A DNA stretch of 64,000 bases, from the NCBI GenBank assembly GCA_035544915.1, contig DASZZO010000053.1, forward strand, positions 373 to 64,372, given 5' to 3'. The notes under the pieces were generated by a model. That model was not told the origin of the DNA and did not search any database. It worked only from the letters and a program-made list of their open reading frames with translations. The DNA is from Gemmatimonadaceae bacterium (GTDB taxonomy: Bacteria; Gemmatimonadota; Gemmatimonadetes; Gemmatimonadales; Gemmatimonadaceae). The translations under genes were made by a program, and so were the position numbers. This document shows, piece after piece, positions 1 to 64,000 of the stretch (positions are counted from its first letter, which is position 1; each line of letters begins with the position of its first letter).

Positions 1-1
1 C

Positions 2-2257
2 GACGAGGGAAGGCTCGACACGAAGCGCATTCAGGACGCTATTGATCGCTGCGCGGCCGGCCGCGCCGTGGTGCTCCGCGCATCCGCTTCCATGCGGGCC
101 TTCCTTTCGGGGCCGCTGCGACTGCGGCGCGGCGTCACGCTGGTGGTGGACACCGGCGCGATCCTCTTTGCCTCGCGCGACCCGAACCTGTACGACCTCG
201 ATCACGGGCGGTGTGGCACCGTGGACGAACGTGGCCATGCGTGCCGCCCGTTCATCAGCGCCGACACCACGGAGGGCGTCGGTGTCATGGGGCCGGGCAC
301 CATTGACGGCCGCGGCTGGGCGAAGCTCCTCGGCAAGGACGTGTCCTGGTGGGACCTCGCCCAGGACGCGAAGTTCCGCAACCTGAGCCAGAGTTGTCCC
401 CGGCTCATCCAGTTCACCAGGTCGAACGACGTCACGCTGTACGACGTGACGATCCGGAACTCGCCGAACTTCCACGTCGTATTCGACCGGGGCAACGGCT
501 TCACGGCGTGGAGCGTCCGCATCGACACCCGCGACCCGCGCGCGCGCAATACGGACGGCATCGATCCGGTCAGCGCCACCAACGTCACCGTCACGCACAG
601 TTTCATCAATACGGGCGACGACAACGTGGTGGTGAAGGCGGGCAAGGTACCGAGCTCGAACGTCACCGTGTCGCACAACCATTTCTATCGCGGCCACGGC
701 ATGTCGATCGGCAGCGAGACCGACGGCGGCGCGCACGCCATCCGCGTGTTCGACCTCTCCATTGACGGCGCCGACAACGGGCTGCGCATCAAGTCCAACG
801 CGAGCCGCGGCGGCCGTGTGGAAGACGTCGAGTACCGCGACATCTGCATCCGCAACACGAGAAACGTGATCGAGATGGATACGCACTACTCGGCGTCGCC
901 GCAGACCACCGGCAACCTCATTCCCCAATACAGCAACATCCGCCTGCGCGACGTGCGCGTATCCGGCGCCGGAAAGGTCATTCTCGACGGCTACGACAAG
1001 GCGCGCCCACTCGGCATCATCTTCGACAACGTCACCTTCGACAACCCGGCGGCCATCGCCGTGAATGCGCGGCATGTCGCCCTCACGCGCGGGCCGGGCC
1101 CGATGAATCTCCAGATCACGGGCGACGACGTGCTGATTGCCGGCACGTCGTCGGACGCGCCGGTCAACTCCTGCGCGGGCAAGTTCGTGCCGATGCCCAC
1201 CGGCGCGCGCGCCGCTGGCGGCCCGTCCTACGCCGCCATTGTCGATGCGCGCTTCGGCGGGGCGGACGGCGAACGCGTGGATGGCGCGCCGACCTTCCGG
1301 TCGCTCGGCGCCGCGTTGACGTCATTGCCTCCAAATGGCGTCGGCCGCGCGACCATTCTGATTCGTAACGGCCGTTACCACGAGAAGCTCACGATTGACC
1401 GCCCCTACGTCACGCTGGTGGGGCAGAACCGCGACAGTACCGTGTTGACGTACGATGCGGCAGCCGACACGCCCAGCCCCGGCGGCGGCACCTACGGCAC
1501 GCGCGGAAGCTTCACCCTCCGCATCGTCGCACCCGATTTCCGTGCCGCACATCTCACCATCGAGAACGCCTTCGACTACCCAGCCAACGCCGCCAAGCCC
1601 GACACCGACCGGACGAAGCTTCGCAATCAGCAAGCCGTGGCGCTCATGACCGACCTCGGGTCCGACCGCGCTGTGTTCACCGACGTCAGGGTCACGGGCT
1701 ACCAGGACACCCTCTTCCCCAACTCGGGGCGGAGCTATTTCCACGAGTGCGAGATTCGCGGCCACGTGGACTTCATCTTCGGCGCGGGCCAGGCGGTGTT
1801 CGATGACTGCGACATCGTCTCGCGCGACCGCGGCAGCACCGCCAACAATGGCTACATCACGGCGGCCAGCACCGACACCAGCCAGCCGTATGGCTTCCTT
1901 TTCATCAGGAGCCAGCTCCGGAAGGAGCGCCAGCAGATGGCGGCCAACTCTGTTACGCTCGGACGTCCGTGGCATCCGTTCGCCAACCCTCGCGCGATCG
2001 GCAGTGTCGTGTTCATGAACTGCTGGATGGACGATCACATCGGAGACCGCGGATGGGATCGCATGTCGTCGGTGGACTCGACCGGGACGCGCATCTGGTA
2101 CGAGCCATCGTCGGCGCGGTTCTTCGAGTACGAAACGACCGGACCGGGCGCCGTGAAGGGCCCGGCACGCCGCCTGCTCACACCGGAGGAAGCGCGACAG
2201 TACACGCCGGCCAGCGTGCTCGGCGGATGGATACCGGCTCTTCCCGGCGCGCGCTGA
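2..2257 (+). CDS. Bifunctional pectin-degrading enzyme: GH28 polygalacturonase domain fused to CE8 pectin methylesterase domain (5' end cut by window edge)
   Basis: Frame is open from the window edge (DEGRLDTKRIQDAIDRC precedes the first GTG at 68). GH28 motifs NSPNFH, NTDGIDP, GDDNVVVKAG, GHGMSIGSE, followed by CE8 motifs QAVAL, GYQDTLF, DFIFG, LGRPW. Confidence 0.85.
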   Translation, partial: DEGRLDTKRIQDAIDRCAAGRAVVLRASASMRAFLSGPLRLRRGVTLVVDTGAILFASRDPNLYDLDHGRCGTVDERGHACRPFISADTTEGVGVMGPGTIDGRGWAKLLGKDVSWWDLAQDAKFRNLSQSCPRLIQFTRSNDVTLYDVTIRNSPNFHVVFDRGNGFTAWSVRIDTRDPRARNTDGIDPVSATNVTVTHSFINTGDDNVVVKAGKVPSSNVTVSHNHFYRGHGMSIGSETDGGAHAIRVFDLSIDGADNGLRIKSNASRGGRVEDVEYRDICIRNTRNVIEMDTHYSASPQTTGNLIPQYSNIRLRDVRVSGAGKVILDGYDKARPLGIIFDNVTFDNPAAIAVNARHVALTRGPGPMNLQITGDDVLIAGTSSDAPVNSCAGKFVPMPTGARAAGGPSYAAIVDARFGGADGERVDGAPTFRSLGAALTSLPPNGVGRATILIRNGRYHEKLTIDRPYVTLVGQNRDSTVLTYDAAADTPSPGGGTYGTRGSFTLRIVAPDFRAAHLTIENAFDYPANAAKPDTDRTKLRNQQAVALMTDLGSDRAVFTDVRVTGYQDTLFPNSGRSYFHECEIRGHVDFIFGAGQAVFDDCDIVSRDRGSTANNGYITAASTDTSQPYGFLFIRSQLRKERQQMAANSVTLGRPWHPFANPRAIGSVVFMNCWMDDHIGDRGWDRMSSVDSTGTRIWYEPSSARFFEYETTGPGAVKGPARRLLTPEEARQYTPASVLGGWIPALPGAR

Positions 2258-2302
2258 AGCGCTCGCGCTTTTTCCTGGCAGCCAGGGGCAACCTCCGGGG
2301 TC

Positions 2303-3880
2303 CTACCAGCCGGGATTCTGTGTCAGCTTCGGATTGAGATCGAGTGCCCGCTGCGGAATGGGCATGAGCTTGTATTTGTCCGGTATCGGTGCGCCGTTGA
2401 ACTTCGGAAACTTGCTGCTGTTGCTGCGCGCCTTCATCAGGTCGAATTCGATTCGCGCCTTGGCCCAGGGCCAGTTGCGCTGGCTGTCGAAATAGCCGTT
2501 CGGCCCCTCGAGCGTCAGCTCCCACCTGCGCTCAACGAAAACCGAATCGCGAAACAGGTCGTGCCCCAGTCCCGGCGTGACGTTGGGCAGCCCCGCTCGC
2601 GCACGGATCTGGTTGATGCTGGCGTATGCCTCCGCGGTGGGCCCGCTCGCCACTTCATTGGCGGCCTCGGCGATCATCAGCAGCACCTCGGCGTAACGGA
2701 GGATGATGTAATTCGGCTTTTCCGCGCCCGTTCCCGTCATCAGCGGGTCGAGGAACTTCCGCGGGAACGGCGTCTCGCTCGCGTACGGCGACGTGGCCAG
2801 GTTGTTGGGCACGTAGGTCACGATAGTCCCGTTCCTGTTCCATGACAGGAGGAACGTCGCGTCGCGCCGCTTGTCGCTGGGACTGAACGACGCGAAATAA
2901 GTGCTCTCCGCCTCGAACGAGCCATTGGTCGACGCACCCAGGTACGGTGCCGTCGCGTTCGGCGCGATGTGCGAGGAGATGCGGCCGCCGAGGCCCGGCG
3001 CACGGCTGTTCCGGATGTCGAAGATGATCTCGGAGTTGTTCTCTACCACCGTGCCGCCATAGAAATCGAAGAGCGTCATCGGGTCGGCCACCAGCGCATA
3101 GTCACCGTCGGCAACGACCTGCTTCGACATGTCGAGCGATGCCTGCCAGTCCGCAGGCGTGCCGCCGCCCGCGCCGGCGCGCTGGAGATAGACCTTGGCG
3201 AGCAGCGTCTTTGCCGCGCCGCGAGACGCCCGTCCGCGGTCGGCGCTCCCGTAGCTCTTCGACGACGGCAGCACCTTGATGGCATCCAGGAGGTCCTGCA
3301 CGATCTGCGCGTACACGTCCTGCGCCGTGTTCCGCGGCAACTGGATGCTGTCCAGCCCCTGGGTTTCCGTCAGCTTGAGCGGAACGCCCCCGTACATGCG
3401 CACCAGGTTGAAGTAGTGCGTTGCGCGCAGAAACCTGGCTTCGGCCACGATCCGGCTGCGCAGCCCGGTGTCCATCGCGATTCCCGGCACGCGCCGGATG
3501 ACGGAGTTGGCGCGGTTGATCGCATCGTACGCCGACGCCCAGACCGACTGCACGTACGCGTGAGTGACCGGAATGGTGTACACGTCCGGCTGGCTGCGTT
3601 CATTCGTGGCGCTCAGCCGCGACGTCCACATCTCCGTGGGATGCTCGACGAGCATCACGAAGTTGCGTCCGTAGTAGTTGTCGCCGCTGGTGTTGATGAA
3701 GCTCGCGTACACGCCATTGATGGCGGCCAGCGCATCGCCCGCGGTACGGTAGAAGTTCTGTGGCCCGACGAAGTCGAGCGGCGTTTCAGTCAGGTATTTC
3801 GCGTCGTTGCAACTGTTGAGCGTCAGGCATATCACGATCGCGGCGAGTGCGGCCGGCCGGAATTGTGTCGTCGTCTTCAT
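2303..3880 (-). CDS. susD: SusD/RagB-family nutrient-binding outer-membrane lipoprotein
   Basis: Internal ATG at 3880 gives the lipoprotein signal MKTTTQFRPAALAAIVICLTLNSC. Size is about 525 aa. It lies directly downstream of a SusC-type gene (susC stop 3882-3884). C-terminal ...LTQNPGW is typical of the family. Confidence 0.85.
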   Translation of the reverse strand: MKTTTQFRPAALAAIVICLTLNSCNDAKYLTETPLDFVGPQNFYRTAGDALAAINGVYASFINTSGDNYYGRNFVMLVEHPTEMWTSRLSATNERSQPDVYTIPVTHAYVQSVWASAYDAINRANSVIRRVPGIAMDTGLRSRIVAEARFLRATHYFNLVRMYGGVPLKLTETQGLDSIQLPRNTAQDVYAQIVQDLLDAIKVLPSSKSYGSADRGRASRGAAKTLLAKVYLQRAGAGGGTPADWQASLDMSKQVVADGDYALVADPMTLFDFYGGTVVENNSEIIFDIRNSRAPGLGGRISSHIAPNATAPYLGASTNGSFEAESTYFASFSPSDKRRDATFLLSWNRNGTIVTYVPNNLATSPYASETPFPRKFLDPLMTGTGAEKPNYIILRYAEVLLMIAEAANEVASGPTAEAYASINQIRARAGLPNVTPGLGHDLFRDSVFVERRWELTLEGPNGYFDSQRNWPWAKARIEFDLMKARSNSSKFPKFNGAPIPDKYKLMPIPQRALDLNPKLTQNPGW

Positions 3881-3881
3881 G

Positions 3882-6800
3882 TCAGTAGGCCAGGTTGACG
3901 CCGAAGGTGATGCTCCTGGCGAGCGGGTAGGCGCCGACATCGATGCCGCGGTTCACGTTGCCCAGCCCCAGGCTGCTGACATCGGGATTGAATCCGGTGT
4001 ATTTCGTGAGCGTCAGGAGGTTCGTGGCGGTGAGGTACACGCGTGCGCTCGAGAATCCGGAGGCCCGATACCACGACGGGTTGAGTGCGTACTCCAGCGT
4101 GATGGACCGGACCCGTACGAACGACCCGTCCTCGAGCAGGTCGCTCGTGATGTCAGACCCGATCGTGCCGGGCGTGAAGTTGATACGCGGATACTTGCCG
4201 TTCGGGTTGGTGGGCGACCACGCGTCTTCATAGCGCCGGCGCAGGATGTTCGTGGCAGGACTGCCCCCGTCAAGCCGCACGAGGTTCAGGTTGAGCAGCT
4301 TGTTCCCCTGCACGAAATCGACCGAGGACAGCAGCGTGAATGCCTTGTAGCTCAGCGTGTTCTGCCAGCCGCCGGTCCATTTGGGATTCGGGTCACCAAT
4401 GATCGTGCGGTCTTCCGGCGTGATCTGCCCGTCCGGTCCGGTGGTGATCCTGCCGTCGGGCCCTGTCCGCGGCGGTCCGGCGACATCGACCAGGATGGGG
4501 TCGCCGGCGCGCCACGTTTGTCCCGACAGCGGTTTCACCAGCGCCGTGTACGCCGCCGCCGACGCGGAGTCCCTGAAGATCCCCCTCGTCTTGTAGCCAT
4601 AGAAGACGCCGAGCGGCTGCCCCACGCGGATCAGCGTGCCGAGGAGCTTCAGATCGCTGTTCACGCTCGACGCGAAGATGTCCGTGACGCCCCCCAGGTC
4701 GAGCACCCTGTTCTTGTTCTGCGCGAAGTTGAACGTGGTGGTCCAGGCGAGGCCGCCCCAGCGCCTCGAGTTGAGCGGCACCACGTTCAGCGTGACGGCG
4801 ATCTCATACCCGTTGTTCTGCACCGAGCCGATGTTCTGCAGCGCCGAGGTGAATCCGGTTTCGAAGGGCAGGTTCACCGCGAGGAGCAGGTTGCTCGTCT
4901 TCTTCCAGTAGGCGTCGGCGGTCATGCTGAGGCGACCGCCAAACATTGCGTAATCGATCCCGACATCGCTCTGCCGGGTGGTTTCCCAGCTCAGGTTCGG
5001 ATTCCCCACCGACGCCGGGTAGTAGCCGGGCACCGTTTGTCCTCCCAGCGTGTACGGCTGCGAGTTGAGGTGCGACAGCGACTGGTACGGCTGAATGGCA
5101 GGGTTTCCCGTCTCGCCCGTCGAGAGGCGGAGCTTGAGCTGGTCGATGTTCGTCAATCGCCGCATGAACGGCTCGTCGGATACGCGCCACGCCAACGCCG
5201 CCGAGGGGAACGTCCCCCAACGATGGTCGGCCCCGAAACGCGACGACCCGTCGCGGCGCGATGTGAGCGTGAACAAGTAGCGATCGAACAGCGAGTAGTT
5301 CAGCCGCCCGATGTACGACACGAGCGTCCATCGCGTGTGTCCCGAGCTGACCTGCGGGCCGCCTGTCTGCGTACCCGCGCCGATCGACTCGAAGTTGTCG
5401 ATGTCGCTCACGAAGTTGCTGTTGCGGACGCCGCTGGTCGTTACGTCGTTGGACTGGCGGCTGTACCCTGCCAGGACGTCGATCAGGTGCGCGGACCCGA
5501 ATGAGTGTGACCAGTTGAGCGTGTTCTCGTTGAGCAGGTTCGTCGCATTCGCGGTTCCGCGAATCGCCTGCCCGTTCACCTGGCTGCCCTGGAGCGTCGT
5601 GCGCGGGTAGTACGTATCGCGCGAGCGGTTCGCGAGGTCGGCGCCCACGGTCACGCGGAGCCGTAGTCCCCCGTTGAGGATCGCTTCGGCCGAGGTGCTC
5701 CCGAGGAATCGCGTATCGCCGAGCTGGTCGCGCACGTCGGCCGCGAGCGACACCGGGTTCGGGACGTTGTTGGCGGAAAGCGGGGCTGCCACGTCGGGTT
5801 GCTGCAACGTGTAGGTCCCGTCGGCGCGGCGCACCGGAAGCGTCGGGAAATACTGGAGCGCGGCGCCGACGGCGCCGGCGCCGCCGTTGAGCGACCCGTC
5901 GGTCGGCACCGAGTTGCTGTTCACGCGGCTCGTGGTCATGCCCCCGGTCACGTGGAACCGCGTGCCGATCATCTGGTCGATGTTCCCGCGGAGCGAGGTG
6001 CGCCGGAACGCCGTCCCCAGCACGATGCCGTCCTGCTGGTACGTGCCCCCTGATAGCGCGTAGCGCGTAGCGCTGGCGCCGCTGGTGCCCCCGGTCACGC
6101 CGAGCTGCAGGCTGCGCACCGGCGCGGTACGAAAGATCTGCGCCTGCCAATCGGTTCCCTTGATCGTGTCGGTATTCGCGTACACGACGCCGGTACCGTT
6201 GGCCACCGACCACGCATTGGCGAACTGCGCGAACTCGCGAGGGCCCAGCAGGTCATATGGATGGGAGATGGTCTGCGTGCCGGTGAAGCTATTGAGCGTG
6301 AACACCGGCCGGCCGAACTTCCCTTGCCTGGTGGTGATGATCACCACGCCGTTGGCACCGCGTGCGCCATAGATCGCCGTCGCCGACGCATCCTTGAGGA
6401 TCTGGATCGATTCGATGTCATTCGGGTCGATCGCTGCGAGCGGATTGGACGGCACTGTCACCGACGGATCGCGCCCGCCGTCGCTGGGGTTCATCGCCGT
6501 GGCGTCGTTCTCGATCGGGAGGCCATCAATGACGAACAGCGGCTCGTTGTTCCCTGTCACCGACGAGCCGCCGCGAATGCGGACCGAGACGCCCCCGCCC
6601 GGCGCGGAGGATGCCTGGGTCACCTGCACCCCGGCGGCGGCGCCCTGCAGTGCCTGCTCCACCGAGATCGTCGGCACTTGCTCTGTGTTCGGGGAAACAG
6701 TGCTCACGGAGCCGGTCAGGTCGGACCGCTTCTGCGAGCCATAGCCCACCACCACCACCTGCGTGAGGGCGACGGACGTGACCTCGAGACGGAGATCCGC

Positions 6801-7097
6801 CGTCGCATCCTGCCCCGCCACCACGGTCACCGCACGTGTGACGGGCGCGTACCCGACTCGCGTGGCCCGGAGCTGATGCGCGCCCGCCGGAACGCTTGCC
6901 AGCGCGAACTTGCCATCACTTCCCGACCGCGCGCCCAGACGCGTTCCGACGACGAGAATGGTCACGTCGCTGACGGGCTGGCTGGTGGCCTGGTCCGTCG
7001 CGGTGCCGACGATGCGGCCCGTGACGGTCTGGGCGCGCGCGGCCACGCCGAACGTGAGAATGGCGAGCCAGGTGGCGACGAATCGCATCCATCTCAT
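3882..7097 (-). CDS. susC: SusC/RagA-family TonB-dependent outer-membrane transporter
   Basis: ATG at 7097 follows AGGAG. Signal peptide MRWMRFVATWLAILTFGVAARAQ; carboxypeptidase-regulatory-like N-domain (TGRIVG..SDGKFAL); plug motifs (VVVVGYGSQKRSDLTGSV, FVIDGLPI); barrel ends in ..FGVNLAY. Confidence 0.9.
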   Translation of the reverse strand: MRWMRFVATWLAILTFGVAARAQTVTGRIVGTATDQATSQPVSDVTILVVGTRLGARSGSDGKFALASVPAGAHQLRATRVGYAPVTRAVTVVAGQDATADLRLEVTSVALTQVVVVGYGSQKRSDLTGSVSTVSPNTEQVPTISVEQALQGAAAGVQVTQASSAPGGGVSVRIRGGSSVTGNNEPLFVIDGLPIENDATAMNPSDGGRDPSVTVPSNPLAAIDPNDIESIQILKDASATAIYGARGANGVVIITTRQGKFGRPVFTLNSFTGTQTISHPYDLLGPREFAQFANAWSVANGTGVVYANTDTIKGTDWQAQIFRTAPVRSLQLGVTGGTSGASATRYALSGGTYQQDGIVLGTAFRRTSLRGNIDQMIGTRFHVTGGMTTSRVNSNSVPTDGSLNGGAGAVGAALQYFPTLPVRRADGTYTLQQPDVAAPLSANNVPNPVSLAADVRDQLGDTRFLGSTSAEAILNGGLRLRVTVGADLANRSRDTYYPRTTLQGSQVNGQAIRGTANATNLLNENTLNWSHSFGSAHLIDVLAGYSRQSNDVTTSGVRNSNFVSDIDNFESIGAGTQTGGPQVSSGHTRWTLVSYIGRLNYSLFDRYLFTLTSRRDGSSRFGADHRWGTFPSAALAWRVSDEPFMRRLTNIDQLKLRLSTGETGNPAIQPYQSLSHLNSQPYTLGGQTVPGYYPASVGNPNLSWETTRQSDVGIDYAMFGGRLSMTADAYWKKTSNLLLAVNLPFETGFTSALQNIGSVQNNGYEIAVTLNVVPLNSRRWGGLAWTTTFNFAQNKNRVLDLGGVTDIFASSVNSDLKLLGTLIRVGQPLGVFYGYKTRGIFRDSASAAAYTALVKPLSGQTWRAGDPILVDVAGPPRTGPDGRITTGPDGQITPEDRTIIGDPNPKWTGGWQNTLSYKAFTLLSSVDFVQGNKLLNLNLVRLDGGSPATNILRRRYEDAWSPTNPNGKYPRINFTPGTIGSDITSDLLEDGSFVRVRSITLEYALNPSWYRASGFSSARVYLTATNLLTLTKYTGFNPDVSSLGLGNVNRGIDVGAYPLARSITFGVNLAY

Positions 7098-7345
7098 GCC
7101 GGGGTCTCCTCTCGCGGCCGACGTGCGCCTGGTTTTGTTCGCGGGCCGAACAAAAAGTGCATGGAAAACCGGTGAATCACCATCTTGATGAGCCGGCACG
7201 ATCGCTCCTGCCGGAGGGTTCCGATGGCAGGAAGCGATGCTGCGCAACCTGCAGGCAAAACACACGAAGTCCCCTTTTGTTCATTTGACGAACTATTGCC
7301 GGAAGAATCTGCCGTGCGCCGGCCGGGAGCGCCATAGGGCGCCGG

Positions 7346-8662
7346 TCACGAGGGTACCGGCACCGCGTCAAGCCGCGGTGCGAGCACGTGGATCAACACC
7401 CATGCAGACACGTATGCCAGCCCCGCCATCATGAACAGCGGCGCGTAGTTCTGGCCATTCGCCTCCAGTATCCGCCCCGTCACACGCTGGAAAATCACCC
7501 CGCCCATTGCCCCGGCAAATCCCGCGATCCCCATCACCGATCCCACGACCGAGCGCGGAAACATGTCGCTCGAAAGTGTGTAGACGTTCGCCGACCACGC
7601 CTGATGGGCGGCGGCGGCCACGCTCACCAGCGCCACCGCGGTCCACATGCCGGGTGCCAACGGCGCGAAGGCGGCGGGCACGATGAGCAGCGCGGCCACG
7701 AGCATCGCTGTTTTCCGTGCGCGATTCACCGTCGCTCCTCGCTTGATGAGCGCGCCCGACAACCAGCCGCCCGCAATGGAGCCCACGTCCGCCACCAGGT
7801 ATACGGCAATCAGGGGGGCCGCCACCTGGCCGAGCTTGATGCCATAACGCGCGTCGAGGAACTTCGGAATCCAGTACAGATAGAACCACCAGATCGGATC
7901 GGCCATCGCCTTGCCGATCACGATCGCCCACGTCTGCCGGTAGCCCAGCAAACGGAGCCACGGAATGCGCGCCGCGCCGTTCTCTCCCGATGTCGCGCCC
8001 GGCTCGTGGGAGGCGCCGTTGCGAATGCGCGCGAGTTCGGCGCTGCTCACGCGGGGATCGTTGCCCGGACTCCGGTATAACGCGAGCCAGGCCGCGACCC
8101 ACACGAAGCCGAGGGAGCCGGTGATGATGAACGCCCATTGCCATCCCCACGTGATCGCGATCCACGGCACGACGAGCGGTGCGACGATGGCACCCGTGTT
8201 GCTGCCCGCGTTGAAGATCCCCGTGGCGAGTGCACGCTCCTGTTTCGGGAACCATTCTGCAACGGTCTTGATGGCGGCGGGGAAGTTCGCACTCTCGGCG
8301 AGCCCGAGCATGGCCCGCGCCACGGAGAAGCCGGCAGTCGTGCGCGCGGCGGCGCTCGCGATGGCGGCGAAGCTCCAGGCGACGACCGCCGCGGCGAACC
8401 CGCGGCGCACTCCCACGCGGTCGAGCCATCTGCCCACCGCGAGGAATCCGAACGCATAGAGCAGGCTGAACCACGAGACGACGTCGCCATACTGCGACTC
8501 CGACCAGTGAAACTCGCGCTGAAGCGTGGGCGCGAGGATGCCGAGCACCTGACGGTCGACGTAGTTGATGGTCGTGGCGGCGAAGAGCAGCGCGCAGACG
8601 ATCCAGCGGTATCCTGATCGCCGCCCTTCCATCGAAGGGGTCATTCCGGCCGAAGGAGTCAT
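7346..8662 (-). CDS. exuT: MFS transporter, hexuronate (ExuT-like) family
   Basis: [37 protein letters not shown] is the ExuT/ACS-family N-terminus, and the protein has 12-TM-like hydrophobicity. ATG 8662 forms an ATGA overlap with the uxuA stop. Alternative ATGs lie at 8644 and 8632. Confidence 0.8.
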
Positions 8663-9696
8663 TCCGCCAATCCTTCCCACAGGCCGTTGAGGTACGCGGC
8701 GCCAAGGGCGCGATCGTAGAGGCCATAACCGGGCCGTGCTGTCTCACCCCAGATCGTGCGTCCGTGATCGGGGCGCGCGGGGCCCGTGAAACCCGTGTCG
8801 CGCAGCGCCCGCAGCACCTCACGCATGTTCACGCGGCCAAAGCGCGATGGGTGCGGTGTCTCGTGAAACTCGTGCGCCCCCGTGACGGCGACATTCCGGC
8901 AGTGTGCGAAGGTGATGCGGCCCATGGCGCCGAACTTCCGCGCCATTGCAGGCAGATCGTTCTCAGGGAGTGCGCCGAGTGAGCCGGTGCAGAAGGTGAT
9001 GCCATTCGCGGGGCTGTCGACGAGTCCGATGAGCCGGTCGAGATCGGCCCCGCGACGAATGATCCGCGGCAGGCCGAAGATCGGCCATGGTGGATCGTCG
9101 GGATGGATCGCCATGCGCACGCCGGCACGCTCGGCGACGGGAACCACGCGCTCGAGAAAATAGGCGAGGTTGTGCCAGAGCGCTTCGCCGTCAACGTCGC
9201 GGTATGCCGTGAGCAGCGCGTTCAGCTCCTTCGCTCCATATGCGGTGGCCCAGCCGGGGAGATCGCCGGTGCCTCGCGTGATATCCATCCTGGCAAGTGC
9301 GGCATCACTGTATGCGAGGGCCGTCGAGCCGTCAGGGAGCGGCCTGGCAAGATCAGTGCGCATCCAGTCGAACACGGGCATGAAGTTGTAGCAGAGCACC
9401 GGGATGCCAAGCGCACCCATCGCCCGCACCGTCTCGCAGTAGGTCTCGATGTACCGGTCGCGGGTGGGCCGCCCGAGCTTGATATCCTCGTGCAGCGGGA
9501 TGCTCTCGACGACAGAGAAGCGCAGCCCCGCGGTTTCGATTTGGGCCTTAAGCCGGGCGAGAGCGTCCCGCGACCATGCAGTCCCCACGGGAACGTCGTG
9601 GAGTGCGCTGACGATTCCCTCGACGCCGGGAATCTGCCGGATGCGCGCGAGCGGAATTGCGTCGGAGGGACCGAACCAGCGAAAGGTCAGGAACAC
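8659..9696 (-). CDS. uxuA: Mannonate dehydratase
   Basis: [37 protein letters not shown]...[15 protein letters not shown] are UxuA hallmarks. GTG start at 9696 overlaps the kdgK stop. The longer 567-aa ORF in the track runs into kdgK and is not used. Confidence 0.85.
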
Positions 9697-10796
9697 GGCT
9701 GCGCCACCAACCGCTCGATCTCTTCCACGGTCGCGCGATTGAAGTCGCCTGGAACCGCGAGCTTGAGCGCACTCGCGGCCACCGCGAATTCGAGGGCCGC
9801 ATCGTTCGCGCGACCGTGCAGCAATCCCATGATCAGCGCCGCCGCAAAGCTGTCGCCGCCGCCCAGCCGGTCGACGACGCGCACGCGATGCGCGCGGCTC
9901 ACGCTGAGTGTGGCGCTGGCCGCATCGTACAAGACGGCGCTCCAGCCGTGCTCCGCGGGAGAGAGGACCTCGCGCCGCGTGAGGGCGACGAGGGCGCACC
10001 CCGTTCGCTCGGCGATGCGCTCGCACAGGGCGCGCGATTCCGCGGCGTTCGCGAGCGACCGGGTGTGAGCGTTCGCGCGCTCGTCGATCGGGGGCTGGTC
10101 CGCATCGACGCCGAGCATGGCACGGGCTGAGGGCGCGTTTGCGAAGATGAGTGACGCGCCGTGCGTGAGCGGCTCGATCAGTGCCCGCGGATCGCGCGAC
10201 TGCCACAGGGCAGGCCTGTAGTTGAGATCGATGCTGACCCGCGCCTTGGCGGCATGCGCAGCAGTCACCGCCGCGGCGAGCGCCCCGGCGGGCCCACCTC
10301 CCAGCGCGGGCGTGATGCCCGTGCCGTGGAACCATTGCGCCCCCTTGAGCAATGCCTGCCAATCGAACGTATCTGGTGCGACTCTCGAAAATGCCGAGCC
10401 GGCCCGATCGTACACCAGCCGCGATTCGCGCAGGTCTGCGCCCGGCTCCACGAAATACACTCCCATCCGTTCGGGACCGCGCACGATCGAGTCCGTAGCA
10501 ACCCCCTCCGCGCGGAGCACCCGGAGCGCCTCGTCACCAATGAGGTTGTCGGGCAGCCGCGTGACATAGTCGGCGCGCACGCCGAGATGTGCGAGGCCCA
10601 CCGCGACGTTGGCTTCTGCGCCCCCGAAGCCGGCGCGGAACAGACCCGAGGCGAAGAATCGTTCGTCACCGGGCGGGCTCAGACGCAACATCAGCTCGCC
10701 GAAGGTGAGGGCGCGTGGAGTGGATTGCGCGTCCCCAAGCGCAAGGGCGCGTGCGGCCGGCCCGGCGGCCGCCCCGGAACTCCTGTCGGCGCTCAC
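9687..10796 (-). CDS. kdgK: 2-dehydro-3-deoxygluconokinase (PfkB family)
   Basis: [41 protein letters not shown] are PfkB/KdgK motifs. GTG 10796 forms a GTGA overlap with the eda stop. The exact start is uncertain. Confidence 0.8.
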
Positions 10797-11440
10797 GTTC
10801 GCAACCGCCGTCCCGCAGCGACTGCATCGACAAACGCGCGCGCGCTCGACGTGAGACCGCCCGTCTGCCCCTGCTTGACCGACACGACATTCACCAGCGC
10901 CGAGCCCACGCTCACCGCCGCCGCACCTGCGGCGATCCACTCCGGTGCGTTCGCGATCGTCACGCCGCCCGACGGCACGAGCCGCAGAAAGGGCATCGGC
11001 GTGAGCAAGTCACGCAGGTAGCGCGAGCCGATCGCCGACGAAGGAAAGACCTTCACTAGCGCGGCGCCGGCGCGATGCGCCTCGAGAATCTCTGTCGGCG
11101 TGAAGGCGCCGGGTACGCAGATGATGTCATGGTCGCGGCAGACACCAATGACGTCGGCATCGAACGTGGGGCTCACAATGAAATGAGCGCCGGCATCGAT
11201 CGCGCTTTGCGCGCTCGCGGCGTCCAGCACGGTACCCGCGCCCACGATGCAACCGTGCTCTCCACACGCCGCGACAAGCGCGGCGATCGTCTCCAGGGCA
11301 CCCGGAGTCGTGAGCGTGATCTCAACCGCGTTCACGCCTCCGGCCGCGAGCGCCTGCGTTGCCGCCAGCAGGTCAAGGCGCTCGCCGAGCCGAACGACGG
11401 CGATGACTCCTGTCTCCAGGATGCGATCGAGAGTGGTCAT
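10793..11440 (-). CDS. eda: KDPG / 4-hydroxy-2-oxoglutarate aldolase
   Basis: GVIAVVRL..GGVNAVEITLTTPGALE..GAGTVL..GAHFIVSP..PGAFTPTEI..VKVFP over 215 aa is a classic Eda signature. Confidence 0.9.
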   Translation of the reverse strand: MTTLDRILETGVIAVVRLGERLDLLAATQALAAGGVNAVEITLTTPGALETIAALVAACGEHGCIVGAGTVLDAASAQSAIDAGAHFIVSPTFDADVIGVCRDHDIICVPGAFTPTEILEAHRAGAALVKVFPSSAIGSRYLRDLLTPMPFLRLVPSGGVTIANAPEWIAAGAAAVSVGSALVNVVSVKQGQTGGLTSSARAFVDAVAAGRRLRT

Positions 11441-12321
11441 GCGAAGGGTGGGAGGAGGAGTGCGTCCGGGTATTTCGTCAAGTCGACCGCGCCGTGGCTG
11501 CCGGGGTCCTCGAGCGGCGGATCAAACACCTCCGCGTGCCGCGCGACGATCGCGGGCCATAGCCCCGCTGCCTCGGGCAGATCCAGCGTGAACTCGGATT
11601 TGAGCGCGGAGACGAACTCTTCCGCACACTCGAGCAGGCGTTCCGTCCTGCCATCTGGTCTGGCCCAGCGCAGCACTCGGCCCCGCAGGGTGGTCACGCC
11701 CGCCGGCGTGTGGCGTTGCGCAACGAGGTTCTGCATGAACGTCGACTGCTCGGATGTCTGCAGATACGCGCACCGCGCCGCGAGCACTGACTCGTCGGCT
11801 GCGCGCAGGGTGAAGTCGAAAGTCTGCTCGCCGCCCTGCACGTGGTTGTGAAGGCGCCACCAGTCTGCATCGGCCTGCGTCAACTCGAAGGTGAAGCCGT
11901 GAGAGCTGAACTCGCCCGGCACGATGCGAATGGGGTCGATCGGCCCGTCGCCGAAGCCGACGTCGGCGAGCCAGGTGCCTTCGTCGAGATCGACTCTGAG
12001 CACGAGGTGATTGCCTATGCCCGCATCGCCCTTCCGATCACGACCTACGGCTCCTGCGCAGCGAGTGACCCGGAAACCGAGTTCCTCGAGGGCCCAGCCG
12101 AGCAGGCCGTTCATTTCATAACACCAGCCGCCCCGGCCGTGCCTGACGATTTTGTCGAAGATTGGCGCCGGGCTGAGGCCGACAGGTCGGCCAAGCTGGA
12201 CGTCGAGATTCTCGTACGGGATGGTAAGGAGGTGGGCGCGGTGGATGGCGCGGAGCGACTCGAAGGTGGGTCGCATGGGGTGGGTGAGCCCGATACGACG
12301 GAGGTAATCGCGAACAAGCAT
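11437..12321 (-). CDS. Arylamine N-acetyltransferase (NAT family)
   Basis: MLVRDYLRRIGL..LRAIHRAHLLTIPYENLDV..GRGGWCYEMNGL..NHLVLRV..WLADVGFGD, including the catalytic Cys motif GGWCYE. ATG 12321. The upstream part of the 349-aa ORF is only translated repeat DNA. The stop overlaps the eda ATG (ATGA). Confidence 0.85.
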   Translation of the reverse strand: MLVRDYLRRIGLTHPMRPTFESLRAIHRAHLLTIPYENLDVQLGRPVGLSPAPIFDKIVRHGRGGWCYEMNGLLGWALEELGFRVTRCAGAVGRDRKGDAGIGNHLVLRVDLDEGTWLADVGFGDGPIDPIRIVPGEFSSHGFTFELTQADADWWRLHNHVQGGEQTFDFTLRAADESVLAARCAYLQTSEQSTFMQNLVAQRHTPAGVTTLRGRVLRWARPDGRTERLLECAEEFVSALKSEFTLDLPEAAGLWPAIVARHAEVFDPPLEDPGSHGAVDLTKYPDALLLPPFA

Positions 12322-12340
12322 AGCGGAGAGTCTACTGCAG

Positions 12341-12460
12341 TCGAGGGTTTGGAGTCGAGGGTTTGGAGTCGAGGGTTTGGAGTCGAGGGGTTTGGAGTCG
12401 AGGGTTTGGAGTCGAGGGTTTGGAGTCGAGGGTCGAGAGTTGAGGCATGAGAGTTGAAAG
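12341..12460. repeat. Tandem array of six 14-15 bp units TCGAGGGTTTGGAG, followed by a GAGAGTTGAG-type arm
   Basis: Direct reading: units at 12341, 12355, 12369, 12383 (15 nt), 12398 and 12412, then TCGAGGGTCGAGAGTTGAGGCATGAGAGTTGAAAG. Confidence 0.9.
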
Positions 12461-12475
12461 CCGCGTCGGATGACA

Positions 12476-12504
12476 TTGCGTTGCAAAGTGCTTTTTGCTA
12501 CACT
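12476..12504 (+). promoter_or_regulatory. Candidate sigma-70-type promoter (TTGCGT-N17-TACACT)
   Basis: -35-like TTGCGT at 12476-12481, a 17-nt spacer, and -10-like TACACT at 12499-12504, about 38 nt upstream of ATG 12542. The promoter consensus of this lineage is unknown. Confidence 0.25.
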
Positions 12505-12541
12505 CCTACTCCTGACCTCGACCCCTTTCTAAAGGCCGCGG

Positions 12542-12829
12542 ATGAACGAATCACCCATGAAGCAGCCGAGCGCCCTCTTGCCAGTGGCAATGTCCGTCGC
12601 CGCCCTGGCCCTCGTGCTCGTGCACGCCGCGATGTACGGCGTTGTCCATGAGGCCGACGAGGGGACGCCGGCCCATCTGTTCCAGATACTCATGGCCGGA
12701 CAGGTGCCGATCGTAATGTATTTCGTGGCGAAGTGGGTGCCGCGCGCCCCGAGGAAGGCTTTGGCGGTGCTTGCATTGCAAGCTGCAGCGGCGATCGCAG
12801 CGTTTACGTCGGTCTACTTTTTGACCTGA
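12542..12829 (+). CDS. Small hypothetical membrane protein (about 3 TM segments)
   Basis: 95-aa ORF with hydrophobic stretches (LLPVAMSVAALALVLV, ILMAGQVPIVMYFVA, ALAVLALQAAAAIAAF) and high GC3. No recognisable family. Confidence 0.5.
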   Translation: MNESPMKQPSALLPVAMSVAALALVLVHAAMYGVVHEADEGTPAHLFQILMAGQVPIVMYFVAKWVPRAPRKALAVLALQAAAAIAAFTSVYFLT

Positions 12830-13049
12830 GTCGAGAACAGGCGAGGGTTGAGGGTCGAGAGTCTTGAGTTGGGGGTCTGGACCGTTTGGACTACTCCCGG
12901 TCGTCTCCCGGAACCGACGCGTTCGGGAGGGTAGCAAAAACAGAGTTGAGAGTTGAGAGTTGAGAGTCGGGGGAGATCCCGCAACTCGCATCTCTGGACG
13001 CGCGACTCTCGACCCCCAACTCTCAACCCTCGACTCCAACCTCTCGACT
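12828..13049. repeat. Composite GAGAGTTGAG-type inverted-repeat element without ORF cargo
   Basis: G-rich arms at 12828-12875 and 12941-12973, a remnant motif CAACTCGCATCTC at 12982-12994, and a C-rich arm at 13005-13049 (ACTCTCGACCCCCAACTCTCAACCCTCGACTCC...). It fills the whole spacer between the stop at 12829 and the ligD ATG at 13056. Confidence 0.8.
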
Positions 13050-13055
13050 GTTTCA

Positions 13056-14768
13056 ATGCCTCCCCTCGAGACGTACCGGCGCAAGCGGGATTTTTCTGCG
13101 ACGGCCGAACCACGGGGCGCTGCCCTGCGCCCCGCTACGCCTGGATCCCTCCGCTTCGTCATCCAGAAACACGCGGCGTCGCACCTGCACTTCGATCTCC
13201 GGCTGGAACTCGACGGCGTCATGAAGAGCTGGGCCGTGCCGAAGGGGCCGAGCATCGACCCGCAGGTCAAGCGACTCGCCATGCAGGTAGAGGATCACCC
13301 GATCGAGTACAACCGCTTCGAGGGCACCATCCCCGAGGGCGAATATGGCGGCGGTACCGTCATGATCTGGGATCGCGGGACGTATGAGCCGCTCGAGGGT
13401 GGACTCGACGAGCTGCGCGAGGCATTCAAGAAGGGGACCATCAAGTTCCTCCTGCACGGTGAACGGTTGCACGGCTCATGGGCGCTGGTGCGCATGAATC
13501 GGGGCGCCGGCCGCCAGTGGCTCCTCATCAAGCATCGCGACCGCTACGCGCGGACCGGAGGCAACATCGTCGGCCGCGTGCTGACTTCCGTGGCGACCCA
13601 ACGCACCATGAAAAGCATCGCGGGCGAGGAGCGCGCACGGGCTCGCAGCGCCGTGAAGACCAGTGAGCGGCGCGCGCCCACCCGCACGACCCCGACGCGC
13701 GTCATCCCCAGGCTTGAACCCATGCTCGCCCGGCTCGGAACCTCATTGCCCGAGGGCAAAGGCTGGACGTTCGAGCCCAAGTATGACGGTATTCGTGTGC
13801 TCGCCTTTGCGGATGGCGATGCCGTAAGCCTGGTGACCCGGAATCAGCTGGACAAGGCATCACAGTTTCCCGACATCGCCGGCGCGCTCACGGCGCTTTC
13901 CCGGAAAAAGCGTCGCCCGTTCGTGCTCGATGGGGAGATCGTCGCCTACGCCGGACGAGTGCTCGGTCGCTTTCAGGAGCTGCAGGAACGCATTCACGAA
14001 ACCAATTCCGCGAAGATCGCGGGTCACATCCGGAACAGCCCTGCGGCGCTGATCGCCTTCGACCTCCTGATGGAAGGCGTCGTTTCATATGTGAAGGAGC
14101 CGCTGGCAACGCGCCGCGCCACCCTCGAGAAACTCTTCGCCCGCCAGCGTTCGCCTGCTCTGCGCCTCGGCGTCTCGATCGAGGGGGGCGGCGATCGACT
14201 CCTGGAGAAGGCTACGAAGGAAGGCTGGGAAGGCATCATGGCGAAGCGCCTCGACGCGCCGTATCGCACGGGAAAACGGTCGGATGCCTGGCTCAAGCTC
14301 AAGCTGGAGGCGCGGCAGGAGTTCGTCGTAGGCGGCTGGACCGAGCCACGGAGATCGCGCGAGCACATCGGATCCCTTCTCCTCGGCTACTGGAAACGCG
14401 GCAAGCTGATCTATGCCGGGCACACCGGTGCAGGATTCTCGCGCCGCACGCTGGCCGACCTGGCGGCGCGCCTGGCTCCATTGGAACGCAAGACGTCGGC
14501 CTTCGAGACCGAGCCGCGCCCCAACGCCCCTGCGCATTGGACGAGACCCGAGGTCGTGGTCGAGATCAAGTTCAATGAATGGACCGCCGGTGGCCGCCTC
14601 CGGCGGCCGGTCTTCCTGGGTGTGCGCGATGACAAGGACGCGCGCACGGTTGTTCGCGAAGGCCCCGCGAGGCAGCGGCAACAGCGCCGCGTGCGGCCAG
14701 CTGCGACCGCCCGCCGCACGGTGCAAGCCACCGCGACCAGCCGCGCGACGGCGAAAGGCGCGGCATGA
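13056..14768 (+). CDS. ligD: DNA ligase D, 3'-phosphoesterase + ATP-dependent ligase domains
   Basis: The PE domain is LRFVIQKHAASHLHFDLRLE..SWAVPKGPS..HPIEY..GEYGGG. The ligase domain carries the adenylation motif EPKYDGIRV. ATG 13056; upstream ORF residues are repeat DNA. Confidence 0.9.
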   Translation: MPPLETYRRKRDFSATAEPRGAALRPATPGSLRFVIQKHAASHLHFDLRLELDGVMKSWAVPKGPSIDPQVKRLAMQVEDHPIEYNRFEGTIPEGEYGGGTVMIWDRGTYEPLEGGLDELREAFKKGTIKFLLHGERLHGSWALVRMNRGAGRQWLLIKHRDRYARTGGNIVGRVLTSVATQRTMKSIAGEERARARSAVKTSERRAPTRTTPTRVIPRLEPMLARLGTSLPEGKGWTFEPKYDGIRVLAFADGDAVSLVTRNQLDKASQFPDIAGALTALSRKKRRPFVLDGEIVAYAGRVLGRFQELQERIHETNSAKIAGHIRNSPAALIAFDLLMEGVVSYVKEPLATRRATLEKLFARQRSPALRLGVSIEGGGDRLLEKATKEGWEGIMAKRLDAPYRTGKRSDAWLKLKLEARQEFVVGGWTEPRRSREHIGSLLLGYWKRGKLIYAGHTGAGFSRRTLADLAARLAPLERKTSAFETEPRPNAPAHWTRPEVVVEIKFNEWTAGGRLRRPVFLGVRDDKDARTVVREGPARQRQQRRVRPAATARRTVQATATSRATAKGAA

Positions 14769-15769
14769 CGCGCGCACGCGGCGACGACATCGTCTCGCAG
14801 TTGACAGCAATCGAGCGCGCGCCAAAGGGGAGCGGGACACTCTCATTCCCCGGTGGTGCCACACTCGCCGTCACGAACCTCGGTAAGCTGTGGTTCCCGG
14901 GCGAGGGAATCAGCAAGGGCGGGGTCATGCGCTACTACGCGCGCGTTGCCCCTGTCATGCTGCCGCTGATCGCGGATCGTCCACTGGTGCTCAAGCGGTT
15001 TCCCGATGGCATCGACGGACCGTCGTTCTACCAGCAGGTAGCCCCCGCCGAAGCGCCGGATGACGTCCGGGTCGGGCTCGTCAATACGTCAAAGGGCAAG
15101 GAGCGGCGCCTGATCGGCGGGGATCTGCCCACACTCCTTTACACGGTGCAACTGGGCGCCATCGACGTGCATCCGTGGCTGTCCCGCGTTCGCACGATTC
15201 AATGGGCGGACTATTCGGTGCTGGACCTCGATCCAGGCCCGCGCGCCGGCTTCGCGCGGGCCGTGCGCATCGCGCTCCGCATTCACGCGGCGCTCAAGAA
15301 GGCGGGATATCGGGCCGCCATCAAGACGTCCGGCTCGCGCGGGCTGCACGTGTTCATACCCATGCCGCCGCGCACGCCGTTTCCGGCGGCGCAGGAGTTC
15401 GGGCGCACCATTGCCGCCGCCATCGCCACCCAGCATCCGAAGGATGCCACGGTTGAGCGCATGCTGGCGAAACGACCCGGCGATGCGGTGTACATCGACT
15501 TCCTGCAGAACGCCGAAGGCAAGAGCGTGGCCGGTCCGTTCAGCTTGCGCGCGCGCAAGGGCGCCACAGCGTCCGCCCCACTCGCCTGGAGCGAGGTAAC
15601 CGAAAGCCTCGACCCAGCGGCGTTCACCATCGCAACGGTTCCAGCCGCGGCCGCGCGCCGCGGACGGCTATGGCTGAGCGCGCTGACGCGGCGCGAACGC
15701 GCTACGACTTCGCGCGCGCGGCCGAAAAGGGGCGCGACATCGCGGGCATCGAGCCGTCGGCGGCCCTGA
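14765..15769 (+). CDS. LigD polymerase/primase domain protein (separate gene)
   Basis: LTNLGKLWFPGEGISKGGVMRYY, DRPLVLKRFPDGI, IDVHPW, LDLDPGP and GSRGLHVFIPM are AEP/LigD-Pol motifs. Its ATG overlaps the ligD stop (ATGA). Confidence 0.85.
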   Translation: MTRARGDDIVSQLTAIERAPKGSGTLSFPGGATLAVTNLGKLWFPGEGISKGGVMRYYARVAPVMLPLIADRPLVLKRFPDGIDGPSFYQQVAPAEAPDDVRVGLVNTSKGKERRLIGGDLPTLLYTVQLGAIDVHPWLSRVRTIQWADYSVLDLDPGPRAGFARAVRIALRIHAALKKAGYRAAIKTSGSRGLHVFIPMPPRTPFPAAQEFGRTIAAAIATQHPKDATVERMLAKRPGDAVYIDFLQNAEGKSVAGPFSLRARKGATASAPLAWSEVTESLDPAAFTIATVPAAAARRGRLWLSALTRRERATTSRARPKRGATSRASSRRRP

Positions 15770-16160
15770 TTTCAGCGGTCCCGGTAAGCGCGTCACCGCT
15801 CACGGTGAAATCGTACGTGGTAACCATCGATACGTGAGACTGGTTGCCGTTTACGTTCAGAACAGCATCCACGGGCTCTCCGGCGACTCGTACACGGCCA
15901 TGGGCGATGGTTCCGCGGAGGTGCCGTGGCTTGGTCCCCGGTTCGGGCGGCGGAGTCAGCACTGTCCACGTGCCGAACACCGAGTCGCCCTTCACCTCGA
16001 AAACGATGCTGGCCTTGCCCTTATCCGCCGAAACCTCGCCGTTTTCGTTTCGAATCTTGTGCTCGAAATCGGCAATCCAGCTGCCCGCGACGGAGGCCTG
16101 GCCCATGGCCGGGCGGGCGAACAAGGCCAGCAGGGCAACGAGCGCAAGGCGGATGGTCAT
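15702..16160 (-). CDS. Hypothetical secreted protein
   Basis: ATG 16160 follows GAGGAA. Signal peptide MTIRLALVALLALFARPAMGQA. 152 aa, beta-rich. The 3' end overlaps the LigD-Pol gene by 68 bp (convergent). Confidence 0.6.
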   Translation of the reverse strand: MTIRLALVALLALFARPAMGQASVAGSWIADFEHKIRNENGEVSADKGKASIVFEVKGDSVFGTWTVLTPPPEPGTKPRHLRGTIAHGRVRVAGEPVDAVLNVNGNQSHVSMVTTYDFTVSGDALTGTAEIRAADGSMPAMSRPFSAARAKS

Positions 16161-16274
16161 CTTCACGGTTCCTCGTGTGCGGAAGGGTTCAGCGGATTGG
16201 TCACCCGACATCCCCGGGCGGTTGCCCGGCGAATGTGTCACCTTTATTCGGAACTGGGCCCGAGCGGAGGTGGC

Positions 16275-17027
16275 ATGGTCGTCGCCGTGGGGAATAGAGA
16301 TGTGTCGTCGGACGAGAACGTCGAGGAGGCCATGCGCGGGCCGCGCAAGGAGCGGCATCGCATTGGACGCACCGGCTGGTTGCGCGCCGCGGTGCTCGGC
16401 GCGAACGATGGCATTCTCTCCACGTCCAGCTTGGTCGTTGGCGTGGCTGCAGCGCACGCCAGCCGCGGTAATGTCCTCGTGGCGGGCATCGCCGGCCTCA
16501 TGGCGGGCACCATGTCGATGGCTGCGGGGGAGTATGTATCGGTGCGCTCGCAAGCCGATACCGAGAAGGCCGACCTCAAGATCGAACGCGCGGAACTTCG
16601 GGCGAACCCGGCCTCCGAGCGCGACGAACTCGCCGCCATCTATGTGCGCCGGGGACTCGAGCCGTCGCTGGCCAAAGAGGTTGCGCGCCAGCTCATGGCG
16701 CACGATGCGCTGGGAGCCCACGCGCGTGACGAACTCGGAATCTCGCATTCGCTGACGGCGCGCCCGACCCAGGCTGCCCTGGCCTCCGCCGGGGCCTTCG
16801 CGTCCGGCGCGAGCGTCCCGCTCCTGGCCAGCGTGTGGGCCCCCTCCACAAACATGATTCCGTTCGTCGTGGCGACGTCACTGGTCCTGTTAGGCCTGCT
16901 CGGCGCATTCGCGGCGCGCGCAGGCGGGGCACCTGTGCTGCGGGGCGCGTTGCGAGTGACTTTCTGGGGCGCCCTGGCAATGGGACTGACCATCGGCGTC
17001 GGACGTTTCTTCGGCACGGTCCTGTGA
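16275..17027 (+). CDS. VIT1/CCC1-family iron/manganese transporter
   Basis: ATG 16275 lies 5 nt after GGAGG. WLRAAVLGANDGILSTSSLVVGV..MAAGEYVSVRSQ.. plus C-terminal TM helices are typical of the VIT family. Confidence 0.85.
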   Translation: MVVAVGNRDVSSDENVEEAMRGPRKERHRIGRTGWLRAAVLGANDGILSTSSLVVGVAAAHASRGNVLVAGIAGLMAGTMSMAAGEYVSVRSQADTEKADLKIERAELRANPASERDELAAIYVRRGLEPSLAKEVARQLMAHDALGAHARDELGISHSLTARPTQAALASAGAFASGASVPLLASVWAPSTNMIPFVVATSLVLLGLLGAFAARAGGAPVLRGALRVTFWGALAMGLTIGVGRFFGTVL

Positions 17028-17905
17028 CGACGTGGACAGTTGCACCGCCGGCATTCCGGCTTCCATCCGGGCTCCGGCTCGGCGCCGTGCGACTGCAGAT
17101 CGCCGACCTCGCGAAGTCGATTGACTACTACGAGCGGGTGATCGGCTTGCGCACGCTCGACCGCACCGCCACGACAGCCCGCCTCGGCGCGAAGGACGAT
17201 AACGCAACGCTCGTCGAACTCCATGAGCGGAGGGGCGCGGCGCCCGTTCCACGGCGCGGCCGGCTGGGGCTCTACCACTTTGCGATCCTCCTTCCGGATC
17301 GTGCGGCGCTCGGTCGCCTTCTGGCTCACCTCACCGCACTCGGGGACCATGTGGGGATGGCGGACCATCTCGTGAGCGAGGCGCTTTACCTGACCGATCC
17401 AGACGGGCTCGGCATAGAGGTGTACGCCGACCGTCCGCCGAGGAGTTGGCGGGTGGACGGCAACACGCTCGCCATGGCGTCGGACCCGCTGAACGTTCCG
17501 GACCTGCTTGCCGCTGCTGGCGAGGTCGCGTGGACGGGTCCTCCGCGCGGCACTCGCATTGGGCACGTCCATCTCTACGTCGCCGATCTCTCCGCCGCCA
17601 CCTCGTTCTACCACACCGCGCTCGGCTTCGATACGGTGCTGCTCAACTTCCCCGGCGCCCAGTTCTTTTCAGCCGGCGGATATCATCATCACGTCGGCAC
17701 GAACACGTGGGCCGCGGGAGCCCCGCGCGCCGCGGAGACCGACGCGCGGCTGCTCGAGTGGACGATTCGGGTTCCTGCGCAGGCTGACGTGGAGGGTGCG
17801 GCGACGTCGCTCGCGAGTGGCGGACATACGGTGCGGCGTGAGGCGGGCGATGCACTCGCGGAAGATCCGTGGGGCATTCCCGTGCGCATTTCCGCGGCGC
17901 GTTAG
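17024..17905 (+). CDS. VOC-family (glyoxalase / extradiol dioxygenase-like) protein
   Basis: Two VOC repeats (LGAVRLQIADLAKSIDYYERVIGL; IGHVHLYVADLSAATSFYHTALGF) and GGYHHHVG. GTG 17024 forms a GTGA overlap with the preceding stop. Confidence 0.8.
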   Translation: MTTWTVAPPAFRLPSGLRLGAVRLQIADLAKSIDYYERVIGLRTLDRTATTARLGAKDDNATLVELHERRGAAPVPRRGRLGLYHFAILLPDRAALGRLLAHLTALGDHVGMADHLVSEALYLTDPDGLGIEVYADRPPRSWRVDGNTLAMASDPLNVPDLLAAAGEVAWTGPPRGTRIGHVHLYVADLSAATSFYHTALGFDTVLLNFPGAQFFSAGGYHHHVGTNTWAAGAPRAAETDARLLEWTIRVPAQADVEGAATSLASGGHTVRREAGDALAEDPWGIPVRISAAR

Positions 17906-17938
17906 CTTCGGCGCGCGCTTGCAACCGGCCGCGCACTC

Positions 17939-20041
17939 TTAGGGCTGCACAGCGGGCCGCATCCCCAGCGTGTGCCGGTCTATCCAATCGAACTCCCGGC
18001 GCATCTTGTCGATCTGGTGGTAGTACTCGCCGAACCCGTGCCCCTCGCGCGGATAGAACACGAGCTCCACCGTCTTGCCGCGATCCTTGAGCGCGCGGTA
18101 GAACTCCATCGGCTGGCCGATCGGCACGCGCTGGTCGTTGCCGCCGTGCATGATGAGGAGCGGCGTCGTCACCTTGTCCGCGTACGTGATGGGCGAGCGC
18201 TCCCTGTAGAACGCGAGCGTCTCCTTCGCGGGCAGCCCGTTGAAGAACGTGCCGATGTAGCCCGGAATGTCCGTCGTGCCGTACATGCTCTCCAGATCGG
18301 CCAGACCCGCACCCATCCGCGCAGCCTTGAAGCGCGTCGTCTGGCCCACCACCCATGCCGTCATGTACCCACCGTAGCTCCAGCCGGCCACGGCGAGTTT
18401 CTCCGGATCGGCCATGCCGCGCGCAATCACGGCATCCACGCCGCTCATGATGTCGCGATAGTCGCCGCCGCCCCAGTCTGGAATGTTGCCGCGCATGAAC
18501 TTCTCGCCGTAGTTCGTCGAGCCGCGCGGATTCGGGTAGAGCGTCGCCCAGCCGCGGCCTGCCCAGTACTGGCCGGGCGAGTTGGGGCTCGCCTTGAAGC
18601 CGGCGTTGCTCGCGCCGGTGGGTCCGCCGTGAGGCTCGACGAGCAACGGCACCCTCTGGCCCGGCCGGTAGCCGACGGGCTTGAGCAGGATCCCTTCCAC
18701 GGTCTGGCCATCGGTGCTCTGCCAAGTGATGACCTCGGTCTCGCCGAGCGCGATTGACGCGAGTTGGGGGTTCATGTGGCTCAGCCGCTGGGGCGAGGCG
18801 AAGCCCGGATCGGTGACATAAATGTCCGACGGTTCGAGCGATGACTGGATGGAACACGCGATGCGCGTTCCATCCCTCGTAAACGAGAGCGCGCCGATGA
18901 GCTGGTGGTTCGTGATTTTCTGGTAGCTCGCCGATGCGACATCGAAACTCCAGACACTGGACCAGGCCCGGTCGCCGGCCGTGAAGTAGATCCGCTTGCC
19001 ATCGGCCGACCAGTGCAGCGCGCCGGGTGAGTCGTCGAATTGCTTCTCGCTGTAGGCGTCCCGCGCTCTCATAGTCGCGACGTCGTACAGCACGAGGTGC
19101 GAGTTGCGCTGCTCGCGCTCCATCATGCCGTCGCCGTGCGGGCTGTGGGTCTGGGCGAGCGCGCTGAACGCAAGCGTCGAACCGTCGGGCGACCATTGCG
19201 GTGTGCTCTGCACTGCACCGAATGGCACCTGGACCGGCGAAACAGCGCCCGCGGCCAGCGCTACGATGTACGCCGCCCGCCGCTCATCGCGGATCAGCGT
19301 GGTGGGCGAGGTGACGAACGCCAGCCGCGCGCCGTCGGGCGACCACGTGGGCGCGCCGCGCACGGTGTACATCGCGGAGTGCGCGATCTCGCGCGCCTTC
19401 TTCGTGGCGAGCTCGATCACCCACAGGTGCGTGAGCCGTTCGTCGCCCTCAAAGACCTGGGGGTCGTCGTGGCGCTTCCGACGCGACTCTTCTTCGCGCG
19501 AAAGGGAATCGGTGCTCAGGAATGCAATGGAGTGTCCGTCGGGCGACCACGAGTAGCCGGTTATGCCGTCCCGGGCGCTGGTCAGCTGTTCGGCCTCGCC
19601 GCCGGCGAGTCTGAGCAGGTGAATCTGCGCTCTCGGGCCCGATGCGTCGTCACCACCCGTTGCCGCAGCACCTCGCGCGGAGATGAACGCCAGCGTCGTG
19701 CCGTCGGGCGACCACAGCGGCTGCGATTCCCCGCGCTCGCTGAATGTCAGTTGCCGGGGCCGCCCTGCCCCATCGGCCGGCACGAGCCACACATGCCCGC
19801 GCACATCGTGCCGGTCGCTCTTGGCGGTATCGCTCTTGGCCCCTGGATGCTCCCAGCCACTCACGGTGAACGCGACGAGCGTGCCGTTCGGTGAAATGGC
19901 GGGCCCGCCCACGTTTTTCATCGCCATGATATCGTCGATCGACATGGGATGCCTGGTGGTGCCCTGCGCAACGGCCGCGGCGGCGCCGAGTGCGAGTGCG
20001 GCGAAGGCGAGCGTGAGATGGGTCCGGGCGGGTTGGGTCAT
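17939..20041 (-). CDS. S9-family serine peptidase (beta-propeller + alpha/beta hydrolase)
   Basis: Signal peptide MTQPARTHLTLAFAALALGAAAAVAQG. Repeated WSPDG propeller motifs. Nucleophile elbow GWSYGGYMT, then GGNDQRVP and HGF. Confidence 0.85.
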   Translation of the reverse strand: MTQPARTHLTLAFAALALGAAAAVAQGTTRHPMSIDDIMAMKNVGGPAISPNGTLVAFTVSGWEHPGAKSDTAKSDRHDVRGHVWLVPADGAGRPRQLTFSERGESQPLWSPDGTTLAFISARGAAATGGDDASGPRAQIHLLRLAGGEAEQLTSARDGITGYSWSPDGHSIAFLSTDSLSREEESRRKRHDDPQVFEGDERLTHLWVIELATKKAREIAHSAMYTVRGAPTWSPDGARLAFVTSPTTLIRDERRAAYIVALAAGAVSPVQVPFGAVQSTPQWSPDGSTLAFSALAQTHSPHGDGMMEREQRNSHLVLYDVATMRARDAYSEKQFDDSPGALHWSADGKRIYFTAGDRAWSSVWSFDVASASYQKITNHQLIGALSFTRDGTRIACSIQSSLEPSDIYVTDPGFASPQRLSHMNPQLASIALGETEVITWQSTDGQTVEGILLKPVGYRPGQRVPLLVEPHGGPTGASNAGFKASPNSPGQYWAGRGWATLYPNPRGSTNYGEKFMRGNIPDWGGGDYRDIMSGVDAVIARGMADPEKLAVAGWSYGGYMTAWVVGQTTRFKAARMGAGLADLESMYGTTDIPGYIGTFFNGLPAKETLAFYRERSPITYADKVTTPLLIMHGGNDQRVPIGQPMEFYRALKDRGKTVELVFYPREGHGFGEYYHQIDKMRREFDWIDRHTLGMRPAVQP

Positions 20042-20172
20042 TGCTGAATCCTCGGGCGAGTCTGTAGCGCTTCCCCACGGCATTGGAGCGAGGGTGGGAG
20101 CTGCAGTGGAACTACGGATGACAGGGATATCTTACGGATGTTCGCAGATACTTGCTCGGGGGAACTCCCCAG

Positions 20173-21075
20173 TCACGGCACCAGGGTCGGCTCGTAGTTG
20201 AGGACAAACTCGATGAACTTCGATACCTCGATCATGTCGCGGCCGATGAACCGCACGGAGTGCGCGCTGGTGCGCTGGACGGTGGACAGGAAAGCGAGCA
20301 GTTCCACGGGCCGATAGTTCTTGAAGCTCAAGTCGAGCCGCACCGGCGTCGTCACGACGAAGGGACGCAGCTCGGCGCGGCGGGAGACGCCGGCTTTCAC
20401 CTTCTCGCGCACGAGCTTCTGGGCGGCCTCCGGCGTCATGCTCGCGGCCGCGTGAAAGCTGATAGCACGCTTGACCACCGCGCCCTCGATCGGGCCCAGG
20501 AGGGCCTGCGCCTCCGCGACCGCCGCGTCATCTCCCGTGATGGCCACCACGGCCACGCCAAACCGGCCCGCAATCGCCGCGTTGACTCCCGCCTCGGGCA
20601 TCGCCACGCCATTCAGTTCGACTCGCGTGAGATTCGCGCTCGACATCGTGTGCGCGCGCACGCCGGTCGGGCTCGTCGTGGACGCGTGATAGCCGATGAA
20701 GACGGCCGCTGCGAAGCTCGAGTCGATTCCCTCCATCATCATGAGTGGCCGCGGCCAGGAGCGCACCAGCGTGACATCCTCGGGCAATCGCTCGATGAGG
20801 ATGTTCTCGCCATTGCCGTGCGAGTCGCTCACCACGATCGTCGTGGCGCCGGCGTCGCGCGCGCCCTGGATGGCGGCGAGGACCTCGGCGGTCATGAAGC
20901 CCCGGAACCGTTCGTATTCGAAGCCGGTCGTACCCAGTTGGTCGCCCGAGACGACACCCGCGATCCCCTCCATGTCAGCGGAGATGTACACCTTGAGAGC
21001 ACGCTGCGCCTGGGCCGCGGAACGCGCCACGCAGAGCGTGACGAGCAGGACAACGGCATGTGAGAGGCGATTCAT
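20173..21075 (-). CDS. M55-family D-aminopeptidase (DppA-like)
   Basis: LKVYISADMEGIAGVV...VVSDSHGNG...GYHA...ITGDDAA matches the DppA pattern. The ATG at 21075 gives an N-terminal signal peptide. Confidence 0.85.
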   Translation of the reverse strand: MNRLSHAVVLLVTLCVARSAAQAQRALKVYISADMEGIAGVVSGDQLGTTGFEYERFRGFMTAEVLAAIQGARDAGATTIVVSDSHGNGENILIERLPEDVTLVRSWPRPLMMMEGIDSSFAAAVFIGYHASTTSPTGVRAHTMSSANLTRVELNGVAMPEAGVNAAIAGRFGVAVVAITGDDAAVAEAQALLGPIEGAVVKRAISFHAAASMTPEAAQKLVREKVKAGVSRRAELRPFVVTTPVRLDLSFKNYRPVELLAFLSTVQRTSAHSVRFIGRDMIEVSKFIEFVLNYEPTLVP

Positions 21076-21211
21076 GACCGGAGCGCGCGTTGAGGTGGCG
21101 TACCCAGGCGCGCAGCCATTGAAGCGGCGCCTTGTTCCTGCGAATGTTATGATGGCTGTTGCGCCGTAGCCAGCGGCACCCTGGCCACACACCGTTCGCA
21201 AGGAGCGCCGT

Positions 21212-21775
21212 ATGCGTGCCGTTTCAGGTCATCGTCATATCCTCGGCGCCGTCATGTGTCTGGGCGGCGCCGTCGCCCCCGCGCTATCCGGGGCACAGGA
21301 GGTGGCAGCCGCACCCGCACCGTGCCACCTTCAGGCGTGCGGACTCGCCTTCGATTGGGGATCGGGCAAGACGTCAGCGAACTACCCCTCGGACCGCCGC
21401 TACGGTTCGGGCGACGATTTCGAAGCGAAGATGCGCAGCGCCCTCGCCGACCACGGCGTCCGCACCAAGGACGCACCCGCGGACGGCCCCCTGCTGATCA
21501 CACTCAAGCCGACCATGCGACCCAGGTCCATGTGCGATGCGATGGCGGGAACCAGCACCGACATGAGTTGCACGTCGATGTCGGACCTCACGGTCACCTT
21601 CGCGTCGAGCGATCCGGCCGTGAAGGCACCGAACGCCATGCACTTCTCGAACCGCTGTGGCGCGCGCGACACGTTCATGACGATGGCGCAGTTCGGTCAG
21701 TATGCGGCGGACATGCTGTACTACGCGCTGGAAGGGGCGCAGAAGAAGGAGGCGAGGCCGGTGATGCGGTGCTAA
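21212..21775 (+). CDS. Hypothetical secreted Cys-rich protein
   Basis: AGGAG lies 6 nt upstream of the ATG. There is a signal-like N-terminus and high GC3. No family recognised. Confidence 0.55.
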   Translation: MRAVSGHRHILGAVMCLGGAVAPALSGAQEVAAAPAPCHLQACGLAFDWGSGKTSANYPSDRRYGSGDDFEAKMRSALADHGVRTKDAPADGPLLITLKPTMRPRSMCDAMAGTSTDMSCTSMSDLTVTFASSDPAVKAPNAMHFSNRCGARDTFMTMAQFGQYAADMLYYALEGAQKKEARPVMRC

Positions 21776-21799
21776 GGAGGGCGGGAGGCGATATCCGCC

Positions 21800-23116
21800 C
21801 TAACACGGCAGCGTGAGCTTCGCCTCGCACCCGCGCCCATTCTGCCGCTCGGTGAGCGCCAGCATCCCGCCATGCGACTCGGCGATCTGACGTGACAGCA
21901 CCAGCCCGATGCCCGTGCCGCCAGGCTTCGTCGTGAAGAAGGGAACGAAGAGGTTGGCCGTCTCGGGCAGGCCGGGTCCGTCGTCCTGCACGACGAGCTC
22001 GAAGCGCGAGGCATCGGCCGCCCAGCGAACGCGTACGCCAGCGTCCTTTTCCGGTGACGCGAGTACCGCGTCCACGGCATTCGCCACGAGGTTGATGAGT
22101 AACTGATCCAGCTGGTCGCCATCGGCGTTCAGTGTCATGGCTGGTCCGCCGAGGATCTCCACGGGCATCCGCGTCTCGAGGCGCACGGTGCGGTTGACCC
22201 AGGCAGCAACGTCGACTGTGGAGCGCCGCGGAGGAGGCAGTTTCGCGAGTCGCGTGTACGACGCGAGGAACCGGCCGAGCGCCTCCGAGCGCGACGTGAT
22301 CACGCCGAGTCCACGCTGGAGGTCCTCCCGCAGCTCCCCCTCCGGAGGCGAGCGGCCCAGCAGCTCGTGCAGGCGCTCGGCGATTGACTTGATGGGGGTG
22401 ATCGAGTTGTTGATCTCGTGCCCCAGCACGCGCACGAGGCGCTGCGTGGCCAGGCGTTCTTCGTCGCGCAGTGCGCGACTCACGTCCGCGAGCACCACGA
22501 ACTGGTGCGGCCGGCCACCCTGCCGGAAGTCTCCGCGCCGCACTTCCCAGCGGGCGCGCTGGCCACCGAGCGACAGCTCCACCATCCGCGGCGCCACGCC
22601 CTGCAGGCATTCGCCCAGCCCCAGTTCCTCGGCGCGCCGGCCCAGCAGTCGTTCGGCGGGCTGAGCGAGCAATCGCTCACCAGACGCGTTCACCACGCGA
22701 AGCGCGCCCGCGTCGTCGAACGCAAAAACGGCGACGTCGATTTCCGCCATCACGCGGCGGAGCAGTGCGGTGGCCTCGAGCGAACCGAGCCGCCGTTCGC
22801 GCAACTCGTCCATGAGCGTGTTGATCTCGAGCATCGCGAGCCCCAGCGAATCGTCCGCGTCCGCACGGCGCGAACGGAGCGAGTAGTCCTGCTCGCGGAT
22901 GGCCGCGAGCATGTTGGAGAGGGTTTGCAGCGGTCGGACCACACGCTCGCGCAGGGTGAGGGCGAGCACGAGCCAGCAGATCAGGAGCAGCACGGTGAGC
23001 GTCCACTGCGTGCGCGGGGCGTAGTCGCCCGCCCAGAGGAGCCAGAGCGCCACGGCAAGGGCGGGAACGGGCGCGGCGAGCGCGAGGCGGGTAACCTGGC
23101 GCTCGTGGCTGCTCAT
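21800..23116 (-). CDS. Sensor histidine kinase (2 TM + HAMP + HisKA/HATPase)
   Basis: H-box HEINNSITPIKSIAERL, N-box LINLVANAVDA, G-boxes DDGPGL and GTGIGLVLSRQIAESHGG. Confidence 0.85.
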   Translation of the reverse strand: MSSHERQVTRLALAAPVPALAVALWLLWAGDYAPRTQWTLTVLLLICWLVLALTLRERVVRPLQTLSNMLAAIREQDYSLRSRRADADDSLGLAMLEINTLMDELRERRLGSLEATALLRRVMAEIDVAVFAFDDAGALRVVNASGERLLAQPAERLLGRRAEELGLGECLQGVAPRMVELSLGGQRARWEVRRGDFRQGGRPHQFVVLADVSRALRDEERLATQRLVRVLGHEINNSITPIKSIAERLHELLGRSPPEGELREDLQRGLGVITSRSEALGRFLASYTRLAKLPPPRRSTVDVAAWVNRTVRLETRMPVEILGGPAMTLNADGDQLDQLLINLVANAVDAVLASPEKDAGVRVRWAADASRFELVVQDDGPGLPETANLFVPFFTTKPGGTGIGLVLSRQIAESHGGMLALTERQNGRGCEAKLTLPC

Positions 23117-23134
23117 CGAGTCGCGGGCCGCGAG

Positions 23135-24490
23135 TTAGAGGCCGTGTCGCTGCAAGCGCCGGTAGAGCGCGCTGCGCGACAGACCCAGTGCCTGGGCGGC
23201 CAGACTCACGTTGCCGTCGAACCGCGAAAGGGCCTTGGTGATGAGCACGCGCTCGACTTCTTCGAGGCTGAGTTCATCGAGGCGCGGCGCCGCCGCGCTC
23301 GCGGCGCCGAGCGAGAAGTCGCCGGCGCGCACCGTGTCGCCTTCGGCAAGGAGCGTCGCGCGCTCGACCGCGTGCGCGAGTTCGCGCACGTTGCCCGGCC
23401 AGGCGTACGCCATGAGCACGCGCATCGCGTCGGCATGGAACATGCACGCGCGCTTGCCGTAGCGCGTGGCATGCTGCGCCAGAAAATGCACCGCGAGCAG
23501 CGGAATGTCGTCACGCCGCTCGCGAAGCGGCGGCAGGTGCAACTCCACCGTGTTGATGCGAAACAGGAGGTCTTCGCGAAAGCGGCCCGCGGCCACTTCG
23601 GCGCGCAGGTCCACGTTGGTCGCGGCCAGAATGCGGACGTCAACGCGGCGCGTCTTGGACGACCCCACGCGCTCGAGCTCGCCGGACTGGAGCACCCGCA
23701 GCAGCTTGGCCTGCTGCGCGAGTGACATGTTGGCGACCTCGTCGAGAAAGAGCGTGCCGCCGTCGGCGAGCTCGAAGCGGCCGATGCGATCCGTTTTCGC
23801 ATCCGTGAATGCGCCTTTGGTGTGCCCAAAGAGTTCGCTCTCGAACACGCCATCGGAGAGCCCGCCAAGGTTCACCGTGACCATCGCGCGCCCGGCTCGC
23901 GGCGAGGCGGCATGGAGCCAGCACGCTACGACCTCCTTGCCGGTGCCGTGCTCACCAGTGATGAGGGCATTCGCGTCCGAAGGCCCGATCCGCTCCATCA
24001 ACCGGAGCAGCGGCTGCATGGTGCCCGATTGTGCGATGAGACGGGGCGCACCAGGCGGACGCAGCGCGAGATTCTCGCTCTCGAGCCGCTGGCTCCGGCG
24101 AATGGCGCGCCCGAGTTCAACCTGCGTGCGCAGGACGTTGAGCAGGCGCGTATTGTCGAACGGCTTCTCGATGTAGTCGCGCGCTCCGCGGCGCACCGCC
24201 TCAACCGCCCCCTCGATGCTGCCCCAGGCGGTCATGACGACGACGGGCAGCGTTCCATCGAGCTGCTGCAAGCGCGACAGGAGATCGAGTCCCTCGGTCC
24301 CGCCCGTGGTGTCGCGGGTGTAGTTCATGTCCATGAGCAGCGCATCGAAATCGCGCGCGGTGACGGACGCGGCGACTCCCCCGGGCGACGTGACAGTCTC
24401 GACCTCGTACCCCTCGCTCTTCAGGAGGAGGCGGAGGGCCTCGAGCACATCGCGATCATCATCGGCAACGAGCAGGCGGGTTGGACGCAT
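23135..24490 (-). CDS. Sigma-54-dependent response regulator (NtrC family)
   Basis: Receiver domain (LLVADDD..DALLMDMNY), AAA+ Walker A GEHGTGKE, GAFTDA loop, ESELFGH, and a C-terminal Fis-type HTH (AAQALGLSRSALYRRL). Confidence 0.9.
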   Translation of the reverse strand: MRPTRLLVADDDRDVLEALRLLLKSEGYEVETVTSPGGVAASVTARDFDALLMDMNYTRDTTGGTEGLDLLSRLQQLDGTLPVVVMTAWGSIEGAVEAVRRGARDYIEKPFDNTRLLNVLRTQVELGRAIRRSQRLESENLALRPPGAPRLIAQSGTMQPLLRLMERIGPSDANALITGEHGTGKEVVACWLHAASPRAGRAMVTVNLGGLSDGVFESELFGHTKGAFTDAKTDRIGRFELADGGTLFLDEVANMSLAQQAKLLRVLQSGELERVGSSKTRRVDVRILAATNVDLRAEVAAGRFREDLLFRINTVELHLPPLRERRDDIPLLAVHFLAQHATRYGKRACMFHADAMRVLMAYAWPGNVRELAHAVERATLLAEGDTVRAGDFSLGAASAAAPRLDELSLEEVERVLITKALSRFDGNVSLAAQALGLSRSALYRRLQRHGL

Positions 24491-24499
24491 CGCTCAAAG

Positions 24500-25159
24500 C
24501 TACACCAGCCAACCATCCTTGAGATTGATGATCCGGTTGCCGTACTTCGCGTTCTCCTCGGAGTGCGTGACCTGCACGATGGTTGTGCCGGCGGTGTTCA
24601 AGCGCTTGAACAGCTCCATGATTTCGCGCCCCTGCGCCGAGTGCAGGTTGCCCGTCGGCTCGTCGGCAAGGAGCAGGAGCGGTTCGTGAATCAGCGCGCG
24701 CGCCACCGCCACCAGTTGCTGCTGCCCTCCGGAGAGCTGCGCAGGATACAGGTCTTTCTTGGCGACCATTCCGAAGCGGTCGAGGGTGTCGGCCACGATC
24801 GACTGGCGTTCGGTCTTCTTGATATCCCGGTAGGACAGCGGGATGTCGAGGTTCTCGGCGACGGTGAGATCGTCGAGGAGGTGATACTGCTGAAAGACGA
24901 ACCCGACATACTTCTTGTGCAACGCCACGCGCCGCTTGGTGTCGAGCTTGTGCACGGCGTTTTCGAGCAGGTCGTATTCGCCCGTCCATGCGCCGTCGAG
25001 CATGCCGAGTACGGCGAGCAGGGTGGACTTTCCGGCACCCGACGGGCCCATCACCGTCACGAACTCACCCTGCTTGATGTCGAGGGTGATGCGGCGGAGG
25101 ACAAAAGTCTGGCCGCCGGCAATTGGGTAACTCTTTTCGATGTTTCTCAGGGAAATCAT
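24500..25159 (-). CDS. ABC transporter ATP-binding protein (MacB/LolD-type)
   Basis: Walker A GPSGAGKSTLL, signature LSGGQQQ, Walker [15 protein letters not shown] 25159 directly abuts the TAA of the preceding ORF. Confidence 0.9.
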   Translation of the reverse strand: MISLRNIEKSYPIAGGQTFVLRRITLDIKQGEFVTVMGPSGAGKSTLLAVLGMLDGAWTGEYDLLENAVHKLDTKRRVALHKKYVGFVFQQYHLLDDLTVAENLDIPLSYRDIKKTERQSIVADTLDRFGMVAKKDLYPAQLSGGQQQLVAVARALIHEPLLLLADEPTGNLHSAQGREIMELFKRLNTAGTTIVQVTHSEENAKYGNRIINLKDGWLV

Positions 25160-25588
25160 TTACGGGCAGTCGAGAGTTGAGAGTCGAGAGTTGAGAGTTC
25201 TGGAGACGGGAGACTTGAGTTTTGAGATGTGAGTTGGGCGCCTTGTGCTTCGCATCAGCGCCATGAGCATCCGCTGGATCTCGTCGAGGTTCGCGGTGAC
25301 GCGGTGGAGGTCGGACGAAGGAATGAATCCGAGGTCGCCGGCAATGAGCAAATGACTCTCGAGCTCCCGTGATGAGGCGATCGCGATCTGGTACAGACGG
25401 GCCTGGTCCCCGGAGGTCTTGCGCCCCGAACTCTCCGCGATGTTTGCGGGAATCGAAACTGCCGCCCTTTGAATCTGAGATGAAAGGCCCTGAAGCTCGG
25501 CGGCCGGGAACGTCCTGGTGAGCCGGTATGCAACCACAGCGAGCGCACGCGCTCGCTGCCAGACAATCAACTCCTTGAAGTCAGCCAC
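25160..25588 (-). CDS. Four-helix-bundle protein (23S rRNA intervening-sequence protein / Avd family)
   Basis: ADFKELIVWQRARALAVVAYRLTRTFP..LSSQIQRAAVSIPANIAES.G.....ARLYQIAIAS.RELESHLLIAGDLGFI is the canonical family pattern. GTG 25588 is preferred, with TTG 25618 as the alternative. The last ~12 codons are encoded by the repeat arm. Confidence 0.85.
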   Translation of the reverse strand: MADFKELIVWQRARALAVVAYRLTRTFPAAELQGLSSQIQRAAVSIPANIAESSGRKTSGDQARLYQIAIASSRELESHLLIAGDLGFIPSSDLHRVTANLDEIQRMLMALMRSTRRPTHISKLKSPVSRTLNSRLSTLDCP

Positions 25589-25759
25589 CGCGTCACCATG
25601 AATGGAGAGGTGACTCAATCTGGCATTTGGGAAACGTACCGGCGGACCGTTGCGTCGCCAGACGTCTCAAAGGAATGCCGCTCGAAACTCTCACCTCGCA
25701 ACCCTGAACTCCCGTCCCCCCAGCTCTCACCGCCGGGCTCTCAACTCTCGTCTGCCCCC
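25160..25759 (-). mobile_element. Inverted-repeat-bracketed four-helix-bundle cassette (IVS-like / MITE-like, putative)
   Basis: The arm at 25164-25219 and the arm at 25703-25758 are near reverse complements; 19 of the outermost 20 nt match. The element exactly fills the spacer between the ADOP stop (25759-61) and the ATPase ATG (25159). Confidence 0.5.
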
Positions 25760-28161
25760 TATTCCGTTCTCAATGCGACCACCGGATCCACCCGCGCCGC
25801 CCGGCGCGCGGGCAGATAGCAGGCGACCAGGGCGACAACCGCCAGCATCAATGGGACCGCGATGAACGTGAGTGGGTCGGTGGCAGGCACGCCGAACAGC
25901 TGCTTCCGCAAAAGTTGTCCGGCGCCCCAGGACCCGAAGAGACCGATGACGGTCGCAACGGCGATCACGCGGGCACCGCCGCCAAGCAGCAGTCGCACCA
26001 CCTGGACATGCCGCGCGCCGAGCGCCATGCGGATTCCGACTTCTCGCGTGCGCTGCAGCAGGACAAACGACATCACGCCGTACACGCCCACCAGGGCGAG
26101 CACCAGGGCGAGCAGCGCGAATGCCCCCGTGAGAACCAGCGTGAAGCGCGGCAGCGCTGTCTGTCGGCGCAGGAAGGCGGTCATGGGCTGCACGCGCCAC
26201 ACGGGCTGGTCGCGGTCCACCGACCAGATCGCTGCGCGCACGGATTTCGCCAGGGTGGCCGGATCGCGGTCCGTGCGCACGACGAAGCTGTTGAACGCCC
26301 CCGCGGCCTGCGATGTCGGCTGGTAGAGCTGCGCGCTTGGCGGATCGCCGAGCGCCTGTTGCGTGATGGTCCCTACGACGCCCACCACGGTCACCCAATC
26401 CGGCTGCGGCGCTCCCAACAGCTTGAGCCGCTTGCCGAGCCCCGATTTTCCCGGCCACTCGCGACGTACGAACTCCTCGCTGACGATGGCCACGTGCCGT
26501 GTCTCAGGCTTGTCAGTCGCGTTGAAGTCGCGCCCTTCGAGAAAGCGTATACGGAGCGCGGAGAAAAATCCGTCGGATACGGTGTTCTGCAGCGCCGACG
26601 AGGGCACCACAGCCGGCGCCGCGCCCTCGCGTTCGTAGGGAACGACGCCAAAGTTGCCGCTCAGCGGCACGGAGCGCACCAGCGCGGCCGCCCGCACGCC
26701 CGGCACGCGGCGAACCTCGTCCAGTGCGCGAGTGAGAAACTGGGTGATCTCCTCTGGCGTCTGATACTTCGATGCCGGCAGCCTGAACTCGCCGCTCAGC
26801 AGGTTGCTCGTGTCGAAACCGGGGTCGACGTGCTGGAGCGCCGCCAGACTCCGCGCGAGCAGACCCGCTCCGACAAGAAGGACCACACAGACCGCGAGCT
26901 GCGCGGTCATCAGTACGGTGCGGACATCCACCCGGCGTCGCGCGCGCCCGTCGCCGGAACGCATATTGAGCGCCTCCTTGAGGTCGGGCCGCGCTGCAGA
27001 CAGCGCCGGCACGAGGCCGGCCACGAGTCCCGCGCCAATCGTCACGGCCAGCGCGAACAGCAGCACTCGCATATCGAGCGTGACCGCGCCGAAGGCACCG
27101 AGCCCGCCCGGGACCATCGCAACGAGCGTGTCGAGCGACCAGCCGGCCAGCACGAGCCCTGCCACGCAGCCGAGCGCGGCGAGCACGAGGCTCTCAGTCA
27201 GGAGCTGACGAATGAGCCGCGAGCGGCCGGCCCCGAGTGCGGCGCGCAGTGAAAGTTCACGACGGCGGCCGGTTGCGCGCACGAGCTGGAGATTCGTGAG
27301 GTTGGCGCACGCGATCAGGAGCACGATGCCCACCGCGGCGAAAATAGTCAGCAGCGGATCGCGGTTTCCGGCGACAGTGTCCCTGAGGGATACGACGGTC
27401 GCGCCGATGCCCGCGTTCGCGGCGGGATACTCCGTCGCGAGCTCGCCGGCGATGCCCGAAAGATCGCGCCGGGCCTCCGCGAGCGACACGCCCGGCTTGA
27501 GGCGGCCCCAGGCCCATACATTCTTCGCGTTGCGGACGTACCATGACGCACCCGGCGCCGTGGGAAGTGGCAACCAGGCATCCACCGGCGCGAGCGGATC
27601 GCGAAACTCCTTCACGGTCACGCCGATCACCTGGCGCGGCCGGCCGTCGAGCACCAGTGTCCGTCCCACGATGCTCGAGTCGCCGCCGAACCGCGTGGTC
27701 CACGCAGCCCACGAGAGCACAGTCACGTCAGGCGCCGTCCCCTGTGCGGTCTCCTCAGGCCGGAAGAGCCGGCCGAGCGCGGCGCGGGCGCCGAGAACCG
27801 AGAGTGTGCTCGCCTCGACGTAGGCCCCCGACACCCGGTCAGGCGCGTCGCGTCCGGTGAGGCTCACGCTCTGCTGCCGCTCGACTCCGATGCTGGCGAA
27901 CGTCCGGCTGCGGGCGCGAAAATCCTCGATGTCGGGGATCGAGAGCAATCGTCGCTCGGCCCCGCGCTCCGCCCAGAGCATCACCAGGCGGTCGGCCTCC
28001 GGGTACGGGAGCGGACGCAGGAGCACGGCGTCGATCACGCTGAAGATCGCGGTGTTCGCTCCGATGCCAAGCGCAAGCGTGAGCACGGCGGCAAGCGTGA
28101 AGCCGGGGCTCCGGCGCAGGGAACGAAGGGAGAAGCGGAGATCCCTCAGGAAGTGGTCCAA
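25759..28161 (-). CDS. ADOP-family ABC permease (duplicated MacB/FtsX-like domains)
   Basis: The N-terminus [59 protein letters not shown] is the ADOP signature. 800 aa with two MacB_PCD+FtsX modules. Apparent TTG start. Confidence 0.9.
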
Positions 28162-28168
28162 AGGAGAG

Positions 28169-28366
28169 CCGTCGAGAGTTTGGAGGCGAGAGTTGGGAGT
28201 TGGGGGATGAGAGTCGAGAGTTGAGAGTTGAGAGTTCCAACTCGCAGTCCAAAGTCCCCGGAGTCCGGTCCGGCGTCGAGAGGCCTCGCGATCAGCAACA
28301 CCTGAACTCTCAACCCTCGACTCTCGACCCCCAAACTCTCAACGCCCGACCCTCAACTCTCGACGG
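28169..28366. repeat. Cargo-less GAGAGTTGAG-type inverted-repeat element (two ~66-nt arms, ~64-nt loop)
   Basis: The termini CCGTCGAGAGTT (28169-28180) and AACTCTCGACGG (28355-28366) are perfect complements, and the arms are about 85% complementary by eye. The loop begins with the remnant CAACTCGCA (28238-28246). Confidence 0.85.
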
Positions 28367-28368
28367 CC

Positions 28369-29082
28369 TTAGTGCGCCCCTGCGCCTGCCATCGCCTGCT
28401 CATCCACGACCCGCCCGTCGAACAGATTGATGCTGCGGTCGGCGTGGAGCGCGTAACGGGGATCGTGCGTCACCATGCAGATCGTGGCGCCGTTCCGGTT
28501 GAGCTCGCGCAGCAGTTCCATCACCGACTCGCCGTTGACGGAGTCGAGGTTTCCCGTGGGCTCGTCGGCGAGGAGGATTGCGGGATCGCCCGCCACCGCC
28601 CGGGCGACGGCCACGCGCTGTTGCTGGCCGCCGGAGAGCTGCGCGGGATAGTGCTTGGCGCGGTGCGACATCCCGACGCGCTCGAGCGCGGCGTGCACCC
28701 GCTCCTTGCGCTCGGTCGCGCTCATGCCGCGATAGGTGAGCGGCAGCTCCACGTTCTCATAGACGGTGAGATCGCCGATCAGGTTGAATGCCTGGAAGAT
28801 GAATCCGATCTGGCGGTTTCTCACGCGCGCACGATCGGCGGCGTCGAGGCCGGCGACGGGGCGGCCGTCGAGGAGATACTCACCATCGCTCGCCGTGTCG
28901 AGCAAGCCGAGGATCGAGAGCAATGTGGTCTTGCCGCAGCCCGACGGTCCGGAAATGGCGACATACTCGCCCTGCTTGATCTCGAGGTGCACGTCCGCAA
29001 GCGCGTGCGTCTCGACCTCGTCCGTGAGAAAGACCTTTTTGATGCCCTGCAAGCGGATGAGCGGCTCGCCGTTTGTCGCCAT
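28369..29082 (-). CDS. ABC transporter ATP-binding protein (MacB-type)
   Basis: Walker [13 protein letters not shown], signature [14 protein letters not shown], Walker [13 protein letters not shown]. Confidence 0.9.
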
Positions 29083-29123
29083 CGGTTTCTCCGTGGGAGT
29101 GTACCTGCCAGGTGCCTTTCGTC

Positions 29124-30368
29124 TTACTTGATTCTCACGCGCTCCACATTGTCGTACTGTGACATATCAGACAGTATGACCCGGTCCCCTGGTTGCAGTC
29201 CGCGCACGATCTCGACCGTGGTGACCGAGCTTCGACCGAGCACTACCTGCGTGCGAACCGCCGCCTTGCCGCCGTCTACCAACCTGAAGATGCCCACCGT
29301 TCCGGTTCCCGCACCCGACGCGGGCCGCCCGGTATAGAGAACGTTCTTGAGCTGTTCGATCTGGATCGTGCCATCGATGCTCAGGTCCGGCACAGCGCCG
29401 GACGGGAGAGGACCATCGAGCGCCACGTCAATCGTGAGTGTGCCCGTCTGCGCCGATGGATCCTTCCGTGAGACATGTCCGGGGATCAGACCGTTGCGGG
29501 TATCTATGGAAGCGAGCTGGCCAATCTGCACGTCCTTGGCCTGCGACTCGGGAATGCGCAGCACCGCCTTGAGCTTGCCGGGCTGCACCACCTTGGCGAG
29601 CGTCGTGCCTTCCGGCACCCACTGGCCCATCTGCAGGGTGAGGTCCTGGAGCACGCCGGCCTCGGGCGCGCGGACGTGCAATGAGTTCAGCTTGGCATGC
29701 TGGAAATCGGCGATCTGCTTGAGCCGGTCGAGGTTCGCGGTCGCCACGGCGATCTGCGAATCGGCCGCCTGGCGCATCAGGGCCAGACGCTCCTTCTCGA
29801 CCCGCACGCGCGTCGTCAATTCTTCGGCCACTGCCTTCTTGTTGTTGTACTCGAAGGTCGAGATGAGCTTGAGCCGGAGCAGTGAATCGGCGGCGGCGGC
29901 CTCCTGGGTGACGCTGACGAACTGCGTGTTGGTGGTGGCGACCGCGCCTTCCTGCGAGAGGCGGTTGTTCGTCAGCGTACTCCGGAGCGACACGAGATCG
30001 GCGCGGGCCTGGCTCAATGCCTGGTCCGCCTGCATCGTCGCGATCTGCTGGTCGGGGTTGGAGAGTTCGAGCAGGATCTCGTCGGCGCCAACCACGGCCC
30101 CGTTCACCGCGATGAGCCTTTCCACTCGCGCCGACGCCTGCGCCGTGATCCAGCGAATGCGCTCCGGCAGGAGGTTTCCGGGACCTCGTACCTCGCGCAC
30201 CACGTCGCCCTTCCGGACGGAGTCCATGAGGAGCGTACCGCCATCCACGGTGGGCGACGCCGGCTGGAGCCGCGAGAGCGCGAGCGTGATGAGCACGAGC
30301 GCGAGCACGCCAATGCCGATACCGACGTTGCGTGCGGTCTTCTTTTTAGGAGGGCGGGCGACGTCCAA
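29124..30368 (-). CDS. Periplasmic adaptor subunit (HlyD/MacA family)
   Basis: N-terminal TM anchor (VGIGIGVLALVLITLAL), a lipoyl/barrel-sandwich region, a long coiled-coil (QADQALSQARADL...) and a C-terminal beta-barrel. Apparent TTG start at 30368. Confidence 0.85.
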   Translation of the reverse strand: MDVARPPKKKTARNVGIGIGVLALVLITLALSRLQPASPTVDGGTLLMDSVRKGDVVREVRGPGNLLPERIRWITAQASARVERLIAVNGAVVGADEILLELSNPDQQIATMQADQALSQARADLVSLRSTLTNNRLSQEGAVATTNTQFVSVTQEAAAADSLLRLKLISTFEYNNKKAVAEELTTRVRVEKERLALMRQAADSQIAVATANLDRLKQIADFQHAKLNSLHVRAPEAGVLQDLTLQMGQWVPEGTTLAKVVQPGKLKAVLRIPESQAKDVQIGQLASIDTRNGLIPGHVSRKDPSAQTGTLTIDVALDGPLPSGAVPDLSIDGTIQIEQLKNVLYTGRPASGAGTGTVGIFRLVDGGKAAVRTQVVLGRSSVTTVEIVRGLQPGDRVILSDMSQYDNVERVRIK

Positions 30369-30411
30369 GCGAAACCTCGTTCGGTTGAATCACTCTACGC
30401 CGTGAAGGAGG

Positions 30412-30427
30412 AGCAAGTGTCATGCCG
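30412..30427 (-). promoter_or_regulatory. Sigma-54 (-24/-12) promoter candidate
   Basis: The minus strand reads cGGCATgacacTTGCt. GG and GC are separated by exactly 10 nt, as in the consensus TGGCAC-N5-TTGC. It lies about 43 nt upstream of the MacA-like start. Confidence 0.5.
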
Positions 30428-30568
30428 CCGCTATCGGTCAGTAAGTCTAAAGCGCCACGAGGCTTAGCTCACCCATTCTGCATTTGGACAGCGCCGGCCG
30501 GCGCAGGGTTGGGATTGCCCGTCCCACAAACGGACACCCGCTCGCAGGTAGCACGGCCTCCAAGGCTT

Positions 30569-31363
30569 TCAGTGGACGAGCAGCGCGCGCGCCAACCGCT
30601 CGGAGAACTCCCGTCGCGACATCGCTGCGGCAATCTCCGATGGCGGCACACCGACAATCCTTCGCGCATGTGCCACCAGGAGCCGCTGACGAGCGTATCC
30701 GCAGCGCGCGGTGACTGCAGCGACCGAGCGTTTCTCCTCCACGAGCGGTTCCCACACGCGCGCGAGTCGGGCCGTGTCGAGCAACATCGAGGCGCCCTCG
30801 ATTCCGATACGCTCCATCCAGCGATCCACTGAGCGCCTCGCCAACCCGCTCGCTTCGGCCAGGTCATCCACCCAGCGTGGGAGTGGCCCGCTCGCGAAGA
30901 GTGAAACAGCGGCCGTTTGCAGCGTATCGGGAAGCCTGCGAAGATGCGGCGCGGCCCGGTTCAGCAGGTGCGCCGGTGCCGACGGCCCGTACAGGGAGGC
31001 GAGTTTATGGGTCAGCAGCTCGGCAACGTTGTCCTCTCCGCGCAACACCAGCTCGTGCGCACCGAGTTCGGCGGCGCGCACGATGCGACGCGCGGCGGAG
31101 GGCGTGAGCTTGGTGAAGAGCAACACCGGCACCCGGCTGTGCATGAGGGGTGCGAGAATCATCTCGAACTCCTCTTCGCTGATGACGCCCGGATCGAACA
31201 CGAGCACATCGCACGCGCGGTCGCGCATTGCGGCGGCCGCAGCAGTGGCGTTGTTTTCGCGCAGCAGCGTATGTTCGCTCGACCCCGCGCTTTGGAGCAT
31301 GCGGTACGAGGTGTTCGGCAGCAGCGCCAAGACTCGCATCGAGTGAGTGTGCAGGCGGTCCAC
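30569..31363 (-). CDS. Putative transcriptional regulator: receiver-like N-domain + degenerate AraC-type HTH
   Basis: The C-terminus RRSVDRWMERIGIEGASMLLDTARLARVWEPL..SVAAVTARCGYARQRLLVAHARRIVGVPPSEI fits AraC HTH spacing. The N-terminus resembles a receiver fold. Start is GTG 31363 or ATG 31339. Confidence 0.45.
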   Translation of the reverse strand: MDRLHTHSMRVLALLPNTSYRMLQSAGSSEHTLLRENNATAAAAAMRDRACDVLVFDPGVISEEEFEMILAPLMHSRVPVLLFTKLTPSAARRIVRAAELGAHELVLRGEDNVAELLTHKLASLYGPSAPAHLLNRAAPHLRRLPDTLQTAAVSLFASGPLPRWVDDLAEASGLARRSVDRWMERIGIEGASMLLDTARLARVWEPLVEEKRSVAAVTARCGYARQRLLVAHARRIVGVPPSEIAAAMSRREFSERLARALLVH

Positions 31364-31470
31364 CAGAGTGTCAAGACTGGCCGAAAAGCGTCCCCGGCAT
31401 TTGCTTGTTTCCAGGCAGCTGCGCGGATACCTTTCGAGCCCTTACCCGGGGAGCGGCCGCGCCGAGCGGA

Positions 31471-31510
31471 ACTCGTCTTCCGTCGTCTTCTGTCGTCTTC
31501 TGTCGTCTTC
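31471..31510. repeat. Four tandem 10-bp units (Y)GTCGTCTTC
   Basis: Direct reading: actcgtcttc cgtcgtcttc tgtcgtcttc tgtcgtcttc. The array ends 25 nt upstream of the tRNA. Confidence 0.9.
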
Positions 31511-31535
31511 CGAATTCCCGGACTCATCAAGAAGG

Positions 31536-31609
31536 GCGCGAGTAGCTCAGCTGGATAGAGCGTCGGCCTCCGGAGCCGAAGGTCGTGGGTTCGAATCCCG
31601 CCTCGCGCA
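31536..31609 (+). tRNA. tRNA-Arg (anticodon CCG)
   Basis: Manual cloverleaf: acceptor GCGCGAG/CTCGCGC, D arm GCTC-AGCTGGATA-GAGC, anticodon arm TCGGC-CTCCGGA-GCCGA, T arm GTGGG-TTCGAAT-CCCGC, discriminator A. CCA is not encoded. Confidence 0.9.
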
Positions 31610-31639
31610 TGTTCCCTCCCCTCCCGTGTCGTTCCCCCA

Positions 31640-32896
31640 TTGGACATTTCCGAACTCCGCAGGAAATCCGTCGCCGACCTCAAGGTCATGGCTGAAGGGC
31701 TCCGCGTCGAAAACACCTCCGGCCTGCGCAAGCAGGACCTGATCTTTCGCATCGAGCACGCACTGCTCGATTCGGATGTCACGCTGCGCGCCGAGGGCAC
31801 GCTCGAACTCCTGTCCGAGGGATTCGGATTCCTGCGCAGTGCCGACTGGAACTACCTCGCCGGGCCGGACGACATCTACGTGTCGCAGACACAGATTCGG
31901 CGGTTCAATGTGAAGACCGGCGACACCATTCGCGGCCGCGTGCGCCCGCCCAAGGCATGGGAGAAATACCTGGCGCTCCTGCAGATCGAATCGGTCAACG
32001 GCATCGAGCCGGACGCGATTCAGAGGCGCGTACCGTTCGACAGCCTGCGCCCGCGCTATCCAGACCAGCGAATCCGTCTCGAGACCAGCGAAGGCGACCT
32101 GTCGATGCGCGTGGTGGACATGATCGCGCCCCTTGGCAGGGGACAGCGCGGGCTGATCGTTGCGCCGCCGCGTGCGGGCAAGACGATCCTGCTCCAGAAA
32201 ATGGCCAACGCGATCGCGGAGAACCATCCCGAAGTGCAGCTCATCGTCCTGCTCATCGACGAGCGGCCGGAAGAGGTCACCGACTTCATCGCCACGGTGC
32301 CGAGCGCCGAGGTGATCAGCTCGACCTTCGATGAACCGGCCTCACGCCATGTGCAGGTGGCCGAGATGGTCATCGAAAAGGCGAAGCGACTTGTGGAGGC
32401 GGGACGGGACGTGGTCATCCTGCTCGACTCCATCACGCGGCTCGCGCGCGCACACAATACGGTGACGCCGATGTCGGGCAAGATTCTCTCCGGCGGCGTC
32501 GACGCCAAGGCGCTCGAAAAGCCGAAGCGTTTTTTTGGCGCGGCACGGCGCATTGATGGCGGCGGCTCGCTCACCATCGTCGCGACGGCGCTGGTGAACA
32601 CGGGCTCGCGCATGGATGAGGTGATCTTCGAGGAGTTCAAGGGGACGGGTAACCTGGAGCTCGTGCTCGACCGCGAGATCGCCAACCGACGCGTGTTCCC
32701 GGCGATCGACATGCTCAAGTCCGGAACGCGCAAGGAGGAGCTGTTGCTCACCGAGAAGGAGAAGAACCGGGTGTTTCTCATCCGGCACTTTCTGGGTGAC
32801 ATGCCGGCAGAGGATGCGATCCTCTTCCTGCTCAAGCGAATGGCGCGGACGAAGAACAATGACGAGTTCTTCGAGAAGATGGCGGAGGGGGAATGA
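31640..32896 (+). CDS. rho: Transcription termination factor Rho
   Basis: [20 protein letters not shown] (Rho N-terminus), GFGFLRS, Walker A APPRAGKT, and RNA-binding and ATPase domains over 418 aa. TTG is the only in-frame start. Confidence 0.9.
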
Positions 32897-32902
32897 AACA
32901 GC

Positions 32903-32920
32903 CGAGGGTCGAGAGTTGAG
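32903..32920. repeat. Solo GAGGGTCGAGAGTTGAG motif copy
   Basis: CGAGGGTCGAGAGTTGAG lies 7 nt after the rho stop. The same word occurs in the arms at 12426-12445 and 12848-12862. Confidence 0.7.
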
Positions 32921-32951
32921 CGGCGGGAGCCAGGAGGCACGGGGGAGACTG

Positions 32952-33374
32952 ATGGCGATCGACCTCGGCGACCGGCGAATCGGGATCGCCATCAGCGACC
33001 CCACGGGAACGATCGCGTCGCCCGCGGGGTTCATCGTTCGGCGGGCCGGAAAGCGGCCGCCGATCACAGCGCTTCTGGCGAAGGCCAGCGAACTTGGGGC
33101 ACTGGGTTTCGTGGTCGGGCTGCCGCTGGACGAGCAGGGCGAGGATTCCAGCCGGGCGGGAGAGGCGCGGCGGATGGCCGTCGAGCTGGAAAAGAAAACG
33201 GGATTGCCGGTGCGATTGGTGGATGAACGGTTCACCACGGCGGCAGCGTTGCAAGTGGTGAAGGAGATGGAAGGCAGCACGCGCGGGAGGAAGGGAGACG
33301 TGGATTCCATGGCGGCGACACTGCTGCTCCAGCACGCGATGCGCATGGCGGAACATGGCGACGAGACCGGGTGA
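32952..33374 (+). CDS. ruvX: Holliday-junction resolvase-like / pre-16S rRNA nuclease RuvX (YqgF)
   Basis: MAIDLGDRRIGIAISD..GLPL..ERFTT..A.. is the YqgF pattern. ATG 32952 follows GGGGGAG. Confidence 0.85.
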   Translation: MAIDLGDRRIGIAISDPTGTIASPAGFIVRRAGKRPPITALLAKASELGALGFVVGLPLDEQGEDSSRAGEARRMAVELEKKTGLPVRLVDERFTTAAALQVVKEMEGSTRGRKGDVDSMAATLLLQHAMRMAEHGDETG

Positions 33375-34359
33375 GCGACGGGCGCGCGGCGCCGCGCTTG
33401 GCGGCCTGCTGATCCTGGCGACCGCGTGCGGTGGTGCGCCGAGCGGACCCGACGTGCGCTTCACGATTCGCAAGGGGTCGCCGTTTCGCGAGGCGGCGGA
33501 CTCGCTCGCAGCGCACGGGGTGGTGAGGTCCGGCCGCGCCTTCGCGATTTACGCCAAGCTGCGCGGACTCGATCGCTCTCTCCGCTACGGCACGTACGTG
33601 GTGCACCAGAAGATGAGCTGGGAACAGACGCTCGACGCCCTGCACACGGGTCGCGGCATCGTGCACACAGTCACGATTCCGGAAGGGTTCCTGATTTCGG
33701 GTATCGCGGAACTGCTTTCGGATGAACTTGGCATTTCGGTGGACTCGATTGCTGTGGCGGTGCGCGATACGGCGTTGCTTCACCGGCTCGACGTCCCGAC
33801 CTCCACGCTCGAGGGATATCTCTTTCCCGATACGTACGTTTTCGCAGATGGCACCACGGCCCGTAGTGCAGTGAACACAATGGTCGAACGGTTCGAGCAA
33901 GTGTGGAAGCCCGAATGGAACGCCCGGCTGCAGCAGCTTGCGATGAGCCGGCACGACATCATCACGCTCGCGTCCATCGTGGAAATGGAGGTGGCGCGCA
34001 GCGAGGAGCGGCCGGTGGTCGCTGCGGTCTACATGAACCGCCTCAAGGCAGGCATGAACCTGCAGGCCGACCCGACGGTGGCCTTCGCGCTCGGCAAGAA
34101 GCCGGGACGCGTGTTGCTCAGGGACCTGCGTGTGAAGTCCCCGTACAATACGTACCGCGTACTCGGGCTGCCGCCCGGTCCTATCGCGTCTCCTGGAGCG
34201 GCAAGCATCCAGGCGGCGCTCTATCCCGCGAAGGTTCCCTACCGGTTCTTCGTCGCCTCCCCGGACGGTCATCACGAGTTTCGGCGCACCTACAAAGAGC
34301 ACCTGGCAGCCATCGAAATGGTGCGCCATCCTGCCAAGCCCGACTCGGTCAAGCCATAG
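33355..34359 (+). CDS. mltG: Endolytic murein transglycosylase MltG (YceG family)
   Basis: TIPEGF, LEGYLFPDTY, ASIVEMEV, YMNRL..GM.LQADPTV and SPYNTY...GLPPGPIASPG are YceG motifs. Confidence 0.85.
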   Translation: MATRPGERRARGAALGGLLILATACGGAPSGPDVRFTIRKGSPFREAADSLAAHGVVRSGRAFAIYAKLRGLDRSLRYGTYVVHQKMSWEQTLDALHTGRGIVHTVTIPEGFLISGIAELLSDELGISVDSIAVAVRDTALLHRLDVPTSTLEGYLFPDTYVFADGTTARSAVNTMVERFEQVWKPEWNARLQQLAMSRHDIITLASIVEMEVARSEERPVVAAVYMNRLKAGMNLQADPTVAFALGKKPGRVLLRDLRVKSPYNTYRVLGLPPGPIASPGAASIQAALYPAKVPYRFFVASPDGHHEFRRTYKEHLAAIEMVRHPAKPDSVKP

Positions 34360-34392
34360 GCGGCGCCGTCGCGCCGTCGCACCGGCGCGCTG

Positions 34393-34767
34393 TCAGTCGG
34401 AGCGCAGGTCCTGGCGCAAAAGGATCGCCTCGTGCAGGTAGACGTGCTTCATCTCGTTGCGTGCACGGATCGTCTCGACATGCAGCAGCACGCGAAGGCA
34501 GCGCGGAAGCGCACCGTGCACCGATAGTTCCTGCGCGCACAGCAGGGGCACGCCAGTCCAGCCGTGGAGGCGTGCACCGTGCGCGGGGAATTCGCTCAGC
34601 AGGTCCGTCGTCGCCGTGAATATGGCACTCACGACATCCACGACGGCGACATCGTTCTCCTCGAGGAGCTTGTCGAGCAGCTCCTGCACCGCCGCGCGGA
34701 TGAGCGCGGGCTCGTCCCGCGTCACACTCGTCGCACCGCGCACCGCGCGAACCGCCAGCCTGGCCAT
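34393..34767 (-). CDS. aroH: Chorismate mutase, AroH class
   Basis: VRGATSV..N....I..AV.ELL..L..EN......VVS.IFT.T.DL...FPA...R..GW..VPLLC.QE..V.G.L..C.RVL...E......HVYL, over 124 aa. Confidence 0.85.
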   Translation of the reverse strand: MARLAVRAVRGATSVTRDEPALIRAAVQELLDKLLEENDVAVVDVVSAIFTATTDLLSEFPAHGARLHGWTGVPLLCAQELSVHGALPRCLRVLLHVETIRARNEMKHVYLHEAILLRQDLRSD

Positions 34768-34829
34768 GGCCCTTATTGTGCCGTGATGAGAGGTTGGTGT
34801 CCACTATCGCGACCGATAGGTTGCCAGTC

Positions 34830-36002
34830 ATGACACGCGATGCGCACGCCGTGATCTCGGCGAGAGGGGCAAAGCGCTGGTCCGGCGGCCATCCGTTCGT
34901 CTTCCGGTCCGATGTGCTGCATCCGCCTGCCGCGCCGCCCGGTGCCGTCCCCGTGCGCGATCCGCAGGGGCGACCGCTCGGCTTCGCCTTGTGGAGTCCC
35001 GCGTCCGAAATCTCGCTCCGGCTGCTCGATCGCTCCGGCGACGCGACCATCGACGGGACGTGGTGGCACGAGCGCATTGCGCGCGCCATTGCGCGGCGCA
35101 AGCCGATCATGGAATACACGACGGCGTACCGGCTGGTATTCGGCGAGGGCGATGGCCTGCCGTCACTAATTGCAGACCGGTACGATCACTGGCTGGTGGT
35201 GCAGTTCCTCTCGGCTGGGCTCGAGGCGTTCCGCAGCGAGATTGTGGAAGCGCTGCGCGCCCTCACGGGAGCAGAGGGGATCCTCGCCCGCAATGACGGC
35301 TCCGTGCGCGCCCGTGAGGGGCTCGAGCGCACCGTGGAACAGCTGTGGGGCGAGGTGCCGCCCGAGGTGGAAGTGACCGAGCATGGCGTGCGATACGTGG
35401 CCGCGCTCCACACGGGACAGAAGACCGGTGCGTTTCTCGACCAGCGGGAAAACAGGGTGCTCTGTGGTTCGCTGGCGCGCGGACGTGCGCTCGACCTCTT
35501 CAGCTACCACGGTTCCTTCGCCCTGCACCTCGCGCGCCGCGCCAATGAGGTCACCGCAGTGGACAGTTCGGCGCCGGCTCTCGAACGCGCCAGCGAGAAC
35601 GTCGCACTCAACGGGCTCGGCAATGTCATGCTCGTGGAAGCGGACGTCTTTGAGTTTCTCCGCGACCGGGCGGCTGCGGGCGCACGCTACGACATGATCG
35701 TCGTCGACCCGCCGGCGTTCGCCAAGAACAAGGGCTCGGTTGAGGGCGCCACGCGCGGATACCGCGACGTGAACTTGCACGCAATGCGGCTGCTCGAACC
35801 CGGAGGGCTGTTGTACACGGCCAGCTGCAGCTACCACCTCAGCAAGCCGCTCTTCCTTGGCATGCTCCAGGACGCAGCCGCTGGAGCAGGACGCCGCATG
35901 ATTCTTCGCGCGGTCACTGCGCAACCCCTCGATCATCCCGAGGTGCTGACGGTGCCGGAGACCGGGTATCTCAAGGGCGCACTGCTCGAGGCGGCGGAGT
36001 GA
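34830..36002 (+). CDS. Class I SAM-dependent rRNA methyltransferase (RlmI/RlmK-like, PUA + MTase)
   Basis: N-terminus GGHPFVFRSDV, YRLVFGEGDGLP, TGAFLDQREN, LDLFSY.G.F.L and IVVDPPAF are RlmI-family motifs. Confidence 0.8.
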   Translation: MTRDAHAVISARGAKRWSGGHPFVFRSDVLHPPAAPPGAVPVRDPQGRPLGFALWSPASEISLRLLDRSGDATIDGTWWHERIARAIARRKPIMEYTTAYRLVFGEGDGLPSLIADRYDHWLVVQFLSAGLEAFRSEIVEALRALTGAEGILARNDGSVRAREGLERTVEQLWGEVPPEVEVTEHGVRYVAALHTGQKTGAFLDQRENRVLCGSLARGRALDLFSYHGSFALHLARRANEVTAVDSSAPALERASENVALNGLGNVMLVEADVFEFLRDRAAAGARYDMIVVDPPAFAKNKGSVEGATRGYRDVNLHAMRLLEPGGLLYTASCSYHLSKPLFLGMLQDAAAGAGRRMILRAVTAQPLDHPEVLTVPETGYLKGALLEAAE

Positions 36003-36018
36003 AGAGGATTGTCCCGTC

Positions 36019-36046
36019 TTGACAGCCCATCGGTCTCCCATAGTGT
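36019..36046 (+). promoter_or_regulatory. Candidate promoter TTGACA-N16-TAGTGT, implying a leaderless transcript
   Basis: -35 TTGACA at 36019-24 and -10 TAGTGT at 36041-46. ATG 36053 lies 7 nt after the -10 element, and there is no SD sequence. Confidence 0.3.
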
Positions 36047-36052
36047 GTTGAC

Positions 36053-36829
36053 ATGAACCAGCGCCGCCCGCGTTCACTGCGGCACGAGTACGAGGTCTAC
36101 ATCGAGCGCGAAATCGAGGCCTACAAGGAGTCGGTTTCGCGGCCGCATCTCCTCGGCATCGCCGACTTTGCGCAAAGCGTGCTCGAGGGCCAGCTGCAGC
36201 TGGGCATGCGCGACGTGCTCCTCGCGGCGGAAGTGGACCGCATCATCGCCAAGCGGCTCAAGATTCCGAGTTTCGACGTGTGGCGGCGTCGGCGCGTCAA
36301 GAACGCGTCCGAGCCGAAGCGCCCGGAATATTGGGGACTGCGCGCTGACACCCCGCTCGCGCACGCCATCAGCTCGTCGCCGACCAGGGCGCGCGTGGTG
36401 GTGAGTGGCGCACGCGTGCAAGGTTCCGCGCTCTACCTGGCGGCGAATGGCTGTCAGGTGACTGCCATCGAGCCCGAGGAGGACGTCGTGCAGCGTGTGC
36501 TCACGGCAGCCGAAGATGCGGGACTCCAGTCGAGAGTGCGCGGCCTCGCCACCGAACTGAGTGCCTGGAATCCCGACGAGCCGCTCGCCGCAGTCATCTG
36601 CACCCCGGCTGCCTTCGCCGGCCTGTCGGTGATCGAGCGAGAGCGCGTCATCGCATTGCTGCAGCGCGCGACTGCGGATGGAGGCGTGCACCTCGTGGAG
36701 ACGATCGTCGCCGGGCAAGACGCGATCTCCGAAGACGAGCTTCGGGCGCGCTACTGGGACTGGGATGTCACCTTCGTGCCGGAGCCCGGCCTGGCGAGGA
36801 CGTTTCTGGCGCGAAAGCATTCGATGTAG
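36053..36829 (+). CDS. Hypothetical protein with C-terminal SAM-methyltransferase-like (TehB-like) region
   Basis: 258 aa. VVVSGARVQGSALYLAANGCQVTAIEPEE...GGVHLVE resembles a class I MTase core. The N-terminal ~100 aa are unassigned. Confidence 0.45.
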   Translation: MNQRRPRSLRHEYEVYIEREIEAYKESVSRPHLLGIADFAQSVLEGQLQLGMRDVLLAAEVDRIIAKRLKIPSFDVWRRRRVKNASEPKRPEYWGLRADTPLAHAISSSPTRARVVVSGARVQGSALYLAANGCQVTAIEPEEDVVQRVLTAAEDAGLQSRVRGLATELSAWNPDEPLAAVICTPAAFAGLSVIERERVIALLQRATADGGVHLVETIVAGQDAISEDELRARYWDWDVTFVPEPGLARTFLARKHSM

Positions 36830-37034
36830 CAAGACGACACGGCTCGCGCATTACGGCGTGTTTTTCTGCGACAGATGGCACTGTTCAGGGCCGCCGTGCC
36901 TTTCATAAAGCGCGAAGGGGTAGCGACTTCCGCGGGCTGGGCCGCGGGCACCATCCATGCACAAGGAGGAAGATTTGAGGGGATCTTCTATTCCTATAGT
37001 ATGGATATAGCGCGCAGGAGCGCGGGAGCGGCAA

Positions 37035-37190
37035 ATGGCACAGCGTCGAAAGGCGGAGATTGAACAGGAGCCCATGGGGATCGTGATTTCGCGCGGCAGT
37101 CGCGGCGAGCAGACGCCCCGTTTCACGGCCTACGTCTGGGGACCCGCCCCAGAGGCCGACAAGGACGCGCCGGAAATGGTAGCGGCGTGA
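37035..37190 (+). CDS. Unannotated 51-aa ORF (hypothetical)
   Basis: The ATG lies 6 nt after GGAGCGG. Product MAQRRKAEIEQEPMGIVISRGSRGEQTPRFTAYVWGPAPEADKDAPEMVAA. GC3 is high, as in neighbouring genes. An 18-bp terminator stem follows. Confidence 0.35.
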   Translation: MAQRRKAEIEQEPMGIVISRGSRGEQTPRFTAYVWGPAPEADKDAPEMVAA

Positions 37191-37225
37191 CCTGCTGACG
37201 ATTGCAATCATCGCCGCCTGCAATA

Positions 37226-37265
37226 ACACACGGGGGAGCCGGCCAAAGCCGGCTCCCCCGTGTGT
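37226..37265. terminator. Bidirectional intrinsic terminator (perfect 18-bp stem, CAAA loop)
   Basis: ACACACGGGGGAGCCGGC-CAAA-GCCGGCTCCCCCGTGTGT, flanked by T-rich tails on both strands. It lies between convergent small ORFs. Confidence 0.7.
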
Positions 37266-37277
37266 TTGCCAAGAGGC

Positions 37278-37334
37278 CTACTTTTTCTTCGCGGCCTTTT
37301 TCTTTCCCTTCTTGGCCTTTTTCTTCGCTGCCAT
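37278..37334 (-). CDS. Unannotated 18-aa lysine-rich micro-ORF (MAAKKKAKKGKKKAAKKK)
   Basis: AGGAG lies 8 nt upstream of ATG 37334, and the TAG stop lies 12 nt before the terminator stem. It is co-directional with and 85 nt downstream of pmbA. Confidence 0.35.
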   Translation of the reverse strand: MAAKKKAKKGKKKAAKKK

Positions 37335-37419
37335 CTTGCAATCTCCTGTGAAGGAGTGAATTCCCTGGCGATCCCCCGGTGGATCGCTGGGTCCCGAAAC
37401 CGCGTCTCCGCGGTCCCGT

Positions 37420-38811
37420 CTACACGGCCTCGGACAGGCTCGTGAAGTTGAAGTCCCGCACCTTGAGCGACGGCATCACGATTGCGCCGCCTTGCTCGGT
37501 GCCGGCGAGGCGTTCGGGCCGACCGAGCGCCTCCAGATTATTCAGCATGAACAACGGTGAGTCGTTGAATCGCAAATTCTGCGCGCTTCGTGAGACCTTG
37601 CCCTTTTCGATCAGGAACGTTCCGTCACGCGTCAGGCCTGTATAGAGAATTGTGCGCGGATCGACTTCGCGCAAGTACCACAAGCGCGTGACGAGGATTC
37701 CGCGTTCCGTTCCCCGGATCATTTCGTCGATGCTCGCCGTGCCTCCGGACATCTTGATCGAACTCGGCGCACCCGTCGGTTGCTTCCCCTGTTTCTTCGC
37801 CCAGAACCGCGAATAGTAGAGTTGCTTCAGCACGCCGTTCTCGATCCACACCTGACGCGAAATCGGAAAACCTTCTCCATCGAATGGCTGCGCGAGGAGC
37901 TGCGCATCGGCGGGATCCGAGAACAACGTCACTCGGTTATCGACGATCTTCTCTCCAATTTTGTTACCGCCGCCCTGCTTCACGAACGGCGATCGCCCCT
38001 CGTCGGAGGTGCGCGCATCCGTGTAATTGCCGACGAGCTGGACGAGATCGCCCACCGCTTGCGCCTCGAGAATCACGGTGTAGCGGCCGGGCTCGACCTT
38101 CTGCGGCCTGGTACTCGCGCGCGCCTTGTCGATTGCGCGCGCCGCCACCGCGGCGAAGTCGATCTGTGCCCAGTCGGGATGATCCGCGGCGGCCCAGCCC
38201 GATCCCGTGCCGTCCTTCGTCCGCACCGTAAGCTGGTAGTTCGCGCTCGTGGCGCGATGATAAGCAAACAGTTCCTTCTGGTTGGCGATCGCAGTCATGC
38301 CGGCGTTCACGATCAGGAATCCCGCAGCGTCTACGTCCCCCATCTTCCGGGAGGGATCGAGAGCGGTGCGCGCAACCTTCGCACGCTCCGCCGCCGACGC
38401 GTTTGCGGTCTGGTCGAACCAGGCATTCACCTTCACGTACTGCTGCGGCTCCAGCTCGGGCATCGCTTCCGGGTCGTCAGGCGCCAGCCTGGCGAGCCGC
38501 TCCGCTTCGCGGACGGTGCGCAGGAGTGTGTCGTCGGACAAGTCGTTGGTCGTCACGACGGCATGCTTCAACCCGTACGACGACTGCACCGCAACCTGAA
38601 CGTCCACGACCGATCCCGCCGTCGACATCTGGTTCGCGGCGAAGCGTACGTTGGTGGAGAGGCCGCTGTTCACCGTCACGTTGATGCTGTCGGCCCTGGA
38701 CATCTTCACCATCTTCTCGCAAAGTGCCTGCGCCGCCTCGCGGGAGAGCACGGCGTCAGCGGGGACGGACGCGCGATCCATCGTATCCAGCAATCGTTTC
38801 GGGGCGGTCAT
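37420..38811 (-). CDS. pmbA: TldD/PmbA-family metallopeptidase (PmbA/TldE-like subunit)
   Basis: ATG 38811 overlaps the tldD stop (TGATG). ...STNVRFAANQMST..., a C-terminal GG-rich region, and ...RDFNFTSLSEAV. 463 aa. Confidence 0.85.
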   Translation of the reverse strand: MTAPKRLLDTMDRASVPADAVLSREAAQALCEKMVKMSRADSINVTVNSGLSTNVRFAANQMSTAGSVVDVQVAVQSSYGLKHAVVTTNDLSDDTLLRTVREAERLARLAPDDPEAMPELEPQQYVKVNAWFDQTANASAAERAKVARTALDPSRKMGDVDAAGFLIVNAGMTAIANQKELFAYHRATSANYQLTVRTKDGTGSGWAAADHPDWAQIDFAAVAARAIDKARASTRPQKVEPGRYTVILEAQAVGDLVQLVGNYTDARTSDEGRSPFVKQGGGNKIGEKIVDNRVTLFSDPADAQLLAQPFDGEGFPISRQVWIENGVLKQLYYSRFWAKKQGKQPTGAPSSIKMSGGTASIDEMIRGTERGILVTRLWYLREVDPRTILYTGLTRDGTFLIEKGKVSRSAQNLRFNDSPLFMLNNLEALGRPERLAGTEQGGAIVMPSLKVRDFNFTSLSEAV

Positions 38812-40439
38812 CACGATTTCCTCCCCGTGTTGATCACGTTGACCGCGCGGAAGCGCGCTGGCACACATCCATGGCTCACACCGTTGACCTGTCCGGGTTG
38901 CCCCTTCCCGTCGAAGAACGAGCCGCCGAGTCGGTAGCTCGACTTGCCACCGATCATGTCCATCGAGTTCCAGAAGTCCGGCGTACGGAACTGGTACGCG
39001 ACGTCCTTCAGCATGCCGATGATCTTTCCACCCTTGATCTCGTAATAGACCTGCCCCGCAAACTGCCCGTTGTAGCGCTGCTGGTCGATCGAGAATGATC
39101 CGTCGCCGACGATCGCGATGCCGCGGTCGGTGGCCGCAATGAGATCCTCGTACGACTTGTCCTCCGCGCCCGGAAGAAGCGACACGTTGGGCATGCGCTG
39201 GAACGCGACGCTCGACCACGAATCCGCATACGAGCACCCGTGCGACCGCACGGGCTTCCCCTGCTTGTCGTACCACCATTTGAGCCACGACGCCTGCTCG
39301 CGCGTCGTCTGGTAGTCGTTGAAAATGCCGTTCTTGATGATCAGGAAATCGTCGGGCTGTACGCCGTCATCGTCGTACCCGATGGTGGAGATCGCGCCCT
39401 CCTGCGAGCGGTCGCCCTGGACGTTCATGAACTCCGGCCCGTAGCGGAACGTGCCGAGCTTCTCCTCCGGCGGGGCGACGAAGCTCGTGCCCGCATAGTT
39501 CGCCTCATATCCCAGCGCGCGGTCCAGTTCGGTGGGATGCCCAATGGATTCGTGAATCGGCAACCAGAGCGCGGATGGATGGATCACGAGGTCGTAGCGT
39601 CCGACCTCCACCGGCTTGGCCGACAGTTTCTGCGCGGCCTCCTCCGCCCACTTGCGTGCGTGTCCCGCCAGGTCCTGGTCCAGCACGTACTCCCACCCGC
39701 GTCCCATGGGAGCGACCTCCGTGGCCTGGCGGTTCTGGAAGTCGGTGAAGTCGGCGGACACCGCCGTGGCGGTGAACAGCGGCCAGCTCCGGATGATCGT
39801 TTGCGCGATGACCGAGCCGTCCGTGTTCGCATAATTCCGTTCCTGCTTCACGAAGAAGAGGATGGAGTTCACGTACTTCACCTTGTCGACCTTCAGTGCC
39901 TCGCCGTTCGCCTTGAGCAGCAGGTCCACCTTCTGCTCGAGCGGCACATCGAACGGATCGGTCTTGCACGCGCTCTTCCACGTGGCATTCGGATACGCCG
40001 GAGAAGGCGCGAGCTCCACGGGCCGGTCGCGAGCCACGCGATTGGCCCTCGCGATCGCCACCGCCTCACGTGCGGCACCTGCAACGGCCTCCGTCGTGAG
40101 GGTGCGAGTGGCTGCGAAGCCCCAGCACCCGTCGACGAGCGCGCGCACGCCACAACCGATCGTGTCAGTGTCCACCACATTGATGATCTGATGCTCGCGA
40201 GTCACCACGAAGTTCTGGCGGAATCGCGCGATGCGCGCATCGGCATACGTAGCGCCGACTGTCGAGGCGGCGTTGAGGGCCTCCATCATCAGCTCCCTGG
40301 GCGCGCTGCCTTCGAATCGCTCGATGTCCCGTTGGGGCAACGCCGCCCCGCCGAACGCATCGCGCGGAAGCGTGGTCGCAAGCGCCAGCGCAGCGCCGGA
40401 GACACCGGCTTGTCTGAGGAACTCTCTCCTGTTGGTCAT
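38811..40439 (-). CDS. tldD: TldD-family metallopeptidase with twin-arginine signal
   Basis: ATG 40439 gives MTNRREFLRQAGVSGAALALATTL (Tat motif). HESIGHPTELDR is the TldD HExxxH-type metal site. 542 aa. Confidence 0.85.
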   Translation of the reverse strand: MTNRREFLRQAGVSGAALALATTLPRDAFGGAALPQRDIERFEGSAPRELMMEALNAASTVGATYADARIARFRQNFVVTREHQIINVVDTDTIGCGVRALVDGCWGFAATRTLTTEAVAGAAREAVAIARANRVARDRPVELAPSPAYPNATWKSACKTDPFDVPLEQKVDLLLKANGEALKVDKVKYVNSILFFVKQERNYANTDGSVIAQTIIRSWPLFTATAVSADFTDFQNRQATEVAPMGRGWEYVLDQDLAGHARKWAEEAAQKLSAKPVEVGRYDLVIHPSALWLPIHESIGHPTELDRALGYEANYAGTSFVAPPEEKLGTFRYGPEFMNVQGDRSQEGAISTIGYDDDGVQPDDFLIIKNGIFNDYQTTREQASWLKWWYDKQGKPVRSHGCSYADSWSSVAFQRMPNVSLLPGAEDKSYEDLIAATDRGIAIVGDGSFSIDQQRYNGQFAGQVYYEIKGGKIIGMLKDVAYQFRTPDFWNSMDMIGGKSSYRLGGSFFDGKGQPGQVNGVSHGCVPARFRAVNVINTGRKS

Positions 40440-40648
40440 GGGTTCACGCGAGACCGGGATCGGCCTGTACGGTATGCCGTCGAGTCGCGGGTCTCGATGG
40501 CGGGGTGCCGCAGGCGGGGGGAGCGCGGCGGCGCAGGACACGAACACATGTGCATCCAATAATGGATGCCAGTGACGCAACCTGCAACGAGCCCGCTGCG
40601 CGAGCGCAACGCCTTTCGCGCCGCTTTCCCTAGAGTGAGCTTTAGCCG

Positions 40649-41677
40649 ATGCAAGCTCTCATCAAGCAATCCCGGGAGCCGGGATTCGTGCTGCAGGACG
40701 TGCCCGTTCCGGCCATCCGGGACGACGAAGTACTGATCCAGGTGCGACGCGCCGGAGTGTGCGGCACCGACGTCCACATTCATGAGTGGGACGCATGGGC
40801 GGCCGGTCGATGCTCGCCGCCGTTCACGGTCGGACACGAGTTCGCCGGCGAGGTGACCGAGGTGGGGAAGCTCGTGGCGGACGTGAAGGCCGGCGACCGC
40901 GTGACGGCGGAAGGTCATATCGTGTGCGGGCGCTGCCACCTGTGCCGCACCGGCAACGCTCACGTGTGCCCGAACACGAAGATCATTGGCGTCGACCGCG
41001 ACGGGTGCTTTGCGGAGTACATCGCCATGCCAGCCACCAACGTGTGGCATCTCGACGCGGATGTGTCGCTCGACGTGGGCGGCATCCACGATCCGATGGG
41101 CAACGCATTCCACACGGCGTTGCATGGCACGGAGATTCCCGGCGCGACTGTCCTCGTCACGGGATGTGGCCCGATCGGCATCTTCGCGGTGGGGATCGTC
41201 AAGGCAGCGGGCGCGAGCCGCATCATCGCGAGCGACGTCAATCCGAAGCGGCTGGCCCTCGCGCTCGCCATGGGCGCGCACGACGCGGTCTATCCCAAGG
41301 ACGCAGACGCCGCCGTACGGCGCGCCACCGACGGACTCGGCGCGGACGTGGTGCTGGAGATGAGTGGCGTGCCGGCCGCCATACACCAGGCGTTCGCGCT
41401 GGTGCGCGTCGGAGGCCGCGTGCAGATGCTCGGTATCCCTGCCAGGCCTATCGAGGTGGATCTCGCGCGCGAGATCATCTTCAAGGGAATCACCGTGTAC
41501 GGCGTGGTGGGCCGCCGGATGTACGAAACGTGGATACAAATGACGCAGTTCCTCAGGAGCGGGCAGTTCGATCCCCGGCCCGTGATTACGCACCGGTTTC
41601 CGCTGTCGGAGCACGCCGAGGCGATACGCGTGATCAAGTCGGGCGACGCGGGGAAGGTGATTTTCGAGGTCGGTTGA
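40649..41677 (+). CDS. tdh: L-threonine 3-dehydrogenase
   Basis: GVCGTDVHI..W..W.......P...GHEF.GEV..VG, GHIVCGRC..CR.G..H.C, GCGPIG. 342 aa and followed by kbl. Confidence 0.9.
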   Translation: MQALIKQSREPGFVLQDVPVPAIRDDEVLIQVRRAGVCGTDVHIHEWDAWAAGRCSPPFTVGHEFAGEVTEVGKLVADVKAGDRVTAEGHIVCGRCHLCRTGNAHVCPNTKIIGVDRDGCFAEYIAMPATNVWHLDADVSLDVGGIHDPMGNAFHTALHGTEIPGATVLVTGCGPIGIFAVGIVKAAGASRIIASDVNPKRLALALAMGAHDAVYPKDADAAVRRATDGLGADVVLEMSGVPAAIHQAFALVRVGGRVQMLGIPARPIEVDLAREIIFKGITVYGVVGRRMYETWIQMTQFLRSGQFDPRPVITHRFPLSEHAEAIRVIKSGDAGKVIFEVG

Positions 41678-41698
41678 GTCGTCTCACGGAGCATTGGA

Positions 41699-42907
41699 AT
41701 GGCATTGAACACCGAGTTCGTGCAGGGTCTCGAGGGCGCGATCGCGCAGCTCCGGGCCGACCGCGTATACAAGACCCTCAACCACCTCGCCTCGCCCCAG
41801 TCGGCGCGTGTGCAGATGGAAGGCCGCGGCGAGGTCCTGATCCTCTCGTCGAACAACTACCTCGGACTCTGCGACGAGCCTGAAGTCGTTCATGCCGGCA
41901 TTGATGCGCTGACAACCTTCGGCGCCGGCACGGCGAGCGTCCGGTTCATCTGCGGCACCTTCACGGTGCATCGCGACCTCGAGCAGGGACTCGCGCGCTT
42001 CGTCGGAACGGATTCGTCACTCAGCTTCCTCTCCGCGTGGAACGCCAACGAGGCGCTTACCGCCACGGTCGTCGAAGAGGGCGACTTCGTGACGTCCGAC
42101 GCGCTCAATCATGCGTCGATCATCGACTCGATCCGGCTGGCGAAGGCCATCACCAAGTGCACCACGGCCGTGTACCCGCACGGCGATCTCGACGACCTGG
42201 TAGCGAAGCTCAAGGCGAACGCGCGCGCGAAGCGGCGCCTCATCTGGACCGACGGCATCTTCTCAATGGAAGGGAGCCTCGCGAAGCTCCCGGAACTGCT
42301 GCAGATCGCGAGCGACCACAACGCCGTGCTCATCGTGGATGACTCCCACGCGAGCGGCGTAATGGGCCGGACTGGGCGCGGTACTGCGGAGCATTTCGGC
42401 GTGCTGGGCGAAGTGGACGTCATCACGTCCACGCTGGGAAAGGCACTCGGCGGCGCTGCTGGCGGATTCGTGGCCGGTCCGGCGGAGCTTTGCGACATCC
42501 TGACGCAACGCTCGCGGCCGCAGCTCTTTTCGAACGCGCTGCCGCCCACGGTCGCTGCGAGCTCGCTTGCGGCGGTCCGGTTCATCGAGGCGCATCCGGA
42601 ACGCGTAGCGACCCTGCACGAGAATACCCGCTACTTCCGCTCCGCGCTGCTCGGTGCGGGACTCAAGCCGCTGCCGGGTGAGACACCAATCGTCCCCATC
42701 ATCATTGGCGACACCGCGGACGCGATTCGCATGAGCGAGATGCTGCTCAACGAGGGGATCTTCGTCACGGGATTCGGCTTCCCGGTGGTGCCCAAGGGGA
42801 CCGCGCGGCTTCGCTGCCAGGTGTCGGCTGCACATTCCCGCTCGGACCTTGATCATGCGGTCAGCGCCATCAGCAAGGTGGCGGCCAGCGTGGGAATCCT
42901 CAAATAG
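41699..42907 (+). CDS. kbl: Glycine C-acetyltransferase (2-amino-3-ketobutyrate CoA ligase)
   Basis: SNNYLGL, SVRFICGT, DALNHASIID, VDDSHA.G and the PLP-lysine context STLGKALGG. Confidence 0.9.
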   Translation: MALNTEFVQGLEGAIAQLRADRVYKTLNHLASPQSARVQMEGRGEVLILSSNNYLGLCDEPEVVHAGIDALTTFGAGTASVRFICGTFTVHRDLEQGLARFVGTDSSLSFLSAWNANEALTATVVEEGDFVTSDALNHASIIDSIRLAKAITKCTTAVYPHGDLDDLVAKLKANARAKRRLIWTDGIFSMEGSLAKLPELLQIASDHNAVLIVDDSHASGVMGRTGRGTAEHFGVLGEVDVITSTLGKALGGAAGGFVAGPAELCDILTQRSRPQLFSNALPPTVAASSLAAVRFIEAHPERVATLHENTRYFRSALLGAGLKPLPGETPIVPIIIGDTADAIRMSEMLLNEGIFVTGFGFPVVPKGTARLRCQVSAAHSRSDLDHAVSAISKVAASVGILK

Positions 42908-43039
42908 GCCCGCAGCCGGCGCCCCGCCCGGTCCGAGTGACCTGTTTGACGCCGTCGTCGTCCCACACATGAAGCTTCCGGAGGGCCAGAAATGGCCACC
43001 GGATGATATTCCCGTCTGGCTCATTTTGAGGTGCAGCGT

Positions 43040-43711
43040 ATGCGATCGCTCCGTCTCCACGTGCTCGGGCTTGCCGTGCTTGCAACCGTCGGGCTAACGC
43101 CTGTAGCGGCCGCTGCGCAAGAGAAAGCGGCGAGCTGGCAGGACTCCTGGTTCTGGGGTGCGTACGGCGGATATACGTCGTTCGCCACCTCTGTCGCTCG
43201 CACCAATGCGCCGACCATCGGCGCGGACTGGGTCATCACCCGCTCGCGTTATGCACTCAACCTGTTTGCCGAGCAGTCGTATTTCAACGCCGTCTCGACG
43301 GTCGTCGATTTTCCGACCACCGCCCCCCGCCGCGTCGACATCACCGACATGCGTCGCGTGGGCTTTGCAGCCATGATCTTCACGCCCTCGTACAAGCTGC
43401 TCAAGCCCTACGTCGGGCTCGGTTACGCCCTGAACTTCATCAAGACTGGCACGCCGCAAGGGGCTGCCTACGCGAGCCCCGCAGCGCGTGACAGCGTGTT
43501 TTCGCGCGTGCGGAGTGCGCGCGCGGCGGGCAAGCCTTTCGGCGACTTCGGGCTGATGCTCGTGTGGCATCGCTTCGCCCCATTCGCGCAGTACACAGTC
43601 ATGCCCACCCAGGGCACCGGAAACTGGTTCGTAAATGGCCAGGGGTTCACGAACATCTGGTCGGCAGGCCTGCGCTACAACTTCGGTACCTCGATCGAGA
43701 AGAACTGGTAG
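43040..43711 (+). CDS. Putative outer-membrane beta-barrel protein
   Basis: GAGGTG lies 7 nt upstream of ATG 43040. Signal peptide MRSLRLHVLGLAVLATVGLTPVAAAAQ. Alternating beta pattern, ending in ..LRYNFGTSIEKNW. Confidence 0.6.
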   Translation: MRSLRLHVLGLAVLATVGLTPVAAAAQEKAASWQDSWFWGAYGGYTSFATSVARTNAPTIGADWVITRSRYALNLFAEQSYFNAVSTVVDFPTTAPRRVDITDMRRVGFAAMIFTPSYKLLKPYVGLGYALNFIKTGTPQGAAYASPAARDSVFSRVRSARAAGKPFGDFGLMLVWHRFAPFAQYTVMPTQGTGNWFVNGQGFTNIWSAGLRYNFGTSIEKNW

Positions 43712-44371
43712 CTATCTCGACCGGATGGGACTGGCGCCGAGATAGCGAGCGGTCTCGCTCCTCGCCGAGACATACGGACTGCGCCGAACGATCCACCTGA
43801 GCGGCCAGGCGAGCGCGGGGTTTGCGGGATTGATGCCAATGCGCGGCGTCGTGGCGACATCCGATTCATCCACCGGCTCGCCCGCGAGAATGCGCAACGG
43901 CGTCCGGAAGAACGTGGCGCCATGATGCCGCGTTCCCGTGATGCCGAACGCGTCGCACAGCTTCCCCGGACCGCTGGTGAGCTCGCGATCGGCGCCCCGC
44001 ACCGCGCGGCGCCGGCGCATGGCCGCCATGCCCTCGACCGGTTCCACCGCCCGCAGCAGTACTGCGCTCGCGAAACCCTCCGGGCGCGTCACGACATTCG
44101 CACACCAGTACATGCCGTAGATCAGGTAGACATACGCGCTGCCGGGAGGGCCCCAGAGCCCCGCCGTACGTTTCGTACGGCCGGCGGCGGCGTGGCACGC
44201 CGGGTCGTGCTCGCCTATGTATGCTTCCGTCTCGACGATGCGCCCCCGGCAGCACACGCCTCGCACGGTGCACTCGAGCACGGCACCAAGGAGCTCGCGG
44301 GCGACAACTTCCGTGTCGCGCGCGTAAAACGCCCTCGGTAGCGGCCGCGCCTCAGTGCCCGCGGAGCTCAC
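43712..44371 (-). CDS. mpg: DNA-3-methyladenine glycosylase (Mpg/AAG family)
   Basis: ARELLG..L......G.IVETEAY.G..DPA.HA..G.T.R....WGPPG.AYVYLIYGM..C.N.V. GTG start overlaps the upstream stop (GTGA). Confidence 0.85.
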   Translation of the reverse strand: MSSAGTEARPLPRAFYARDTEVVARELLGAVLECTVRGVCCRGRIVETEAYIGEHDPACHAAAGRTKRTAGLWGPPGSAYVYLIYGMYWCANVVTRPEGFASAVLLRAVEPVEGMAAMRRRRAVRGADRELTSGPGKLCDAFGITGTRHHGATFFRTPLRILAGEPVDESDVATTPRIGINPANPALAWPLRWIVRRSPYVSARSETARYLGASPIRSR

Positions 44372-46029
44372 GTATCCGAGGGAGCCTTCCTGGCGCGCGG
44401 CTTGCGCACGCGCTTGGGCTTCCCTTCGTCGGCCTGGGGTGCATCATCAACGACACCGACGAGAAACAGGCTCGCGGGTGGCGACGCCTTCGCGAGGCCG
44501 CGGCCGCCGCGCGCAGGCGCGCTGCGGGGGCCCATGCCGCGCGGGACCACCGGCGTGTTCGCGGCCCGGACCTGATCGGCCGCGGTCTTGAGAGCCGCTT
44601 CCTTCACCTGAAGCTGGTCGGCCACGCTGGGCGCAGTGGCTGCGGCGGCCACCTCAAAGGCGTCACCGCGCTTGCGAAGATCCACGACGTCGGCGTCGTG
44701 TGCGTCGCGAAGAATGCGCGCGAAGTTGCGCTCGCTCAGGCTCTCGCTGTCGCGCCCAAGGAGTGCAAGCGCCTTCTGGCGCACGCGCTCGCTTGGCACC
44801 GAATCGTCCACCGAAACGAGTGCGTCGACCGCATCGCGCACCAGCGAGAAGGCCTCGTCGCGGGTGAGCCGGATGCCCGTGACACCGATCGCGCCGTCGG
44901 ACGCCGCACTCGGCCGACTCTCGCGCGGGACGGCCACTGGCACTGGACGTGCCCTGACTGGCTCCGCCGCCGGGGCGGGAACCGCACGCTTCTCGATTCC
45001 CGAGACCGGCGTCACGGCCGGCGCGGGCATCTCAACCACGGGATGTTCCGCGGTAACGACTGAAACCGCATGTTCGGCTGTGACGGGCGTCACCGTCCCC
45101 TCGACGCGCTCAACGCGCTCCCCGCGCTTCCTGCCGCGTCCGCCGCGCCGGCCACGACGGCTGCGCCCCTCGCGGGGCTCAGCGTCGCCCTCAGTGGCCT
45201 GCTCGCTCCTGGGAAGCGCCTCGGCATCGCGGCGGGGCGGCAGGCTCGCCACAGCGCCCTCCGGCGCGCCCTTGCCCGCCTTCGGTGGCGCGACGTCGAG
45301 CTGCCCGTTCTCGAGCTTCGTGACGTGCAGCAGCCCCTTCTGCGCGGCCTCGAGACAGAACTTCGAGAACTTCGAGATGCCAAGATTCTTCTCGTCGAAC
45401 GAGCTATCGATCTCCTGCATCACCTGCTTGAGCCGGTCGGAGCGCATCACGTCGCCGTTCCGCTGCATCCGGTTGATTGCTTCCGTGACGAGCTCCCACG
45501 GGTCGTGCTTCATGGTGCCTTCGGTCTCACCCGCCTTCACCAGCCCCGCGAGTGCATTGTAGCTGTAGTACTCATCGCAGTTCTGCACGAGCAGGTCGCT
45601 CGACGATTCCCGAATGCCCACGCCGATGACGTACTTGCCGTACTCCTTGAGCTTGATGACCAGGCTGGAGAAGTCGGAATCGCCGGAGAGCAGAATGATC
45701 GTGCCGATTTCCGGGCGGGTGAACACGAGCTCCATGGCATCGATCGCGAGGCGGATGTCGGTTGCGTTCTTCTTGGACGACCCATAGGCGGGCGCAAAGA
45801 TGAGGTCGATCGACGCTTCCGAGAGCGGCACGATGTACTGCGGGTATCGACGCCAGTCCGCGTAGGCACGCTGGACCGCGACCTTGCCATGGACGATGTC
45901 GGAGGAGAGGAGGTTCCGAAGCTCCGTCTGGAGGTCGGAGCGGATCCCCATCGTGACGTTGTCGAAGTCGATGAGGAGGGCGGCGTTCGGCGCGTGGACA
46001 ACCGGGCCGCTGATGGTGGAAGGGGACAT
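44368..46029 (-). CDS. NYN (LabA-like) ribonuclease-domain protein with OST-HTH/LOTUS domains and an RGG-like linker
   Basis: ALLIDFDNV..RAYADW...KNATDI.L.IDA......I....L.SGDSDF..L...L...GK.V.G. is the NYN core. LOTUS-like modules follow, plus RSRRGRRGGRGRKRGER. Confidence 0.8.
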   Translation of the reverse strand: MSPSTISGPVVHAPNAALLIDFDNVTMGIRSDLQTELRNLLSSDIVHGKVAVQRAYADWRRYPQYIVPLSEASIDLIFAPAYGSSKKNATDIRLAIDAMELVFTRPEIGTIILLSGDSDFSSLVIKLKEYGKYVIGVGIRESSSDLLVQNCDEYYSYNALAGLVKAGETEGTMKHDPWELVTEAINRMQRNGDVMRSDRLKQVMQEIDSSFDEKNLGISKFSKFCLEAAQKGLLHVTKLENGQLDVAPPKAGKGAPEGAVASLPPRRDAEALPRSEQATEGDAEPREGRSRRGRRGGRGRKRGERVERVEGTVTPVTAEHAVSVVTAEHPVVEMPAPAVTPVSGIEKRAVPAPAAEPVRARPVPVAVPRESRPSAASDGAIGVTGIRLTRDEAFSLVRDAVDALVSVDDSVPSERVRQKALALLGRDSESLSERNFARILRDAHDADVVDLRKRGDAFEVAAAATAPSVADQLQVKEAALKTAADQVRAANTPVVPRGMGPRSAPARGGRGLAKASPPASLFLVGVVDDAPQADEGKPKRVRKPRARKAPSDT

Positions 46030-46401
46030 GGCCTGTGGGCCACGGTGCACGGGGGGGATGTGCGCCCGCGCCGGCGCATTTCGGATATGACGTTGGGGCA
46101 TCTGAACTCTGGCTGGCTCGCCGTAGGCCGGGTGCACCCACGCGCGTGCCGCGCAGATTGGCGCGGCCGATTCGCTGGCGGTGCGTTCGCCCGGAGTATG
46201 TGGAGGAGCTGCCTGGCGAGTGCGCACATCACTTCTTCCGGGGTCCTGCCGCGATTCGTTCGCTTGCCCGGGAGACGGTGATGGCGCAGACGCCGCTCTC
46301 TCCTATCGCATTGATAACATAGCGAGTTATGGGCGGTTTGTCACCTCGCGCCATAACTTGAGGCCGAAACCCATGCTCCCTCCGATCCGTAGAGCCCGAC
46401 A

Positions 46402-47625
46402 GTGAAGCACATCGGCTTCCGCTCCCGGCTGCTGCTCATCCTGGCGCTCTTCGCTTTGGTGCCGTCCATCGTCCTGACGCTGGCCTGGGGAGGCATTACG
46501 GCGGAGCTCCTTCCATTGATGGGCAGTACGGCGGCGTGGGACAGTGCGGCGGCGAGTGGATCCAGAGCACTCGAGGTTGCACGGCGCTCGCCGCGCACGA
46601 GCGCGGAGGAGCGGACGCTCGCGCTACACGAGCAACAGCTGGAAACATCGGTCACGAAAGCCCGGCAGCTCGGTCTTCTCATTCGTCGTCTCGCCACGGC
46701 ACTGTTCGTGGCCGGTCTGATCGGACTTGCGGCGCTCATCCTGGGAACCTCGCGAATGGCCGGACACCTGAGCCGGCAGCTGAGCCGGCCGTTGCACGAG
46801 TTGGTGGGATGGACGGAACGCATCAAGAAGGGTGAGGCGCTCCCTCCGGTTGACGAAGCTCGTGGAGCGCCCGAGTTCAGCGTGCTGCGAACTGGCATGC
46901 GGGAGATGGCGCAGGCACTCGAGGCAGGCAGGAGGGCGGCCATCGAGACCGAACGCCTGTCGGCGTTCCGGGAATCGGCACGCCAGGTCGCGCACGAACT
47001 GAAGAATCCGCTGACGCCAATCCGGTTCGCGGTGGAGCGGCTCATCCGGAGCAGGGCAGCGATTCCCCCGGAACTCTCGGACGCCATCGACGTGCTGGCG
47101 ATGGAATCGAGTCGTCTCGAGGCGATGGCGCGCAGCTTTGCGCAGTTCGGCCGCCTGCCCGAGGGCCCGCCATCGGTCGTGGATGTGGGAGACATGGTGC
47201 GCGCGGCGGCCCACTCGGCCGTGCCACCGCATATTCCGTGCACCGTGACGCCGGCGGACCATGTACCGCAGTTGCGGGCGCAGCATGACGCGCTGAGCCG
47301 TGCGGTGACGAACGTGCTGCTGAATGCGGTGGAGGCCTGCTGCGAGCACGGGAGCATTGTCGTGCGCCTGGAGACACGGACGGCGGGCGAGGTGACGATC
47401 GCGGTGCGCGACACCGGCATCGGCATTGCACGGGACCGGCTCGATGCAATCTGGGAACCCTATGTGACGGACAAGACCGGCGGCACCGGGCTGGGACTCG
47501 CGATCGTCAAGCAGACCGTGCTCGCCCACGGCGGGCGGGTGGAAGCGGAGAGCGAGCTCGGCGCGGGCACGGAGATACGCCTTATCTTCCCGACGGTGCA
47601 ACGGGAGCGGAGGGACGTGGGATGA
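46402..47625 (+). CDS. Sensor histidine kinase (TM-HAMP-HisKA-HATPase)
   Basis: H-box HELKNPLTPIRFAVERL, N-box NVLLNAVEA, and G-boxes DTGIGI and GTGLGLAIVKQTVLAHGG. GTG start. Confidence 0.85.
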   Translation: MKHIGFRSRLLLILALFALVPSIVLTLAWGGITAELLPLMGSTAAWDSAAASGSRALEVARRSPRTSAEERTLALHEQQLETSVTKARQLGLLIRRLATALFVAGLIGLAALILGTSRMAGHLSRQLSRPLHELVGWTERIKKGEALPPVDEARGAPEFSVLRTGMREMAQALEAGRRAAIETERLSAFRESARQVAHELKNPLTPIRFAVERLIRSRAAIPPELSDAIDVLAMESSRLEAMARSFAQFGRLPEGPPSVVDVGDMVRAAAHSAVPPHIPCTVTPADHVPQLRAQHDALSRAVTNVLLNAVEACCEHGSIVVRLETRTAGEVTIAVRDTGIGIARDRLDAIWEPYVTDKTGGTGLGLAIVKQTVLAHGGRVEAESELGAGTEIRLIFPTVQRERRDVG

Positions 47626-47900
47626 ACGGGCCAGAAGCGTTTGCCTTAATGACGGTTGTCGCCTTCGGCGGGTCAACCGTGTTCATTCTGGCCCGCGCCG
47701 TGGCGCGGCGCATCGAGGGCAAGACGCAGCAGCCGCACGCCCTGCCGGGCGACGTGGCAATGCGCATGGAACGAATGGAGCGGACCCTCGATTCGGTGGC
47801 GATCGAGATCGAGCGAATCTCGGAGAATCAGCGCTTTCTCACGAAGGTCCTGGCGGAACGTGAGCGCTCCTCCCTTCCCCCCGGCGTGATACGGGAGTGA
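47622..47900 (+). CDS. Small single-TM protein with coiled-coil tail (hypothetical)
   Basis: ATGA overlap with the kinase stop. TM segment AFALMTVVAFGGSTVFILA, then MRMERMERTLDSVAIEIERISENQRFLTKVLAE. It ends 3 nt before the regulator gene. Confidence 0.55.
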   Translation: MNGPEAFALMTVVAFGGSTVFILARAVARRIEGKTQQPHALPGDVAMRMERMERTLDSVAIEIERISENQRFLTKVLAERERSSLPPGVIRE

Positions 47901-47903
47901 CGA

Positions 47904-49280
47904 TTGCCCTCAGTCCTCATCATTGACGACGAACCCAACATCCGCCGCATGGTGGGCGCGCTCCTGTCGTCGGAAGGATTCGAGGTGCGCGATGCGCCAG
48001 ATGGTGCGAGCGGCGTGTCGCGGGCCGAGGAACTGGAGCCGGACCTGGTGCTCCTCGACCTCATGATTCCCGGGGCGATGGACGGCATGGCGGTTCTGGA
48101 GCGCCTGCGTGAGCGTTTTCCCGAGCTTCCGGTGATCATGATGAGCGGGCGAGCCGGCCTCGCAGACGCGGTGAAAGCCACGCGGCTGGGCGCCGTGAAC
48201 TTCCTCGAGAAGCCGCTCACGCCCGAAGGAGTGCTGCTCGCCCTGGCGAGCGCGCTCGAGCTGCGAATGGCGCGGCGCGAACGCACGGCGCTCCGCGCGG
48301 ACCTGGGGCTCGCGAGCGAACTCGTGGGCGACAGTCCGCCGATGCGCGACCTGCGAGCAATGATCCGGCGCGTGGCACCCAGTGACGCGCGTGTGCTCAT
48401 CTCCGGCGAGAGTGGGACGGGCAAGGAGCTCGTCGCCGCAGCCGTCCACGCCGAAAGCCCCCGCCGTGAGCGCCCATTCGTGCGAGTGAACTGCGCGGCG
48501 ATTCCGCGTGACCTGGTGGAGAGCGAGATGTTCGGCCATGAACGCGGCGCGTTCACTGGCGCTACCGACCGGCGGCTTGGCCGGTTCGAGCTCGCGCACC
48601 TGGGCACGCTGCTTCTCGATGAAGTGGGGGACCTGGGCCCCGAGGCACAGGCCAAGCTGCTGCGCGCCATCGAGGCGAAGGAGATCGAGCGGGTAGGTGG
48701 TACCCGGCCGGTCAGGGTCGACGTGCGCGTCATCTCGGCGACGAACCGCGACCTCGAGCGGGCGGTGAAGGAGGGACGCTTTCGCGAAGATCTCTACTTC
48801 CGGTTGAACGTGATTCCCGTGTGGGTGCCACCGCTGCGGGAGCGGCCGTCGGATATTCCCGCCCTCGTGCGCCACTTCGCCGCCCTGCAGCGGCGGCGCT
48901 CCGGCCAGATCGCACCGGAGTGGACCGATGAGGCCGTGCAGCACCTCGCGCGATATCGCTGGCCGGGGAACGTGCGCGAGCTGGCGAACATCGTGGAACG
49001 CCTGTCCATCCTGCACGCGGGCCGCACCATCAGTGCGCCGCAGGTGCAAGGCGTGTTGCCTGCCTTCGATGGAGGCGTGTCCGCACCGGCGCTTCCCGAC
49101 CCCGTGCAGCCGGAACTCACGCTGAGCGATTCACTTGACGAATATGAACGGCTCCTCATCAGCCGGGCACTGTCGGCATCGAATGGTGTCGTGGCGGAGG
49201 CGGCGCGCCGGCTCCGCACCGACCGCCCGAACCTGTATCGCCGAATGAAGCGGCTCGGCATTCTCATGCCGGCAGGCTGA
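47904..49280 (+). CDS. Sigma-54-dependent response regulator (NtrC family)
   Basis: Receiver domain (VLIIDDEP..DLVLLDLMIPG), Walker A GESGTGKE, GAFTGA, ESEMFGH, and a C-terminal HTH (AARRLRTDRPNLYRRM). TTG start. Confidence 0.9.
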   Translation: MPSVLIIDDEPNIRRMVGALLSSEGFEVRDAPDGASGVSRAEELEPDLVLLDLMIPGAMDGMAVLERLRERFPELPVIMMSGRAGLADAVKATRLGAVNFLEKPLTPEGVLLALASALELRMARRERTALRADLGLASELVGDSPPMRDLRAMIRRVAPSDARVLISGESGTGKELVAAAVHAESPRRERPFVRVNCAAIPRDLVESEMFGHERGAFTGATDRRLGRFELAHLGTLLLDEVGDLGPEAQAKLLRAIEAKEIERVGGTRPVRVDVRVISATNRDLERAVKEGRFREDLYFRLNVIPVWVPPLRERPSDIPALVRHFAALQRRRSGQIAPEWTDEAVQHLARYRWPGNVRELANIVERLSILHAGRTISAPQVQGVLPAFDGGVSAPALPDPVQPELTLSDSLDEYERLLISRALSASNGVVAEAARRLRTDRPNLYRRMKRLGILMPAG

Positions 49281-49457
49281 GTCAGCGGGGTAGTACAAAT
49301 TGACACAAGGAACCGTTCAGAGCTGGTGGTCCGGAGATAGCAGAGTGGGGACTGCACGTTGCGTAGGCGGCCGGTGCGCAATGACTTCGCTCGGCGGCGG
49401 CCCGGCGGCACGGGTCGTGCGTTGCTCTCGGGCGACCCGAACACAGAGGGAGATTCC

Positions 49458-51200
49458 ATGAGAGGCTTGCCGCGGACGTCAATGCTGGCTTCCACCGCAT
49501 GGTGCTTGCTCGCCGCCGCCGCGCAATCGGTGTCCGCGCAGCACGACACTGCCGCGCTCCGGCTCACACCGGTCGCGCGCAGCGCGGTGGAGACCTACAA
49601 CGCGCAGGCCACCACTCGCGTCACAGGTGCTTTCGACGTGCCGGCATCGAAGGTGATCGCCGGCGACGTGGCGGTGCTCAACGGTCCGGTGACGATTGCC
49701 GGCCGCATCGAAGGATCGCTCGTGGCGATAAACGCCGACGTGCGGTTCGCGCCGGGCGCGAGTGTGGCGCAGCACCTCATCGTCGTAGGCGGAGGTGTCG
49801 CAGGAAAGGACAGTGCCCGCATCGAGGGTGAGATTCGCCAGCAGCCCGAATTGCTGCGGTATCACATCACCGGTGACCGCCTGGAGGCGGAGCGCGAGCC
49901 GCAATACGACGACTCCTGGTGGCGGCGGCACAGCATGCGCCACGACTTCCGTCGCGGATCCGCATACACCGATTTTTTCTTCGTCGCCTCACGCGCCTAC
50001 AATCGCGTGGAGGGACTTTCATTCGTGGTGGGCCCGCGCTTCCAGCGCTTCCCGTCGTGGGGCAAGATCAACGTCGAGGCGTTCGGGGTGGTCCGCACCG
50101 CGGGTCCCGTGAAGTGGGGCAATGAAACACTCGGCCACGACGCCAGGGCCGAAGCGCAGTTCGGAAAACCGCTCGGCGTGCTAGTCGGCGCGCGAGCCTT
50201 CGACATCGTGGAGCCCACCGAGTCGTGGCAGATGGGCAACGGTGAGGTAGGCCTCTCCGCGGTACTGCTCCACCGCGACTTTCGCGACTACTCCGTTCGG
50301 CACGGTGGCGAGGCGTACATTCGCTTCCAGGGTGGAACCGATGCGGACCTGACCGTGTCTCTGAGCGACGAGCAGTGGGGTGACAGGCGGGACCGGGATC
50401 CGTGGACCCTCACCCGCCGCGAGCAGATATGGAGGCCGAACCCGCAGATGGATGTGGGCTCGATGCACCTGCTCACGACGCGGCTTCGCGTCGACACGCG
50501 CGATGGCGAGCGATCGCTCTGGTCTGGCTGGTATCTCGTCGGCGAGGTCGAGCAGGGCGCAGGCCACCTGGTGCGGCTCGGTGCGCCCATCAACCTGATT
50601 GCCGCGTTCGCACCGCTGAGACCAGAACCGGTGAACTACACCCGCGCTTTTTTTGACCTTCGCCGCTACAATCGCATCTCGCCTGATGCCGCGCTGAATG
50701 TGCGCGTTGCGCTTGGCGGCTGGCTAACCGGGGATCCGCTCCCCACGCAACGACGGCTCGCGGTCGGCGGCCCGGGCACGCTGCCGGGCTATGCCTTTCG
50801 GCAGACCGGCCTGACGCCGGACGTGCTGCAGTGTTCGAACGGGTTCACGCAGGCGGGTGTGCCGGCCCAGTGTGCGCGCGTGGCGCTCGCGCAGGTGGAA
50901 CTGCGCTCCACGTTTCTGTCCGGCTGGCTGCGCGATGACGGTCCCGACGATTGGTGGCGTCCCGGCTTCAACCATCGGATGCACTGGGTGCTCTTCGCCA
51001 ATGCGGGACGCGGGTGGCAGGTTGGACCCCCGGACGGGCGGATGACATTCGCGAGGAACGAGTTGCCGCCGCTCGGTTCGTTCAAGTTTGATCTCGGTGC
51101 CGGCGTGGACTTCGGTGACTTCGGATTGTACTGGGCCAAGGCCGTGAGCGACGCCGCGGCGCCCGTGCGCTTCATCGTGCGGCTGGAGCACAGATTCTGA
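49458..51200 (+). CDS. Omp85/BamA-TamA-like outer-membrane barrel with N-terminal beta-helix (bactofilin-like) region
   Basis: Signal peptide MRGLPRTSMLASTAWCLLAAAAQSVSAQ. Repeats of the type GDVAVLNGPVTIAGRIEGSLVAINADVRF. The C-terminus GGPGTLPGYAF..FKFDLGAGVDF..RFIVRLEHRF ends in Phe. Confidence 0.6.
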   Translation: MRGLPRTSMLASTAWCLLAAAAQSVSAQHDTAALRLTPVARSAVETYNAQATTRVTGAFDVPASKVIAGDVAVLNGPVTIAGRIEGSLVAINADVRFAPGASVAQHLIVVGGGVAGKDSARIEGEIRQQPELLRYHITGDRLEAEREPQYDDSWWRRHSMRHDFRRGSAYTDFFFVASRAYNRVEGLSFVVGPRFQRFPSWGKINVEAFGVVRTAGPVKWGNETLGHDARAEAQFGKPLGVLVGARAFDIVEPTESWQMGNGEVGLSAVLLHRDFRDYSVRHGGEAYIRFQGGTDADLTVSLSDEQWGDRRDRDPWTLTRREQIWRPNPQMDVGSMHLLTTRLRVDTRDGERSLWSGWYLVGEVEQGAGHLVRLGAPINLIAAFAPLRPEPVNYTRAFFDLRRYNRISPDAALNVRVALGGWLTGDPLPTQRRLAVGGPGTLPGYAFRQTGLTPDVLQCSNGFTQAGVPAQCARVALAQVELRSTFLSGWLRDDGPDDWWRPGFNHRMHWVLFANAGRGWQVGPPDGRMTFARNELPPLGSFKFDLGAGVDFGDFGLYWAKAVSDAAAPVRFIVRLEHRF

Positions 51201-51853
51201 GAACTGCGGCGCTCATTCTCGCGCTGGCCGTCCTGCCTCGCGCTCCACTGGAGGCTCAGCCGAGCGCCCGCGTCGACCTCAGACTCCCGAACCCGATCTC
51301 CCGTGTCACCGAGGAAGGACCGTTGGTGACCGCGCACGACATGCTCACGGCGTCGCGAACGCGCGCCAACCTTGCGGCCGGATTTCCGGCGCGGTTCCAT
51401 TTTCGCGTCGAGCTCTGGAGCATCGGTGGGCTTTTCGGGTTCTCCCACCTGGAACGGAGCATCGAATACGACGTGCTGGTGCACTTCATCGCATTGGAAA
51501 GAGTCTACCAGGTGGTCCTGGCGGAGAAGGAACGGCCTCCCTTCTCCCTCGGGAAGTTCGCCCGAGTCGAGGATGCCGAGCGCGCCGTGGCGCGACCTAC
51601 CCGTGTGCCGATCACGGCGCCTGCCGGCAAGCGCTTCATGTACTACCAGGTCACGCTGGAGGCGTCGAACATCCAGATCTCGGATCTCGACGACTTGAAC
51701 CGCTGGCTGAACGGCGAGCTACGGCCGGCGATGAGCGGGAACCGGAACCCTGGAACTGCATTGACGCGCGGACTGAAATCGATCATCGCCCGGTTGCTTG
51801 GCGGCAGCTCGATCGAGTACAAGACGACGAGCCCGACGTTCCGCGTGCCCTAG
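51197..51853 (+). CDS. Hypothetical secreted protein (possibly DUF4390-like), start codon uncertain
   Basis: Frame is open from 51119. The signal-like LRTAALILALAVLPRAPLEAQ is encoded upstream of the first ATG/GTG/TTG (TTG 51323). The only candidates are CTG 51197 (CTGA overlap with the previous stop) or ATT 51194. Confidence 0.45.
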   Translation: MRTAALILALAVLPRAPLEAQPSARVDLRLPNPISRVTEEGPLVTAHDMLTASRTRANLAAGFPARFHFRVELWSIGGLFGFSHLERSIEYDVLVHFIALERVYQVVLAEKERPPFSLGKFARVEDAERAVARPTRVPITAPAGKRFMYYQVTLEASNIQISDLDDLNRWLNGELRPAMSGNRNPGTALTRGLKSIIARLLGGSSIEYKTTSPTFRVP

Positions 51854-51877
51854 CTGGCGCCGGGGCCGGAACCGGTT

Positions 51878-52603
51878 ATGTTCGGTGCGACTCTCATCTT
51901 CGGAGGCCCGCACGTGTCGTCGCCCGAGAACAGTCCCCCTACCCATCGGCGCGCCTTTCTCGAGCGCGCCGCCACCGGCGCCGTCGCTCTCGCCGCAGTC
52001 CCGCTTCTGGCGCGGTGTGCCGATGCCTCGCCCTCGACGCCTGCGGCAGCCGCCCCCGCGGACGATGAGCTCTGGCTGAAGCCGCTCACCGGAAAGCACA
52101 AGCAGGTGTTCGATGCACCGGCGGTCAACGCCGGATTCCCTCTGATGTTCGCCGCCGCGTATCTGGGCACCATGAACGACACCTACAAGCTCAAGCCCGG
52201 CGAGGCCAGCGCCATCATCGTGTTGCGGCACATGGGGATTCCCATCGCCCTGACCGACGCGGTCTGGGCCAAGTACAAACTCGGCAAGTTCTTCAATGTC
52301 ACCGATCCGGCCACCAAGCAGCCATCCGTCCGGAACATTTTCTACAATGCGAAGGCGGGAGACATGCTGAACCCCGACGCGTCAGCCGAGAAGATGCTCC
52401 AGAAGGGTGTTGTCATCGGCGTGTGCAACGTCGCGCTCACGGTGCTCTCGGGAATGGCCGCTGCGAACGGCGGGGCGAAGCCCGAGGACGCCTACACCGA
52501 ATGGAAGGCAGGCCTGATTCCGGGCGCGATAGTCGTGCCGAGCGGCGTGCTCGCTGTGGGGCGGAGCCAGGAGCACGGCTGCACATACTGCTTCGCGGGG
52601 TAA
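51878..52603 (+). CDS. Tat-signal secreted protein (hypothetical, possibly DsrE-like fold)
   Basis: Twin-arginine motif THRRAFLERAATGAVALAAV; high GC3; 241 aa. The fold assignment is a guess. Confidence 0.5.
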   Translation: MFGATLIFGGPHVSSPENSPPTHRRAFLERAATGAVALAAVPLLARCADASPSTPAAAAPADDELWLKPLTGKHKQVFDAPAVNAGFPLMFAAAYLGTMNDTYKLKPGEASAIIVLRHMGIPIALTDAVWAKYKLGKFFNVTDPATKQPSVRNIFYNAKAGDMLNPDASAEKMLQKGVVIGVCNVALTVLSGMAAANGGAKPEDAYTEWKAGLIPGAIVVPSGVLAVGRSQEHGCTYCFAG

Positions 52604-52618
52604 TGGCCGCCCAGAAAT

Positions 52619-52664
52619 GAACTGGGGAACGACGGTCCTGCCAGCGACTGTCGTTCCCCAGTTC
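52619..52664. terminator. Bidirectional terminator hairpin (15-bp perfect stem)
   Basis: GAACTGGGGAACGAC - 16-nt loop - GTCGTTCCCCAGTTC, between convergent genes (stops at 52603 and 52699). Confidence 0.6.
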
Positions 52665-52698
52665 ACATTTCGCTGCTTATCGGCGAATCAAGGTTGCC

Positions 52699-53298
52699 TC
52701 ATGTCTGGCGCGTGCGGTTGGGATGCGCGAGCCCACGATGCTCGAGCGCCTCGATCTGGTGCAGCACTCCGGCGCCGTAAAACATCTTGATGTACTTCGC
52801 CTGCGTCGGCGTGAGCCGGCGCACCGCCCACGAGAGATGGACGAAGTGCGGCTCCACCGGATGGTGCAGCAAGTGCATGCCGCATTCATCCGGGAGGTGA
52901 TTCGCCTTCCTGGTATTGCACGCACTGCACGCGGTGACGACGTTGGTCCAGGTGTTGAGGCCGCCACGCGAGAGCGGCACGACGTGGTCTCGCGTAAGCG
53001 ACTCGCGCACGCGCAGCTGGGCCGACGGCCGGCCGCAATACTGGCACGTATACCGGTCGCGCGCGAACAGGAAGGTATTCGTCACCTGGCGGCGGAACCG
53101 CCGCGGCACGTGAATGAACTTCGTGAGCCGGATGACGATGGGCCGCGGGTATGCCAGTCGTTCCGACCGCACGAGGGCCAGGTGGTCGGCCTCCACGATT
53201 TCGGCCTTCCCGTCGATGACGAGGCGCAACGCACGGCGCAGCGGCACCATCGTGAGCGGTTCGAACGACGAGTTGAGCGCGAGACAGCCGACGATCAT
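52699..53298 (-). CDS. HNH endonuclease (McrA-like, stand-alone)
   Basis: CQYCG....L..DHVVPLSRGG.NTW.NVVTAC..CN..K is the HNH/Zn-finger motif. ATG 53298 gives MIVGCLALNSSFEPL. Confidence 0.8.
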   Translation of the reverse strand: MIVGCLALNSSFEPLTMVPLRRALRLVIDGKAEIVEADHLALVRSERLAYPRPIVIRLTKFIHVPRRFRRQVTNTFLFARDRYTCQYCGRPSAQLRVRESLTRDHVVPLSRGGLNTWTNVVTACSACNTRKANHLPDECGMHLLHHPVEPHFVHLSWAVRRLTPTQAKYIKMFYGAGVLHQIEALEHRGLAHPNRTRQT

Positions 53299-53396
53299 CA
53301 GTTTCTCGCCGCCGGCTCCGTCAAGTCGCGCCAGATTTTCGCACTCGTTGCGTCTCCCTGCATTGTCGCTGCGGCTCGGCAAGAGAATCCTGAATT

Positions 53397-54710
53397 CTAA
53401 TGGAATGGCGGCGGAGGGCGCCAGTTTGCCAGCCGGCCGCCTCGAACGAGCTCACGCCCGGCCACAAGCACCAGAACTGCGGGCATGATCGGCGCCCCCG
53501 CCGCGCGCGCATCCCGGTCGGCTGGGCGCGGAGTGTGGCTTCGAGGCAGCGGAAACACCGCGATGTCGGCCTGCTTGCCTGCCTCCAGTGAGCCGATCCG
53601 GTCGTCCAACCCCAGTGCGCGAGCGCCGCCAAGCGTGGCGAGCTCCAGTGCTCCGCGGTGATCACCGTGGCCGGGCGCGACACCGCCGGCAAGGGCGAAT
53701 CCGGCAGCAAGCAGCGATTCGTGCCAGACGTCCATGCGGTCGTTGCTCGCCATGGAATCGGTGCCGACACCCACGCGGACGCCGGCGGCGAGCAGGTCGC
53801 CCACTGGCGCGGCCCCATGCGCGAAGAAACGATTGGACACCGGACATGTCGCGACGCCGCAGCCCGTCCCGGCAATCGTCGCGATGTCCTCCGCGTCTGC
53901 GCGCACGCAATGAATCAGGAGTGCGTTCCGGCCGAGCACGTCGCACTCCTTCAGGAGCGCTACGGGGGTTCGAGCACGCGGACTCACGGAGATGCCGCGC
54001 CCACGCAGGAACTCCGCGAACGGCCCTTCTCCTCCCCCCACGAGCCGTGACTCGTCCGCACTCTCGGCGATGTGTGTCGCAAGAGGGAGCTGCTGCGCGC
54101 GGGCAAAGTCCGCAACCGCACGATAAAGCGCGTCGCTCACCGAATAGGGCGCATGCGGCGAGACGCCGACGCCGACGAAGCGCGTTTCGCGCGCGCGCAT
54201 CGCGGCGACATTGCGCCTGAGCTCGCTGAGCGCCGCCTCACACTTCGCGGGATCGGGGCCGAACACCTCGCGGTAGGCGATTCCGCGCACGCCCAGCTCG
54301 AGCATTGCACCGAGCGGCGCATCGGATGGCGCCGTATCAGCGTACGTCGTGATCCCCGCCTGGAGTCCCTCGCGCACACCGAGGCGCGCGCTGTCGAGCT
54401 GCTCCCCTGGCGTGAGCCGGTCCCGCGCTGCGACGAGTCCGCGAATCCAGTCGAAGAACGTGAGCCCCTGCGGCAACCCCCGCAGGACCGTGAGGTCGAG
54501 ATGCGTGTGCGTGTTGACGAGGCCGGGGGTGATGACAGCATCGCCGAGCTCGACATCGCGTGCGAGGGGCGCGCCTGCGCGCGGACCCACGTAGGTGATG
54601 CGATCCATCTCGACGACGACGGTCCCGTCTTCGATCGGCGGCGCCGAGACGGGCAGCACCCAGCGCGCGTGATACCGTGCCCGATATTGTCGCTCCGGCC
54701 GCTCGGTCAC
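53397..54710 (-). CDS. Amidohydrolase-family protein (chlorohydrolase / deaminase-like)
   Basis: PGLVNTHTHLDLT (HxH metal site), HIAES, LLIHCV and GTDS are the metal-ligand pattern of amidohydrolase family 1. GTG start. Confidence 0.8.
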   Translation of the reverse strand: MTERPERQYRARYHARWVLPVSAPPIEDGTVVVEMDRITYVGPRAGAPLARDVELGDAVITPGLVNTHTHLDLTVLRGLPQGLTFFDWIRGLVAARDRLTPGEQLDSARLGVREGLQAGITTYADTAPSDAPLGAMLELGVRGIAYREVFGPDPAKCEAALSELRRNVAAMRARETRFVGVGVSPHAPYSVSDALYRAVADFARAQQLPLATHIAESADESRLVGGGEGPFAEFLRGRGISVSPRARTPVALLKECDVLGRNALLIHCVRADAEDIATIAGTGCGVATCPVSNRFFAHGAAPVGDLLAAGVRVGVGTDSMASNDRMDVWHESLLAAGFALAGGVAPGHGDHRGALELATLGGARALGLDDRIGSLEAGKQADIAVFPLPRSHTPRPADRDARAAGAPIMPAVLVLVAGRELVRGGRLANWRPPPPFH

Positions 54711-54751
54711 CGCGCTCAGCTCACGACCGGTCGCTCACCGCGTTGCGTGCC

Positions 54752-56875
54752 TCACGGACTTCGTCCGCCCGGACCTGGTGGCCGGCTGGGGCACTCTCTC
54801 GTGGGCTCGGTGCCTGGAATGAAGTACTCGGTGTACGCGTCCTCCGCCGGGCACTGCGGTCCATGAAGCAGGCCGGTGGGCGCATCAATGACACGTGAGA
54901 TGATTCCGCCAGGACGAGGCCAGTCGGGTGGCGGCGGCTTTCTTTCGTACACCTCACGCATGAACGCCGTCCACGCCGGCGCGGCGAGGCGGCCGCCCTG
55001 TGCGTTGGACATGATCTTCTGCGGCTTGTCGAATCCCATCCAGACACCGGCGACCAGATCCGCTGTGTAGCCGATGAACCACACATCGCCACCGTCGTTC
55101 GTCGTGCCCGTCTTGCCACCGGCGGGCAGATGGAAGTATTGGCCCACGCTTGCGGCGGCCGTGCCCTTCCGGATGACGTCCTTCATCATGTCCACCATGA
55201 GCCACGCCTCTTCGCGCGAGAGCACCTGGTCAATGGAGGGCTCGGGCTTCCATACCACGTCCCCGTTCTCGTTCTCGACCTTGATGATGGGCATTGGCGA
55301 CACGCGCCAGCCCAGGTTCGCGAAGACCGAGTAGGCGGCGATCATCTCCACCGGGTAGACGTCCGCCGACCCGATGTGAATCGAAGGATACGGCGGCACG
55401 GGCGTCGTAATGCCGAACCGCTTCGCCATTTCCACTACGCTGTGCTCCCCCACCTCCATGCCGACGCGAATCGCGATGATGTTCCGGGAGTCGTAGAACC
55501 CGTGCCGCATCGTCATGGGCCCGAGGAACTTCAGGTCGAAGTTCTGTGGAATCCACGGCCTGTTCGCATCCAGCTGGGGGAATTCAATTGGCGAGTCGTC
55601 CACGATGTAGCTCGGCGGCCGCCCGCTCTGGATGGCGGTCGCATAGACGATGGGCTTGAACGTCGAGCCGGGCTGGCGGAGCGCCTGCGTGGCGCGGTCG
55701 AACTTGGAATCTTCAAAGTCGCGCCCTCCGACGAGCGCGCGCAGCGCACCCGTGCGCGGATCGAGGGCGACGAATGCCCCCTGCATATAGGGCGATACCA
55801 CGTTGTCTTCCTGCAGCGGGGACGACGCGCGCGCCAGGAACTGTTCGTACGTGCGGTGTGGAAACGGACCGGCATGCCCGTTCTCGACGGCCCGCAGCTG
55901 CCTGTCGAGCGCCCGCTCCGCGGAGCCCTGCAGGTCGAGGTCGAGCGTGGTGTAAACCTTGTATCCCTGTTCATAGAGCTGCTTGCCGAGCTTCTCGTCG
56001 AGCAGGCGGCGCACGTATTCCACAAAATACGGCGCGGTTTCGCCGGTGCCGCCACGGCGCTTGGCGAGGCGCAACGGGTAGGCGCGGGCCAGCGACGCAT
56101 CGGCCTCGCTGATGACCCCCGCGCGGCGAAGCAGCTCCAGCACGGTGTTCCGGCGCTGCACCGCGCGGTCGGGATAGCGCCGCGGATTGTAGCGCTCCGG
56201 TCCCTTTGGCAACGCCGCGAGCGTCGCGGCTTCTGCAAGGTTCAGCTCTCGCACGGACTTGCCGAAGTAGCGCTGGCTCGCCGTCTCCACGCCGTAGGCG
56301 CCATTGCCGAGATAGATCTGGTTCAGGTACAGCTCGAGAATGCGATCCTTGGAGTACTTGGCCTCGATGGCGAGTGCGACCTTGGCTTCGCGCACCTTGC
56401 GGCTCACCGTCTTCTCGCGCGCGTTCAACCGCTCGGGAAACAGGTTGCGCGCGAGCTGCATCGTGATGGTCGAGAAACCCTGCGCGATGCCGCCCGCGCG
56501 CAGATTCGCCACGCCCGAGCCGATGATGCGCCGGAGGTCGATGCCGCCATGACTGTAAAAGCGCTTGTCTTCCACGACAATGAACGCGTCTCGCACCTGC
56601 TGCGGGATCTTGTCGAGCTTGACCAGCGTCCTCCGTTCGAGTCCGAGCTCGGCAATGAAGCGGCCGTCGGCGGCGTAGAGGCGAGAAGTCTGGCGCGGCT
56701 GGAATCGTTCGAGGCCTGCGAGCGACGGGCACGCCTTGCCACTGCACGCGAACGCCCAGAGGAGGCCCGCCGCAACGCTGCCCAGGATGGCGAGGCCCGC
56801 ACAGACCGCCAGCACCAGGGAGATCCTGCGTTGACTCAGCGCCGAGAGCGAGAGCTTGAGTTGATTCAGCCGCAC
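54752..56875 (-). CDS. Penicillin-binding protein 1A (glycosyltransferase GT51 + transpeptidase)
   Basis: GT51 motifs EDKRFYSHGGID, GFSTITMQLARN and RKVREA. Transpeptidase motifs PGSTFKP and KTGTTND. N-terminal TM anchor. Confidence 0.9.
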   Translation of the reverse strand: MRLNQLKLSLSALSQRRISLVLAVCAGLAILGSVAAGLLWAFACSGKACPSLAGLERFQPRQTSRLYAADGRFIAELGLERRTLVKLDKIPQQVRDAFIVVEDKRFYSHGGIDLRRIIGSGVANLRAGGIAQGFSTITMQLARNLFPERLNAREKTVSRKVREAKVALAIEAKYSKDRILELYLNQIYLGNGAYGVETASQRYFGKSVRELNLAEAATLAALPKGPERYNPRRYPDRAVQRRNTVLELLRRAGVISEADASLARAYPLRLAKRRGGTGETAPYFVEYVRRLLDEKLGKQLYEQGYKVYTTLDLDLQGSAERALDRQLRAVENGHAGPFPHRTYEQFLARASSPLQEDNVVSPYMQGAFVALDPRTGALRALVGGRDFEDSKFDRATQALRQPGSTFKPIVYATAIQSGRPPSYIVDDSPIEFPQLDANRPWIPQNFDLKFLGPMTMRHGFYDSRNIIAIRVGMEVGEHSVVEMAKRFGITTPVPPYPSIHIGSADVYPVEMIAAYSVFANLGWRVSPMPIIKVENENGDVVWKPEPSIDQVLSREEAWLMVDMMKDVIRKGTAAASVGQYFHLPAGGKTGTTNDGGDVWFIGYTADLVAGVWMGFDKPQKIMSNAQGGRLAAPAWTAFMREVYERKPPPPDWPRPGGIISRVIDAPTGLLHGPQCPAEDAYTEYFIPGTEPTRECPSRPPGPGGRSP

Positions 56876-56909
56876 GAGCGGAAACTAGGGCGGTGCGGGA
56901 AGGCAGGCA

Positions 56910-56962
56910 ACGCGCGGCTGACGCGCGCGGCTGACGCGCGCGGCTGAGCGCGCGCGGCTGAC
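56910..56962. repeat. Four tandem copies of GCGCGGCTGA(C/G) (period 13-14 bp)
   Basis: Direct reading in the divergent PBP1A/tyrS spacer: ..cgcgcggctgac gcgcgcggctgac gcgcgcggctgag cgcgcgcggctgac.. Confidence 0.9.
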
Positions 56963-56992
56963 AGCGCGCCTCTCATCCGGTAGCTTTGCCGA

Positions 56993-58288
56993 ATGCCCAC
57001 CGCGAGTACCTCGTTTCTCGACGAGCTGAGTTGGCGGGGACTGCTCTACCAGCAGACCGACGGACTGGCGGCGCACCTCGCCAAGGCGCCGGTTGTGGCG
57101 TACTGCGGGTTCGATCCGACCGCGCCAAGCCTGCACATCGGGAACCTCGTTCCGGCGATGCTCCTCGTGCACGCGGCGCGCGCCGGCCACCGCGCCATCG
57201 CGCTCGTGGGAGGCGGCACGGCCATGATCGGCGATCCGTCCGGAAAGTCCGAGGAGCGCCCGCTGTCCAGCACCGGGACAATCGACGCGAACGCTGCGCG
57301 CATCCATGCGCAGCTCGAGCGTCTTTTCAGGTCGGCAGGGACGACGGGAGTCGCGATGGTCAACAACGCCGACTGGCTGCGCGAAATGCGGATGATCGAT
57401 TTCATGCGCGACGTCGGGAAACACTTTCCGATCAACTACATGCTGGCGAAGGATTCCGTGCAATCGCGGCTCGAGACGGGAATCTCCTATACGGAGTTCT
57501 CCTACATGCTGCTGCAGGCGTTCGACTTCCTGCAGCTGTACCGGAGCGAAGGCGTCACGCTGCAAGTGGGCGGCACGGACCAGTGGGGGAACATCACGGC
57601 GGGAATGGAGCTTGTGCGGCGCGCGGGGGGCGGCGAGGCGCACGTACTGACTGCACCGCTCGTCACCACGTCGAGCGGCAAGAAGTTCGGCAAGTCCGAA
57701 TCGAATGCCGTGTGGCTCGACCCGGAACTGACCTCGCCGTACCAGTTCTATCAGTTCTGGGTGAACACCGAGGACGCCGACGTGGGGCGATACCTGCGGA
57801 TGTTCACCTTCCGGTCGCAGGCGGAGATCGCGGGAATCGAGGCGGCGCACGCGGCGGCGCCGCACGAACGCCGGGCGCAACGGGAGCTTGCCCGCGACGT
57901 GACCAGCATGCTGCACGGCGTGGATGCGGCGCGCGTTGCCCTGGAGGTCTCGCGCGTGATCTTCGAGAAGAAGGCCAACCCTGTCGCCATCGACGATTAC
58001 ATCTACGAGACGCTGGCGGCAGAGATCCCGGGCGCGGAATACCCGGATGCTACCGAACTGAACGTGCTCGACCTGCTGGAGGACGCGTTCTCACTGTCGC
58101 GGAGCGCGGGACGCAAGCTCGTGCAGCAAGGCGGCATCACGGTGAACGGGCGCAAGCTCACCGGCGACGAGCTGACCGTGCCGCTGGAAAACGCGGTGCG
58201 AGGCCGGTGGTTTCTCGTCCGCAAGGGTGGCCGGGATATTGCACTCGCCGAAATCGGCGGACGACGAGCCACCGCTCCACGATTATGA
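56993..58288 (+). CDS. tyrS: Tyrosine--tRNA ligase
   Basis: YCGFDPTAPSLHIGNL (HIGH), GGTDQWGNI, KFGKSE (KMSKS variant) and a C-terminal S4-like domain. Confidence 0.95.
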   Translation: MPTASTSFLDELSWRGLLYQQTDGLAAHLAKAPVVAYCGFDPTAPSLHIGNLVPAMLLVHAARAGHRAIALVGGGTAMIGDPSGKSEERPLSSTGTIDANAARIHAQLERLFRSAGTTGVAMVNNADWLREMRMIDFMRDVGKHFPINYMLAKDSVQSRLETGISYTEFSYMLLQAFDFLQLYRSEGVTLQVGGTDQWGNITAGMELVRRAGGGEAHVLTAPLVTTSSGKKFGKSESNAVWLDPELTSPYQFYQFWVNTEDADVGRYLRMFTFRSQAEIAGIEAAHAAAPHERRAQRELARDVTSMLHGVDAARVALEVSRVIFEKKANPVAIDDYIYETLAAEIPGAEYPDATELNVLDLLEDAFSLSRSAGRKLVQQGGITVNGRKLTGDELTVPLENAVRGRWFLVRKGGRDIALAEIGGRRATAPRL

Positions 58289-58634
58289 ACGCGGGTCGTT
58301 GCAGCCCGTGACAATATCGATGTGACAGGAGTGCGGAGCCGGGAGTATCAAGTAGGCGGCAAGCGGGCCGGCGACGTGCGAATCGCGGACCGCCGGATTC
58401 GTTCAGAGCTGTTTGAAAATCCAGCGGTGCACCGGCGATCGCTTTCGCGAGCAGGCGAACGCTCGATGATGCAGTGGTGAGCGACTTCGAGGGCGCGCGA
58501 AACCGCAACCACGCAGCGATGAACGGGCTGGGGAGTGGCCGAAAGCTCTTCAACGCAACGAGGAACGGCCGCCAGGTGCGCAAACGTTCCTCGATGCAGC
58601 GGTGAACGGCCTCAAGGGCACGTGCAATGGCTAT

Positions 58635-59054
58635 CGAGGCACGTGCAGTCGCTACCGAGGCACATGAAGTGGGCGGCGAGGCATGCGAAGTGCGCGGGAA
58701 GGCACGAGCAATGAACGCCGAGGCACGCGAAACGGACGGTCAGGTTCGGGCAACGAACGGCGAGGCCCACCAACCAGACACCGCGGTCCGCGAAGCGGCC
58801 ACGAAGGCCCGCGAAGTGGCCACGAAGGCTCGCGAAGCAAGGGCCAAGGCACGCGAAACGAACGGCCAGGCGCGTGCACCGGGTAGCGAGGCTCTCTTAA
58901 CGAGTACCGAGGCTGGCGAAGTCGGCACGACGGCTCACGCAATGAGCACCGAGGCTCACGGAATGAGCACCGAGACAACAGCAACGCGCCCCGAGGCACC
59001 CGAAACGAACACCGAGGCAACAGCAACGCGCACGAGGCACCCGGAACGGTCCTG
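58635..59054. repeat. 20 x 21-bp strictly phased degenerate tandem repeat (consensus about CGAGGCNCGCGAANNGNNCAC)
   Basis: Hand-parsed units start at 58635 + 21n for n = 0..19 with no indel. CGAGGC or a one-mismatch variant heads most units. The array ends exactly at the aminotransferase stop (59055). Confidence 0.85.
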
Positions 59055-60206
59055 TCACTGCAAGAGCCCCAGGGCCACGTTGAACTCTTCGATCGTATTG
59101 TAGAAGTGCGGTGCCAGCCGGATGCACCCTTCGCGCACCGAGTGTGACACGCGCGCCGTTCTGAGCCGTTCGCTTGCCGCTGCGACGTTCCGTGTGCGAA
59201 ATGCAAACACCCCCGCGCGCCGGCCCGGTTCTCTCGGCGTCACAAGCGTCACCGCCGGTGTCGCATCCGCGAACGCGACCGCTCGATCGCCCAGCGCACG
59301 CACGTGCGCCGCGACCGCGCTGGTACCGAGTTCCAGGAACAGTCCCAGCGATTCCGACAAGCCGCGGAAGTTCACAAAGTCCAGGGTTACGACTTCGAAT
59401 CGCCGCGCATCGTCGTGCAGCGTTGGATCATATTCCAGGAATCGGCTGAAGTCGTCGCTTGCCGGCTGTGCCATCCATCCGACTTCCGCGGGCTCGAGCT
59501 TCGCCACCAGCTCATCGCGGACATATGCAAACCCCGTGCCCCATGGCGAGCAGAGCCACTTCTGCGCGCCGCACGACAGGATGTCGACGTTCGCCGCGAT
59601 GACGTCGAGCGCGAGTGGGCCGACACCCTGGATGGCGTCGACGAAGAACCAGATGCCGCGGGCGCGGCACGCGGCACCAATGGCCGCCAGATCGAACGCA
59701 TGTCCGCTCCAGTAGCTCACCCAGGACAGCGCAACGAGCTTCACGCGCGGATCGCCCTCGATGGCGCGCATGAGCGCCTCCTCGTCGGGCAGGTCGCCCG
59801 CGAGCGGGAGGAGCCGGAACTCGGCGCCGCGCGCGCGCGCGGCAGCCATCCAGGGATAGACGTTCGCGGGAAACTCGCCGTGCGTGGAGAGAATCACGTC
59901 GCCGGCGCCGAACGGAAGCGCGCGCGCGGCCAGGTTCACGCCGTGCGTGGTGTTCGTCATGAGCGCGATGCTCCTCGTGGCGGCGCCAATCAGTTGCGCA
60001 GCGCGCTCGCGGGCGCAGGCGAGCACGGGGAAAAAGTCTTCTCGCCGCAACCTGAACGGCTCCGCCCGCTTCGCGCCCAGCGTGGCGATCGCGGCGCGCG
60101 TGCACGCCGGGATGGGACCGGTGGACGCATGATCGAGATAGATGGACTCGCCGCGCTCCGCCCACGGAAACTCCCGCGCCCTGATCGCGCGAACGTCGTA
60201 ACTCAT
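59055..60206 (-). CDS. Class V aminotransferase-fold PLP enzyme (cysteine desulfurase / SufS-CsdA-like)
   Basis: ATG 60206 gives MSYDVRAIRAREFPW..IYLDHASTGP. 383 aa with ..SCGAQKWL.. as the PLP-lysine context. The start overlaps the upstream stop (ATGA). Confidence 0.8.
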   Translation of the reverse strand: MSYDVRAIRAREFPWAERGESIYLDHASTGPIPACTRAAIATLGAKRAEPFRLRREDFFPVLACARERAAQLIGAATRSIALMTNTTHGVNLAARALPFGAGDVILSTHGEFPANVYPWMAAARARGAEFRLLPLAGDLPDEEALMRAIEGDPRVKLVALSWVSYWSGHAFDLAAIGAACRARGIWFFVDAIQGVGPLALDVIAANVDILSCGAQKWLCSPWGTGFAYVRDELVAKLEPAEVGWMAQPASDDFSRFLEYDPTLHDDARRFEVVTLDFVNFRGLSESLGLFLELGTSAVAAHVRALGDRAVAFADATPAVTLVTPREPGRRAGVFAFRTRNVAAASERLRTARVSHSVREGCIRLAPHFYNTIEEFNVALGLLQ

Positions 60207-61120
60207 GGTTCCATCAATGCCGCCGGCGTGCCGGCCGGCTGGTGTTTCCAGCGGCGGTGCTGCCAGAAGTACTGTCCGGGATAGCGCCGCACCATGCGCT
60301 CCAGCGCTTCCGAGACGCGCGCGGTGATCGCGTCCGTATCGCGCTCGCGATCGTCCGAGCGCGACAGCGCAATTTCCTCGGCAACCCATTCATAGCGGCC
60401 GTCGCCAAGCCGCACCGCCTGACCATAGACGATGGGCGCGTCGAAGCGCAGGGCGAACACCGCAGCGCCGCGCGGCGTCTTGGCTGGCCGCCCGAAGAAC
60501 GGAACGAATGTCGAGGCGAGCCCGACGGTGGCCTGGTCCAACAGGATCCCGACTGCATGACCATCGCGCAGCACCCGGGGCACGCGCCGCACCGCGTCCT
60601 GGTCGTGCATGATATGCATGCCGAGGTGCTCGCGCGTGCGCCGGAAGAAGGCATCCGAGAGCGGATTCGCCATTCCCCGTGCGATCGCGTGGAGCGGCAC
60701 TCCGCGTGCTGCGATGTACGCACCGGAAAGTTCCCAGTTCCCGAGGTGGCCGGAGACGATGATCAGTCCTCGTCCGCGCGCGTGCGCGCGCTCGACGATG
60801 TCCCATCCGGGTGATGGACCGAATGCGTCGAGTACGGCGCTCGGACCACCTCGAGACCACAGGATCGCTTCGAGCGCCACCCGGCCGAGGTTTGTATACG
60901 ATTCGCGCGCAATGCGGCCGATGTCCTCCGGCCCCAGCTCCGGAAATGCGGCAGCGATCTGGCGCCGCACCACGCCGCGCCGGATTCCCAGCGGCGAGTA
61001 CGCGAGACGCGCGATGGCGCCGGCCACCCGTCCGGCCGCACGCGGGCCGAGCGGGGCGAGCGCGTCCGTGAAGCCGCGGAGAGCGGCATACTCGAGGCGG
61101 TGCGCGATGGTGGCAGCCAC
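60203..61120 (-). CDS. Lipid A biosynthesis (Kdo)2-lipid IVA acyltransferase family protein (LpxL/HtrB-like)
   Basis: IIVSGHLGNWELSG carries the HX4D/E acyltransferase motif context. Length and N-terminal pattern (LEYAALR..L..LP) are typical. GTG start. Confidence 0.8.
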   Translation of the reverse strand: MAATIAHRLEYAALRGFTDALAPLGPRAAGRVAGAIARLAYSPLGIRRGVVRRQIAAAFPELGPEDIGRIARESYTNLGRVALEAILWSRGGPSAVLDAFGPSPGWDIVERAHARGRGLIIVSGHLGNWELSGAYIAARGVPLHAIARGMANPLSDAFFRRTREHLGMHIMHDQDAVRRVPRVLRDGHAVGILLDQATVGLASTFVPFFGRPAKTPRGAAVFALRFDAPIVYGQAVRLGDGRYEWVAEEIALSRSDDRERDTDAITARVSEALERMVRRYPGQYFWQHRRWKHQPAGTPAALMEP

Positions 61121-61129
61121 GGGGGAAAA

Positions 61130-62209
61130 CTACACGCGCCACCGTGAGCGGTCGCGCGCGGTGGCGGCGACGCGTTCGTACCCTTCGGCCATAGCGGCGA
61201 GTGGCCAGCGCGCTGCGGCGCCCTGCGCCCCGCGCGCCAGCTGGCCGCGACGCGCGTCATTCGCGAGGAGATCGGCAAGGAGCGCCGCGTAACCCGCCGA
61301 GTCGAGGCCGCTCGTGAGGACGCCGGTCTCGCCGTCCGTGACCAGCGCGGCGGAAAGCACCGTGCGCTCGGCGATCACGGGAACGCCGGCGGCGAGGCAA
61401 TCGAGCATGCCAAAGGCGGCATCGTCAGCCTCGCAAAGCACGAGGCCAAGCTCGGCGGCCGCGATGCGTTGCTGCACCGCCTCGTGGTTCCGGCCGGCGT
61501 CCACGATGTCGACGATGTCGCCCATCCGAAGCGCCGCCGCATGAATCCGCAGCGCGTCCGCATCGATGGCCGGGCCCAGCAGGCTCACGCGCAGTTCCGG
61601 ATGCCGCGCGGCGAGGAGCGCCAGCGCGCCCAGCGCGAGCGACATCCGTTCGCGGCTCGGCGCGTCGTGCAGCACCACGACAGTTTGCACACCCCCCTCC
61701 CGCGGGGACGCCGCCACGGACGGCCGGCCCGCGATGCCGGGTGGCGCCACGGCCGGCTCCAATGCACCCGGCGGAGGCTTAGTGGCGCGGAGGTCGTGTT
61801 CGAGGGAAAAGAGGAACCCGGTCGCGGCAAGCCGCATGGCCAGCCGCGCATCGCCGCCCCTGGTGAGCTTCGCGAGCGGGGGGAGCCGGCGCACCACGGC
61901 GCCGCGATCGGCGAGCCGTACGGCCGCCGACGCCTCCAGCTCCTCCCGCTCGGAGTGGACGAACACCACCTCGACGAACTTCCGGCGCAACACGGGACGA
62001 AGCCGCCATCCCGCACGCATCCAGCCGCCGCCGGTGCGCAGCGTGATGACATCATGTGGTGTGGCCCGGAAGCGCCCTTCGACACTTCCCCCGCGGGCGC
62101 AGACGAGCGTGATCTCGTGATCCCTCGCGGCCAATGCGTCGGCCGCCTCGACAAAAGCGCGCGCACGCCCGGACCACTCCGCCTCGCCATGGTAGAAGCA
62201 GGCGCGCAC
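61130..62209 (-). CDS. Glycosyltransferase family 4 (GT-B, group 1)
   Basis: The C-terminal E..FG...L..LAAGVPVIA pattern is the EX7E-like region. 359 aa, sitting between LpxL-like and MsbA-like genes. GTG start. Confidence 0.7.
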   Translation of the reverse strand: MRACFYHGEAEWSGRARAFVEAADALAARDHEITLVCARGGSVEGRFRATPHDVITLRTGGGWMRAGWRLRPVLRRKFVEVVFVHSEREELEASAAVRLADRGAVVRRLPPLAKLTRGGDARLAMRLAATGFLFSLEHDLRATKPPPGALEPAVAPPGIAGRPSVAASPREGGVQTVVVLHDAPSRERMSLALGALALLAARHPELRVSLLGPAIDADALRIHAAALRMGDIVDIVDAGRNHEAVQQRIAAAELGLVLCEADDAAFGMLDCLAAGVPVIAERTVLSAALVTDGETGVLTSGLDSAGYAALLADLLANDARRGQLARGAQGAAARWPLAAMAEGYERVAATARDRSRWRV

Positions 62210-62227
62210 GCGTCGTCGAGGCCCCGG

Positions 62228-64000
62228 CTAGGCTGAGGCCACCGGCCCGAGCTGCAGCGCGTGCAGCCGGGCATAGGTCCCACCCGCGGCCAGTAACGAT
62301 GCGTGTGTGCCACGTTCCACGACGCTCCCACGATCGAGCACAAGGATCTGCGTGGCGTGCGTCACGGTCGACAGCCGGTGCGCGATGACGAAGACGGTGC
62401 GTCCTGCCAGCAGCCGGTCGATCGCCTCCTGCACCAGGCGTTCGCTCTCCGTGTCGAGAGCGGAGGTGGCCTCGTCGAGAATGAGGATCGGAGGATCGGT
62501 AAGAAGCGCCCGGGCGATTGCGATGCGCTGCCGCTGGCCGCCCGAGAGCCGCGCACCGCGCTCGCCGAGCGTCGTGGCGTACGCGAGCGGCAGCTCGGTG
62601 ATGAACTCGTGGGCGTTGGCGGCTCGCGCCGCAGCCTCGACCTGCGCTTCCGTGTACCGGTCGAGCCCGCCGTAGGCGATGTTGGCGCGCACGGTGTCGT
62701 TGAACAGCACCGTGTCCTGGCTCACGATCCCGGTGAGCGCGCGGAGCGATGGCAGCCGGATCTCGCGGGTGTCCACGCCATCGAGCGTGATGCAACCTTG
62801 GGTAGGCTCGATGAACCTCGGGATGAGGTCGACGAGCGTGCTCTTGCCCGCGCCGCTCGCCCCGACGAGCGCGATCACCTCGCCGCGGCGGGCGGTGAAG
62901 CTCACGTCGCGCAGGACGGCGTCGCCGCCATACGAAAAACTCACGCCGCTGAATACGATGGCGTCGCTCAGGGTGCGCGCCTCGCGAGTTCCCCGGTCCC
63001 GCTGCGCCTCAGTTGACTCGTCGAGAATCTCGAACAGCCGTTCCGCCGCCGCGAGCGACTGCTGGGCAATGGTGGGCGCCTGCGAGAGCTGCTTGAGCGG
63101 CGGGAGGAGCCGCATGACGTAGATCATGAAGGTGACGAGCACGCCGGCGTCGAGCTTCCCCGCAAAGACCTCGCGCGCGCCTACGCCAAGCACCACCATC
63201 GCCACGACAGTCGCCAGCACCTCCGTCAGCGGACCGGACAGGAGCGACATGCGCGTAATGCGCACCATGCCGCCCGTGTAGCCGCCGCTGGCCGAGGTAA
63301 AGCGCTGGTCCTCGTATCCCTCGCCGCGAAAGCTCTTCACGAGACGAATGCCGGTGATGACTTCCTGCAGCACGCTCGTGATTTCGCCGTATTCGTTGCG
63401 GAGCCTCCGGTGTCCCGCGCGCAGCCGCCTGAGCAGCGGCTGCAACGCAATCGAGATGAGCGGCGCGATCACGAGTGACATGAGCGCGAGGCGGGGCGAC
63501 ATGGCGACGAGAAAGACGATCGTGACGATGACCTGCGCCAGGTTCTGGATGCTGCGGGTGGCGACCTCCGCCAGGATTGCCTTCGCCTGTTCCGTGTCCG
63601 CAAGGATGCGGGCCATGATCTGGCCCGCCCTGGTGCGCGAAAACCACGAGAGCGGCAGGCGCTGCATGTGGCGGAACACGGCGTCGCGCAGGTCCCGCGT
63701 GAGTCGTTCCTGCAGCGATGCGCCGAGCTGTCCACCGAACCACAGGAATACGTTCTTGGCGATGACGATCGCGATGATCACCAGGCTCACGCCGGTGAGC
63801 GATGCCATCCGGTCGTCCGGCACCAGGAGCCACCCGACCGCGGCGTTCAGCAGGCGCGTGACCAGGGCGCTGGCAATCGGGATCTGGTTCTGCCGCCCGA
63901 ACAGCAGGTTCAGGAACGGAATCAGCAGCAGGAACGCGAGGCCATCGAGCATGGCGCCGGCGATGTTGGCCAGGATGTTGCCTGCCAGCCGCGCCCAGTG
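62228..64000 (-). CDS. msbA: ABC exporter, fused permease/ATPase (MsbA-like lipid A flippase), 5' end beyond window
   Basis: Six-TM exporter domain, then Walker A GASGAGKSTL, signature LSGGQRQRIAIARA and Walker B ILILDEATSALD. The frame remains open to position 64000. Confidence 0.85.
   Translation of the reverse strand, partial: HWARLAGNILANIAGAMLDGLAFLLLIPFLNLLFGRQNQIPIASALVTRLLNAAVGWLLVPDDRMASLTGVSLVIIAIVIAKNVFLWFGGQLGASLQERLTRDLRDAVFRHMQRLPLSWFSRTRAGQIMARILADTEQAKAILAEVATRSIQNLAQVIVTIVFLVAMSPRLALMSLVIAPLISIALQPLLRRLRAGHRRLRNEYGEITSVLQEVITGIRLVKSFRGEGYEDQRFTSASGGYTGGMVRITRMSLLSGPLTEVLATVVAMVVLGVGAREVFAGKLDAGVLVTFMIYVMRLLPPLKQLSQAPTIAQQSLAAAERLFEILDESTEAQRDRGTREARTLSDAIVFSGVSFSYGGDAVLRDVSFTARRGEVIALVGASGAGKSTLVDLIPRFIEPTQGCITLDGVDTREIRLPSLRALTGIVSQDTVLFNDTVRANIAYGGLDRYTEAQVEAAARAANAHEFITELPLAYATTLGERGARLSGGQRQRIAIARALLTDPPILILDEATSALDTESERLVQEAIDRLLAGRTVFVIAHRLSTVTHATQILVLDRGSVVERGTHASLLAAGGTYARLHALQLGPVASA

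Follow-up and report, generated by a model that had tools for sequence, protein, structure and literature searches.

Inverted heptamer arrays at gene junctions of a Gemmatimonadaceae genome and their association with a four-helix-bundle gene

Genes and repeat loci of the window

The window (the whole stretch of Gemmatimonadaceae DNA analysed here, 64 kb) possesses five loci of heptameric repeats, all situated in spacers between genes. One locus carries a gene for a four-helix-bundle (4HB) protein, three have no ORF and one is a 2.5-unit fragment. No rRNA was found in the window. The repeat features and the neighbouring genes, mapped by Pfam and NCBIfam, are as follows.

11437-12321, minus strand: N-acetyltransferase gene
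12339-12460: solo G-type array, mostly the 14-mer AGTCGAGGGTTTGG x6.7 (two heptamers per unit), then GAGAGTTGAGGCATGAGAGTTGAA
12542-12829, plus strand: conserved 95-aa gene
12836-13052: ORF-less hairpin, outer arms 12836-12877 and 13011-13052 (42 nt, 76% complementary)
13056-14768, plus strand: LigD gene
24500-25159, minus strand: ABC ATPase gene
25160-25588, minus strand: 4HB gene, 142 aa, GTG start (PF05635 23S_rRNA_IVP and TIGR02436)
25160-25759, 4HB gene on minus strand: 4HB cassette, the complete form, arms 25164-25235 and 25686-25757
25164-25235, G-type on plus strand: cassette arm, the 3' arm on the 4HB sense (minus) strand, encoding the 4HB C-terminal tail (…SRTLNSRLSTLDCP)
25686-25757, C-type on plus strand: cassette arm, the 5' arm on the 4HB sense strand
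25759-28161, minus strand: ADOP permease gene
28168-28367: ORF-less hairpin, arms ~28168-28236 and 28302-28367, with a nearly continuous stem of ~75 bp
28369-29082, minus strand: ABC ATPase gene
31640-32896, plus strand: rho
32904-32920, plus strand: array fragment of ~2.5 units (GAGGGTC GAGAGTT GAG) with no partner arm
32952-33374, plus strand: RuvX gene

The solo array at 12339-12460 lies between the divergent acetyltransferase (start 12321) and 95-aa (start 12542) genes, 17 nt away from the acetyltransferase start. No complementary arm adjoins it, though the segment 12980-13050, on the other side of the 95-aa gene, is 74-84% complementary to it. The hairpin at 12836-13052 starts 6 nt past the 95-aa stop (12829), ends 3 nt short of the LigD ATG (13056) and encloses an inner (AGAGTTG)x3.7 array at 12942-12967; its RNA fold is predicted at -116.7 kcal/mol (z -5.5). 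In the cassette, the two arms are 74% complementary over 72 nt (fold z -5.7), a single nucleotide separates the end of the C-type arm from the ADOP permease stop (25759-25761), and the 4HB stop runs directly into the ATG of the ABC ATPase downstream (TAAATG). Between the ADOP permease start (28161) and the ABC ATPase stop (28369), the hairpin at 28168-28367 leaves 6 nt on the permease side and 1 nt on the ATPase side; its predicted fold is -124.7 kcal/mol (z -8.7). The fragment at 32904-32920 is found 7 nt 3' of the rho stop and 31 nt 5' of the RuvX ATG. The five loci thus have distances of 1-17 nt to flanking codons, and their sole coding overlap is the arm-encoded 4HB tail. This agrees with the initial annotation, which placed the elements at gene junctions close to start and stop codons and saw the word inside no called gene except the tail of the element's own ORF.

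Period-7 arrays in the window

Exact matches to GAGAGTTGAG/CTCAACTCTC numbered 10 in the window against 0.07 expected, a count reached by 0 of 100 shuffles. All of them fall within the five spacer loci to which the initial annotation had confined the word. When one mismatch was allowed, 23 matches were obtained against 3.2 expected, and the only one outside the five loci, at position 5060, is no more than chance would give. Window-wide, the degenerate unit G[AG]G[AG]GT[TC] and its complement form clusters only at 12326-12455, 12843-12877, 12948-12968, 13004-13031, 25172-25199, 25686-25749, 28174-28236 and 28305-28361, while 0.06 clusters were expected from shuffles. TRF detected periods 7, 14 and 21, i.e. 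tandem degenerate 7-nt units, at all four main loci. At the paired loci, a degenerate GAGAGTT array is followed by a complementary array to give imperfect stems of 40-75 bp, and the G-type clusters are always 5' of the C-type clusters. The grouping of the five loci in one family is real, although the last locus has only ~2.5 units without a partner arm and the first is mostly a 14-mer array. The defining feature of the family is the period-7 inverted array rather than the 10-mer word, and the GAGAGTTGAG-type word is one flavour among heptamers which differ from locus to locus. The five loci lie within 64 kb, and at least 120 stretches of DNA from other genomes contain the exact 17-mer.

The 4HB protein

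The window 4HB protein scored 112.5 bits against both TIGR02436 (cut-off 24) and PF05635 (cut-off 33.8) and is 100% identical to a Gemmatimonadaceae MAG protein. Residues 6-117 match PDB 2GSC (E 3e-19), and the PHROG family 'Avd protein of DGR' matches it at 2.7e-9. On sequence similarity, it is a homologue of the pentameric four-helix bundle XCC0516 and of Avd, the accessory protein of diversity-generating retroelements (DGR), which is a nucleic-acid-binding protein (PMC10053308). A DGR at the locus was considered and rejected, as no RT or TR/VR lies beside the 4HB gene; its neighbours are an ABC ATPase, an ADOP permease, a sigma-54 regulator and a kinase, and the same neighbours were found at orthologous 4HB loci. 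No recombinase, transposase or reverse transcriptase is encoded by the cassette, and the 4HB protein has no transposase fold, no catalytic motif and no known catalytic activity. Selection acts on the protein, the core of which is under purifying selection (dN/dS 0.10). For the tail encoded by the arm, dN/dS is 0.72 and dS is low, which points to constraint at the nucleotide level.

Association of 4HB genes with inverted heptamer arrays

In 359 kb around 80 metagenomic 4HB genes, which are the loci most similar to the query and not an unbiased PF05635 sample, 143 period-7 arrays were found, while any other period from 4 to 12 gave 0-14. Inverted repeats flank 61 of 66 genes (92%; 8.2% of pseudo-gene controls). 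A period-7 array is present on at least one side of 55/66 (controls 3.2%) and on both sides of 39/66 (controls 0.3%). Among the viral-contig copies, 22 of 25 show the same gene-in-hairpin layout. None of the 80 related loci matched rRNA, and all of them lie in protein-coding contexts like the window element. The tie between the 4HB gene and heptamer hairpins is real and general, and the gene-in-hairpin layout is the normal state of this 4HB gene family.

Both arms of one locus share their unit, the arm heptamer changes from locus to locus, and several unrelated flavours coexist on many contigs. One Planctomycetota MAG and one Bacteroidia MAG also have 4HB genes within arrays of the GAGAGTT flavour, the proteins of which match the window protein weakly (phmmer E 2e-19 and 3e-16), and STRR-like units (CCCCAGT, TTGGTCA) flank 4HB genes at three loci (L187, L146 and L173). 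Of ~88 (GAGAGTT)n arrays found in other genomes, only 2 are next to a 4HB gene, and 63/85 are solo, without a partner arm, so that most arrays may arise independently of the cassette. The polarity was 21:1 in favour of the G-rich arm coming first.

Dispersal, vertical inheritance and arm co-evolution

Cassettes have dispersed into unrelated contexts and have also resided vertically for long periods. The arm heptamer is shared by 56% of 4HB pairs with at least 65% identity and by 6% of pairs below 45% (rho -0.37), and 59 of 64 pairs of at least 65% identity sit in unrelated gene contexts. One insertion target is leuS; at L187 and L191 the leuS frame stays open across the whole cassette, so that obligatory RNA excision would destroy the leuS mRNA. 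The window cassette is an old, vertically inherited operon resident, with 4HB orthologues of 62-88% identity in the same ABC-transporter operon. In 4 of 5 orthologues examined, the 4HB stop touches or overlaps the ATG that follows. The presence of the ORF-less hairpin varies among orthologous operons, and it is missing between ATPase and permease in L202. In Xanthomonadales, XCC0516 orthologues lie between accB and accC with GGGAATC-type arms on either side in Xanthomonas, Stenotrophomonas and a Dyella-like genome, and the arm nucleotides are conserved across genera. The gene of the crystallised XCC0516 is inside the published Xanthomonas GGGAATC repeats, within one convergent pair. Neither the window cassette nor the Xanthomonadales cassette showed any sign of recent mobility. 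The link to a coding 'parent' drawn in the initial annotation is wider than could be seen there (61/66 against 8% of controls). The parenthood itself found no support, the protein having no transposase fold and the window copy being an old vertical resident.

The arms co-evolve at orthologous loci. The 5' arms of two Gemmatimonadales clades are unalignable (scores 20-29), and each pairs with its own 3' arm (47-60). Sense-strand arm mismatches comprised 87 G:U-compatible against 88 A:C, with transversions dominant (220). In the absence of a G:U over A:C excess, selection on a sense-RNA stem is not detectable. Arm against arm, the best register gave an identity of 0.67, and shifts by whole units gave 0.57-0.63. 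Complementarity could be maintained through selection at the RNA level or through events in the DNA itself, such as inter-arm template switching or conversion, and the evidence tilts to the DNA level.

Possible origin and role of the hairpins

On balance, the loci probably belong to a widespread class of heptamer-repeat hairpins of intergenic spacers, in which gene and arms form a selfish or commensal cassette and the ORF-less copies derive from it. The cassette would spread in one piece to gene junctions, now and then to rRNA helices and even to leuS, and would persist vertically for long after insertion under purifying selection. The ORF-less hairpins and the solo arrays of the GAGAGTT unit would be derivatives or by-products of arm duplication, ORF loss and slippage. 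In read-through transcripts, the 40-75 bp duplex may serve as an RNase III substrate by analogy with rRNA intervening sequences (IVSs). In the window, ribosomes that translate the 4HB ORF would run on through the stop-free 3' arm and so reach the adjoining start of the downstream ABC ATPase.

A partner system resembling REPIN-RAYT, with the 4HB protein as a trans factor which recognises, generates or maintains arrays around its own gene and in other spacers, seems unlikely. The protein might then bring in a polymerase, just as the DGR reverse transcriptase is recruited by Avd, and the ORF-less hairpins would be a dependent population. Such a role would suit a gene flanked by its would-be target repeats, as RAYT genes are, and a window with one 4HB gene and four ORF-less loci. 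It would also suit an arm flavour that tracks 4HB similarity and a core retained vertically under purifying selection, and the 21:1 polarity could reflect addition of a G-rich repeat to both 3' ends of a break. XCC0516 sits within one pair of the Xanthomonas GGGAATC family of ~186 arrays with 70 convergent pairs (PMC4692102), and the protein is a sequence homologue of Avd, which binds nucleic acid (PMC10053308). Against these points, the 4HB protein has no catalytic motif or known enzymatic activity, one contig can hold several unrelated flavours and the GAGAGTT flavour is common to weakly matching 4HBs of other phyla.

Operon punctuation selected by the host, with hairpins as regulatory RNA or DNA structures between cistrons (processing sites, stabilisers or insulators, translational couplers), appears less probable still. 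The 4HB would then be a regulatory or RNA-binding protein of the host whose expression from hairpin sites is incidental. The very stable stems, their position within same-strand operons at start and stop codons, the arm conservation across Xanthomonadales genera and Gemmatimonadales orthologues and the stop-ATG contact in 4/5 orthologues are consistent with it, and transcription is reported for most Xanthomonas arrays (PMC4692102). It is weakened by the missing G:U bias, by unit sequences that are arbitrary from locus to locus, by the hairpin variation between orthologous operons and by cassettes in unrelated contexts, on viral contigs and inside leuS; moreover, no intrinsic-terminator or sigma-70-like site was found within the window elements. 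Plain slippage, by which heptameric microsatellites arise in unconstrained sequence with the 4HB tie and inverted symmetry incidental, is disfavoured as very improbable. The many solo arrays, and arms that are arrays of one degenerate unit rather than exact mirror copies, are in line with slippage, which leaves unexplained the inverted repeats around 92% of 4HB genes, the unit common to both arms yet different between loci, the 21:1 polarity, the arm co-evolution and the conservation of arm nucleotides across genera.

Comparison with known systems

The likeness to REP/BIME or ERIC elements proposed in the initial annotation was not borne out, as the copies lack a conserved palindrome or consensus and have arms built of tandem heptamers, with a unit differing by locus. 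A REP/BIME assignment was rejected because no imperfect palindrome of ~20-40 nt is shared; the copies have only the heptamer in common, with arms of 17-120 nt and unrelated loops. ERIC is described as a conserved ~127-bp element of enterobacteria, and is set apart by that description from a Gemmatimonadaceae source with copies of 17, 122, 217, 200 and 600 nt and no common core. A MITE was rejected as well; no target-site duplication or direct repeats were seen in the sequence flanking the window palindromes, and the only ORF-bearing copy encodes the 4HB protein.

REP/REPIN-RAYT systems reportedly combine many extragenic palindromic repeats with one gene. The RAYT gene is single-copy, vertically inherited and flanked by REP repeats in inverted orientation. 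The window loci resemble them in having extragenic palindromic repeats and a gene, single in the window and vertically inherited, that is itself flanked by inverted repeats. They differ in that the flanked gene encodes a four-helix bundle (PF05635 only) and not an HUH/Y1 transposase, that the arms consist of degenerate tandem arrays in which a conserved REP sequence and a GTAG motif are missing, and that the unit varies between loci within one genome. As REPIN-RAYT was already known, a repeat family linked to a protein-coding gene is not a new concept, which qualifies the statement of the initial annotation that it knew of no description of such a link. For the specific tie, that statement stands: the literature search found no paper linking heptamer repeats to the 4HB protein or to rRNA IVSs. 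Eukaryotic foldback transposons have long inverted termini of short tandem subrepeats, and most copies have no ORF. Rickettsia palindromic elements are tolerated as in-frame insertions in genes, as the cassette is in leuS. Both are anatomical analogies only, in other hosts and without homology.

The closest known systems are the rRNA IVSs and the heptameric SSR/STRR repeats. STRR repeats are reportedly present in cyanobacteria. The rRNA IVSs of Leptospira and Coxiella (23S and 16S) may carry an S23p/PF05635 ORF (PMC4990558, PMC11270868), i.e. one of the 4HB family, and their stem is cut by RNase III (PMC4990558). Like the window cassette, they enclose this ORF in a long stem of complementary termini, share the orientation of the host transcription unit that contains them and have ORF-less versions. 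In contrast to them, the window element and all 80 relatives are in protein-coding contexts (here an mRNA operon). The build of the arms as tandem heptamer arrays may be a further difference. Excision by RNase III of the IVS type would be problematic for the leuS insertion, and the G:U against A:C test lends no support to RNA selection.

Heptameric SSRs include GGGAATC in Xanthomonas and GGGGA(C/T)T in Nostoc (PMC4692102), and TAACTGA repeats are known from Beggiatoaceae and cyanobacteria (PMC4679880). They share with the window loci the tandem 7-nt units, the intergenic position near start and stop codons and the frequent convergent pairs, and they occur in many copies, beside five loci in the 64 kb studied here. 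Neither paper mentions the 4HB gene or protein (PMC4692102, PMC4679880), while the Xanthomonas GGGAATC family is literally that of the arms of the XCC0516 cassette. The published repeats were read as G-quadruplex or regulatory (PMC4692102, PMC4679880), whereas the window GAGAGTT cannot form a G-quadruplex. The ORF-less arrays of the window belong to this already reported, unexplained class of intergenic heptameric repeats (PMC4692102, PMC4679880).

Heptamer repeats and neighbouring genes in the window

The word GAGAGTTGAG or its complement occurs in 10 copies in the 64-kb window against 0.07 expected, and with one mismatch in 23 copies against 3.2 expected. All exact matches lie inside the five loci where the initial annotation had placed the word (12341-12460, 12828-13049, 25160-25759, 28169-28366 and 32903-32920). 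Sequence inspection and Tandem Repeats Finder traced the word to heptamers of degenerate sequence in tandem (GAGAGTT, GAGGGTT, GAGAGTC and GGGAGTT), of which it is a by-product; at 12339-12433 the program reported a 14-mer repeat (AGTCGAGGGTTTGG, 6.7 copies). Clusters of the degenerate unit on either strand were confined to these loci in the window, while shuffled sequences gave 0.06 clusters. In every case the GAGAGTT-like (G-type) cluster comes before the complementary (C-type) cluster. Flanking ORFs were annotated with Pfam and NCBIfam.

Genes flanking the repeat elements (coordinates, strand, annotation by Pfam/NCBIfam unless stated)
11437-12321, minus, N-acetyltransferase
12542-12829, plus, 95-aa gene from the gene map, without Pfam or NCBIfam family
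13056-14768, plus, LigD
21800-25159, minus, histidine kinase, sigma-54 regulator and ABC ATPase
25160-25588, minus, four-helix-bundle (4HB) gene, TIGR02436/PF05635
25759-28161, minus, ADOP permease
28369-29082, minus, ABC ATPase
29124-30368, minus, HlyD-type protein
31640-32896, plus, rho
32952-33374, plus, RuvX

Every element is situated in a spacer, 1-17 nt from neighbouring codons on at least one side, so the earlier observation that the family is confined to gene spacers is confirmed. All five loci stand as spacer elements, although the last is merely about 2.5 units long. Long imperfect hairpins were found at three loci. The element at 28168-28367 forms a near-continuous stem of about 75 bp (-124.7 kcal/mol, z -8.7), that at 12836-13052 has a fold z of -5.5, and at 25164-25757 two 72-nt arms, 74% complementary, surround the minus-strand 4HB ORF (fold z -5.7). 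No Rfam family, sigma-70-like promoter or intrinsic terminator was found in the window elements.

The 95-aa gene was considered as a second type of cargo and rejected, as it is widely conserved and has no arrays around its homologues elsewhere. Its product is a predicted membrane protein with 1281 homologues; the best 120 of these share 66-100% identity and come from Gemmatimonadota, Acidobacteriota and Chloroflexota. Their contexts vary, and a similar promoter/operator-like motif (…TTGCAAAGTGCTTT… / …ATAGTGCAAAGTACTTTG…) is present upstream, for the window copy in the stretch of about 60 nt before the gene. In a separate region at 58400-59103, between two well-supported genes, degenerate 21-nt repeats (CGAGGCACGYGMAAYG…) extend over about 650 nt and are A-rich on the plus strand; within the region, 58627-59103 is open as a 158-aa ORF with 7-residue EARxxxx-type repeats.

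Inverted heptamer arrays flank four-helix-bundle genes

The ORF in the window encodes a 'four helix bundle' (23S rRNA intervening-sequence, IVS) protein of TIGR02436/PF05635 (112.5 bits), with 100% identity to an annotated protein of a Gemmatimonadaceae MAG. Its homologues include Xanthomonas XCC0516, crystallised as a pentamer (PDB 2GSC; 3e-19), and it is related to the DGR accessory protein Avd (PMC10053308). PADLOC gave no defence-system match.

The 80 metagenomic loci encoding the 4HB relatives most similar to the query were analyzed. Nearly all 4HB genes are closely preceded by a heptamer array and closely followed by the complementary array, the unit varying by locus (for example GTCAGCN, TTAGCNN, GGGTCTA, ACTGGGG, TTGGTCA, GGCAGGA, GGGTTTC or GAGTCTG). 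Period-7 arrays numbered 143, whereas every other period between 4 and 12 gave 0-14. A flanking inverted repeat scoring above each of 20 shuffles was found for 61 of the 66 genes that had 200 nt of sequence to either side; a period-7 array is present on at least one side of 55 and on both sides of 39. For 376 random pseudo-genes on the same contigs the corresponding values were 8.2%, 3.2% and 0.3%. For almost every sampled member of the family, inverted heptamer arrays form a hairpin with the gene in its loop, and the tie between element and 4HB ORF proposed in the initial annotation holds well beyond the window (61/66 versus 8.2%). None of the 80 loci is located in rRNA, which makes 'rRNA IVS protein' a misnomer for all the relatives examined.

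The inverted-array layout recurs in 22 of 25 copies on viral contigs. Five of the viral loci (L223, L231, L232, L233 and L248) carry an extended -10-like motif (TGTATAGT, TGATATAAT, TGGTATACT) in the loop between the 5' arm and the 4HB start, which suggests that these copies have their own promoter, unlike most chromosomal ones. An own promoter inside the loop was rejected as a general feature: the window has no sigma-70-like site and extended -10 motifs are not enriched, although a few viral copies have one. At one metagenomic locus (L180) a 4HB cassette, that is the gene with its flanking arms, lies directly upstream of the 6S RNA (ssrS) gene (697-1038 and 1102-1278).

Published heptamer repeats and XCC0516

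Heptameric SSRs are a known feature of bacterial spacers without an accepted origin or function, and the cyanobacterial STRR sequences form a further such class. Intergenic heptameric SSRs have been described in Xanthomonas (GGGAATC, 70-75 convergent pairs) and Nostoc (GGGGA(C/T)T) (PMC4692102), and TAACTGA heptamer repeats in Beggiatoaceae and cyanobacteria (PMC4679880). The 4HB protein is mentioned in neither paper. The literature search found no paper tying the family to heptamer repeats; it barely covered subscription journals, so this is absence of evidence only.

Orthologues of XCC0516 were located in X. campestris, X. sacchari, Stenotrophomonas and a Dyella-like genome, each time with accB on one side and accC on the other. 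The gene has GGGAATCGGGAGTGGAGAATCGGGAATCG before it and CCCATTCCCCATTCTCGACTCCCTATTCCC after it, the latter continuing directly into the accC ATG. At accB-accC, the published Xanthomonas repeats are therefore cassette arms around a 4HB gene. Within each unit at X. campestris locus L212 (2931-2960 versus 3343-3372), the seventh position is non-complementary between the arms (C/A, G/C, C/G, C/G), which would pair as 6-bp blocks split by single mismatches; the Xanthomonadales arms considered included those of L217, L251 and L252 as well.

Vertical inheritance in Gemmatimonadales

The closest relatives of the window protein (62-88% identity) are all from Gemmatimonadales and at the orthologous position, in the order CusB-like protein, ABC ATPase, [ADOP permease], 4HB, ABC ATPase, sigma-54 regulator and kinase. 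Because they all share this position, the cassette is old and vertically inherited. The last ~25 residues of the window protein are the translation of a stop-free arm. Compared with the 88% orthologue, dN/dS is 0.10 for the core and 0.72, with low dS, for this tail, which indicates constraint at the nucleotide rather than the protein level. Between the two clades, the 5' arms now score no higher than background (20-29), yet each pairs with its own 3' arm (47-60), and therefore the arms co-evolve.

The junction of the 4HB and ABC ATPase genes (25157-25162 in the window) was compared with its counterparts in the orthologous loci L201, L202, L210 and L211. The 4HB stop codon is directly adjacent to the ATPase ATG, or overlaps it, in four of the five orthologues (TAAATG, TAGATG or ATGA); in L211 the 4HB ORF ends earlier than in the others. 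No Shine-Dalgarno sequence was found in the arm before the ATPase. Together with the lack of protein-level constraint on the arm-encoded tail, this suggests that translation of the ATPase may be coupled to that of the 4HB gene via the 3' arm.

The window permease (25759-28161) is bracketed by hairpins with the same heptamer unit (25160-25759 and 28168-28367) and is missing in L210 and L211, whose operons are syntenic in other respects; the hairpins thus lie at the boundary of an indel. Hairpin content differs among the orthologous operons, and L202 lacks one between ATPase and permease. In L211 an extra ORF-less hairpin directly upstream of the 4HB gene (4745-4915) consists of the cassette's own 5' arm and a nearby complementary copy, and shows how a cassette can give rise to an ORF-less hairpin.

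Dispersal and insertion into leuS

The arm unit was shared, with at most one mismatch, by 56% of 4HB pairs of at least 65% identity versus 6% of pairs below 45% (rho -0.37), and in 59 of 64 high-identity pairs the flanking genes are unrelated. Gene and arms therefore travel, or are regenerated, together. Distant arrays within a contig share their unit in 22% of cases versus 7% for arrays on different contigs; many contigs nevertheless possess multiple units. Co-orientation with neighbours (81% and 69%) was not clearly above ordinary gene co-orientation and was dismissed as a sign of dependence on host transcription.

Two loci carry a cassette with ACTGGGG or AGTGGGG arms inside leuS (leucyl-tRNA synthetase).

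Cassettes inserted in leuS
L187: region 2403-5198; 4HB gene 3472-3984; arrays at 3158, 3575, 3965 and 4857
L191: region 2803-4398

In L187, where the contig spans the whole gene, the LeuS frame is open through the arms and the 4HB gene (932-aa ORF); 4HB is read in a different frame, and an outer second array pair is also in frame. The L191 frame likewise has no stop before the contig ends. Such cassettes, which resemble the in-frame palindromic insertions of Rickettsia, are hard to explain without insertion followed by selection, and they argue against obligatory cleavage.

The repeat word in other genomes

Representative genomes contain the exact 17-mer GAGAGTTGAGAGTTGAG in at least 120 stretches. 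The matches listed are from Bacteroidota, Planctomycetota, Verrucomicrobiota, Acidobacteriota, Gemmatimonadota, Fibrobacterota, one cyanobacterium, Clostridia and others, in stretches of 32-69% GC, and the arrays often begin at a TAA/TAG stop or beside a start codon. Among the 85 testable arrays of these matches, a complementary partner lies downstream within 600 nt in 21, lies upstream in one and is lacking in 63; polarity is therefore strict, with the G-rich arm first on either strand. Only two arrays among the matches listed lie next to 4HB genes, one in L016 (Planctomycetota) and one in L034 (Bacteroidia), and both have exactly the layout of the window. In other genomes the 17-mer lay inside long ORFs in 23% versus 49%, in the direction expected of an intergenic location, but the comparison was set aside as too noisy, the complement strand being stop-free.

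Maintenance of arm similarity

Selection on a sense-RNA stem predicts an excess of wobble-compatible over A:C mismatches; since 87 and 88 were counted at 60 loci, with 220 transversions, a selected sense-RNA stem was rejected. Palindromic duplication into exact mirror-copy arms was also rejected, as the best mirror register (0.67) is barely above unit-shifted registers (0.57-0.63). With a within-arm identity of 0.58, the arms are inverted arrays of one degenerate unit, not exact mirror copies. Of 46 cassettes, 35-37 begin with the G-rich or purine-rich arm, as do 21 of 22 GAGAGTT hairpins among the matches listed with the G-rich arm. (GAGAGTT)n has TGA in all three frames and a stop-free complement; this holds for the GAGAGTT unit, and a stop-codon insulator was rejected because stop density is not polar in 46 other cassettes (17 versus 24). 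Array length polymorphism within a population was not seen, eight assemblies of one species being identical across the cassette. Flat G:U versus A:C counts, degenerate arms, purine-first order, non-polar stops and identical assemblies favour a DNA-level or strand-symmetric process that keeps the arms alike. An established candidate for such a process is template switching at quasipalindromes.

The mismatch and arm data do not prevent duplex formation in transcripts. RNase III excises rRNA IVSs (PMC4990558), the only experimentally grounded behaviour of this architecture. As the grounding is limited to rRNA IVSs, excision of cassette stems by RNase III would be a consequence of the structure by analogy and no demonstrated function.

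Origin, significance and relation to known repeats

On balance, we lean towards a cassette that dispersed and then became resident, leaving derivative hairpins. That the 4HB protein acts in trans as a partner of the arrays appears unlikely. Somewhat less credible is that the host selected the arrays as operon punctuation, and plain slippage as the source of the repeats seems improbable. The partner reading can be extended, again only as a long shot, to PF05635 proteins as dedicated partners of heptamer arrays in a hitherto unrecognised repeat-generating or repeat-maintaining system of bacteria and their viruses, a non-HUH counterpart of RAYT-REPIN, in which 4HB, like Avd in DGRs, may recruit a polymerase. 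If true, this would account for the strict G-first order of the hairpin arms, and for the STRR-type heptamer repeats and the rRNA IVS ORF, puzzles that date from 1990 and 1993 respectively.

The heptamer repeats and the 4HB family are two views of one object, which unites two unexplained features: the repeats gain a candidate protein partner and the protein a candidate nucleic-acid ligand. To our knowledge, the family has no known role outside DGRs. XCC0516 between accB and accC offers a tractable model, with a crystal structure, genetics and published RNA-seq. The arms also yield spurious ORF extensions, such as the LNSRLSTL-type tails here, and short-read assemblies may break at them; contigs ending in repeat regions have been reported (PMC4679880). 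A published survey counted 18 PF05635 genes within cas operons, one example lying between cmr3 and cmr2, and suggested a CRISPR-related role (PMC3936711). In view of the findings above, such genes may be no more than cassettes that landed at gene junctions.

Membership of the REP/BIME or ERIC families, whose behaviour the elements were said to resemble in the initial annotation, fails on the features that define those families, and the same applies to MITEs. The ORF-bearing copy has the layout of an rRNA IVS and lacks the rRNA location that defines one, while the ORF-less copies in the window fit the definition of heptameric SSR/STRR. Although 4HB, unlike RAYT, is no transposase, the best functional analogy is REPIN-RAYT: one vertically inherited gene flanked by repeats, together with many ORF-less copies.

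Follow-up and report, generated by a model that had tools for sequence, protein, structure and literature searches.

The 64,000-nucleotide stretch of Gemmatimonadaceae DNA analysed here (the window) carries an ABC transporter operon in which a four-helix-bundle (4HB) gene of the 23S rRNA intervening sequence (IVS) type lies between a permease and an ATPase gene and is bracketed by inverted arms, raising the question of whether it is an ordinary member of the operon or a cassette with a history of its own, and of what its arms do in the transcript. The coordinates given in a preliminary description for the arms, the open reading frame (ORF) and its contacts with the neighbouring stop and start codons were all correct. 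The inverted arms are real, although at 72 nt they are longer than the ~55 nt first assigned to them; they occupy 25164-25235 and 25686-25757, are 74% complementary and 450 nt apart, and their local complementarity is 21 sd above that of shuffled sequences. In the direction of transcription the junction consists of the following elements:

25759..28161, minus strand: upstream neighbour, an ADOP-family duplicated permease (TIGR03434, E 6e-272)
25686..25758, minus strand: 5′ arm (gene orientation), G-rich degenerate tandem heptads GAGAGTT/GAGAGCY, identified by inverted repeat, minimum free energy (MFE) pairing and clade A covariation
25589..25685, minus strand: leader running from the 5′ arm to the GTG and forming the 5′ portion of the loop, identified from sequence and aligning with orthologous leaders
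25160..25588, minus strand: 4HB gene, 142 amino acids, GTG start and TAA stop, identified by PF05635, TIGR02436, AF2, Foldseek and dN/dS
25164..25235, minus strand: 3′ arm, C-rich tandem heptads AACTCTC/GACTCTC within the tail of the ORF, identified by inverted repeat, TRF and fold
24500..25159, minus strand: downstream neighbour, the second ABC ATPase of the operon, whose ATG abuts the 4HB TAA

The arms span the junction from the permease stop codon to the ATPase start codon. The permease TAG (25759-25761) meets the outer end of the 5′ arm, which begins 1 nt further on, and the outer end of the 3′ arm lies 4 nt from the ATPase ATG. The TAA of the 4HB gene (25160-25162) abuts this ATG (25157-25159) as TAAATG, making translational coupling likely. 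As had been proposed, the C-terminal tail is repeat-encoded, the last ~25 codons of the gene being 3′ arm sequence. In its longest form the open frame covers 25160-25618(-), although the true start is likely the GTG at 25588, giving 142 amino acids. Other neighbours of the gene include further ABC ATPase and HlyD genes, a sigma-54 response regulator and a histidine kinase. Both arms are built of tandem 7-nt repeats (TRF period 7) with units GAGAGTT/GAGAGTC and their reverse complement, a make-up that the preliminary description had missed. Scans for sigma-70 promoters and intrinsic terminators returned nothing at the cassette, which is not an intrinsic terminator since no U-tract follows the 3′ arm. 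Rfam gave no family match at the locus even at E<=1 and, over the window, no rRNA and one tRNA only. The cassette encodes no recombinase or transposase.

The 4HB protein is a clear member of the S23p/IVS family, matching PF05635 (E 1.7e-32, 112.2 bits against a cut-off of 33.8) and TIGR02436 (E 1.1e-32, 112.5 bits against a cut-off of 24). PF05635 is its sole Pfam match, with no HUH/Y1 transposase domain among its hits, and the 142-residue product is 100% identical to a protein deposited for a Gemmatimonadaceae MAG (P0001). The AF2 model (pLDDT 90.1) has four helices and shares the bundle fold of XCC0516 and BT_0352; Foldseek matched it to 2gsc (rmsd 0.8, 41% identity) and to 2rld, and phmmer recovered 2gsc at E 3e-19. 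Five chains are present in each of the entries 2gsc, 2rld, 4dwl and 8ub7. The protein carries the motif Q-x2-R-x3-S-I-P-A-N-I-A-E-x3-R plus S-x2-E-x3-H, with Q38, R41, S45, N49, E52, R56, S72, E75 and H79 all present and R41, S45, N49, A51, S72 and E75 invariant across 91 sequences. A HEPN-like R-x4-H motif (RELESH) was rejected, the arginine position varying among S, K, A and R across the family. Purifying selection acts on the protein (dN/dS 0.11-0.21), and tblastn found no second 4HB copy in the window.

When the minus-strand RNA of 25150-25770 was folded, a check that the preliminary description had proposed, the arms paired in the predicted structure (-276.9 kcal/mol, z -5.1), as they did in the MFE folds of 11/11 cassettes tested. 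In clade A the terminal stem comprises 57 pairs with 85.5% paired cells, compared with 79.9% in shuffles (0/500) and 28-45% when the arms are slid against each other, and double changes were found at 14 pairs. Pairing of the arms is maintained by compensatory change. A wobble asymmetry that might have marked RNA-level selection or the strand concerned is absent: arm mismatches comprise 65 sense wobbles, 73 antisense wobbles and 160 transversions. Given this lack of G:U bias the complementarity could be preserved in the DNA itself, template-switch correction being one route, and not through selection on RNA. The arms might be hairpin or cruciform sites for recombination, replication slippage or a host recombinase, with the RNA stem a by-product, a reading that we consider rather unlikely and to which the comparison of junctions and of array copy numbers below is also relevant.

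The heptads extend beyond the cassette. The pattern GAGAGTTGAGAGT has 24 matches in the window against 0.97 expected, and four further arrays were identified:

28162..28369, minus strand: heptad hairpin lacking an ORF ('empty'), located between the genes for ATPase 1 and the permease (fold -124.7 kcal/mol, z -8.0)
12941..13049, plus strand: second empty hairpin, of the cassette's heptad family, with a GAGAGTT x3.7 / ACTCTCA-type array
12339..12460, plus strand: long G-rich 7/14-nt array of the related unit AGTCGAGGGTTTGG, lacking an adjacent inverted partner
32897..32924, plus strand: short solo array of the cassette's heptad family (CGAGGGTCGAGAGTTGAG) in an intergenic gap

Arm-to-arm alignment identifies the arms of the 28162-28369 hairpin as colinear homologues (~76%) of the cassette arms. 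Its origin as a deletion derivative of the cassette was considered and rejected, as its loop does not significantly resemble either the ORF or the leader and the arms alone are homologous. The cassette's arms are not private to it; they are probably part of a genome-wide heptad-hairpin family.

Orthologous junctions are occupied, cleanly empty or, in L017 and L024, filled with an empty heptad hairpin. The preliminary description had called for a search for occupied and empty junctions in orthologous operons, and presence/absence polymorphism was found: the 4HB gene is absent from L014, L015, L017 and ~70 further orthologous operons (~70/80). Where present, it lies upstream of ATPase 2, a location conserved in synteny across about 6 lineages. 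All orthologous cassettes have heptad arms, built from differing units (GAGGGTC/GACGTGA, GGAAGCC, GATGGAA and GGGGCYT), and in 5/7 of them the 4HB stop codon is adjacent to the ATPase start or overlaps it. This arrangement argues for coupling and renders doubtful, at the translational level, the suggestion that the element uncouples the permease from the ATPase. The hosts of L012 and L013 are 98% identical whereas their 4HBs are 68% identical and their heptads differ, every unit of both arms having switched together (GGAAGCC vs GGAAGAT). At precisely the outer ends of the arms nucleotide identity falls from 33-39/40 to ~60%, and dS is 0.29 for ATPase 2 and saturated for the 4HB gene. Between these near-identical hosts the cassette has been replaced. 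In clade A dS of the cassette and its flanks is 0.46 vs 0.32 in one comparison and 0.79 vs 0.75 in another, and from this co-divergence the cassette has not been recently mobile in this clade. The arm-ORF-arm unit has had an evolutionary history of its own, distinct from that of its flanks, being present, absent or replaced at one and the same junction. The earlier proposal that such cassettes spread between gene junctions holds in part, in that junction polymorphism, the L012/L013 replacement and the occurrence of cassettes at unrelated junctions elsewhere speak for it while the long vertical inheritance at the window junction does not.

The same comparisons bear on two of the alternatives. 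That both arms changed in concert and that the replacement breakpoints fall exactly at the arm ends are what would be expected of arms acting at the DNA level. Were the 4HB protein instead a dedicated accessory of the ABC exporter or two-component system, with the repeats as incidental stabiliser hairpins, its synteny in about 6 lineages, the purifying selection acting on it and the likely translational coupling would be accounted for. Such a role is however highly improbable given its absence from most orthologous operons, the occurrence of the family and its arms at cas6-cas4, parA-parB, accB, gntP-moeA and rRNA, and a ~1000-fold enrichment of heptad arms around 4HB genes relative to pseudo-genes.

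The breadth of the design was assessed in 80 non-redundant 4HB loci from Gemmatimonadota, cyanobacteria, one planctomycete and metagenomes, viral contigs and plasmids being tested apart from these. Complementary flanks (z>=5) surround 68/80 loci, with the remaining 12/80 lacking significant arms, and a strict heptad criterion was satisfied by 36/69 real loci compared with 2/4102 pseudo-genes. The design also occurs in 13/18 viral contigs and on plasmids, one of which (L201) has both arrays beside the gene in direct rather than inverted orientation. The arm design thus surrounds most 4HB relatives across phyla. Despite differing sequences the heptads of different lineages share the consensus A-G-S-N-N-T-Y (common logo AGSNNTY, 4.59 bits vs 2.62+-0.18), with a modal flank length of 4.0-4.7 heptads (about 4.4). 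Cassettes occupy unrelated contexts including cas6-cas4, parA-parB, accB-XCC0516, gntP-moeA and rRNA, and 4HB genes within cas operons have been noted previously (PMC3936711). Upstream stop codons are concentrated within +-10 nt of the 5′ arm. Array copy number is variable, with expansions to 10-30 units, again as a DNA-level element would predict. Against such an element, the arm on the 5′ side of the ORF is consistently the G-rich one (G 856 vs C 454), cassettes are co-oriented with their neighbours in 37 cases vs 11, which points to a strand-specific, transcript-level constraint, and for the homologous IVS the stem has been demonstrated to be a substrate as RNA (PMC4990558).

Another possibility, which we regard as having a real if minority chance, is that the heptad hairpins are the primary repeat family genome-wide and the 4HB protein a trans-acting factor that binds, maintains or spreads them, RNA processing being secondary. 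The model for this layout is the REPtron, reportedly described by Nunvar in 2010 and by Bertels and Rainey in 2011 as a RAYT transposase gene flanked by inverted REPs. Empty hairpins of the same heptad lie near a loaded copy in the window (28162-28369 and 12941-13049), in L003 and L024 and on plasmids L199-L201, and three GGGGATT hairpins lie within one L017 operon. Xanthomonas campestris has 186 GGGAATC arrays (PMC4692102), one of which, of 4 units, is on its 4HB gene XCC0516 beside accB (PMC4692102 supplement). Crystal forms of XCC0516, BT_0352 and Avd have five chains each, against a modal 4-5 heptads. Closely related proteins also tend to have similar heptads (r 0.44, 0/500 permutations), although this could be mere co-inheritance; as proof of specific recognition the covariation was set aside, being confounded by shared descent. 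Further points against a REPtron-like factor are that members outside diversity-generating retroelements (DGRs) are not known to bind nucleic acids or to have catalytic activity and that L012 and L013 have no same-heptad arrays within 9-12 kb. This reading overlaps with the explanation that we prefer instead of excluding it.

The locus is probably best explained as an IVS-type modular cassette, composed of a heptamer array, a 4HB/S23p/IVP gene and a reverse-complement array, co-oriented within an operon mRNA junction. By analogy with the homologous Coxiella IVS, the ~57-bp imperfect stem of the transcript would be a double-stranded substrate for RNase III, whose cleavage would process the operon mRNA at the cassette junction. 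Ribosomes on the 4HB ORF would unwind the 3′ arm as they translate it and would stop at the start codon of the ATPase gene, and such stop-on-start termination may keep the coupling of the uninterrupted ancestral junction. The cassette would represent the protein-coding ('loaded') member of a lineage-specific heptad-hairpin family populating other junctions, and the putative pentamer-forming 4HB protein most likely binds or controls the heptad repeats. A bolder proposal, which we consider unlikely as it stands, is that the protein forms a pentameric ring reading ~4-5 heptads (AGS-NN-TY) in the G-rich arm on the 5′ side, in a manner similar to the recognition of spaced triplets by TRAP, with binding setting the folding and cutting of all same-heptad hairpins genome-wide.

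The S23p/IVS family has been known since 1993, with crystal structures since 2006, while among tandem heptamer repeats the short tandemly repeated repetitive (STRR) sequences date from 1990 and the Xanthomonas and Nostoc arrays from 2015. To our knowledge S23p/IVS proteins, tandem heptamers and operon-junction hairpins have been described separately, none with a known function. The evidence indicates that they are parts of one module, most 4HB genes lying between complementary arrays. If the ring proposal is true, 4HB proteins and heptad hairpins would form an unrecognised phylum-spanning repeat and regulator system, REPtron-like in layout and post-transcriptional in action, explaining together the rRNA IVS ORFs, the STRR and GGGAATC repeats and the large 4HB paralogue families. 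For annotation, repeat-encoded C-terminal tails and the apparent association of 23S_rRNA_IVP genes with cas operons are both probably artefacts left by insertion of a mobile module and do not reflect functional partnerships.

Tandem heptamer repeats of the STRR type were reportedly described in cyanobacteria by Mazel et al. in 1990, and the unit of L163 is the STRR1 unit CCCCAGT on the opposite strand. Other known heptamers are GGGAATC in Xanthomonas and GGGGAYT in Nostoc (PMC4692102), the empty hairpin unit of L017, GGGGATT, being equal to the Nostoc unit, and TAACTGA in Beggiatoaceae (PMC4679880). The window arrays share the defining properties of G-rich heptamer simple sequence repeats (SSRs; Rehm 2015), namely 7-nt units, a modal copy number of ~4, intergenic location and frequent convergent inverted pairs, and like these families they are presumably transcribed. 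G-quadruplexes are not the common denominator of the heptads, since the window units GAGAGTT and GAGAGTC contain no GGG and so lack the G-tracts of >=3 per unit. In the text consulted, the two heptamer papers (PMC4692102, PMC4679880) regard their repeats either as SSRs standing alone or as G-quadruplex motifs and draw no link to the 4HB gene family, although the data for this link are already in the supplement of one (PMC4692102). We found no published 4HB-heptamer link in the literature searched, and a paper elsewhere may exist.

The DGR protein Avd has the same fold and belongs to the same superfamily (Foldseek 4dwl and 8ub7, TM 0.65-0.70), with only 11-13% identity to the window protein; both Avd entries have five chains and 8ub7 is a DGR ribonucleoprotein. 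Neither a reverse transcriptase nor a template/variable repeat was found next to the window 4HB gene. With the REPtron the cassette shares a single protein gene between inverted repeat copies and the dispersal of the repeat as intergenic ORF-less hairpins (28162-28369, 12941-13049) and, in the window, arrays (12339-12460, 32897-32924). However the REPtron protein is an HUH/Y1 (IS200/IS605-like) transposase and its arms are single palindromes, whereas the cassette has a ~120-residue four-helix bundle and tandem 7-nt arrays. Neisseria Correia elements, which are cut by RNase III, and the REP/BIME elements of E. coli, transcribed hairpin repeats in mRNAs, resemble the cassette as inverted repeats in operon junctions that fold in the transcript and can alter the stability of flanking cistrons. 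Unlike the cassette they have neither an ORF nor tandem heptads.

The closest known system is the ORF-bearing 23S rRNA IVS of Leptospira and Coxiella burnetii, in which an S23p-family protein is likewise encoded in the loop, terminal inverted repeats likewise form a long stem and the ORF is likewise sense to the host transcript. The claim that this stem and ORF-in-loop architecture recurs in an operon mRNA is upheld, and extends to the heptameric nature of the Coxiella stem (PMC4990558). The Coxiella IVS, whose ends were mapped by RACE, has GACAGAT heptamers in a 28-bp stem that is cut by RNase III in vitro; its variable-copy tandem heptamers are in the 5′ stem region (PMC4990558). The window cassette has period-7 arrays in both arms. 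RNase III cutting has been seen for that stem, whereas the window stem of ~57 pairs is predicted. The host of the window cassette is an operon mRNA with protein-coding ABC genes as flanks, and not helix 9, 25 or 45 of a 23S rRNA gene, the IVS being placed in rRNA helix 25/45. Unlike the IVS ORF, the window ORF runs through the 3′ arm to the ATPase start codon. It has also remained intact and is constrained by purifying selection, while that of Coxiella is undergoing decay and is probably not translated. The evidence indicates that the 4HB-heptad module has, in the rRNA IVS, one of its insertion sites, and a special one.

Sequence, repeat and profile searches bore out the preliminary description of a four-helix-bundle (4HB) ORF set between arms and wedged between two ABC genes, and this cassette (5′ arm, 4HB ORF, 3′ arm) is real and far from chance. 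The arms are inverted as described, although the repeat search gives 72 nt each rather than ~55 nt.

25160-25618, minus strand: 4HB ORF (PF05635, E 1.7e-32; TIGR02436, E 1.1e-32)
25164-25235 and 25686-25757: inverted arms, 72 nt each, 74% complementary, 450 nt apart
25759-25761: TAG stop of the ADOP (duplicated ABC permease family) gene (TIGR03434, E 6e-272), one base off the outer end of the 5′ arm

When the upstream flank was aligned locally with the reverse-complemented downstream flank, arm complementarity scored 21 sd over shuffles. A GTG at 25588 yields a 142-aa product identical to the deposited protein P0001 of a Gemmatimonadaceae MAG, and the 4HB TAA (25160-25162) directly adjoins the ATG of the second ABC ATPase (ATPase2), so that the contacts with permease stop and ATPase start noted previously both hold. 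Folding of the minus-strand RNA (-276.9 kcal/mol, z -5.1), proposed earlier as a check, pairs the arms from ~25757 to ~25163. We retain the reading of an IVS-like stem with an ORF in its loop, as in 23S rRNA intervening sequences (IVS): the feature is best described as an IVS-type cassette, a 4HB gene in a heptad-repeat hairpin, within an operon mRNA. Confidence in this architecture and its generality is high.

What the preliminary description missed is that the arms are tandem heptamers (period 7 by TRF and repeat search), with units AGTCGAGAGTTGAG twice plus GAGAGTT/GAGAGTC. The 13-mer GAGAGTTGAGAGT, allowing ≤2 mismatches, matches the window 24 times against 0.97 expected, and these matches concentrate in intergenic gaps. 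Heptad features outside the cassette are as follows, an "empty" hairpin being one that lacks the ORF.

12339-12460: heptad-motif cluster, intergenic gap
12339-12433: AGTCGAGGGTTTGG x6.7
12542-12829, plus strand: 95-aa hydrophobic ORF enclosed by two direct arrays
12836-12877: second G-rich array, direct relative to the AGTCGAGGGTTTGG array
12836-12975 and 12997-13049: heptad-motif clusters, intergenic gap
12941-13049: empty hairpin, after the second G-rich array
28162-28369: empty heptad hairpin separating the first ABC ATPase gene (ATPase1) from the ADOP permease of the cassette's own operon (-124.7 kcal/mol, z -8.0)
28173-28236 and 28296-28361: heptad-motif clusters, intergenic gap
32897-32924: cluster formed by a short solo array, CGAGGGTCGAGAGTTGAG, of the cassette heptad family, just upstream of a RuvX/YqgF-like ORF

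Both arms of the 28162-28369 hairpin are colinear homologues of the cassette arms (~76% identity over 62-70 nt) and its G-rich arm leads in the direction of transcription; no similarity was found between its loop and the cassette ORF. The window therefore contains one loaded (ORF-containing) hairpin and no fewer than two empty ones, all of one heptad family, and only one 4HB gene. The region 12339-13049 is a complex of heptad and 14-mer arrays, whose hydrophobic ORF had no match in a Pfam search and may represent further cargo in a slot bounded by heptads. Elsewhere, a 21-nt unit (3 x 7) with core GAGGCAC recurs in ~20 degenerate copies at 58617-59048, filling a ~470-nt gap that separates two minus-strand ORFs. 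The sole Rfam match in the window is a tRNA gene (31536-31609, plus strand).

Close 4HB homologues (62-88% identity) occupy the same site directly upstream of ATPase2, in the order HlyD - ATPase1 - (ADOP) - 4HB - ATPase2 - sigma-54 response regulator - histidine kinase. The underlying operon, HlyD-ATPase-(ADOP)n-ATPase-(ADOP)n-regulator-kinase, is conserved in both Gemmatimonadota and Acidobacteriota (loci L012-L091), always with two ATPase genes and with 0 to 4 ADOP genes per fetched stretch, widely variable in number and position. Scanning ATPase2 in one genome per species gave 80 operons from these two phyla, only four of which carry a 4HB gene: L012, L013 and L016 at the window's junction, and L024 between ATPase2 and regulator, on the opposite strand. 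The presence/absence polymorphism at orthologous junctions that had been set as a test was found. Operons that are equally close differ at the 4HB site. L014 and L015 have repeat-free junctions of 23-24 nt there. L017 carries empty GGGGATT/AATCCCC hairpins at three consecutive junctions of its single ABC operon (3345-3412, 5906-5968 and 6675-6743), one exactly at the 4HB junction, their GGGGATT being identical to a repeat unit described in Nostoc PCC 7120, and at the window's 4HB junction L024 bears an empty hairpin built from its own heptad (TAGGGCC/GGCCCCA).

The host tree built from ATPase2, regulator and kinase is ((window,(L004,(L002,L003))),(L012,L013)), then L015, then L024. Within clade A the cassette has co-diverged with its flanks, the 4HB dS being 0.46 vs 0.32 for ATPase2 between window and L001, and 0.79 vs 0.75 between L002 and L003. 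In contrast, L012 and L013 have flanking proteins 98% identical (dS 0.29 for ATPase2, 0.17 for the regulator) but 4HB proteins just 68% identical (dN 0.242, dS saturated). Their nucleotide sequences agree at 33-39 of every 40 positions as far as the ATPase1 stop and from the ATPase2 start onwards, but at only ~60% in between, arms included; since identity falls only there, the entire arm-ORF-arm unit was exchanged or replaced, with the outer arm ends as limits. The 4HBs of clade A share 50-57% identity with those of clade B, no more than the members of either clade share with unrelated metagenomic 4HBs. The cassette is thus a discrete module with a history of its own, showing presence/absence and replacement, and we place moderate confidence in its modular mobility. 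The spreading cassette proposed earlier agrees with the polymorphism and the L012/L013 replacement; at the window's junction the cassette has long been inherited vertically. The module encodes no recombinase gene; one possible route of movement is for a loaded cassette to recombine with an empty hairpin that carries matching arms.

Every orthologous cassette has long inverted heptad arms (43-72 nt) of varying unit: GAGAGTY in window and L001, GAGGGTC plus GACGTGA in L004, GGAAGCC in L012 (28 nt, 100% complementary), GATGGAA in L013 and GGGGCYT in L024. MFE folds pair the two arms in 11/11 tested cassettes (27-61 pairs); complementary arms are kept while their sequence turns over. Aligned, five clade-A cassettes share a terminal stem of 57 pairs, with 85.5% of cells paired (79.9±1.1% when shuffled, 0/500; 28-45% with a slid partner), 14 pairs changed on both sides (8/500) and a covariation score of 0.274 vs 0.166 (0/500); from five sequences, these putative compensatory changes are supportive, not conclusive. 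Homology with the IVS suggests that the stem may serve as an RNase III substrate in the transcript, although our confidence in processing at the window cassette is low to moderate. Two observations argue against a view confined to the RNA level: G:U pairs are not in excess among arm mismatches (65 sense wobble, 73 antisense wobble, 160 transversions), and between L012 (5459-5998) and L013 (1997-2566) all units of the two arms differ by the same two substitutions (GGAAGCC vs GGAAGAT), a concerted, complementary change. Both fit homogenisation of the DNA through slippage together with template switching between arms.

The anatomy of the cassette suggests that ATPase2 is translated by coupling. 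The 4HB stop directly precedes the ATPase2 start in window and L002 (TAAATG) and L001 (TAGATG) and overlaps it in L004 and L012 (ATGA), while in L003 and L013 it falls before or early within the 3′ arm; in L015, whose operon is uninterrupted, the preceding stop codon overlaps the start of ATPase2. After insertion, ribosomes on the 4HB ORF would traverse the 3′ arm, melting the stem, and reach the ATPase2 start, which would account for the repeat-encoded 4HB tail. The earlier suggestion that the cassette uncouples the permease from downstream genes is not favoured, stop/start abutment and read-through of the 3′ arm pointing to coupling at the translational level. Family-wide, the stop lies inside or past the 3′ arm in 37/68 loci.

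The 4HB protein is functional and under purifying selection (dN/dS 0.11-0.21 among clade-A orthologues). Across 91 sequences R41, S45, N49, A51, S72 and E75 are invariant and W10, Y21, P28, Q38, E52 and R56 nearly so, the conserved residues sharing one face of helices 2 and 3. A HEPN-type R-x4-H site was rejected, as the RELESH arginine is not conserved. The AF2 model is a four-helix bundle (pLDDT 90) closest to XCC0516 (rmsd 0.8, 41% identity) and BT_0352, then Avd and the DGR ribonucleoprotein; each matched entry contains five chains of the respective protein, and the 4HB protein is probably pentameric. We speculate that it binds cognate heptads and thus controls or maintains the hairpin family, a layout that would be REPtron-like with TRAP-like recognition; confidence in its role is low to moderate.

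Four 4HB genes picked for phylogenetic distance all share the heptad-arm design (upstream and downstream flanks, respectively).

Cyanobacterium aponinum: GGTTTCA x4; ACCTGAY x4
Moorena: GGTTTTA-type x14; CCTAAAA x7
Planctomycete: GTGGTCA x4; CTGACCA x3
Metagenomic contig: CGAGTCT; ACTCGTG

Scanning metagenomes with the family alignment added 80 further loci (39-54% identity). A strict TRF criterion (period 7, ≥2.5 copies on both sides, consensus units ≥6/7 complementary) was passed by 36/69 loci compared with 2/4102 pseudo-genes set in 4HB-free DNA, and by direct alignment 68/80 non-redundant loci have complementary flanks (z≥5); 13/18 loci on viral contigs pass. Period-7 arrays number 2.16 per kb near 4HB genes vs 0.19 elsewhere, with lengths peaking at 4.0-4.7 units (~30 nt) and occasional expansions to 10-30 units. 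The heptad logo is a loose A-G-S-N-N-T-Y (4.59 bits vs 2.62±0.18 for composition-matched random heptamers), and G outnumbers C on the sense strand of the 5′ arm (856 vs 454). Neighbouring genes, where decidable, are co-oriented in 37 cases vs 11 opposite, and stops of upstream co-directional ORFs crowd around the outer 5′-arm end, at distances up to ~10 nt (39/100 long-ORF stops in the -10 to +9 nt bins). Four cyanobacterial plasmid loci carry arrays of one heptad family at the gene and at adjacent junctions; on the L201 plasmid the two arrays adjoining the 4HB gene are direct, not inverted, with an inverted partner further upstream. The association and its junction-specific, co-oriented placement extend across the family, and this directly testable rule is a weightier result than the single cassette.

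The rule appears new to the literature: within the literature collection searched we found no paper joining the 4HB family to heptamer repeats, the Coxiella IVS description excepted. Rehm et al. (PMC4692102) report 186 GGGAATC arrays in Xanthomonas campestris, mostly of four units and 70 in convergent pairs, and GGGGAYT arrays in Nostoc, and call their function unknown. One entry in the paper's supplementary table is a 4-unit array located 6 nt from bccP (XCC0517) and overlapping the start of XCC0516, whose 4HB product has been crystallised; the portions of that paper drawn on here make no link between arrays and the 4HB family. Zhang and Ye (PMC3936711) described 23S_rRNA_IVP genes wedged within cas operons. 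On two plasmids of distant cyanobacteria, L200 (Anabaena sp. 90 pANA02, 11039-11881) and L201 (Pseudanabaena, 19764-20463), a 4HB gene separates cas6 from cas4 within type I-D CRISPR-Cas operons and has very long heptad arrays on its flanks (as many as 20 units of a 14-mer); on a further plasmid another 4HB gene lies between parA and parB. The Coxiella burnetii IVS has a 28-bp terminal stem, is cut by RNase III in vitro with RACE-mapped ends, and carries three GACAGAT heptamers in tandem ahead of the S23p start, varying in copy number from strain to strain, with the RNase III site at the first repeat (PMC4990558); the classic IVS thus shares the arm type of the cassette.

Follow-up and report, generated by a model that had tools for sequence, protein, structure and literature searches.

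[quoted passage not shown] In Xanthomonas, heptamers have been described as G-quadruplex repeats with 70-75 convergent inverted pairs per genome; these pairs are conserved in position, variable in length between species and mostly transcribed (Rehm et al., PMC4692102). In the 5'-UTR of H. influenzae hmw1A, a heptamer-repeat arm is part of a long hairpin that is cut by RNase III, which raises expression. The repeat number sets the expression level of hmw1A, and changes in repeat number need both the RNA hairpin and RNase III (PMC12721329). More generally, heptanucleotide repeats have been known since 2007 as the most over-represented long simple repeats in bacteria (as cited in PMC4679880 and PMC4692102).

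We compared these systems with a palindromic element, E3, that lies in a 64,000-nt stretch of DNA from a Gemmatimonadaceae bacterium (the window; positions are counted from its first letter). The features of the window that are needed here are listed below, with the arms of each minus-strand element named as they are read on the mRNA strand.

12335-12461 (+), solo G-rich array of the heptamer family, 14-nt period, starts with CAGTCGAGGG
12830-13050 (+), E1, third family copy, ORF-less
24500-25159 (-), second ABC ATP-binding gene (ATPase2), start directly behind the 4HB stop
25160-25588 (-), four-helix-bundle (4HB) gene, PF05635 / TIGR02436, GTG start
25163-25240 (-), E2 3' arm, C-rich, overlaps the end of the 4HB ORF
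25680-25759 (-), E2 5' arm, right behind the permease stop, unit order as in the E3 5' arm
25759-28161 (-), ADOP-family duplicated permease (TIGR03434), TTG start at 28161
28168-28237 (-), E3 3' arm, C-rich, terminal motif CTCTCGACGG
28238-28300 (-), E3 loop, 63-64 nt, contains a small internal hairpin
28301-28368 (-), E3 5' arm, begins right behind the ATPase1 stop codon
28369-29082 (-), ABC transporter ATP-binding gene (ATPase1), stop TAA at 28369-28371
31536-31609, tRNA gene, sole Rfam match of the window

E3 is an imperfect palindrome of ~200 nt (28168-28367) that occupies the whole spacer from the ATPase1 stop to the permease start, which is 207 nt long in the window. An earlier note on this DNA had described near-complementary arms with perfect termini that fill the stop-to-start spacer, and our analysis agreed with this description. 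The arms extend over 28168-28237 and 28301-28367/28368, and their 12-nt termini, CCGTCGAGAGTT and AACTCTCGACGG, are perfectly complementary. The stem starts 1 nt past the ATPase1 TAA and ends 6 nt before the permease TTG, and the terminal motif CTCTCGACGG ends 7 nt before it. A stable fold was predicted on both strands. The minimum free energy was -124.7 kcal/mol (z -8.6) on the minus strand, which is the mRNA strand and the coding strand of the flanking genes, and -118.0 kcal/mol (z -9.9) on the plus strand; folding was near-equal on the two strands, and none of 200 shuffles matched the folding energy of E3. The outer stem comprises 62-64 pairs, of which 4-5 are G.U pairs.

Both arms are built of the heptamer unit GAGRGTY (as written on the G-rich strand), with 8-9 units readable per arm. 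On the mRNA strand, the 5' arm reads GGCCGTC GAGAGTT GAGGGTC GGGCGTT GAGAGTT TGGGGGTC GAGAGTC GAGGGTT GAGAGTT CAGG, and the 3' arm is its mirror, the odd central G5 unit included. Direct-repeat families within the arms are spaced by 14-21 nt. On either strand of E3 it is the G-rich arm that is read first, which makes this a property of the locus that is independent of the reading direction. The 63-nt loop contains no ORF and has no similarity to the 4HB gene; a 22-mer of the loop gave 0 matches in a metagenome scan, and no homologue of the loop was present in 1.85 Mb of fetched loci. No Shine-Dalgarno (SD) sequence was found in the E3 spacer ahead of the permease TTG, and a scan for promoters and terminators returned nothing at E3. 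At the gathering score, the tRNA was the only Rfam match in the whole window and E3 matched no family. An independent Logan assembly (L298) contains E3 and both of its flanks at 100% identity, and E3 is therefore not an assembly artefact.

E3 has relatives inside the window. The word GAGAGTTGAGAGT, with at most 2 mismatches, occurs 24 times compared to 0.97 occurrences expected by chance. The 24 matches are confined to four repeat loci and one further place, at 32904-32923, which has two units only. E2 (25160-25759) is the cargo-bearing copy, in which arms of ~75 nt surround a 142-aa 4HB gene, and it folds like E3, with a long stem formed by the terminal inverted repeats. The encoded protein matches PF05635 (E 1.7e-32) as well as TIGR02436, and among solved structures it is closest to 2GSC (XCC0516 of X. 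campestris). The 3' arm of E2 encodes the C-terminal tail of the 4HB protein, and the 4HB TAA abuts the ATPase2 ATG. E1 is nested, with an outer stem (12836-12877 / 13011-13050) around an inner heptamer hairpin (12941-13010), and fills the spacer between a small membrane-protein ORF (TGA at 12827-12829) and a LigD-like gene (ATG at 13056). The arms of E1, E2 and E3 follow a common plan of a terminal C[AC]GTC (CNGTC), four units, a G5 unit and 1-4 further units, and the elements start 0-6 nt past a stop codon and end 5-7 nt before a start codon. The window holds these three copies in 64 kb, with related arms and unrelated loops.

Arm similarity was evaluated against a control in which the order of the heptamer units was permuted 1000 times. 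The E3 and E2 5' arms share the order of variant units, with a score of 59 compared to 30.6 +/- 4.8 for the permutations, none of which reached the observed score. The E3 5' arm scored 60 against the E1 arm (permutation mean 42.4; reached in 9 of 1000), and the remaining E3-E2 arm pairings were weaker or not significant. Since the unit order agrees beyond the permutations, the E3 and E2 arms are homologous, with the best match co-oriented. The earlier note is thus upheld in that E3 and the arms flanking the 4HB gene form one repeat family.

The solo array at 12335-12461 consists of ~7 copies of GGAGTCGAGGGTTT and opens with the family terminal motif CAGTCGAGGG. No convincing C-rich partner of this array was found. 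The array gives the minus-strand ORF at 11437-12486 a spurious N-terminal extension. The words CAACTCRCA and CNGTCGAGRG also occur elsewhere in the window (5059, 5117, 19098, 36527 and others), and these occurrences were rejected as further copies; the three that were inspected (5059, 5117 and 36527) lie in ordinary-looking sequence without repeats and look like chance matches.

The closest relative of the locus is found on contigs L081 and L082, where HlyD is 94%, ATPase1 99.6% and ADOP 85% identical to the window. The ATPase-ADOP spacer of L081 is 81 nt long and reads TAG GAGAGTC GAGAGTC GAGGGTC GACG ... CGCCGACCCTCGAC TGAGGTTTCTTC ATG, with heptamers as in E3, a short stem and then an SD (GAGG) and the ATG. 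Nucleotide alignment of the window with L081 covers the ATPase gene, reaches 22 nt into the 5' arm and stops there, and the junctions differ by ~126 nt in units, loop and 3' arm. The shared heptamers indicate that the common ancestor of L081 and the window lineage had a heptamer hairpin at this junction, and the alignment running into the arm points to inheritance in place with gain and loss of units rather than to a fresh insertion. The operon can do without the large stem, since L081 has a short hairpin with an ordinary SD. The earlier note had raised a short spacer or an ORF-bearing copy, or else an identical spacer, at the junction in close relatives; in L081 the spacer is short and holds a short heptamer hairpin. 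In L084, which is more distantly related, the junction has direct repeats of 11 nt and no heptamers. The closest ADOP homologues in the genome collection (56% identity, Gemmatimonadaceae) are not syntenic and so are uninformative for the junction, and P0006 and P0007, which are tandem ADOP arrays with tight spacers, are not orthologous to the locus.

L081 and a further relative, L208, carry an additional permease, ADOP2. In a comparison of 25759-25826 with L208:2224-2291 and L081:4353-4378, the final ~67 nt of the window permease align with the end of ADOP2 of the close relative, and the rest of the gene is ADOP1. ADOP2 was probably lost from the window lineage when the 3' ends of ADOP1 and ADOP2 recombined; loss through the hairpins was ruled out, as the breakpoint is within the ADOP1/ADOP2 homology. 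At the other end of the gene, the first ~6 permease codons (28144-28161, compared with L081:1976-1993 and L081:4386-4403) are closer to the ADOP2 start of the relative (MDNFLKDLRF...) than to the start of the orthologue ADOP1 (MVILLQDLRY...), and the 5' end of the permease may have been exchanged along with the hairpin.

The E2-type cargo unit upstream of ATPase2 is kept in L208 (4HB 88% identical), L205 (62%) and L209 (68%). The two arms have co-varied in these three relatives, and the stop codon of the 4HB gene abuts or overlaps the start of ATPase2, as would be expected if the two genes were translationally coupled. The 4HB reading frame continues through the C-rich 3' arm as a low-complexity tail (...TLNSRLSTLDCP) in the window (25160-25240) and in L205 (L205:1846-1923), L208 (L208:2836-2913) and L209 (L209:3272-3352). 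In L209:2039-4008, ATPase1 is followed by the 4HB hairpin cassette and then by ATPase2, with no permease between them.

The association between 4HB genes and repeat-armed hairpins is broad. A profile-guided scan yielded 80 4HB-gene loci (L210-L289) from Bacteroidota, Acidobacteriota, Planctomycetota, Verrucomicrobiota, Patescibacteria, Clostridia, Proteobacteria, one archaeon and others, and 76 of these were evaluable. A gene was taken as enclosed when inverted repeats scoring at least 36 lay around the ORF. The 4HB ORF was enclosed in 63 of the 76 loci (83%), compared to 2/76 composition controls and 3/58 ADOP genes at the same score. The dominant arm period in the 63 loci was 7 nt in 50 and 8 nt in 13, the unit differing by lineage, and in 57 of them G exceeded C in the 5' arm. 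The start of the 5' arm was no more than 25 nt from the stop codon of a co-directional ORF upstream in about three quarters of the loci. GGGAATC arrays enclose the X. campestris homologue of XCC0516 (L292:1100-1600), which occupies the accB-accC spacer; the 3' arm there extends to the accC ATG. In the literature searched, a link between S23p and heptamers was found in the Coxiella paper alone and for that one element only, and the general link between PF05635 and 7-nt-periodic arms appears not to have been described there.

A scan for four GAGRGTY units returned more than 120 loci from many phyla, most of which are arrays that start just behind a stop codon. Ten of these loci are hairpins (L103, L122, L125, L129, L138, L156, L166, L179, L192 and L194), all with the G-rich arm first. 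With E1, E2 and E3 included, the G-rich arm is the 5' arm, on both strands, in 13/13 GAGRGTY hairpins; one idea is that this polarity avoids exposing a C-rich Rho-loading site. Searches for 4HB with tblastn and phmmer in 80 ADOP loci and 120 heptamer loci found a single gene, with no array next to it, so that the arrays by far outnumber the cargo. The G5-unit architecture was found by metagenome scan at one unrelated locus, in two samples. Tandem ADOP spacers of Acidobacteriota (L024:6430-6900 and 9300-9480; L016:3790-4010) hold heptamer hairpins with other units, namely GAGGATC, AGAAACC/GGAACCC and ATTTGAC, and two truncated ADOP N-terminal fragments in Acidobacteriota end in heptamer arrays.

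How these elements relate to described systems depends on the feature considered. E2 is like the S23p-type 23S IVSs of Coxiella burnetii and Leptospira, in which a promoterless PF05635 ORF is enclosed by a long stem of terminal inverted repeats; these IVSs have variable-number heptamers at their 5' end, are transcribed within the host RNA and also exist without an ORF (PMC4990558). In contrast to the IVSs, the window elements lie in mRNA intercistronic spacers and not in 23S rRNA helices. E3 has the long stem of an IVS but no PF05635 ORF, which is present in its sister E2, and it sits between two protein-coding genes in a window in which Rfam detected no rRNA. The E3 arms are ~66 nt long and consist almost entirely of heptamers, compared to 28 bp in the Coxiella IVS, and cleavage by RNase III is, for E3, a prediction. 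With the heptameric intergenic repeats of Xanthomonas and Nostoc, E3 shares G-rich 7-nt arrays, a location near the end of the upstream ORF and inverted pairs (PMC4692102), and it has all of the tested features of the Xanthomonas-type inverted pairs, which are the 7-nt arms, convergent G-first placement and length variability. The XCC0516 homologue, a 4HB gene, sits inside a Xanthomonas-type heptamer pair, and PMC4692102 treats the repeats as G-quadruplex motifs, without connection to 4HB genes. Unlike in that reading, the GAGRGTY unit has few G-runs and is unlikely to form a quadruplex. The hmw1A hairpin is like E3 in that it is long, lies close upstream of a gene and has an arm made of a heptamer array, but it has one SSR arm only, places the pyrimidine-rich arm first, lies in a 5'-UTR behind a promoter and has no 4HB relative (PMC12721329).

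E3 is also like REP/BIME elements and MITEs, which are short, structured, repeated intergenic palindromes, some of them mRNA stabilisers or processing sites. REPs are units of 20-40 nt mobilised by RAYT transposases, and MITEs have target duplications and transposase-bearing parents. In contrast, E3 has 66-nt arms of 7-nt periodicity, and neither class is built of tandem heptamers; no RAYT transposase was found among the genes adjacent to E3. The cargo of E2 belongs to the same four-helix-bundle superfamily as Avd of diversity-generating retroelements (PMC10053308). No reverse transcriptase and no template/variable repeat pair were found among the genes examined next to the element, and E3, unlike Avd loci, encodes nothing. 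E3 is thus not a strict IVS, MITE, REP, intrinsic terminator or Rfam family; its arms are, as judged from their unit order, homologous to the arms of an IVS-like 4HB cassette.

E3 belongs, without an ORF of its own, to a family of palindromes that lie between cistrons and have arms of 7-nt units; on balance, we lean slightly towards E3 being transcribed, cut by RNase III and acting as a stem that gates translation. The cargo-bearing form of this family encloses a promoterless 4HB gene (S23p / PF05635). E3 was inherited at the ATPase-permease junction, where the close relative keeps a short version, and differs from that version by heptamer units gained, a new loop and a new 3' arm that replaced the SD region. 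Since no promoter- or terminator-like site was found at E3, it should belong to a polycistronic RNA, and we propose that it is transcribed within the HlyD-ATPase-ADOP operon mRNA, where it would form a stem of ~62 bp. The base of the stem would set the ATPase stop beside the permease TTG and sequester the permease initiation region, as the last ~13 nt before the TTG are predicted to pair with the first nucleotides behind the ATPase stop. A 62-bp stem is long enough for RNase III, and by analogy with Coxiella and H. influenzae we infer that the E3 stem is cleaved by this enzyme. Initiation of the permease would need either processing of the stem or opening of its base by a ribosome terminating on the ATPase gene. 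Such processing or opening would set the amount of permease relative to the ATPase, with the number of units as a tunable parameter. The juxtaposition of stop and start at the base of the stem may be the reason why such elements are tolerated exactly there. We count in favour of this proposal that the element occupies a conserved place with differing length (81 nt in L081 and 207 nt in the window). The fold and placement of E3, the common plan of the three window copies, the cargo unit kept in L205, L208 and L209, the wide association with 4HB genes and the Coxiella, H. influenzae and Xanthomonas precedents are counted in its favour as well. Counted against it are the extra 126 nt, for which it does not account, a loop that is unrelated to anything else, the near-equal folding of both strands, the lack of a wobble signature and the short stem that suffices in L081.

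A serious rival is a purely DNA-level origin, in which arrays grow by replication slippage and intrastrand template switching keeps the arms alike. E3 would then be a neutral or selfish by-product, with a functionless RNA that is tolerated where stop and start stay juxtaposed. Slippage has been proposed for heptamer SSRs as the most over-represented long SSR class in bacteria (as cited in PMC4679880 and PMC4692102). Length has changed fast between relatives whose ATPase proteins are 99.6% identical, and solo arrays exist, both at 12335-12461 and at most of the loci in the GAGRGTY scan. The mismatches between the arms of the 63 4HB hairpins point the same way: 92 were sense-compatible transitions, 136 antisense-compatible transitions and 270 transversions, the last thus being common, and no excess of sense-strand G.U wobble was detected in these hairpins, with a slight trend in the opposite direction (p = 0.004). 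There is therefore no sequence signature of selection for RNA pairing in the arms, and a DNA-level process could keep them symmetrical. However, the strict polarity (13/13 GAGRGTY and 57/63 4HB hairpins), the precise placement between the stop and start of co-directional genes, and the reading of the 4HB ORF through the 3' arm to a stop abutting the next start in four genomes suggest constraint, and slippage alone leaves the new 3' arm and loop unaccounted for. We regard a by-product without function as somewhat unlikely.

The earlier note had interpreted E3 as an ORF-less derivative of the same element as E2, that is, a MITE-like copy that lost its interior and was transposed in inverted orientation into the spacer. 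Family membership is supported, but the internal deletion, the inversion and the MITE status are not, and we consider this origin very unlikely. The three window elements do share the terminal motif C[AC]GTCGAGAG ... CTCTCGAC[GT]G and the arm architecture, and ORF-less copies outnumber the single ORF-bearing one. The shared words on which the deletion was based are also present, as the loop opens with CAACTCGCA at 28238 and CCTGAACTC is found at 28301 and 25703, but both CAACTCRCA and CCTGAACTC are heptamer-unit variants. Alignment of whole E3 with E2 gave scores of 57 and 52 in the two orientations compared to a shuffle mean of 20, with the signal coming from the arms alone. In contrast, the E3 loop against the E2 interior was not significant in either orientation (score 20, shuffle mean 17; 42 of 300 shuffles reached 20), and the loop had no match in the metagenome scan or the fetched loci. 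The best and sole strongly significant arm match is that of 5' arm to 5' arm, which is co-oriented and speaks against an inversion, although the orientation of the element is only weakly determinable because it is a palindrome. No target-site duplication was found at E3 (flanks ...GGAGAG / element / CCTTAGTG...), E1 or E2, and no transposase is present. Moreover, the L081 junction already holds a shorter hairpin of the same heptamers, with homology reaching into the arm. To our knowledge, the 4HB protein is not known as a transposase.

Less likely still is that E3 reduces the permease mRNA compared to the ATPase mRNA, either as an internal terminator or attenuator or as a hairpin that stabilises the 3' end. 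A long stable hairpin immediately behind a stop codon and an expected ATPase:ADOP ratio of 2:1 would fit such a role, and in Clostridia the stoichiometry of ABC transporter operons is reported to be set by internal terminators and stabilising stem-loops (PMC9045158, PMC4423207). However, there is no U-tract behind the E3 stem (no T-run), where a consensus terminator scan was also empty, and the same type of element lies upstream of the essential co-transcribed accC in Xanthomonas and in rRNA, where termination would be harmful.

The least likely of the alternatives is a recombination site or cassette boundary, either attC-like or a hotspot of homologous recombination, for gain and loss of ADOP permeases. 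Two co-oriented arm copies flank the permease, the L209 arrangement ATPase1-[arm-4HB-arm]-ATPase2 without a permease is as expected from recombination between the two 5' arms, and in Acidobacteriota both tandem ADOP spacers and truncated ADOP 5' fragments are associated with heptamer hairpins or arrays. However, the E3 5' arm did not match the L209 5' arm significantly (97/1000 permutations), the sole mappable deletion, the loss of ADOP2, went via ADOP1/ADOP2 homology and not via the hairpins, the arm organisation is by eye not attC-like, and no integrase was noticed, without a systematic search. A G-quadruplex reading of E3 was ruled out by eye, with one G5 run per arm.

We know of no accepted reason for the excess of heptanucleotide repeats in bacteria, nor of a function of the very large PF05635 four-helix-bundle family outside diversity-generating retroelements. 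The data presented here tie together heptanucleotide repeats, PF05635 proteins and rRNA intervening sequences, with empty hairpins of the same architecture beside cargo-bearing ones. For annotation, they account for the odd low-complexity C-terminal tails of 4HB proteins, for spurious spacer ORFs and for assembly breaks at such places. Beyond the translation-gating stem that we favour for E3, a broader and more speculative idea, which we hold to be unlikely as it stands, is that 4HB proteins and heptamer-armed hairpins are the halves of one widespread system. Its promoterless cassette would colonise transcribed mRNA and rRNA spacers, and ORF-less hairpins such as E3 would be non-autonomous members acted on in trans by a pentameric 4HB protein that binds, maintains or extends the arms, possibly with RNase III. 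If true, such a system would explain the origin of the 23S IVSs, the role of PF05635 outside diversity-generating retroelements, and the bacterial heptanucleotide excess together with its G-first polarity.

Follow-up and report, generated by a model that had tools for sequence, protein, structure and literature searches.

A 21-bp tandem array between the convergent tyrS and aminotransferase genes of a Gemmatimonadaceae lineage: non-coding DNA and probably a minisatellite

The spacer in which the tyrS and aminotransferase genes of an uncultured Gemmatimonadaceae lineage meet 3' to 3' contains a tandem array of 21-bp units that is probably (at roughly 0.65) a non-coding, lineage-restricted minisatellite of the VNTR type. 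Such an array would have expanded where it lies as blocks of 21, 42 and 126 bp were repeatedly copied in tandem and in register, by slipped-strand mispairing or unequal recombination. Divergence by point mutation would have followed at a roughly neutral rate, with units still being gained and lost, and the spacer between two convergent genes would tolerate insertions of this kind. We infer both the slippage or recombination mechanism and the near-neutrality of the array, which is without a demonstrated sequence-specific function.

The array and its locus

The array lies in a window of 64 kb (the whole stretch of DNA analysed) from a Gemmatimonadaceae MAG. The surrounding genes encode PBP1A, TyrS, a class-V aminotransferase, a lipid A acyltransferase and a glycosyltransferase, and tyrS (+) and the aminotransferase gene (-) converge on a 766-bp spacer. 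The features of the locus, in window positions, are these:

56993..58288, + strand: tyrS (tyrosine--tRNA ligase), the upstream convergent neighbour of the array
58289..58445, no strand: spacer without repeats; about 58283-58378 is alignable with the L202 spacer (~75% identity)
58446..58634, no strand: degenerate, older upstream extension of the core array, with ~9 units, a 42-nt super-period and small indels
58635..59054, no strand: core array, 19 exact-register 21-bp units and a 20th shifted by a 1-nt deletion
58627..59103, + strand: 158-aa ORF across the core array, judged spurious
59055..60209, - strand: class-V aminotransferase, cysteine desulfurase-like gene (Pfam Aminotran_5), its stop codon abutting the last unit

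The array as a whole extends over ~610 bp (approximately 58446 to 59054) and comprises ~29 units, those of the core having the consensus CGAGGCaCgcGaAacGaaCaC. Within 58635-59054, lags 21, 42 and 63 give identities of 0.627, 0.606 and 0.549; in 200 shuffles the highest value at any lag from 1 to 89 was 0.353 on average and 0.398 at most. Tandem Repeats Finder (TRF) likewise reported overlapping 21- and 42-bp arrays, and the 21-nt periodicity of the original prediction is thus upheld (0.63 at lag 21 against at most 0.40 in shuffles). The upstream extension has a lag-42 identity of 0.48. A lag-21 signal near the strength of the core was found nowhere else in the 64-kb window, in which the motif array is likewise unique. 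A 7-nt sub-periodicity inside the 21-mer was not significant (P = 0.09 for lag 7; 0.68 when corrected over lags).

The boundaries and the phase had been described as 20 units in register without an indel, starting at 58635 and ending at the aminotransferase stop. The downstream boundary was placed correctly, the stop codon (59055-57) abutting the last unit. The register is exact for n = 0-18, but the 20th unit (59034) lacks its first base. The start lies further upstream than described, since nine additional degenerate units reach to about 58446 with at least one 1-nt indel. The divergence of roughly half of the unit positions was also judged rightly, mean pairwise identity between units being about 12/21 (~57%). 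Columns G4 and A13 are invariant (n = 19 units), and A3, G5, C6 and G11 are nearly so; the pattern AGGC...G.A is common to all units of the related array in lineage L214 and to most units of the upstream extension. Only 6.9% of the + strand of the array is T. Because an independently assembled Logan contig (L001) is base-for-base identical across the region, the array is not an assembly artefact. Neither is it a CRISPR array, the 21-mers being contiguous and without spacers, and all parts of the unit being common to the copies.

Relatives and sequence turnover

Close relatives were reached through homologues of TyrS and of the aminotransferase and the contigs that carry them. With W denoting the lineage of the window, the TyrS tree reads ((((W,L202),L204),L205),L213),(L211,(L209,L206)), and the tyrS-aminotransferase junction takes the following forms:

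L214 (aminotransferase 92% identical to W): homologous array directly after the stop codon, the contig ending within the array
L202/L203 (TyrS 88% and aminotransferase 91% identical to W): no array
L204, L205: 42-bp arrays of about 9 and 7 units
P0122 contig: 65-bp gap
L213: 7-bp gap
L211: 2-bp gap
L206/L209: tyrS and the aminotransferase gene separated by a Ser/Thr kinase gene

The array is thus present in one close relative, L214, and absent from others, among them the equally close L202 and the more distant lineages with gaps of 2-7 bp; its units have been duplicated recently, and its sequence has turned over. An array homologous to that of W was absent from 80 tyrS loci of GTDB species representatives; at one of these loci, L004, a 21-nt signal downstream of tyrS was traced to a Gly-rich, low-complexity coding region and set aside.

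Over 13 kb W and L202 are collinear with 85-87% nucleotide identity, and apart from the spacer with the array (800 bp in W vs 190 bp in L202) no large break interrupts the match; the gap between the two L202 genes is 168 bp and holds no array. The spacer segment that is ~75% identical between the two lineages directly abuts the aminotransferase stop codon in L202. Neither the L202 spacer nor the left flank of the W array yielded a remnant or a seed unit that scored above background, so a specific local seed cannot be claimed as the origin of the array. The L202 lineage either lost the array or never gained it.

The end of tyrS also differs between these two lineages. The C-terminal tail in W (...GGRRATAPRL) is unlike that of L202 (58270-58378 vs L202 7262-7443): ~80 bp 3' of the L202 tyrS stop codon are missing in W, so that the reading frame is fused to spacer sequence, and over the next ~100 nt, which are unique spacer, the two lineages share about 75% identity. 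Nothing convincing emerged from a search of this unique segment, common to W and L202, for conserved structure.

The L214 array documents both duplication and turnover. Its units comprise three identical copies of CAAGGCACACGCAATGAGCAC, at the point where the contig ends, together with variants, and they score 14-27 bits against the position weight matrix (PWM). W, L202 and L214 are about equidistant (identity at 4-fold sites 0.66-0.71). The W and L214 arrays are 66% identical in positional register and 59-65% identical in shifted registers, and the best matches between W and L214 units (15-18/21) equal the best matches within W (mean 16.5). A positional register no better than the shifted ones, together with unit matches of equal quality, indicates that the relation between the two arrays is one of turnover and not of unit-by-unit orthology. 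Phase-breaking indels in homologues, which had been named as the sign of neutral decay, are not seen in L214, where the 21-bp phase is kept over the 6 visible units; the stronger observation is nevertheless that related lineages either have or lack the array and that its sequence has turned over completely among them.

Beyond these lineages, a metagenome scan for four phased AGGY-N4-G-N-A units gave at least 120 matches; rescored with the PWM, those listed were 21-nt repeats of other kinds and included no relative. BLASTN of the array against plasmids and phages gave no match, and a literature search turned up nothing specific to this repeat.

Two lineages carry other arrays at the same junction. 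That of L204 (4040-4440) is a 42-bp tandem array of about 9 units with the core GGTCAnCCTCnGTGTCC, and that of L205 (4050-4350) a 42-bp tandem array of about 7 units with the core GTTGGCAATGTCATTTGTCCAGGC. The W, L204 and L205 arrays each contain a 126-bp higher-order duplication. Similarity among the three was not significant, either by local alignment against shuffles or by cyclic comparison of consensus sequences, and a candidate common core (CAC-N-GAGGC / AGCCTC-N-GTG) did not survive testing. In the L204 and L205 arrays gene callers made minus-strand repeat ORFs of 259 aa and 108 aa, neither with a Pfam match; the 3-periodic variability expected of coding sequence is absent from both arrays, and only 14 distinct codons lie behind the GC3-like pattern of the L205 ORF. 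In a sister clade the junction contains a gene for a Ser/Thr protein kinase of 631 aa (L206 5322-7217; L209 5263-7158), an insertion which implies that the junction is a recurrent insertion site.

Minisatellites are counted among the "small variable segments" of PMC2884548. The array shares with bacterial minisatellites and VNTRs, such as the MIRU-VNTR of Mycobacterium, a head-to-tail intergenic arrangement of units of tens of bp (here 21 bp and about 29 units, within the 10-100 bp that defines the class), presence or absence and unit turnover among related genomes (L214, L202 and gaps of 2-65 bp elsewhere), and ongoing in-register duplication, seen in the recent identical units of L214, in the greater likeness of neighbouring units (p = 0.0006) and in blocks of 42 and 126 bp. 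It also resembles them in having no coding or RNA-structure signal. It differs in being unusually long (about 29 units) and diverged (about 57% identity) yet in phase, and in that two other lineages hold unrelated 42-bp arrays at its junction. Six tandem-repeat loci in the 64-kb window, and others in the spacers of relatives, suggest that the intergenic DNA of this group is generally tandem-repeat-prone.

Heptamer-based tandem arrays (GAGRGTT / TCGAGRG) occupy 12339-12454, 13006-13063, 25168-25198, 28174-28236 and 28305-28357 of the window, one example being a 14-bp unit, AGTCGAGGGTTTGG, repeated 6.7 times. Such arrays lie 9-17 nt upstream of four gene starts:

12321, - strand: arylamine N-acetyltransferase gene
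13056, + strand: LigD gene
25159, - strand: ABC ATPase gene
28161, - strand: MacB/FtsX-type permease gene

Their sense-strand leader consists of (A/G)ACTCTC / AACCCTC repeats at the Shine-Dalgarno position, and the arrays at 28174-28236 and 28305-28357 form an inverted pair, separated by a spacer of ~70 bp, between two ABC genes of the same orientation. The heptamer arrays may constitute a family of leader or regulatory elements. Spacers flanking tyrS are repeat-prone in several lineages: the divergent PBP1A/tyrS spacer holds a 13-bp repeat (CGCGCGGCTGACG, x4.4; 56911-56969) in the window and GGTGACG-based 7/26-bp repeats in L209 (3881-3973), and a 14-bp repeat (x4.9) lies one spacer beyond PBP1A/tyrS in L202 (3722-3788). 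A 10-bp tandem repeat, TCGTCTTCCG, is present four times at 31473-31512 and ends 24 nt upstream of tRNA-Arg(CCG) (31536-31609).

Phase, core motif and cis-acting alternatives

From the preserved phase of so diverged a repeat, the original prediction had argued for selection on periodicity. The analysis does not support that argument, since duplication itself places each new unit in phase. Units resemble their neighbours (13.6 of 21 positions) more than they resemble distant units (about 11.8; permutation p = 0.0006), and a few pairs match at 19/21, among them units 16/18 and 4/10, with pairs 42 and 126 bp apart, which indicates that new units are in phase from their origin. The three identical units of L214 point in the same direction, as do the indels of the older upstream extension and the indel count of the core. 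The unit tree gives about 4.15 substitutions per site, or ~87 events, and the alignable unique spacer of W and L202 has 26 mismatches per indel. Together these figures predict about 3 indels in the core, where 1 is seen (Poisson P about 0.16).

Conservation of individual columns was compared with an equal-rate neutral simulation on the unit tree. The variance in conservation among columns exceeded the neutral simulation at P = 0.036, two or more invariant columns arose at P = 0.063, and six or more columns with at most two mismatches at P = 0.16. Phase retention and the "conserved core" thus go only marginally beyond neutral expectation, a result that leaves room for weak constraint on the AGGC...G.A core.

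The array might instead act in cis, either as a DNA scaffold, in which a putative protein-binding motif, AGGC-N4-G-N-A, recurs at two-turn intervals on a single face of the helix, or as a 3'-UTR RNA that titrates an RNA-binding protein, its phasing being kept while the sequence co-evolves with the partner. We consider this unlikely, though it accommodates several observations. The invariant G4 and A13 and the nearly invariant A3, G5, C6 and G11 (19 units) are kept in the L214 units, the rate heterogeneity among columns is marginally significant, and the 420-bp core has suffered only one indel. In addition, periodicities of 21, 42 and 126 bp recur at one junction in W, L204 and L205. Against it, the collinear sister lineage L202 lacks the array, no candidate partner gene is found among its neighbours, the motif array is single in the window, and the W, L204 and L205 arrays are mutually dissimilar. 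Promoter and terminator signals are lacking, as are hairpins with GGA in the loop, an Rfam match and covariation, and unit identity, averaging ~57%, is far below that of known iterons.

Iterons and partition centromeres consist of short direct repeats, of 22 bp in the R6K iterons, 20 bp in pSK41 parC and 43 bp in F sopC. Like plasmid iterons and the type Ib/II partition centromeres, the array is built of contiguous direct repeats of ~20 bp with a motif on one face of the helix. Nonetheless, the remaining evidence does not support the iteron- or centromere-like reading originally offered. The array is chromosomal, in conserved synteny between housekeeping genes and with no initiator (rep) or partition (par) genes adjacent. 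Its copies number about 29, and with about 57% identity and a core of marginal significance they are far more divergent than the highly similar, motif-bearing units of such elements. Nothing similar occurs in plasmids or phages, and the array is missing from the collinear sister lineage.

Periods of 21, 42 and 42 bp at a single junction in three lineages are unexpected for fully independent neutral events, and this recurrence, with the 126-bp duplications, keeps a functional reading alive as a minority view. Common descent with sequence turnover would be the simplest account of the period multiples, and would imply long persistence. That a Gemmatimonadaceae clade has long kept a phased array at this junction, with 21, 42 and 126 bp corresponding to 2, 4 and 12 helical turns while the sequence turns over, is however quite improbable. 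If it were true, the long-kept phasing and position would imply a cis function dependent on structure or spacing rather than neutral slippage, for example a scaffold for nucleoid or roadblock proteins between the convergent transcription units, or a co-evolving binding array.

Tests for coding and RNA structure

The array is non-coding, and the coding reading is rejected by every test applied. Translation of the 158-aa ORF as a heptad-repeat, coiled-coil-like protein, (EA+EVxx)n, is accordingly very improbable. As in heptad-repeat proteins generally, the 21-nt period equals 7 codons and is divisible by 3, the frame is open over the entire core array, and A and V sit at a/d-like heptad positions; in L214 a gene caller likewise predicted a partial ORF in this frame. 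A Shine-Dalgarno sequence had been said to be lacking, which is not strictly true, AAGGG lying 8 nt upstream of the ATG. Unlike heptad-repeat proteins, however, the array fails all codon-level tests and gives only spurious, low-complexity matches.

The doubt already cast on coding by the original prediction is borne out at each of these levels. GC hardly differs between codon positions in the array (0.63-0.70 over all six frames), whereas five neighbouring genes have values of about 0.65-0.80, 0.47-0.55 and 0.79-0.84 at the three positions; GC3 of the ORF is 0.66 vs 0.79-0.84 in these real genes. Third-position variability is absent in every frame of the array. The invariant nucleotides G4 and A13 both fall at third-codon positions of the ORF, and in one of these columns A is fixed as the third base of codons whose first two bases vary, so that the residue changes among E, A, Q, L and G. 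A fixed third base under varying residues indicates conservation at the level of the nucleotide and not of the protein. Several frames of the array, besides that of the ORF, are open only because of the low T content of the + strand, and the 49-bp overlap with the convergent aminotransferase gene, as first described, was confirmed. The search for protein homologues that had been proposed yielded no protein family match and no real homologue. The ORF had no Pfam match, HMMER against 1.84 billion representative proteins gave only four unrelated heptad-repeat proteins, and a word-indexed search of 5.8 billion clusters gave no match. No gene was called over the array in the identical contig L001, and L202 is without the ORF.

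The array has no conserved RNA structure. The idea that it is a structured non-coding RNA, with a hairpin in each unit or a long-range fold, is as poorly favoured as the coiled-coil protein. Hairpins of 5 bp can form in a few units, among them GCUCA-N5-UGAGC in units 14 and 15, but the latter is broken in the L214 counterpart (TGAGC -> TGTGC). Folding energies do not differ from those of shuffles (z = 0.15 and 0.03 on the two strands). When the units are stacked as an alignment, the level of pairing between their columns matches the expectation from composition on every anti-diagonal, with no covariation or pairing excess in any pair of columns. The array matched no Rfam family, even at E <= 10. 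A sigma-70-like promoter was not found at the array, and terminator-like sites were in no excess over shuffle expectation. The protein-sponge sRNAs CsrB and RsmZ carry several A(N)GGA motifs in hairpin loops and have their own promoter and terminator. The array is like them an intergenic stretch of several hundred nt with ~20 copies of a short purine-rich, AGG-containing motif, but that motif is AGGC, not A(N)GGA, and is not displayed in hairpin loops. Moreover, in contrast to these sRNAs, the array has neither Rfam match nor promoter nor terminator, and is not conserved.

The outcome is mostly a clean negative: a phase-perfect repeat with an ORF can be explained without coding and without selection on periodicity. 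In genomes of high GC content, repeats poor in T give rise to long spurious ORFs, such as those called in the L204, L205 and L214 arrays, and arrays of this kind break short-read assemblies, as where the L214 contig stops inside its array. The locus might also be used as a VNTR marker to tell apart strains of this soil Gemmatimonadaceae lineage.
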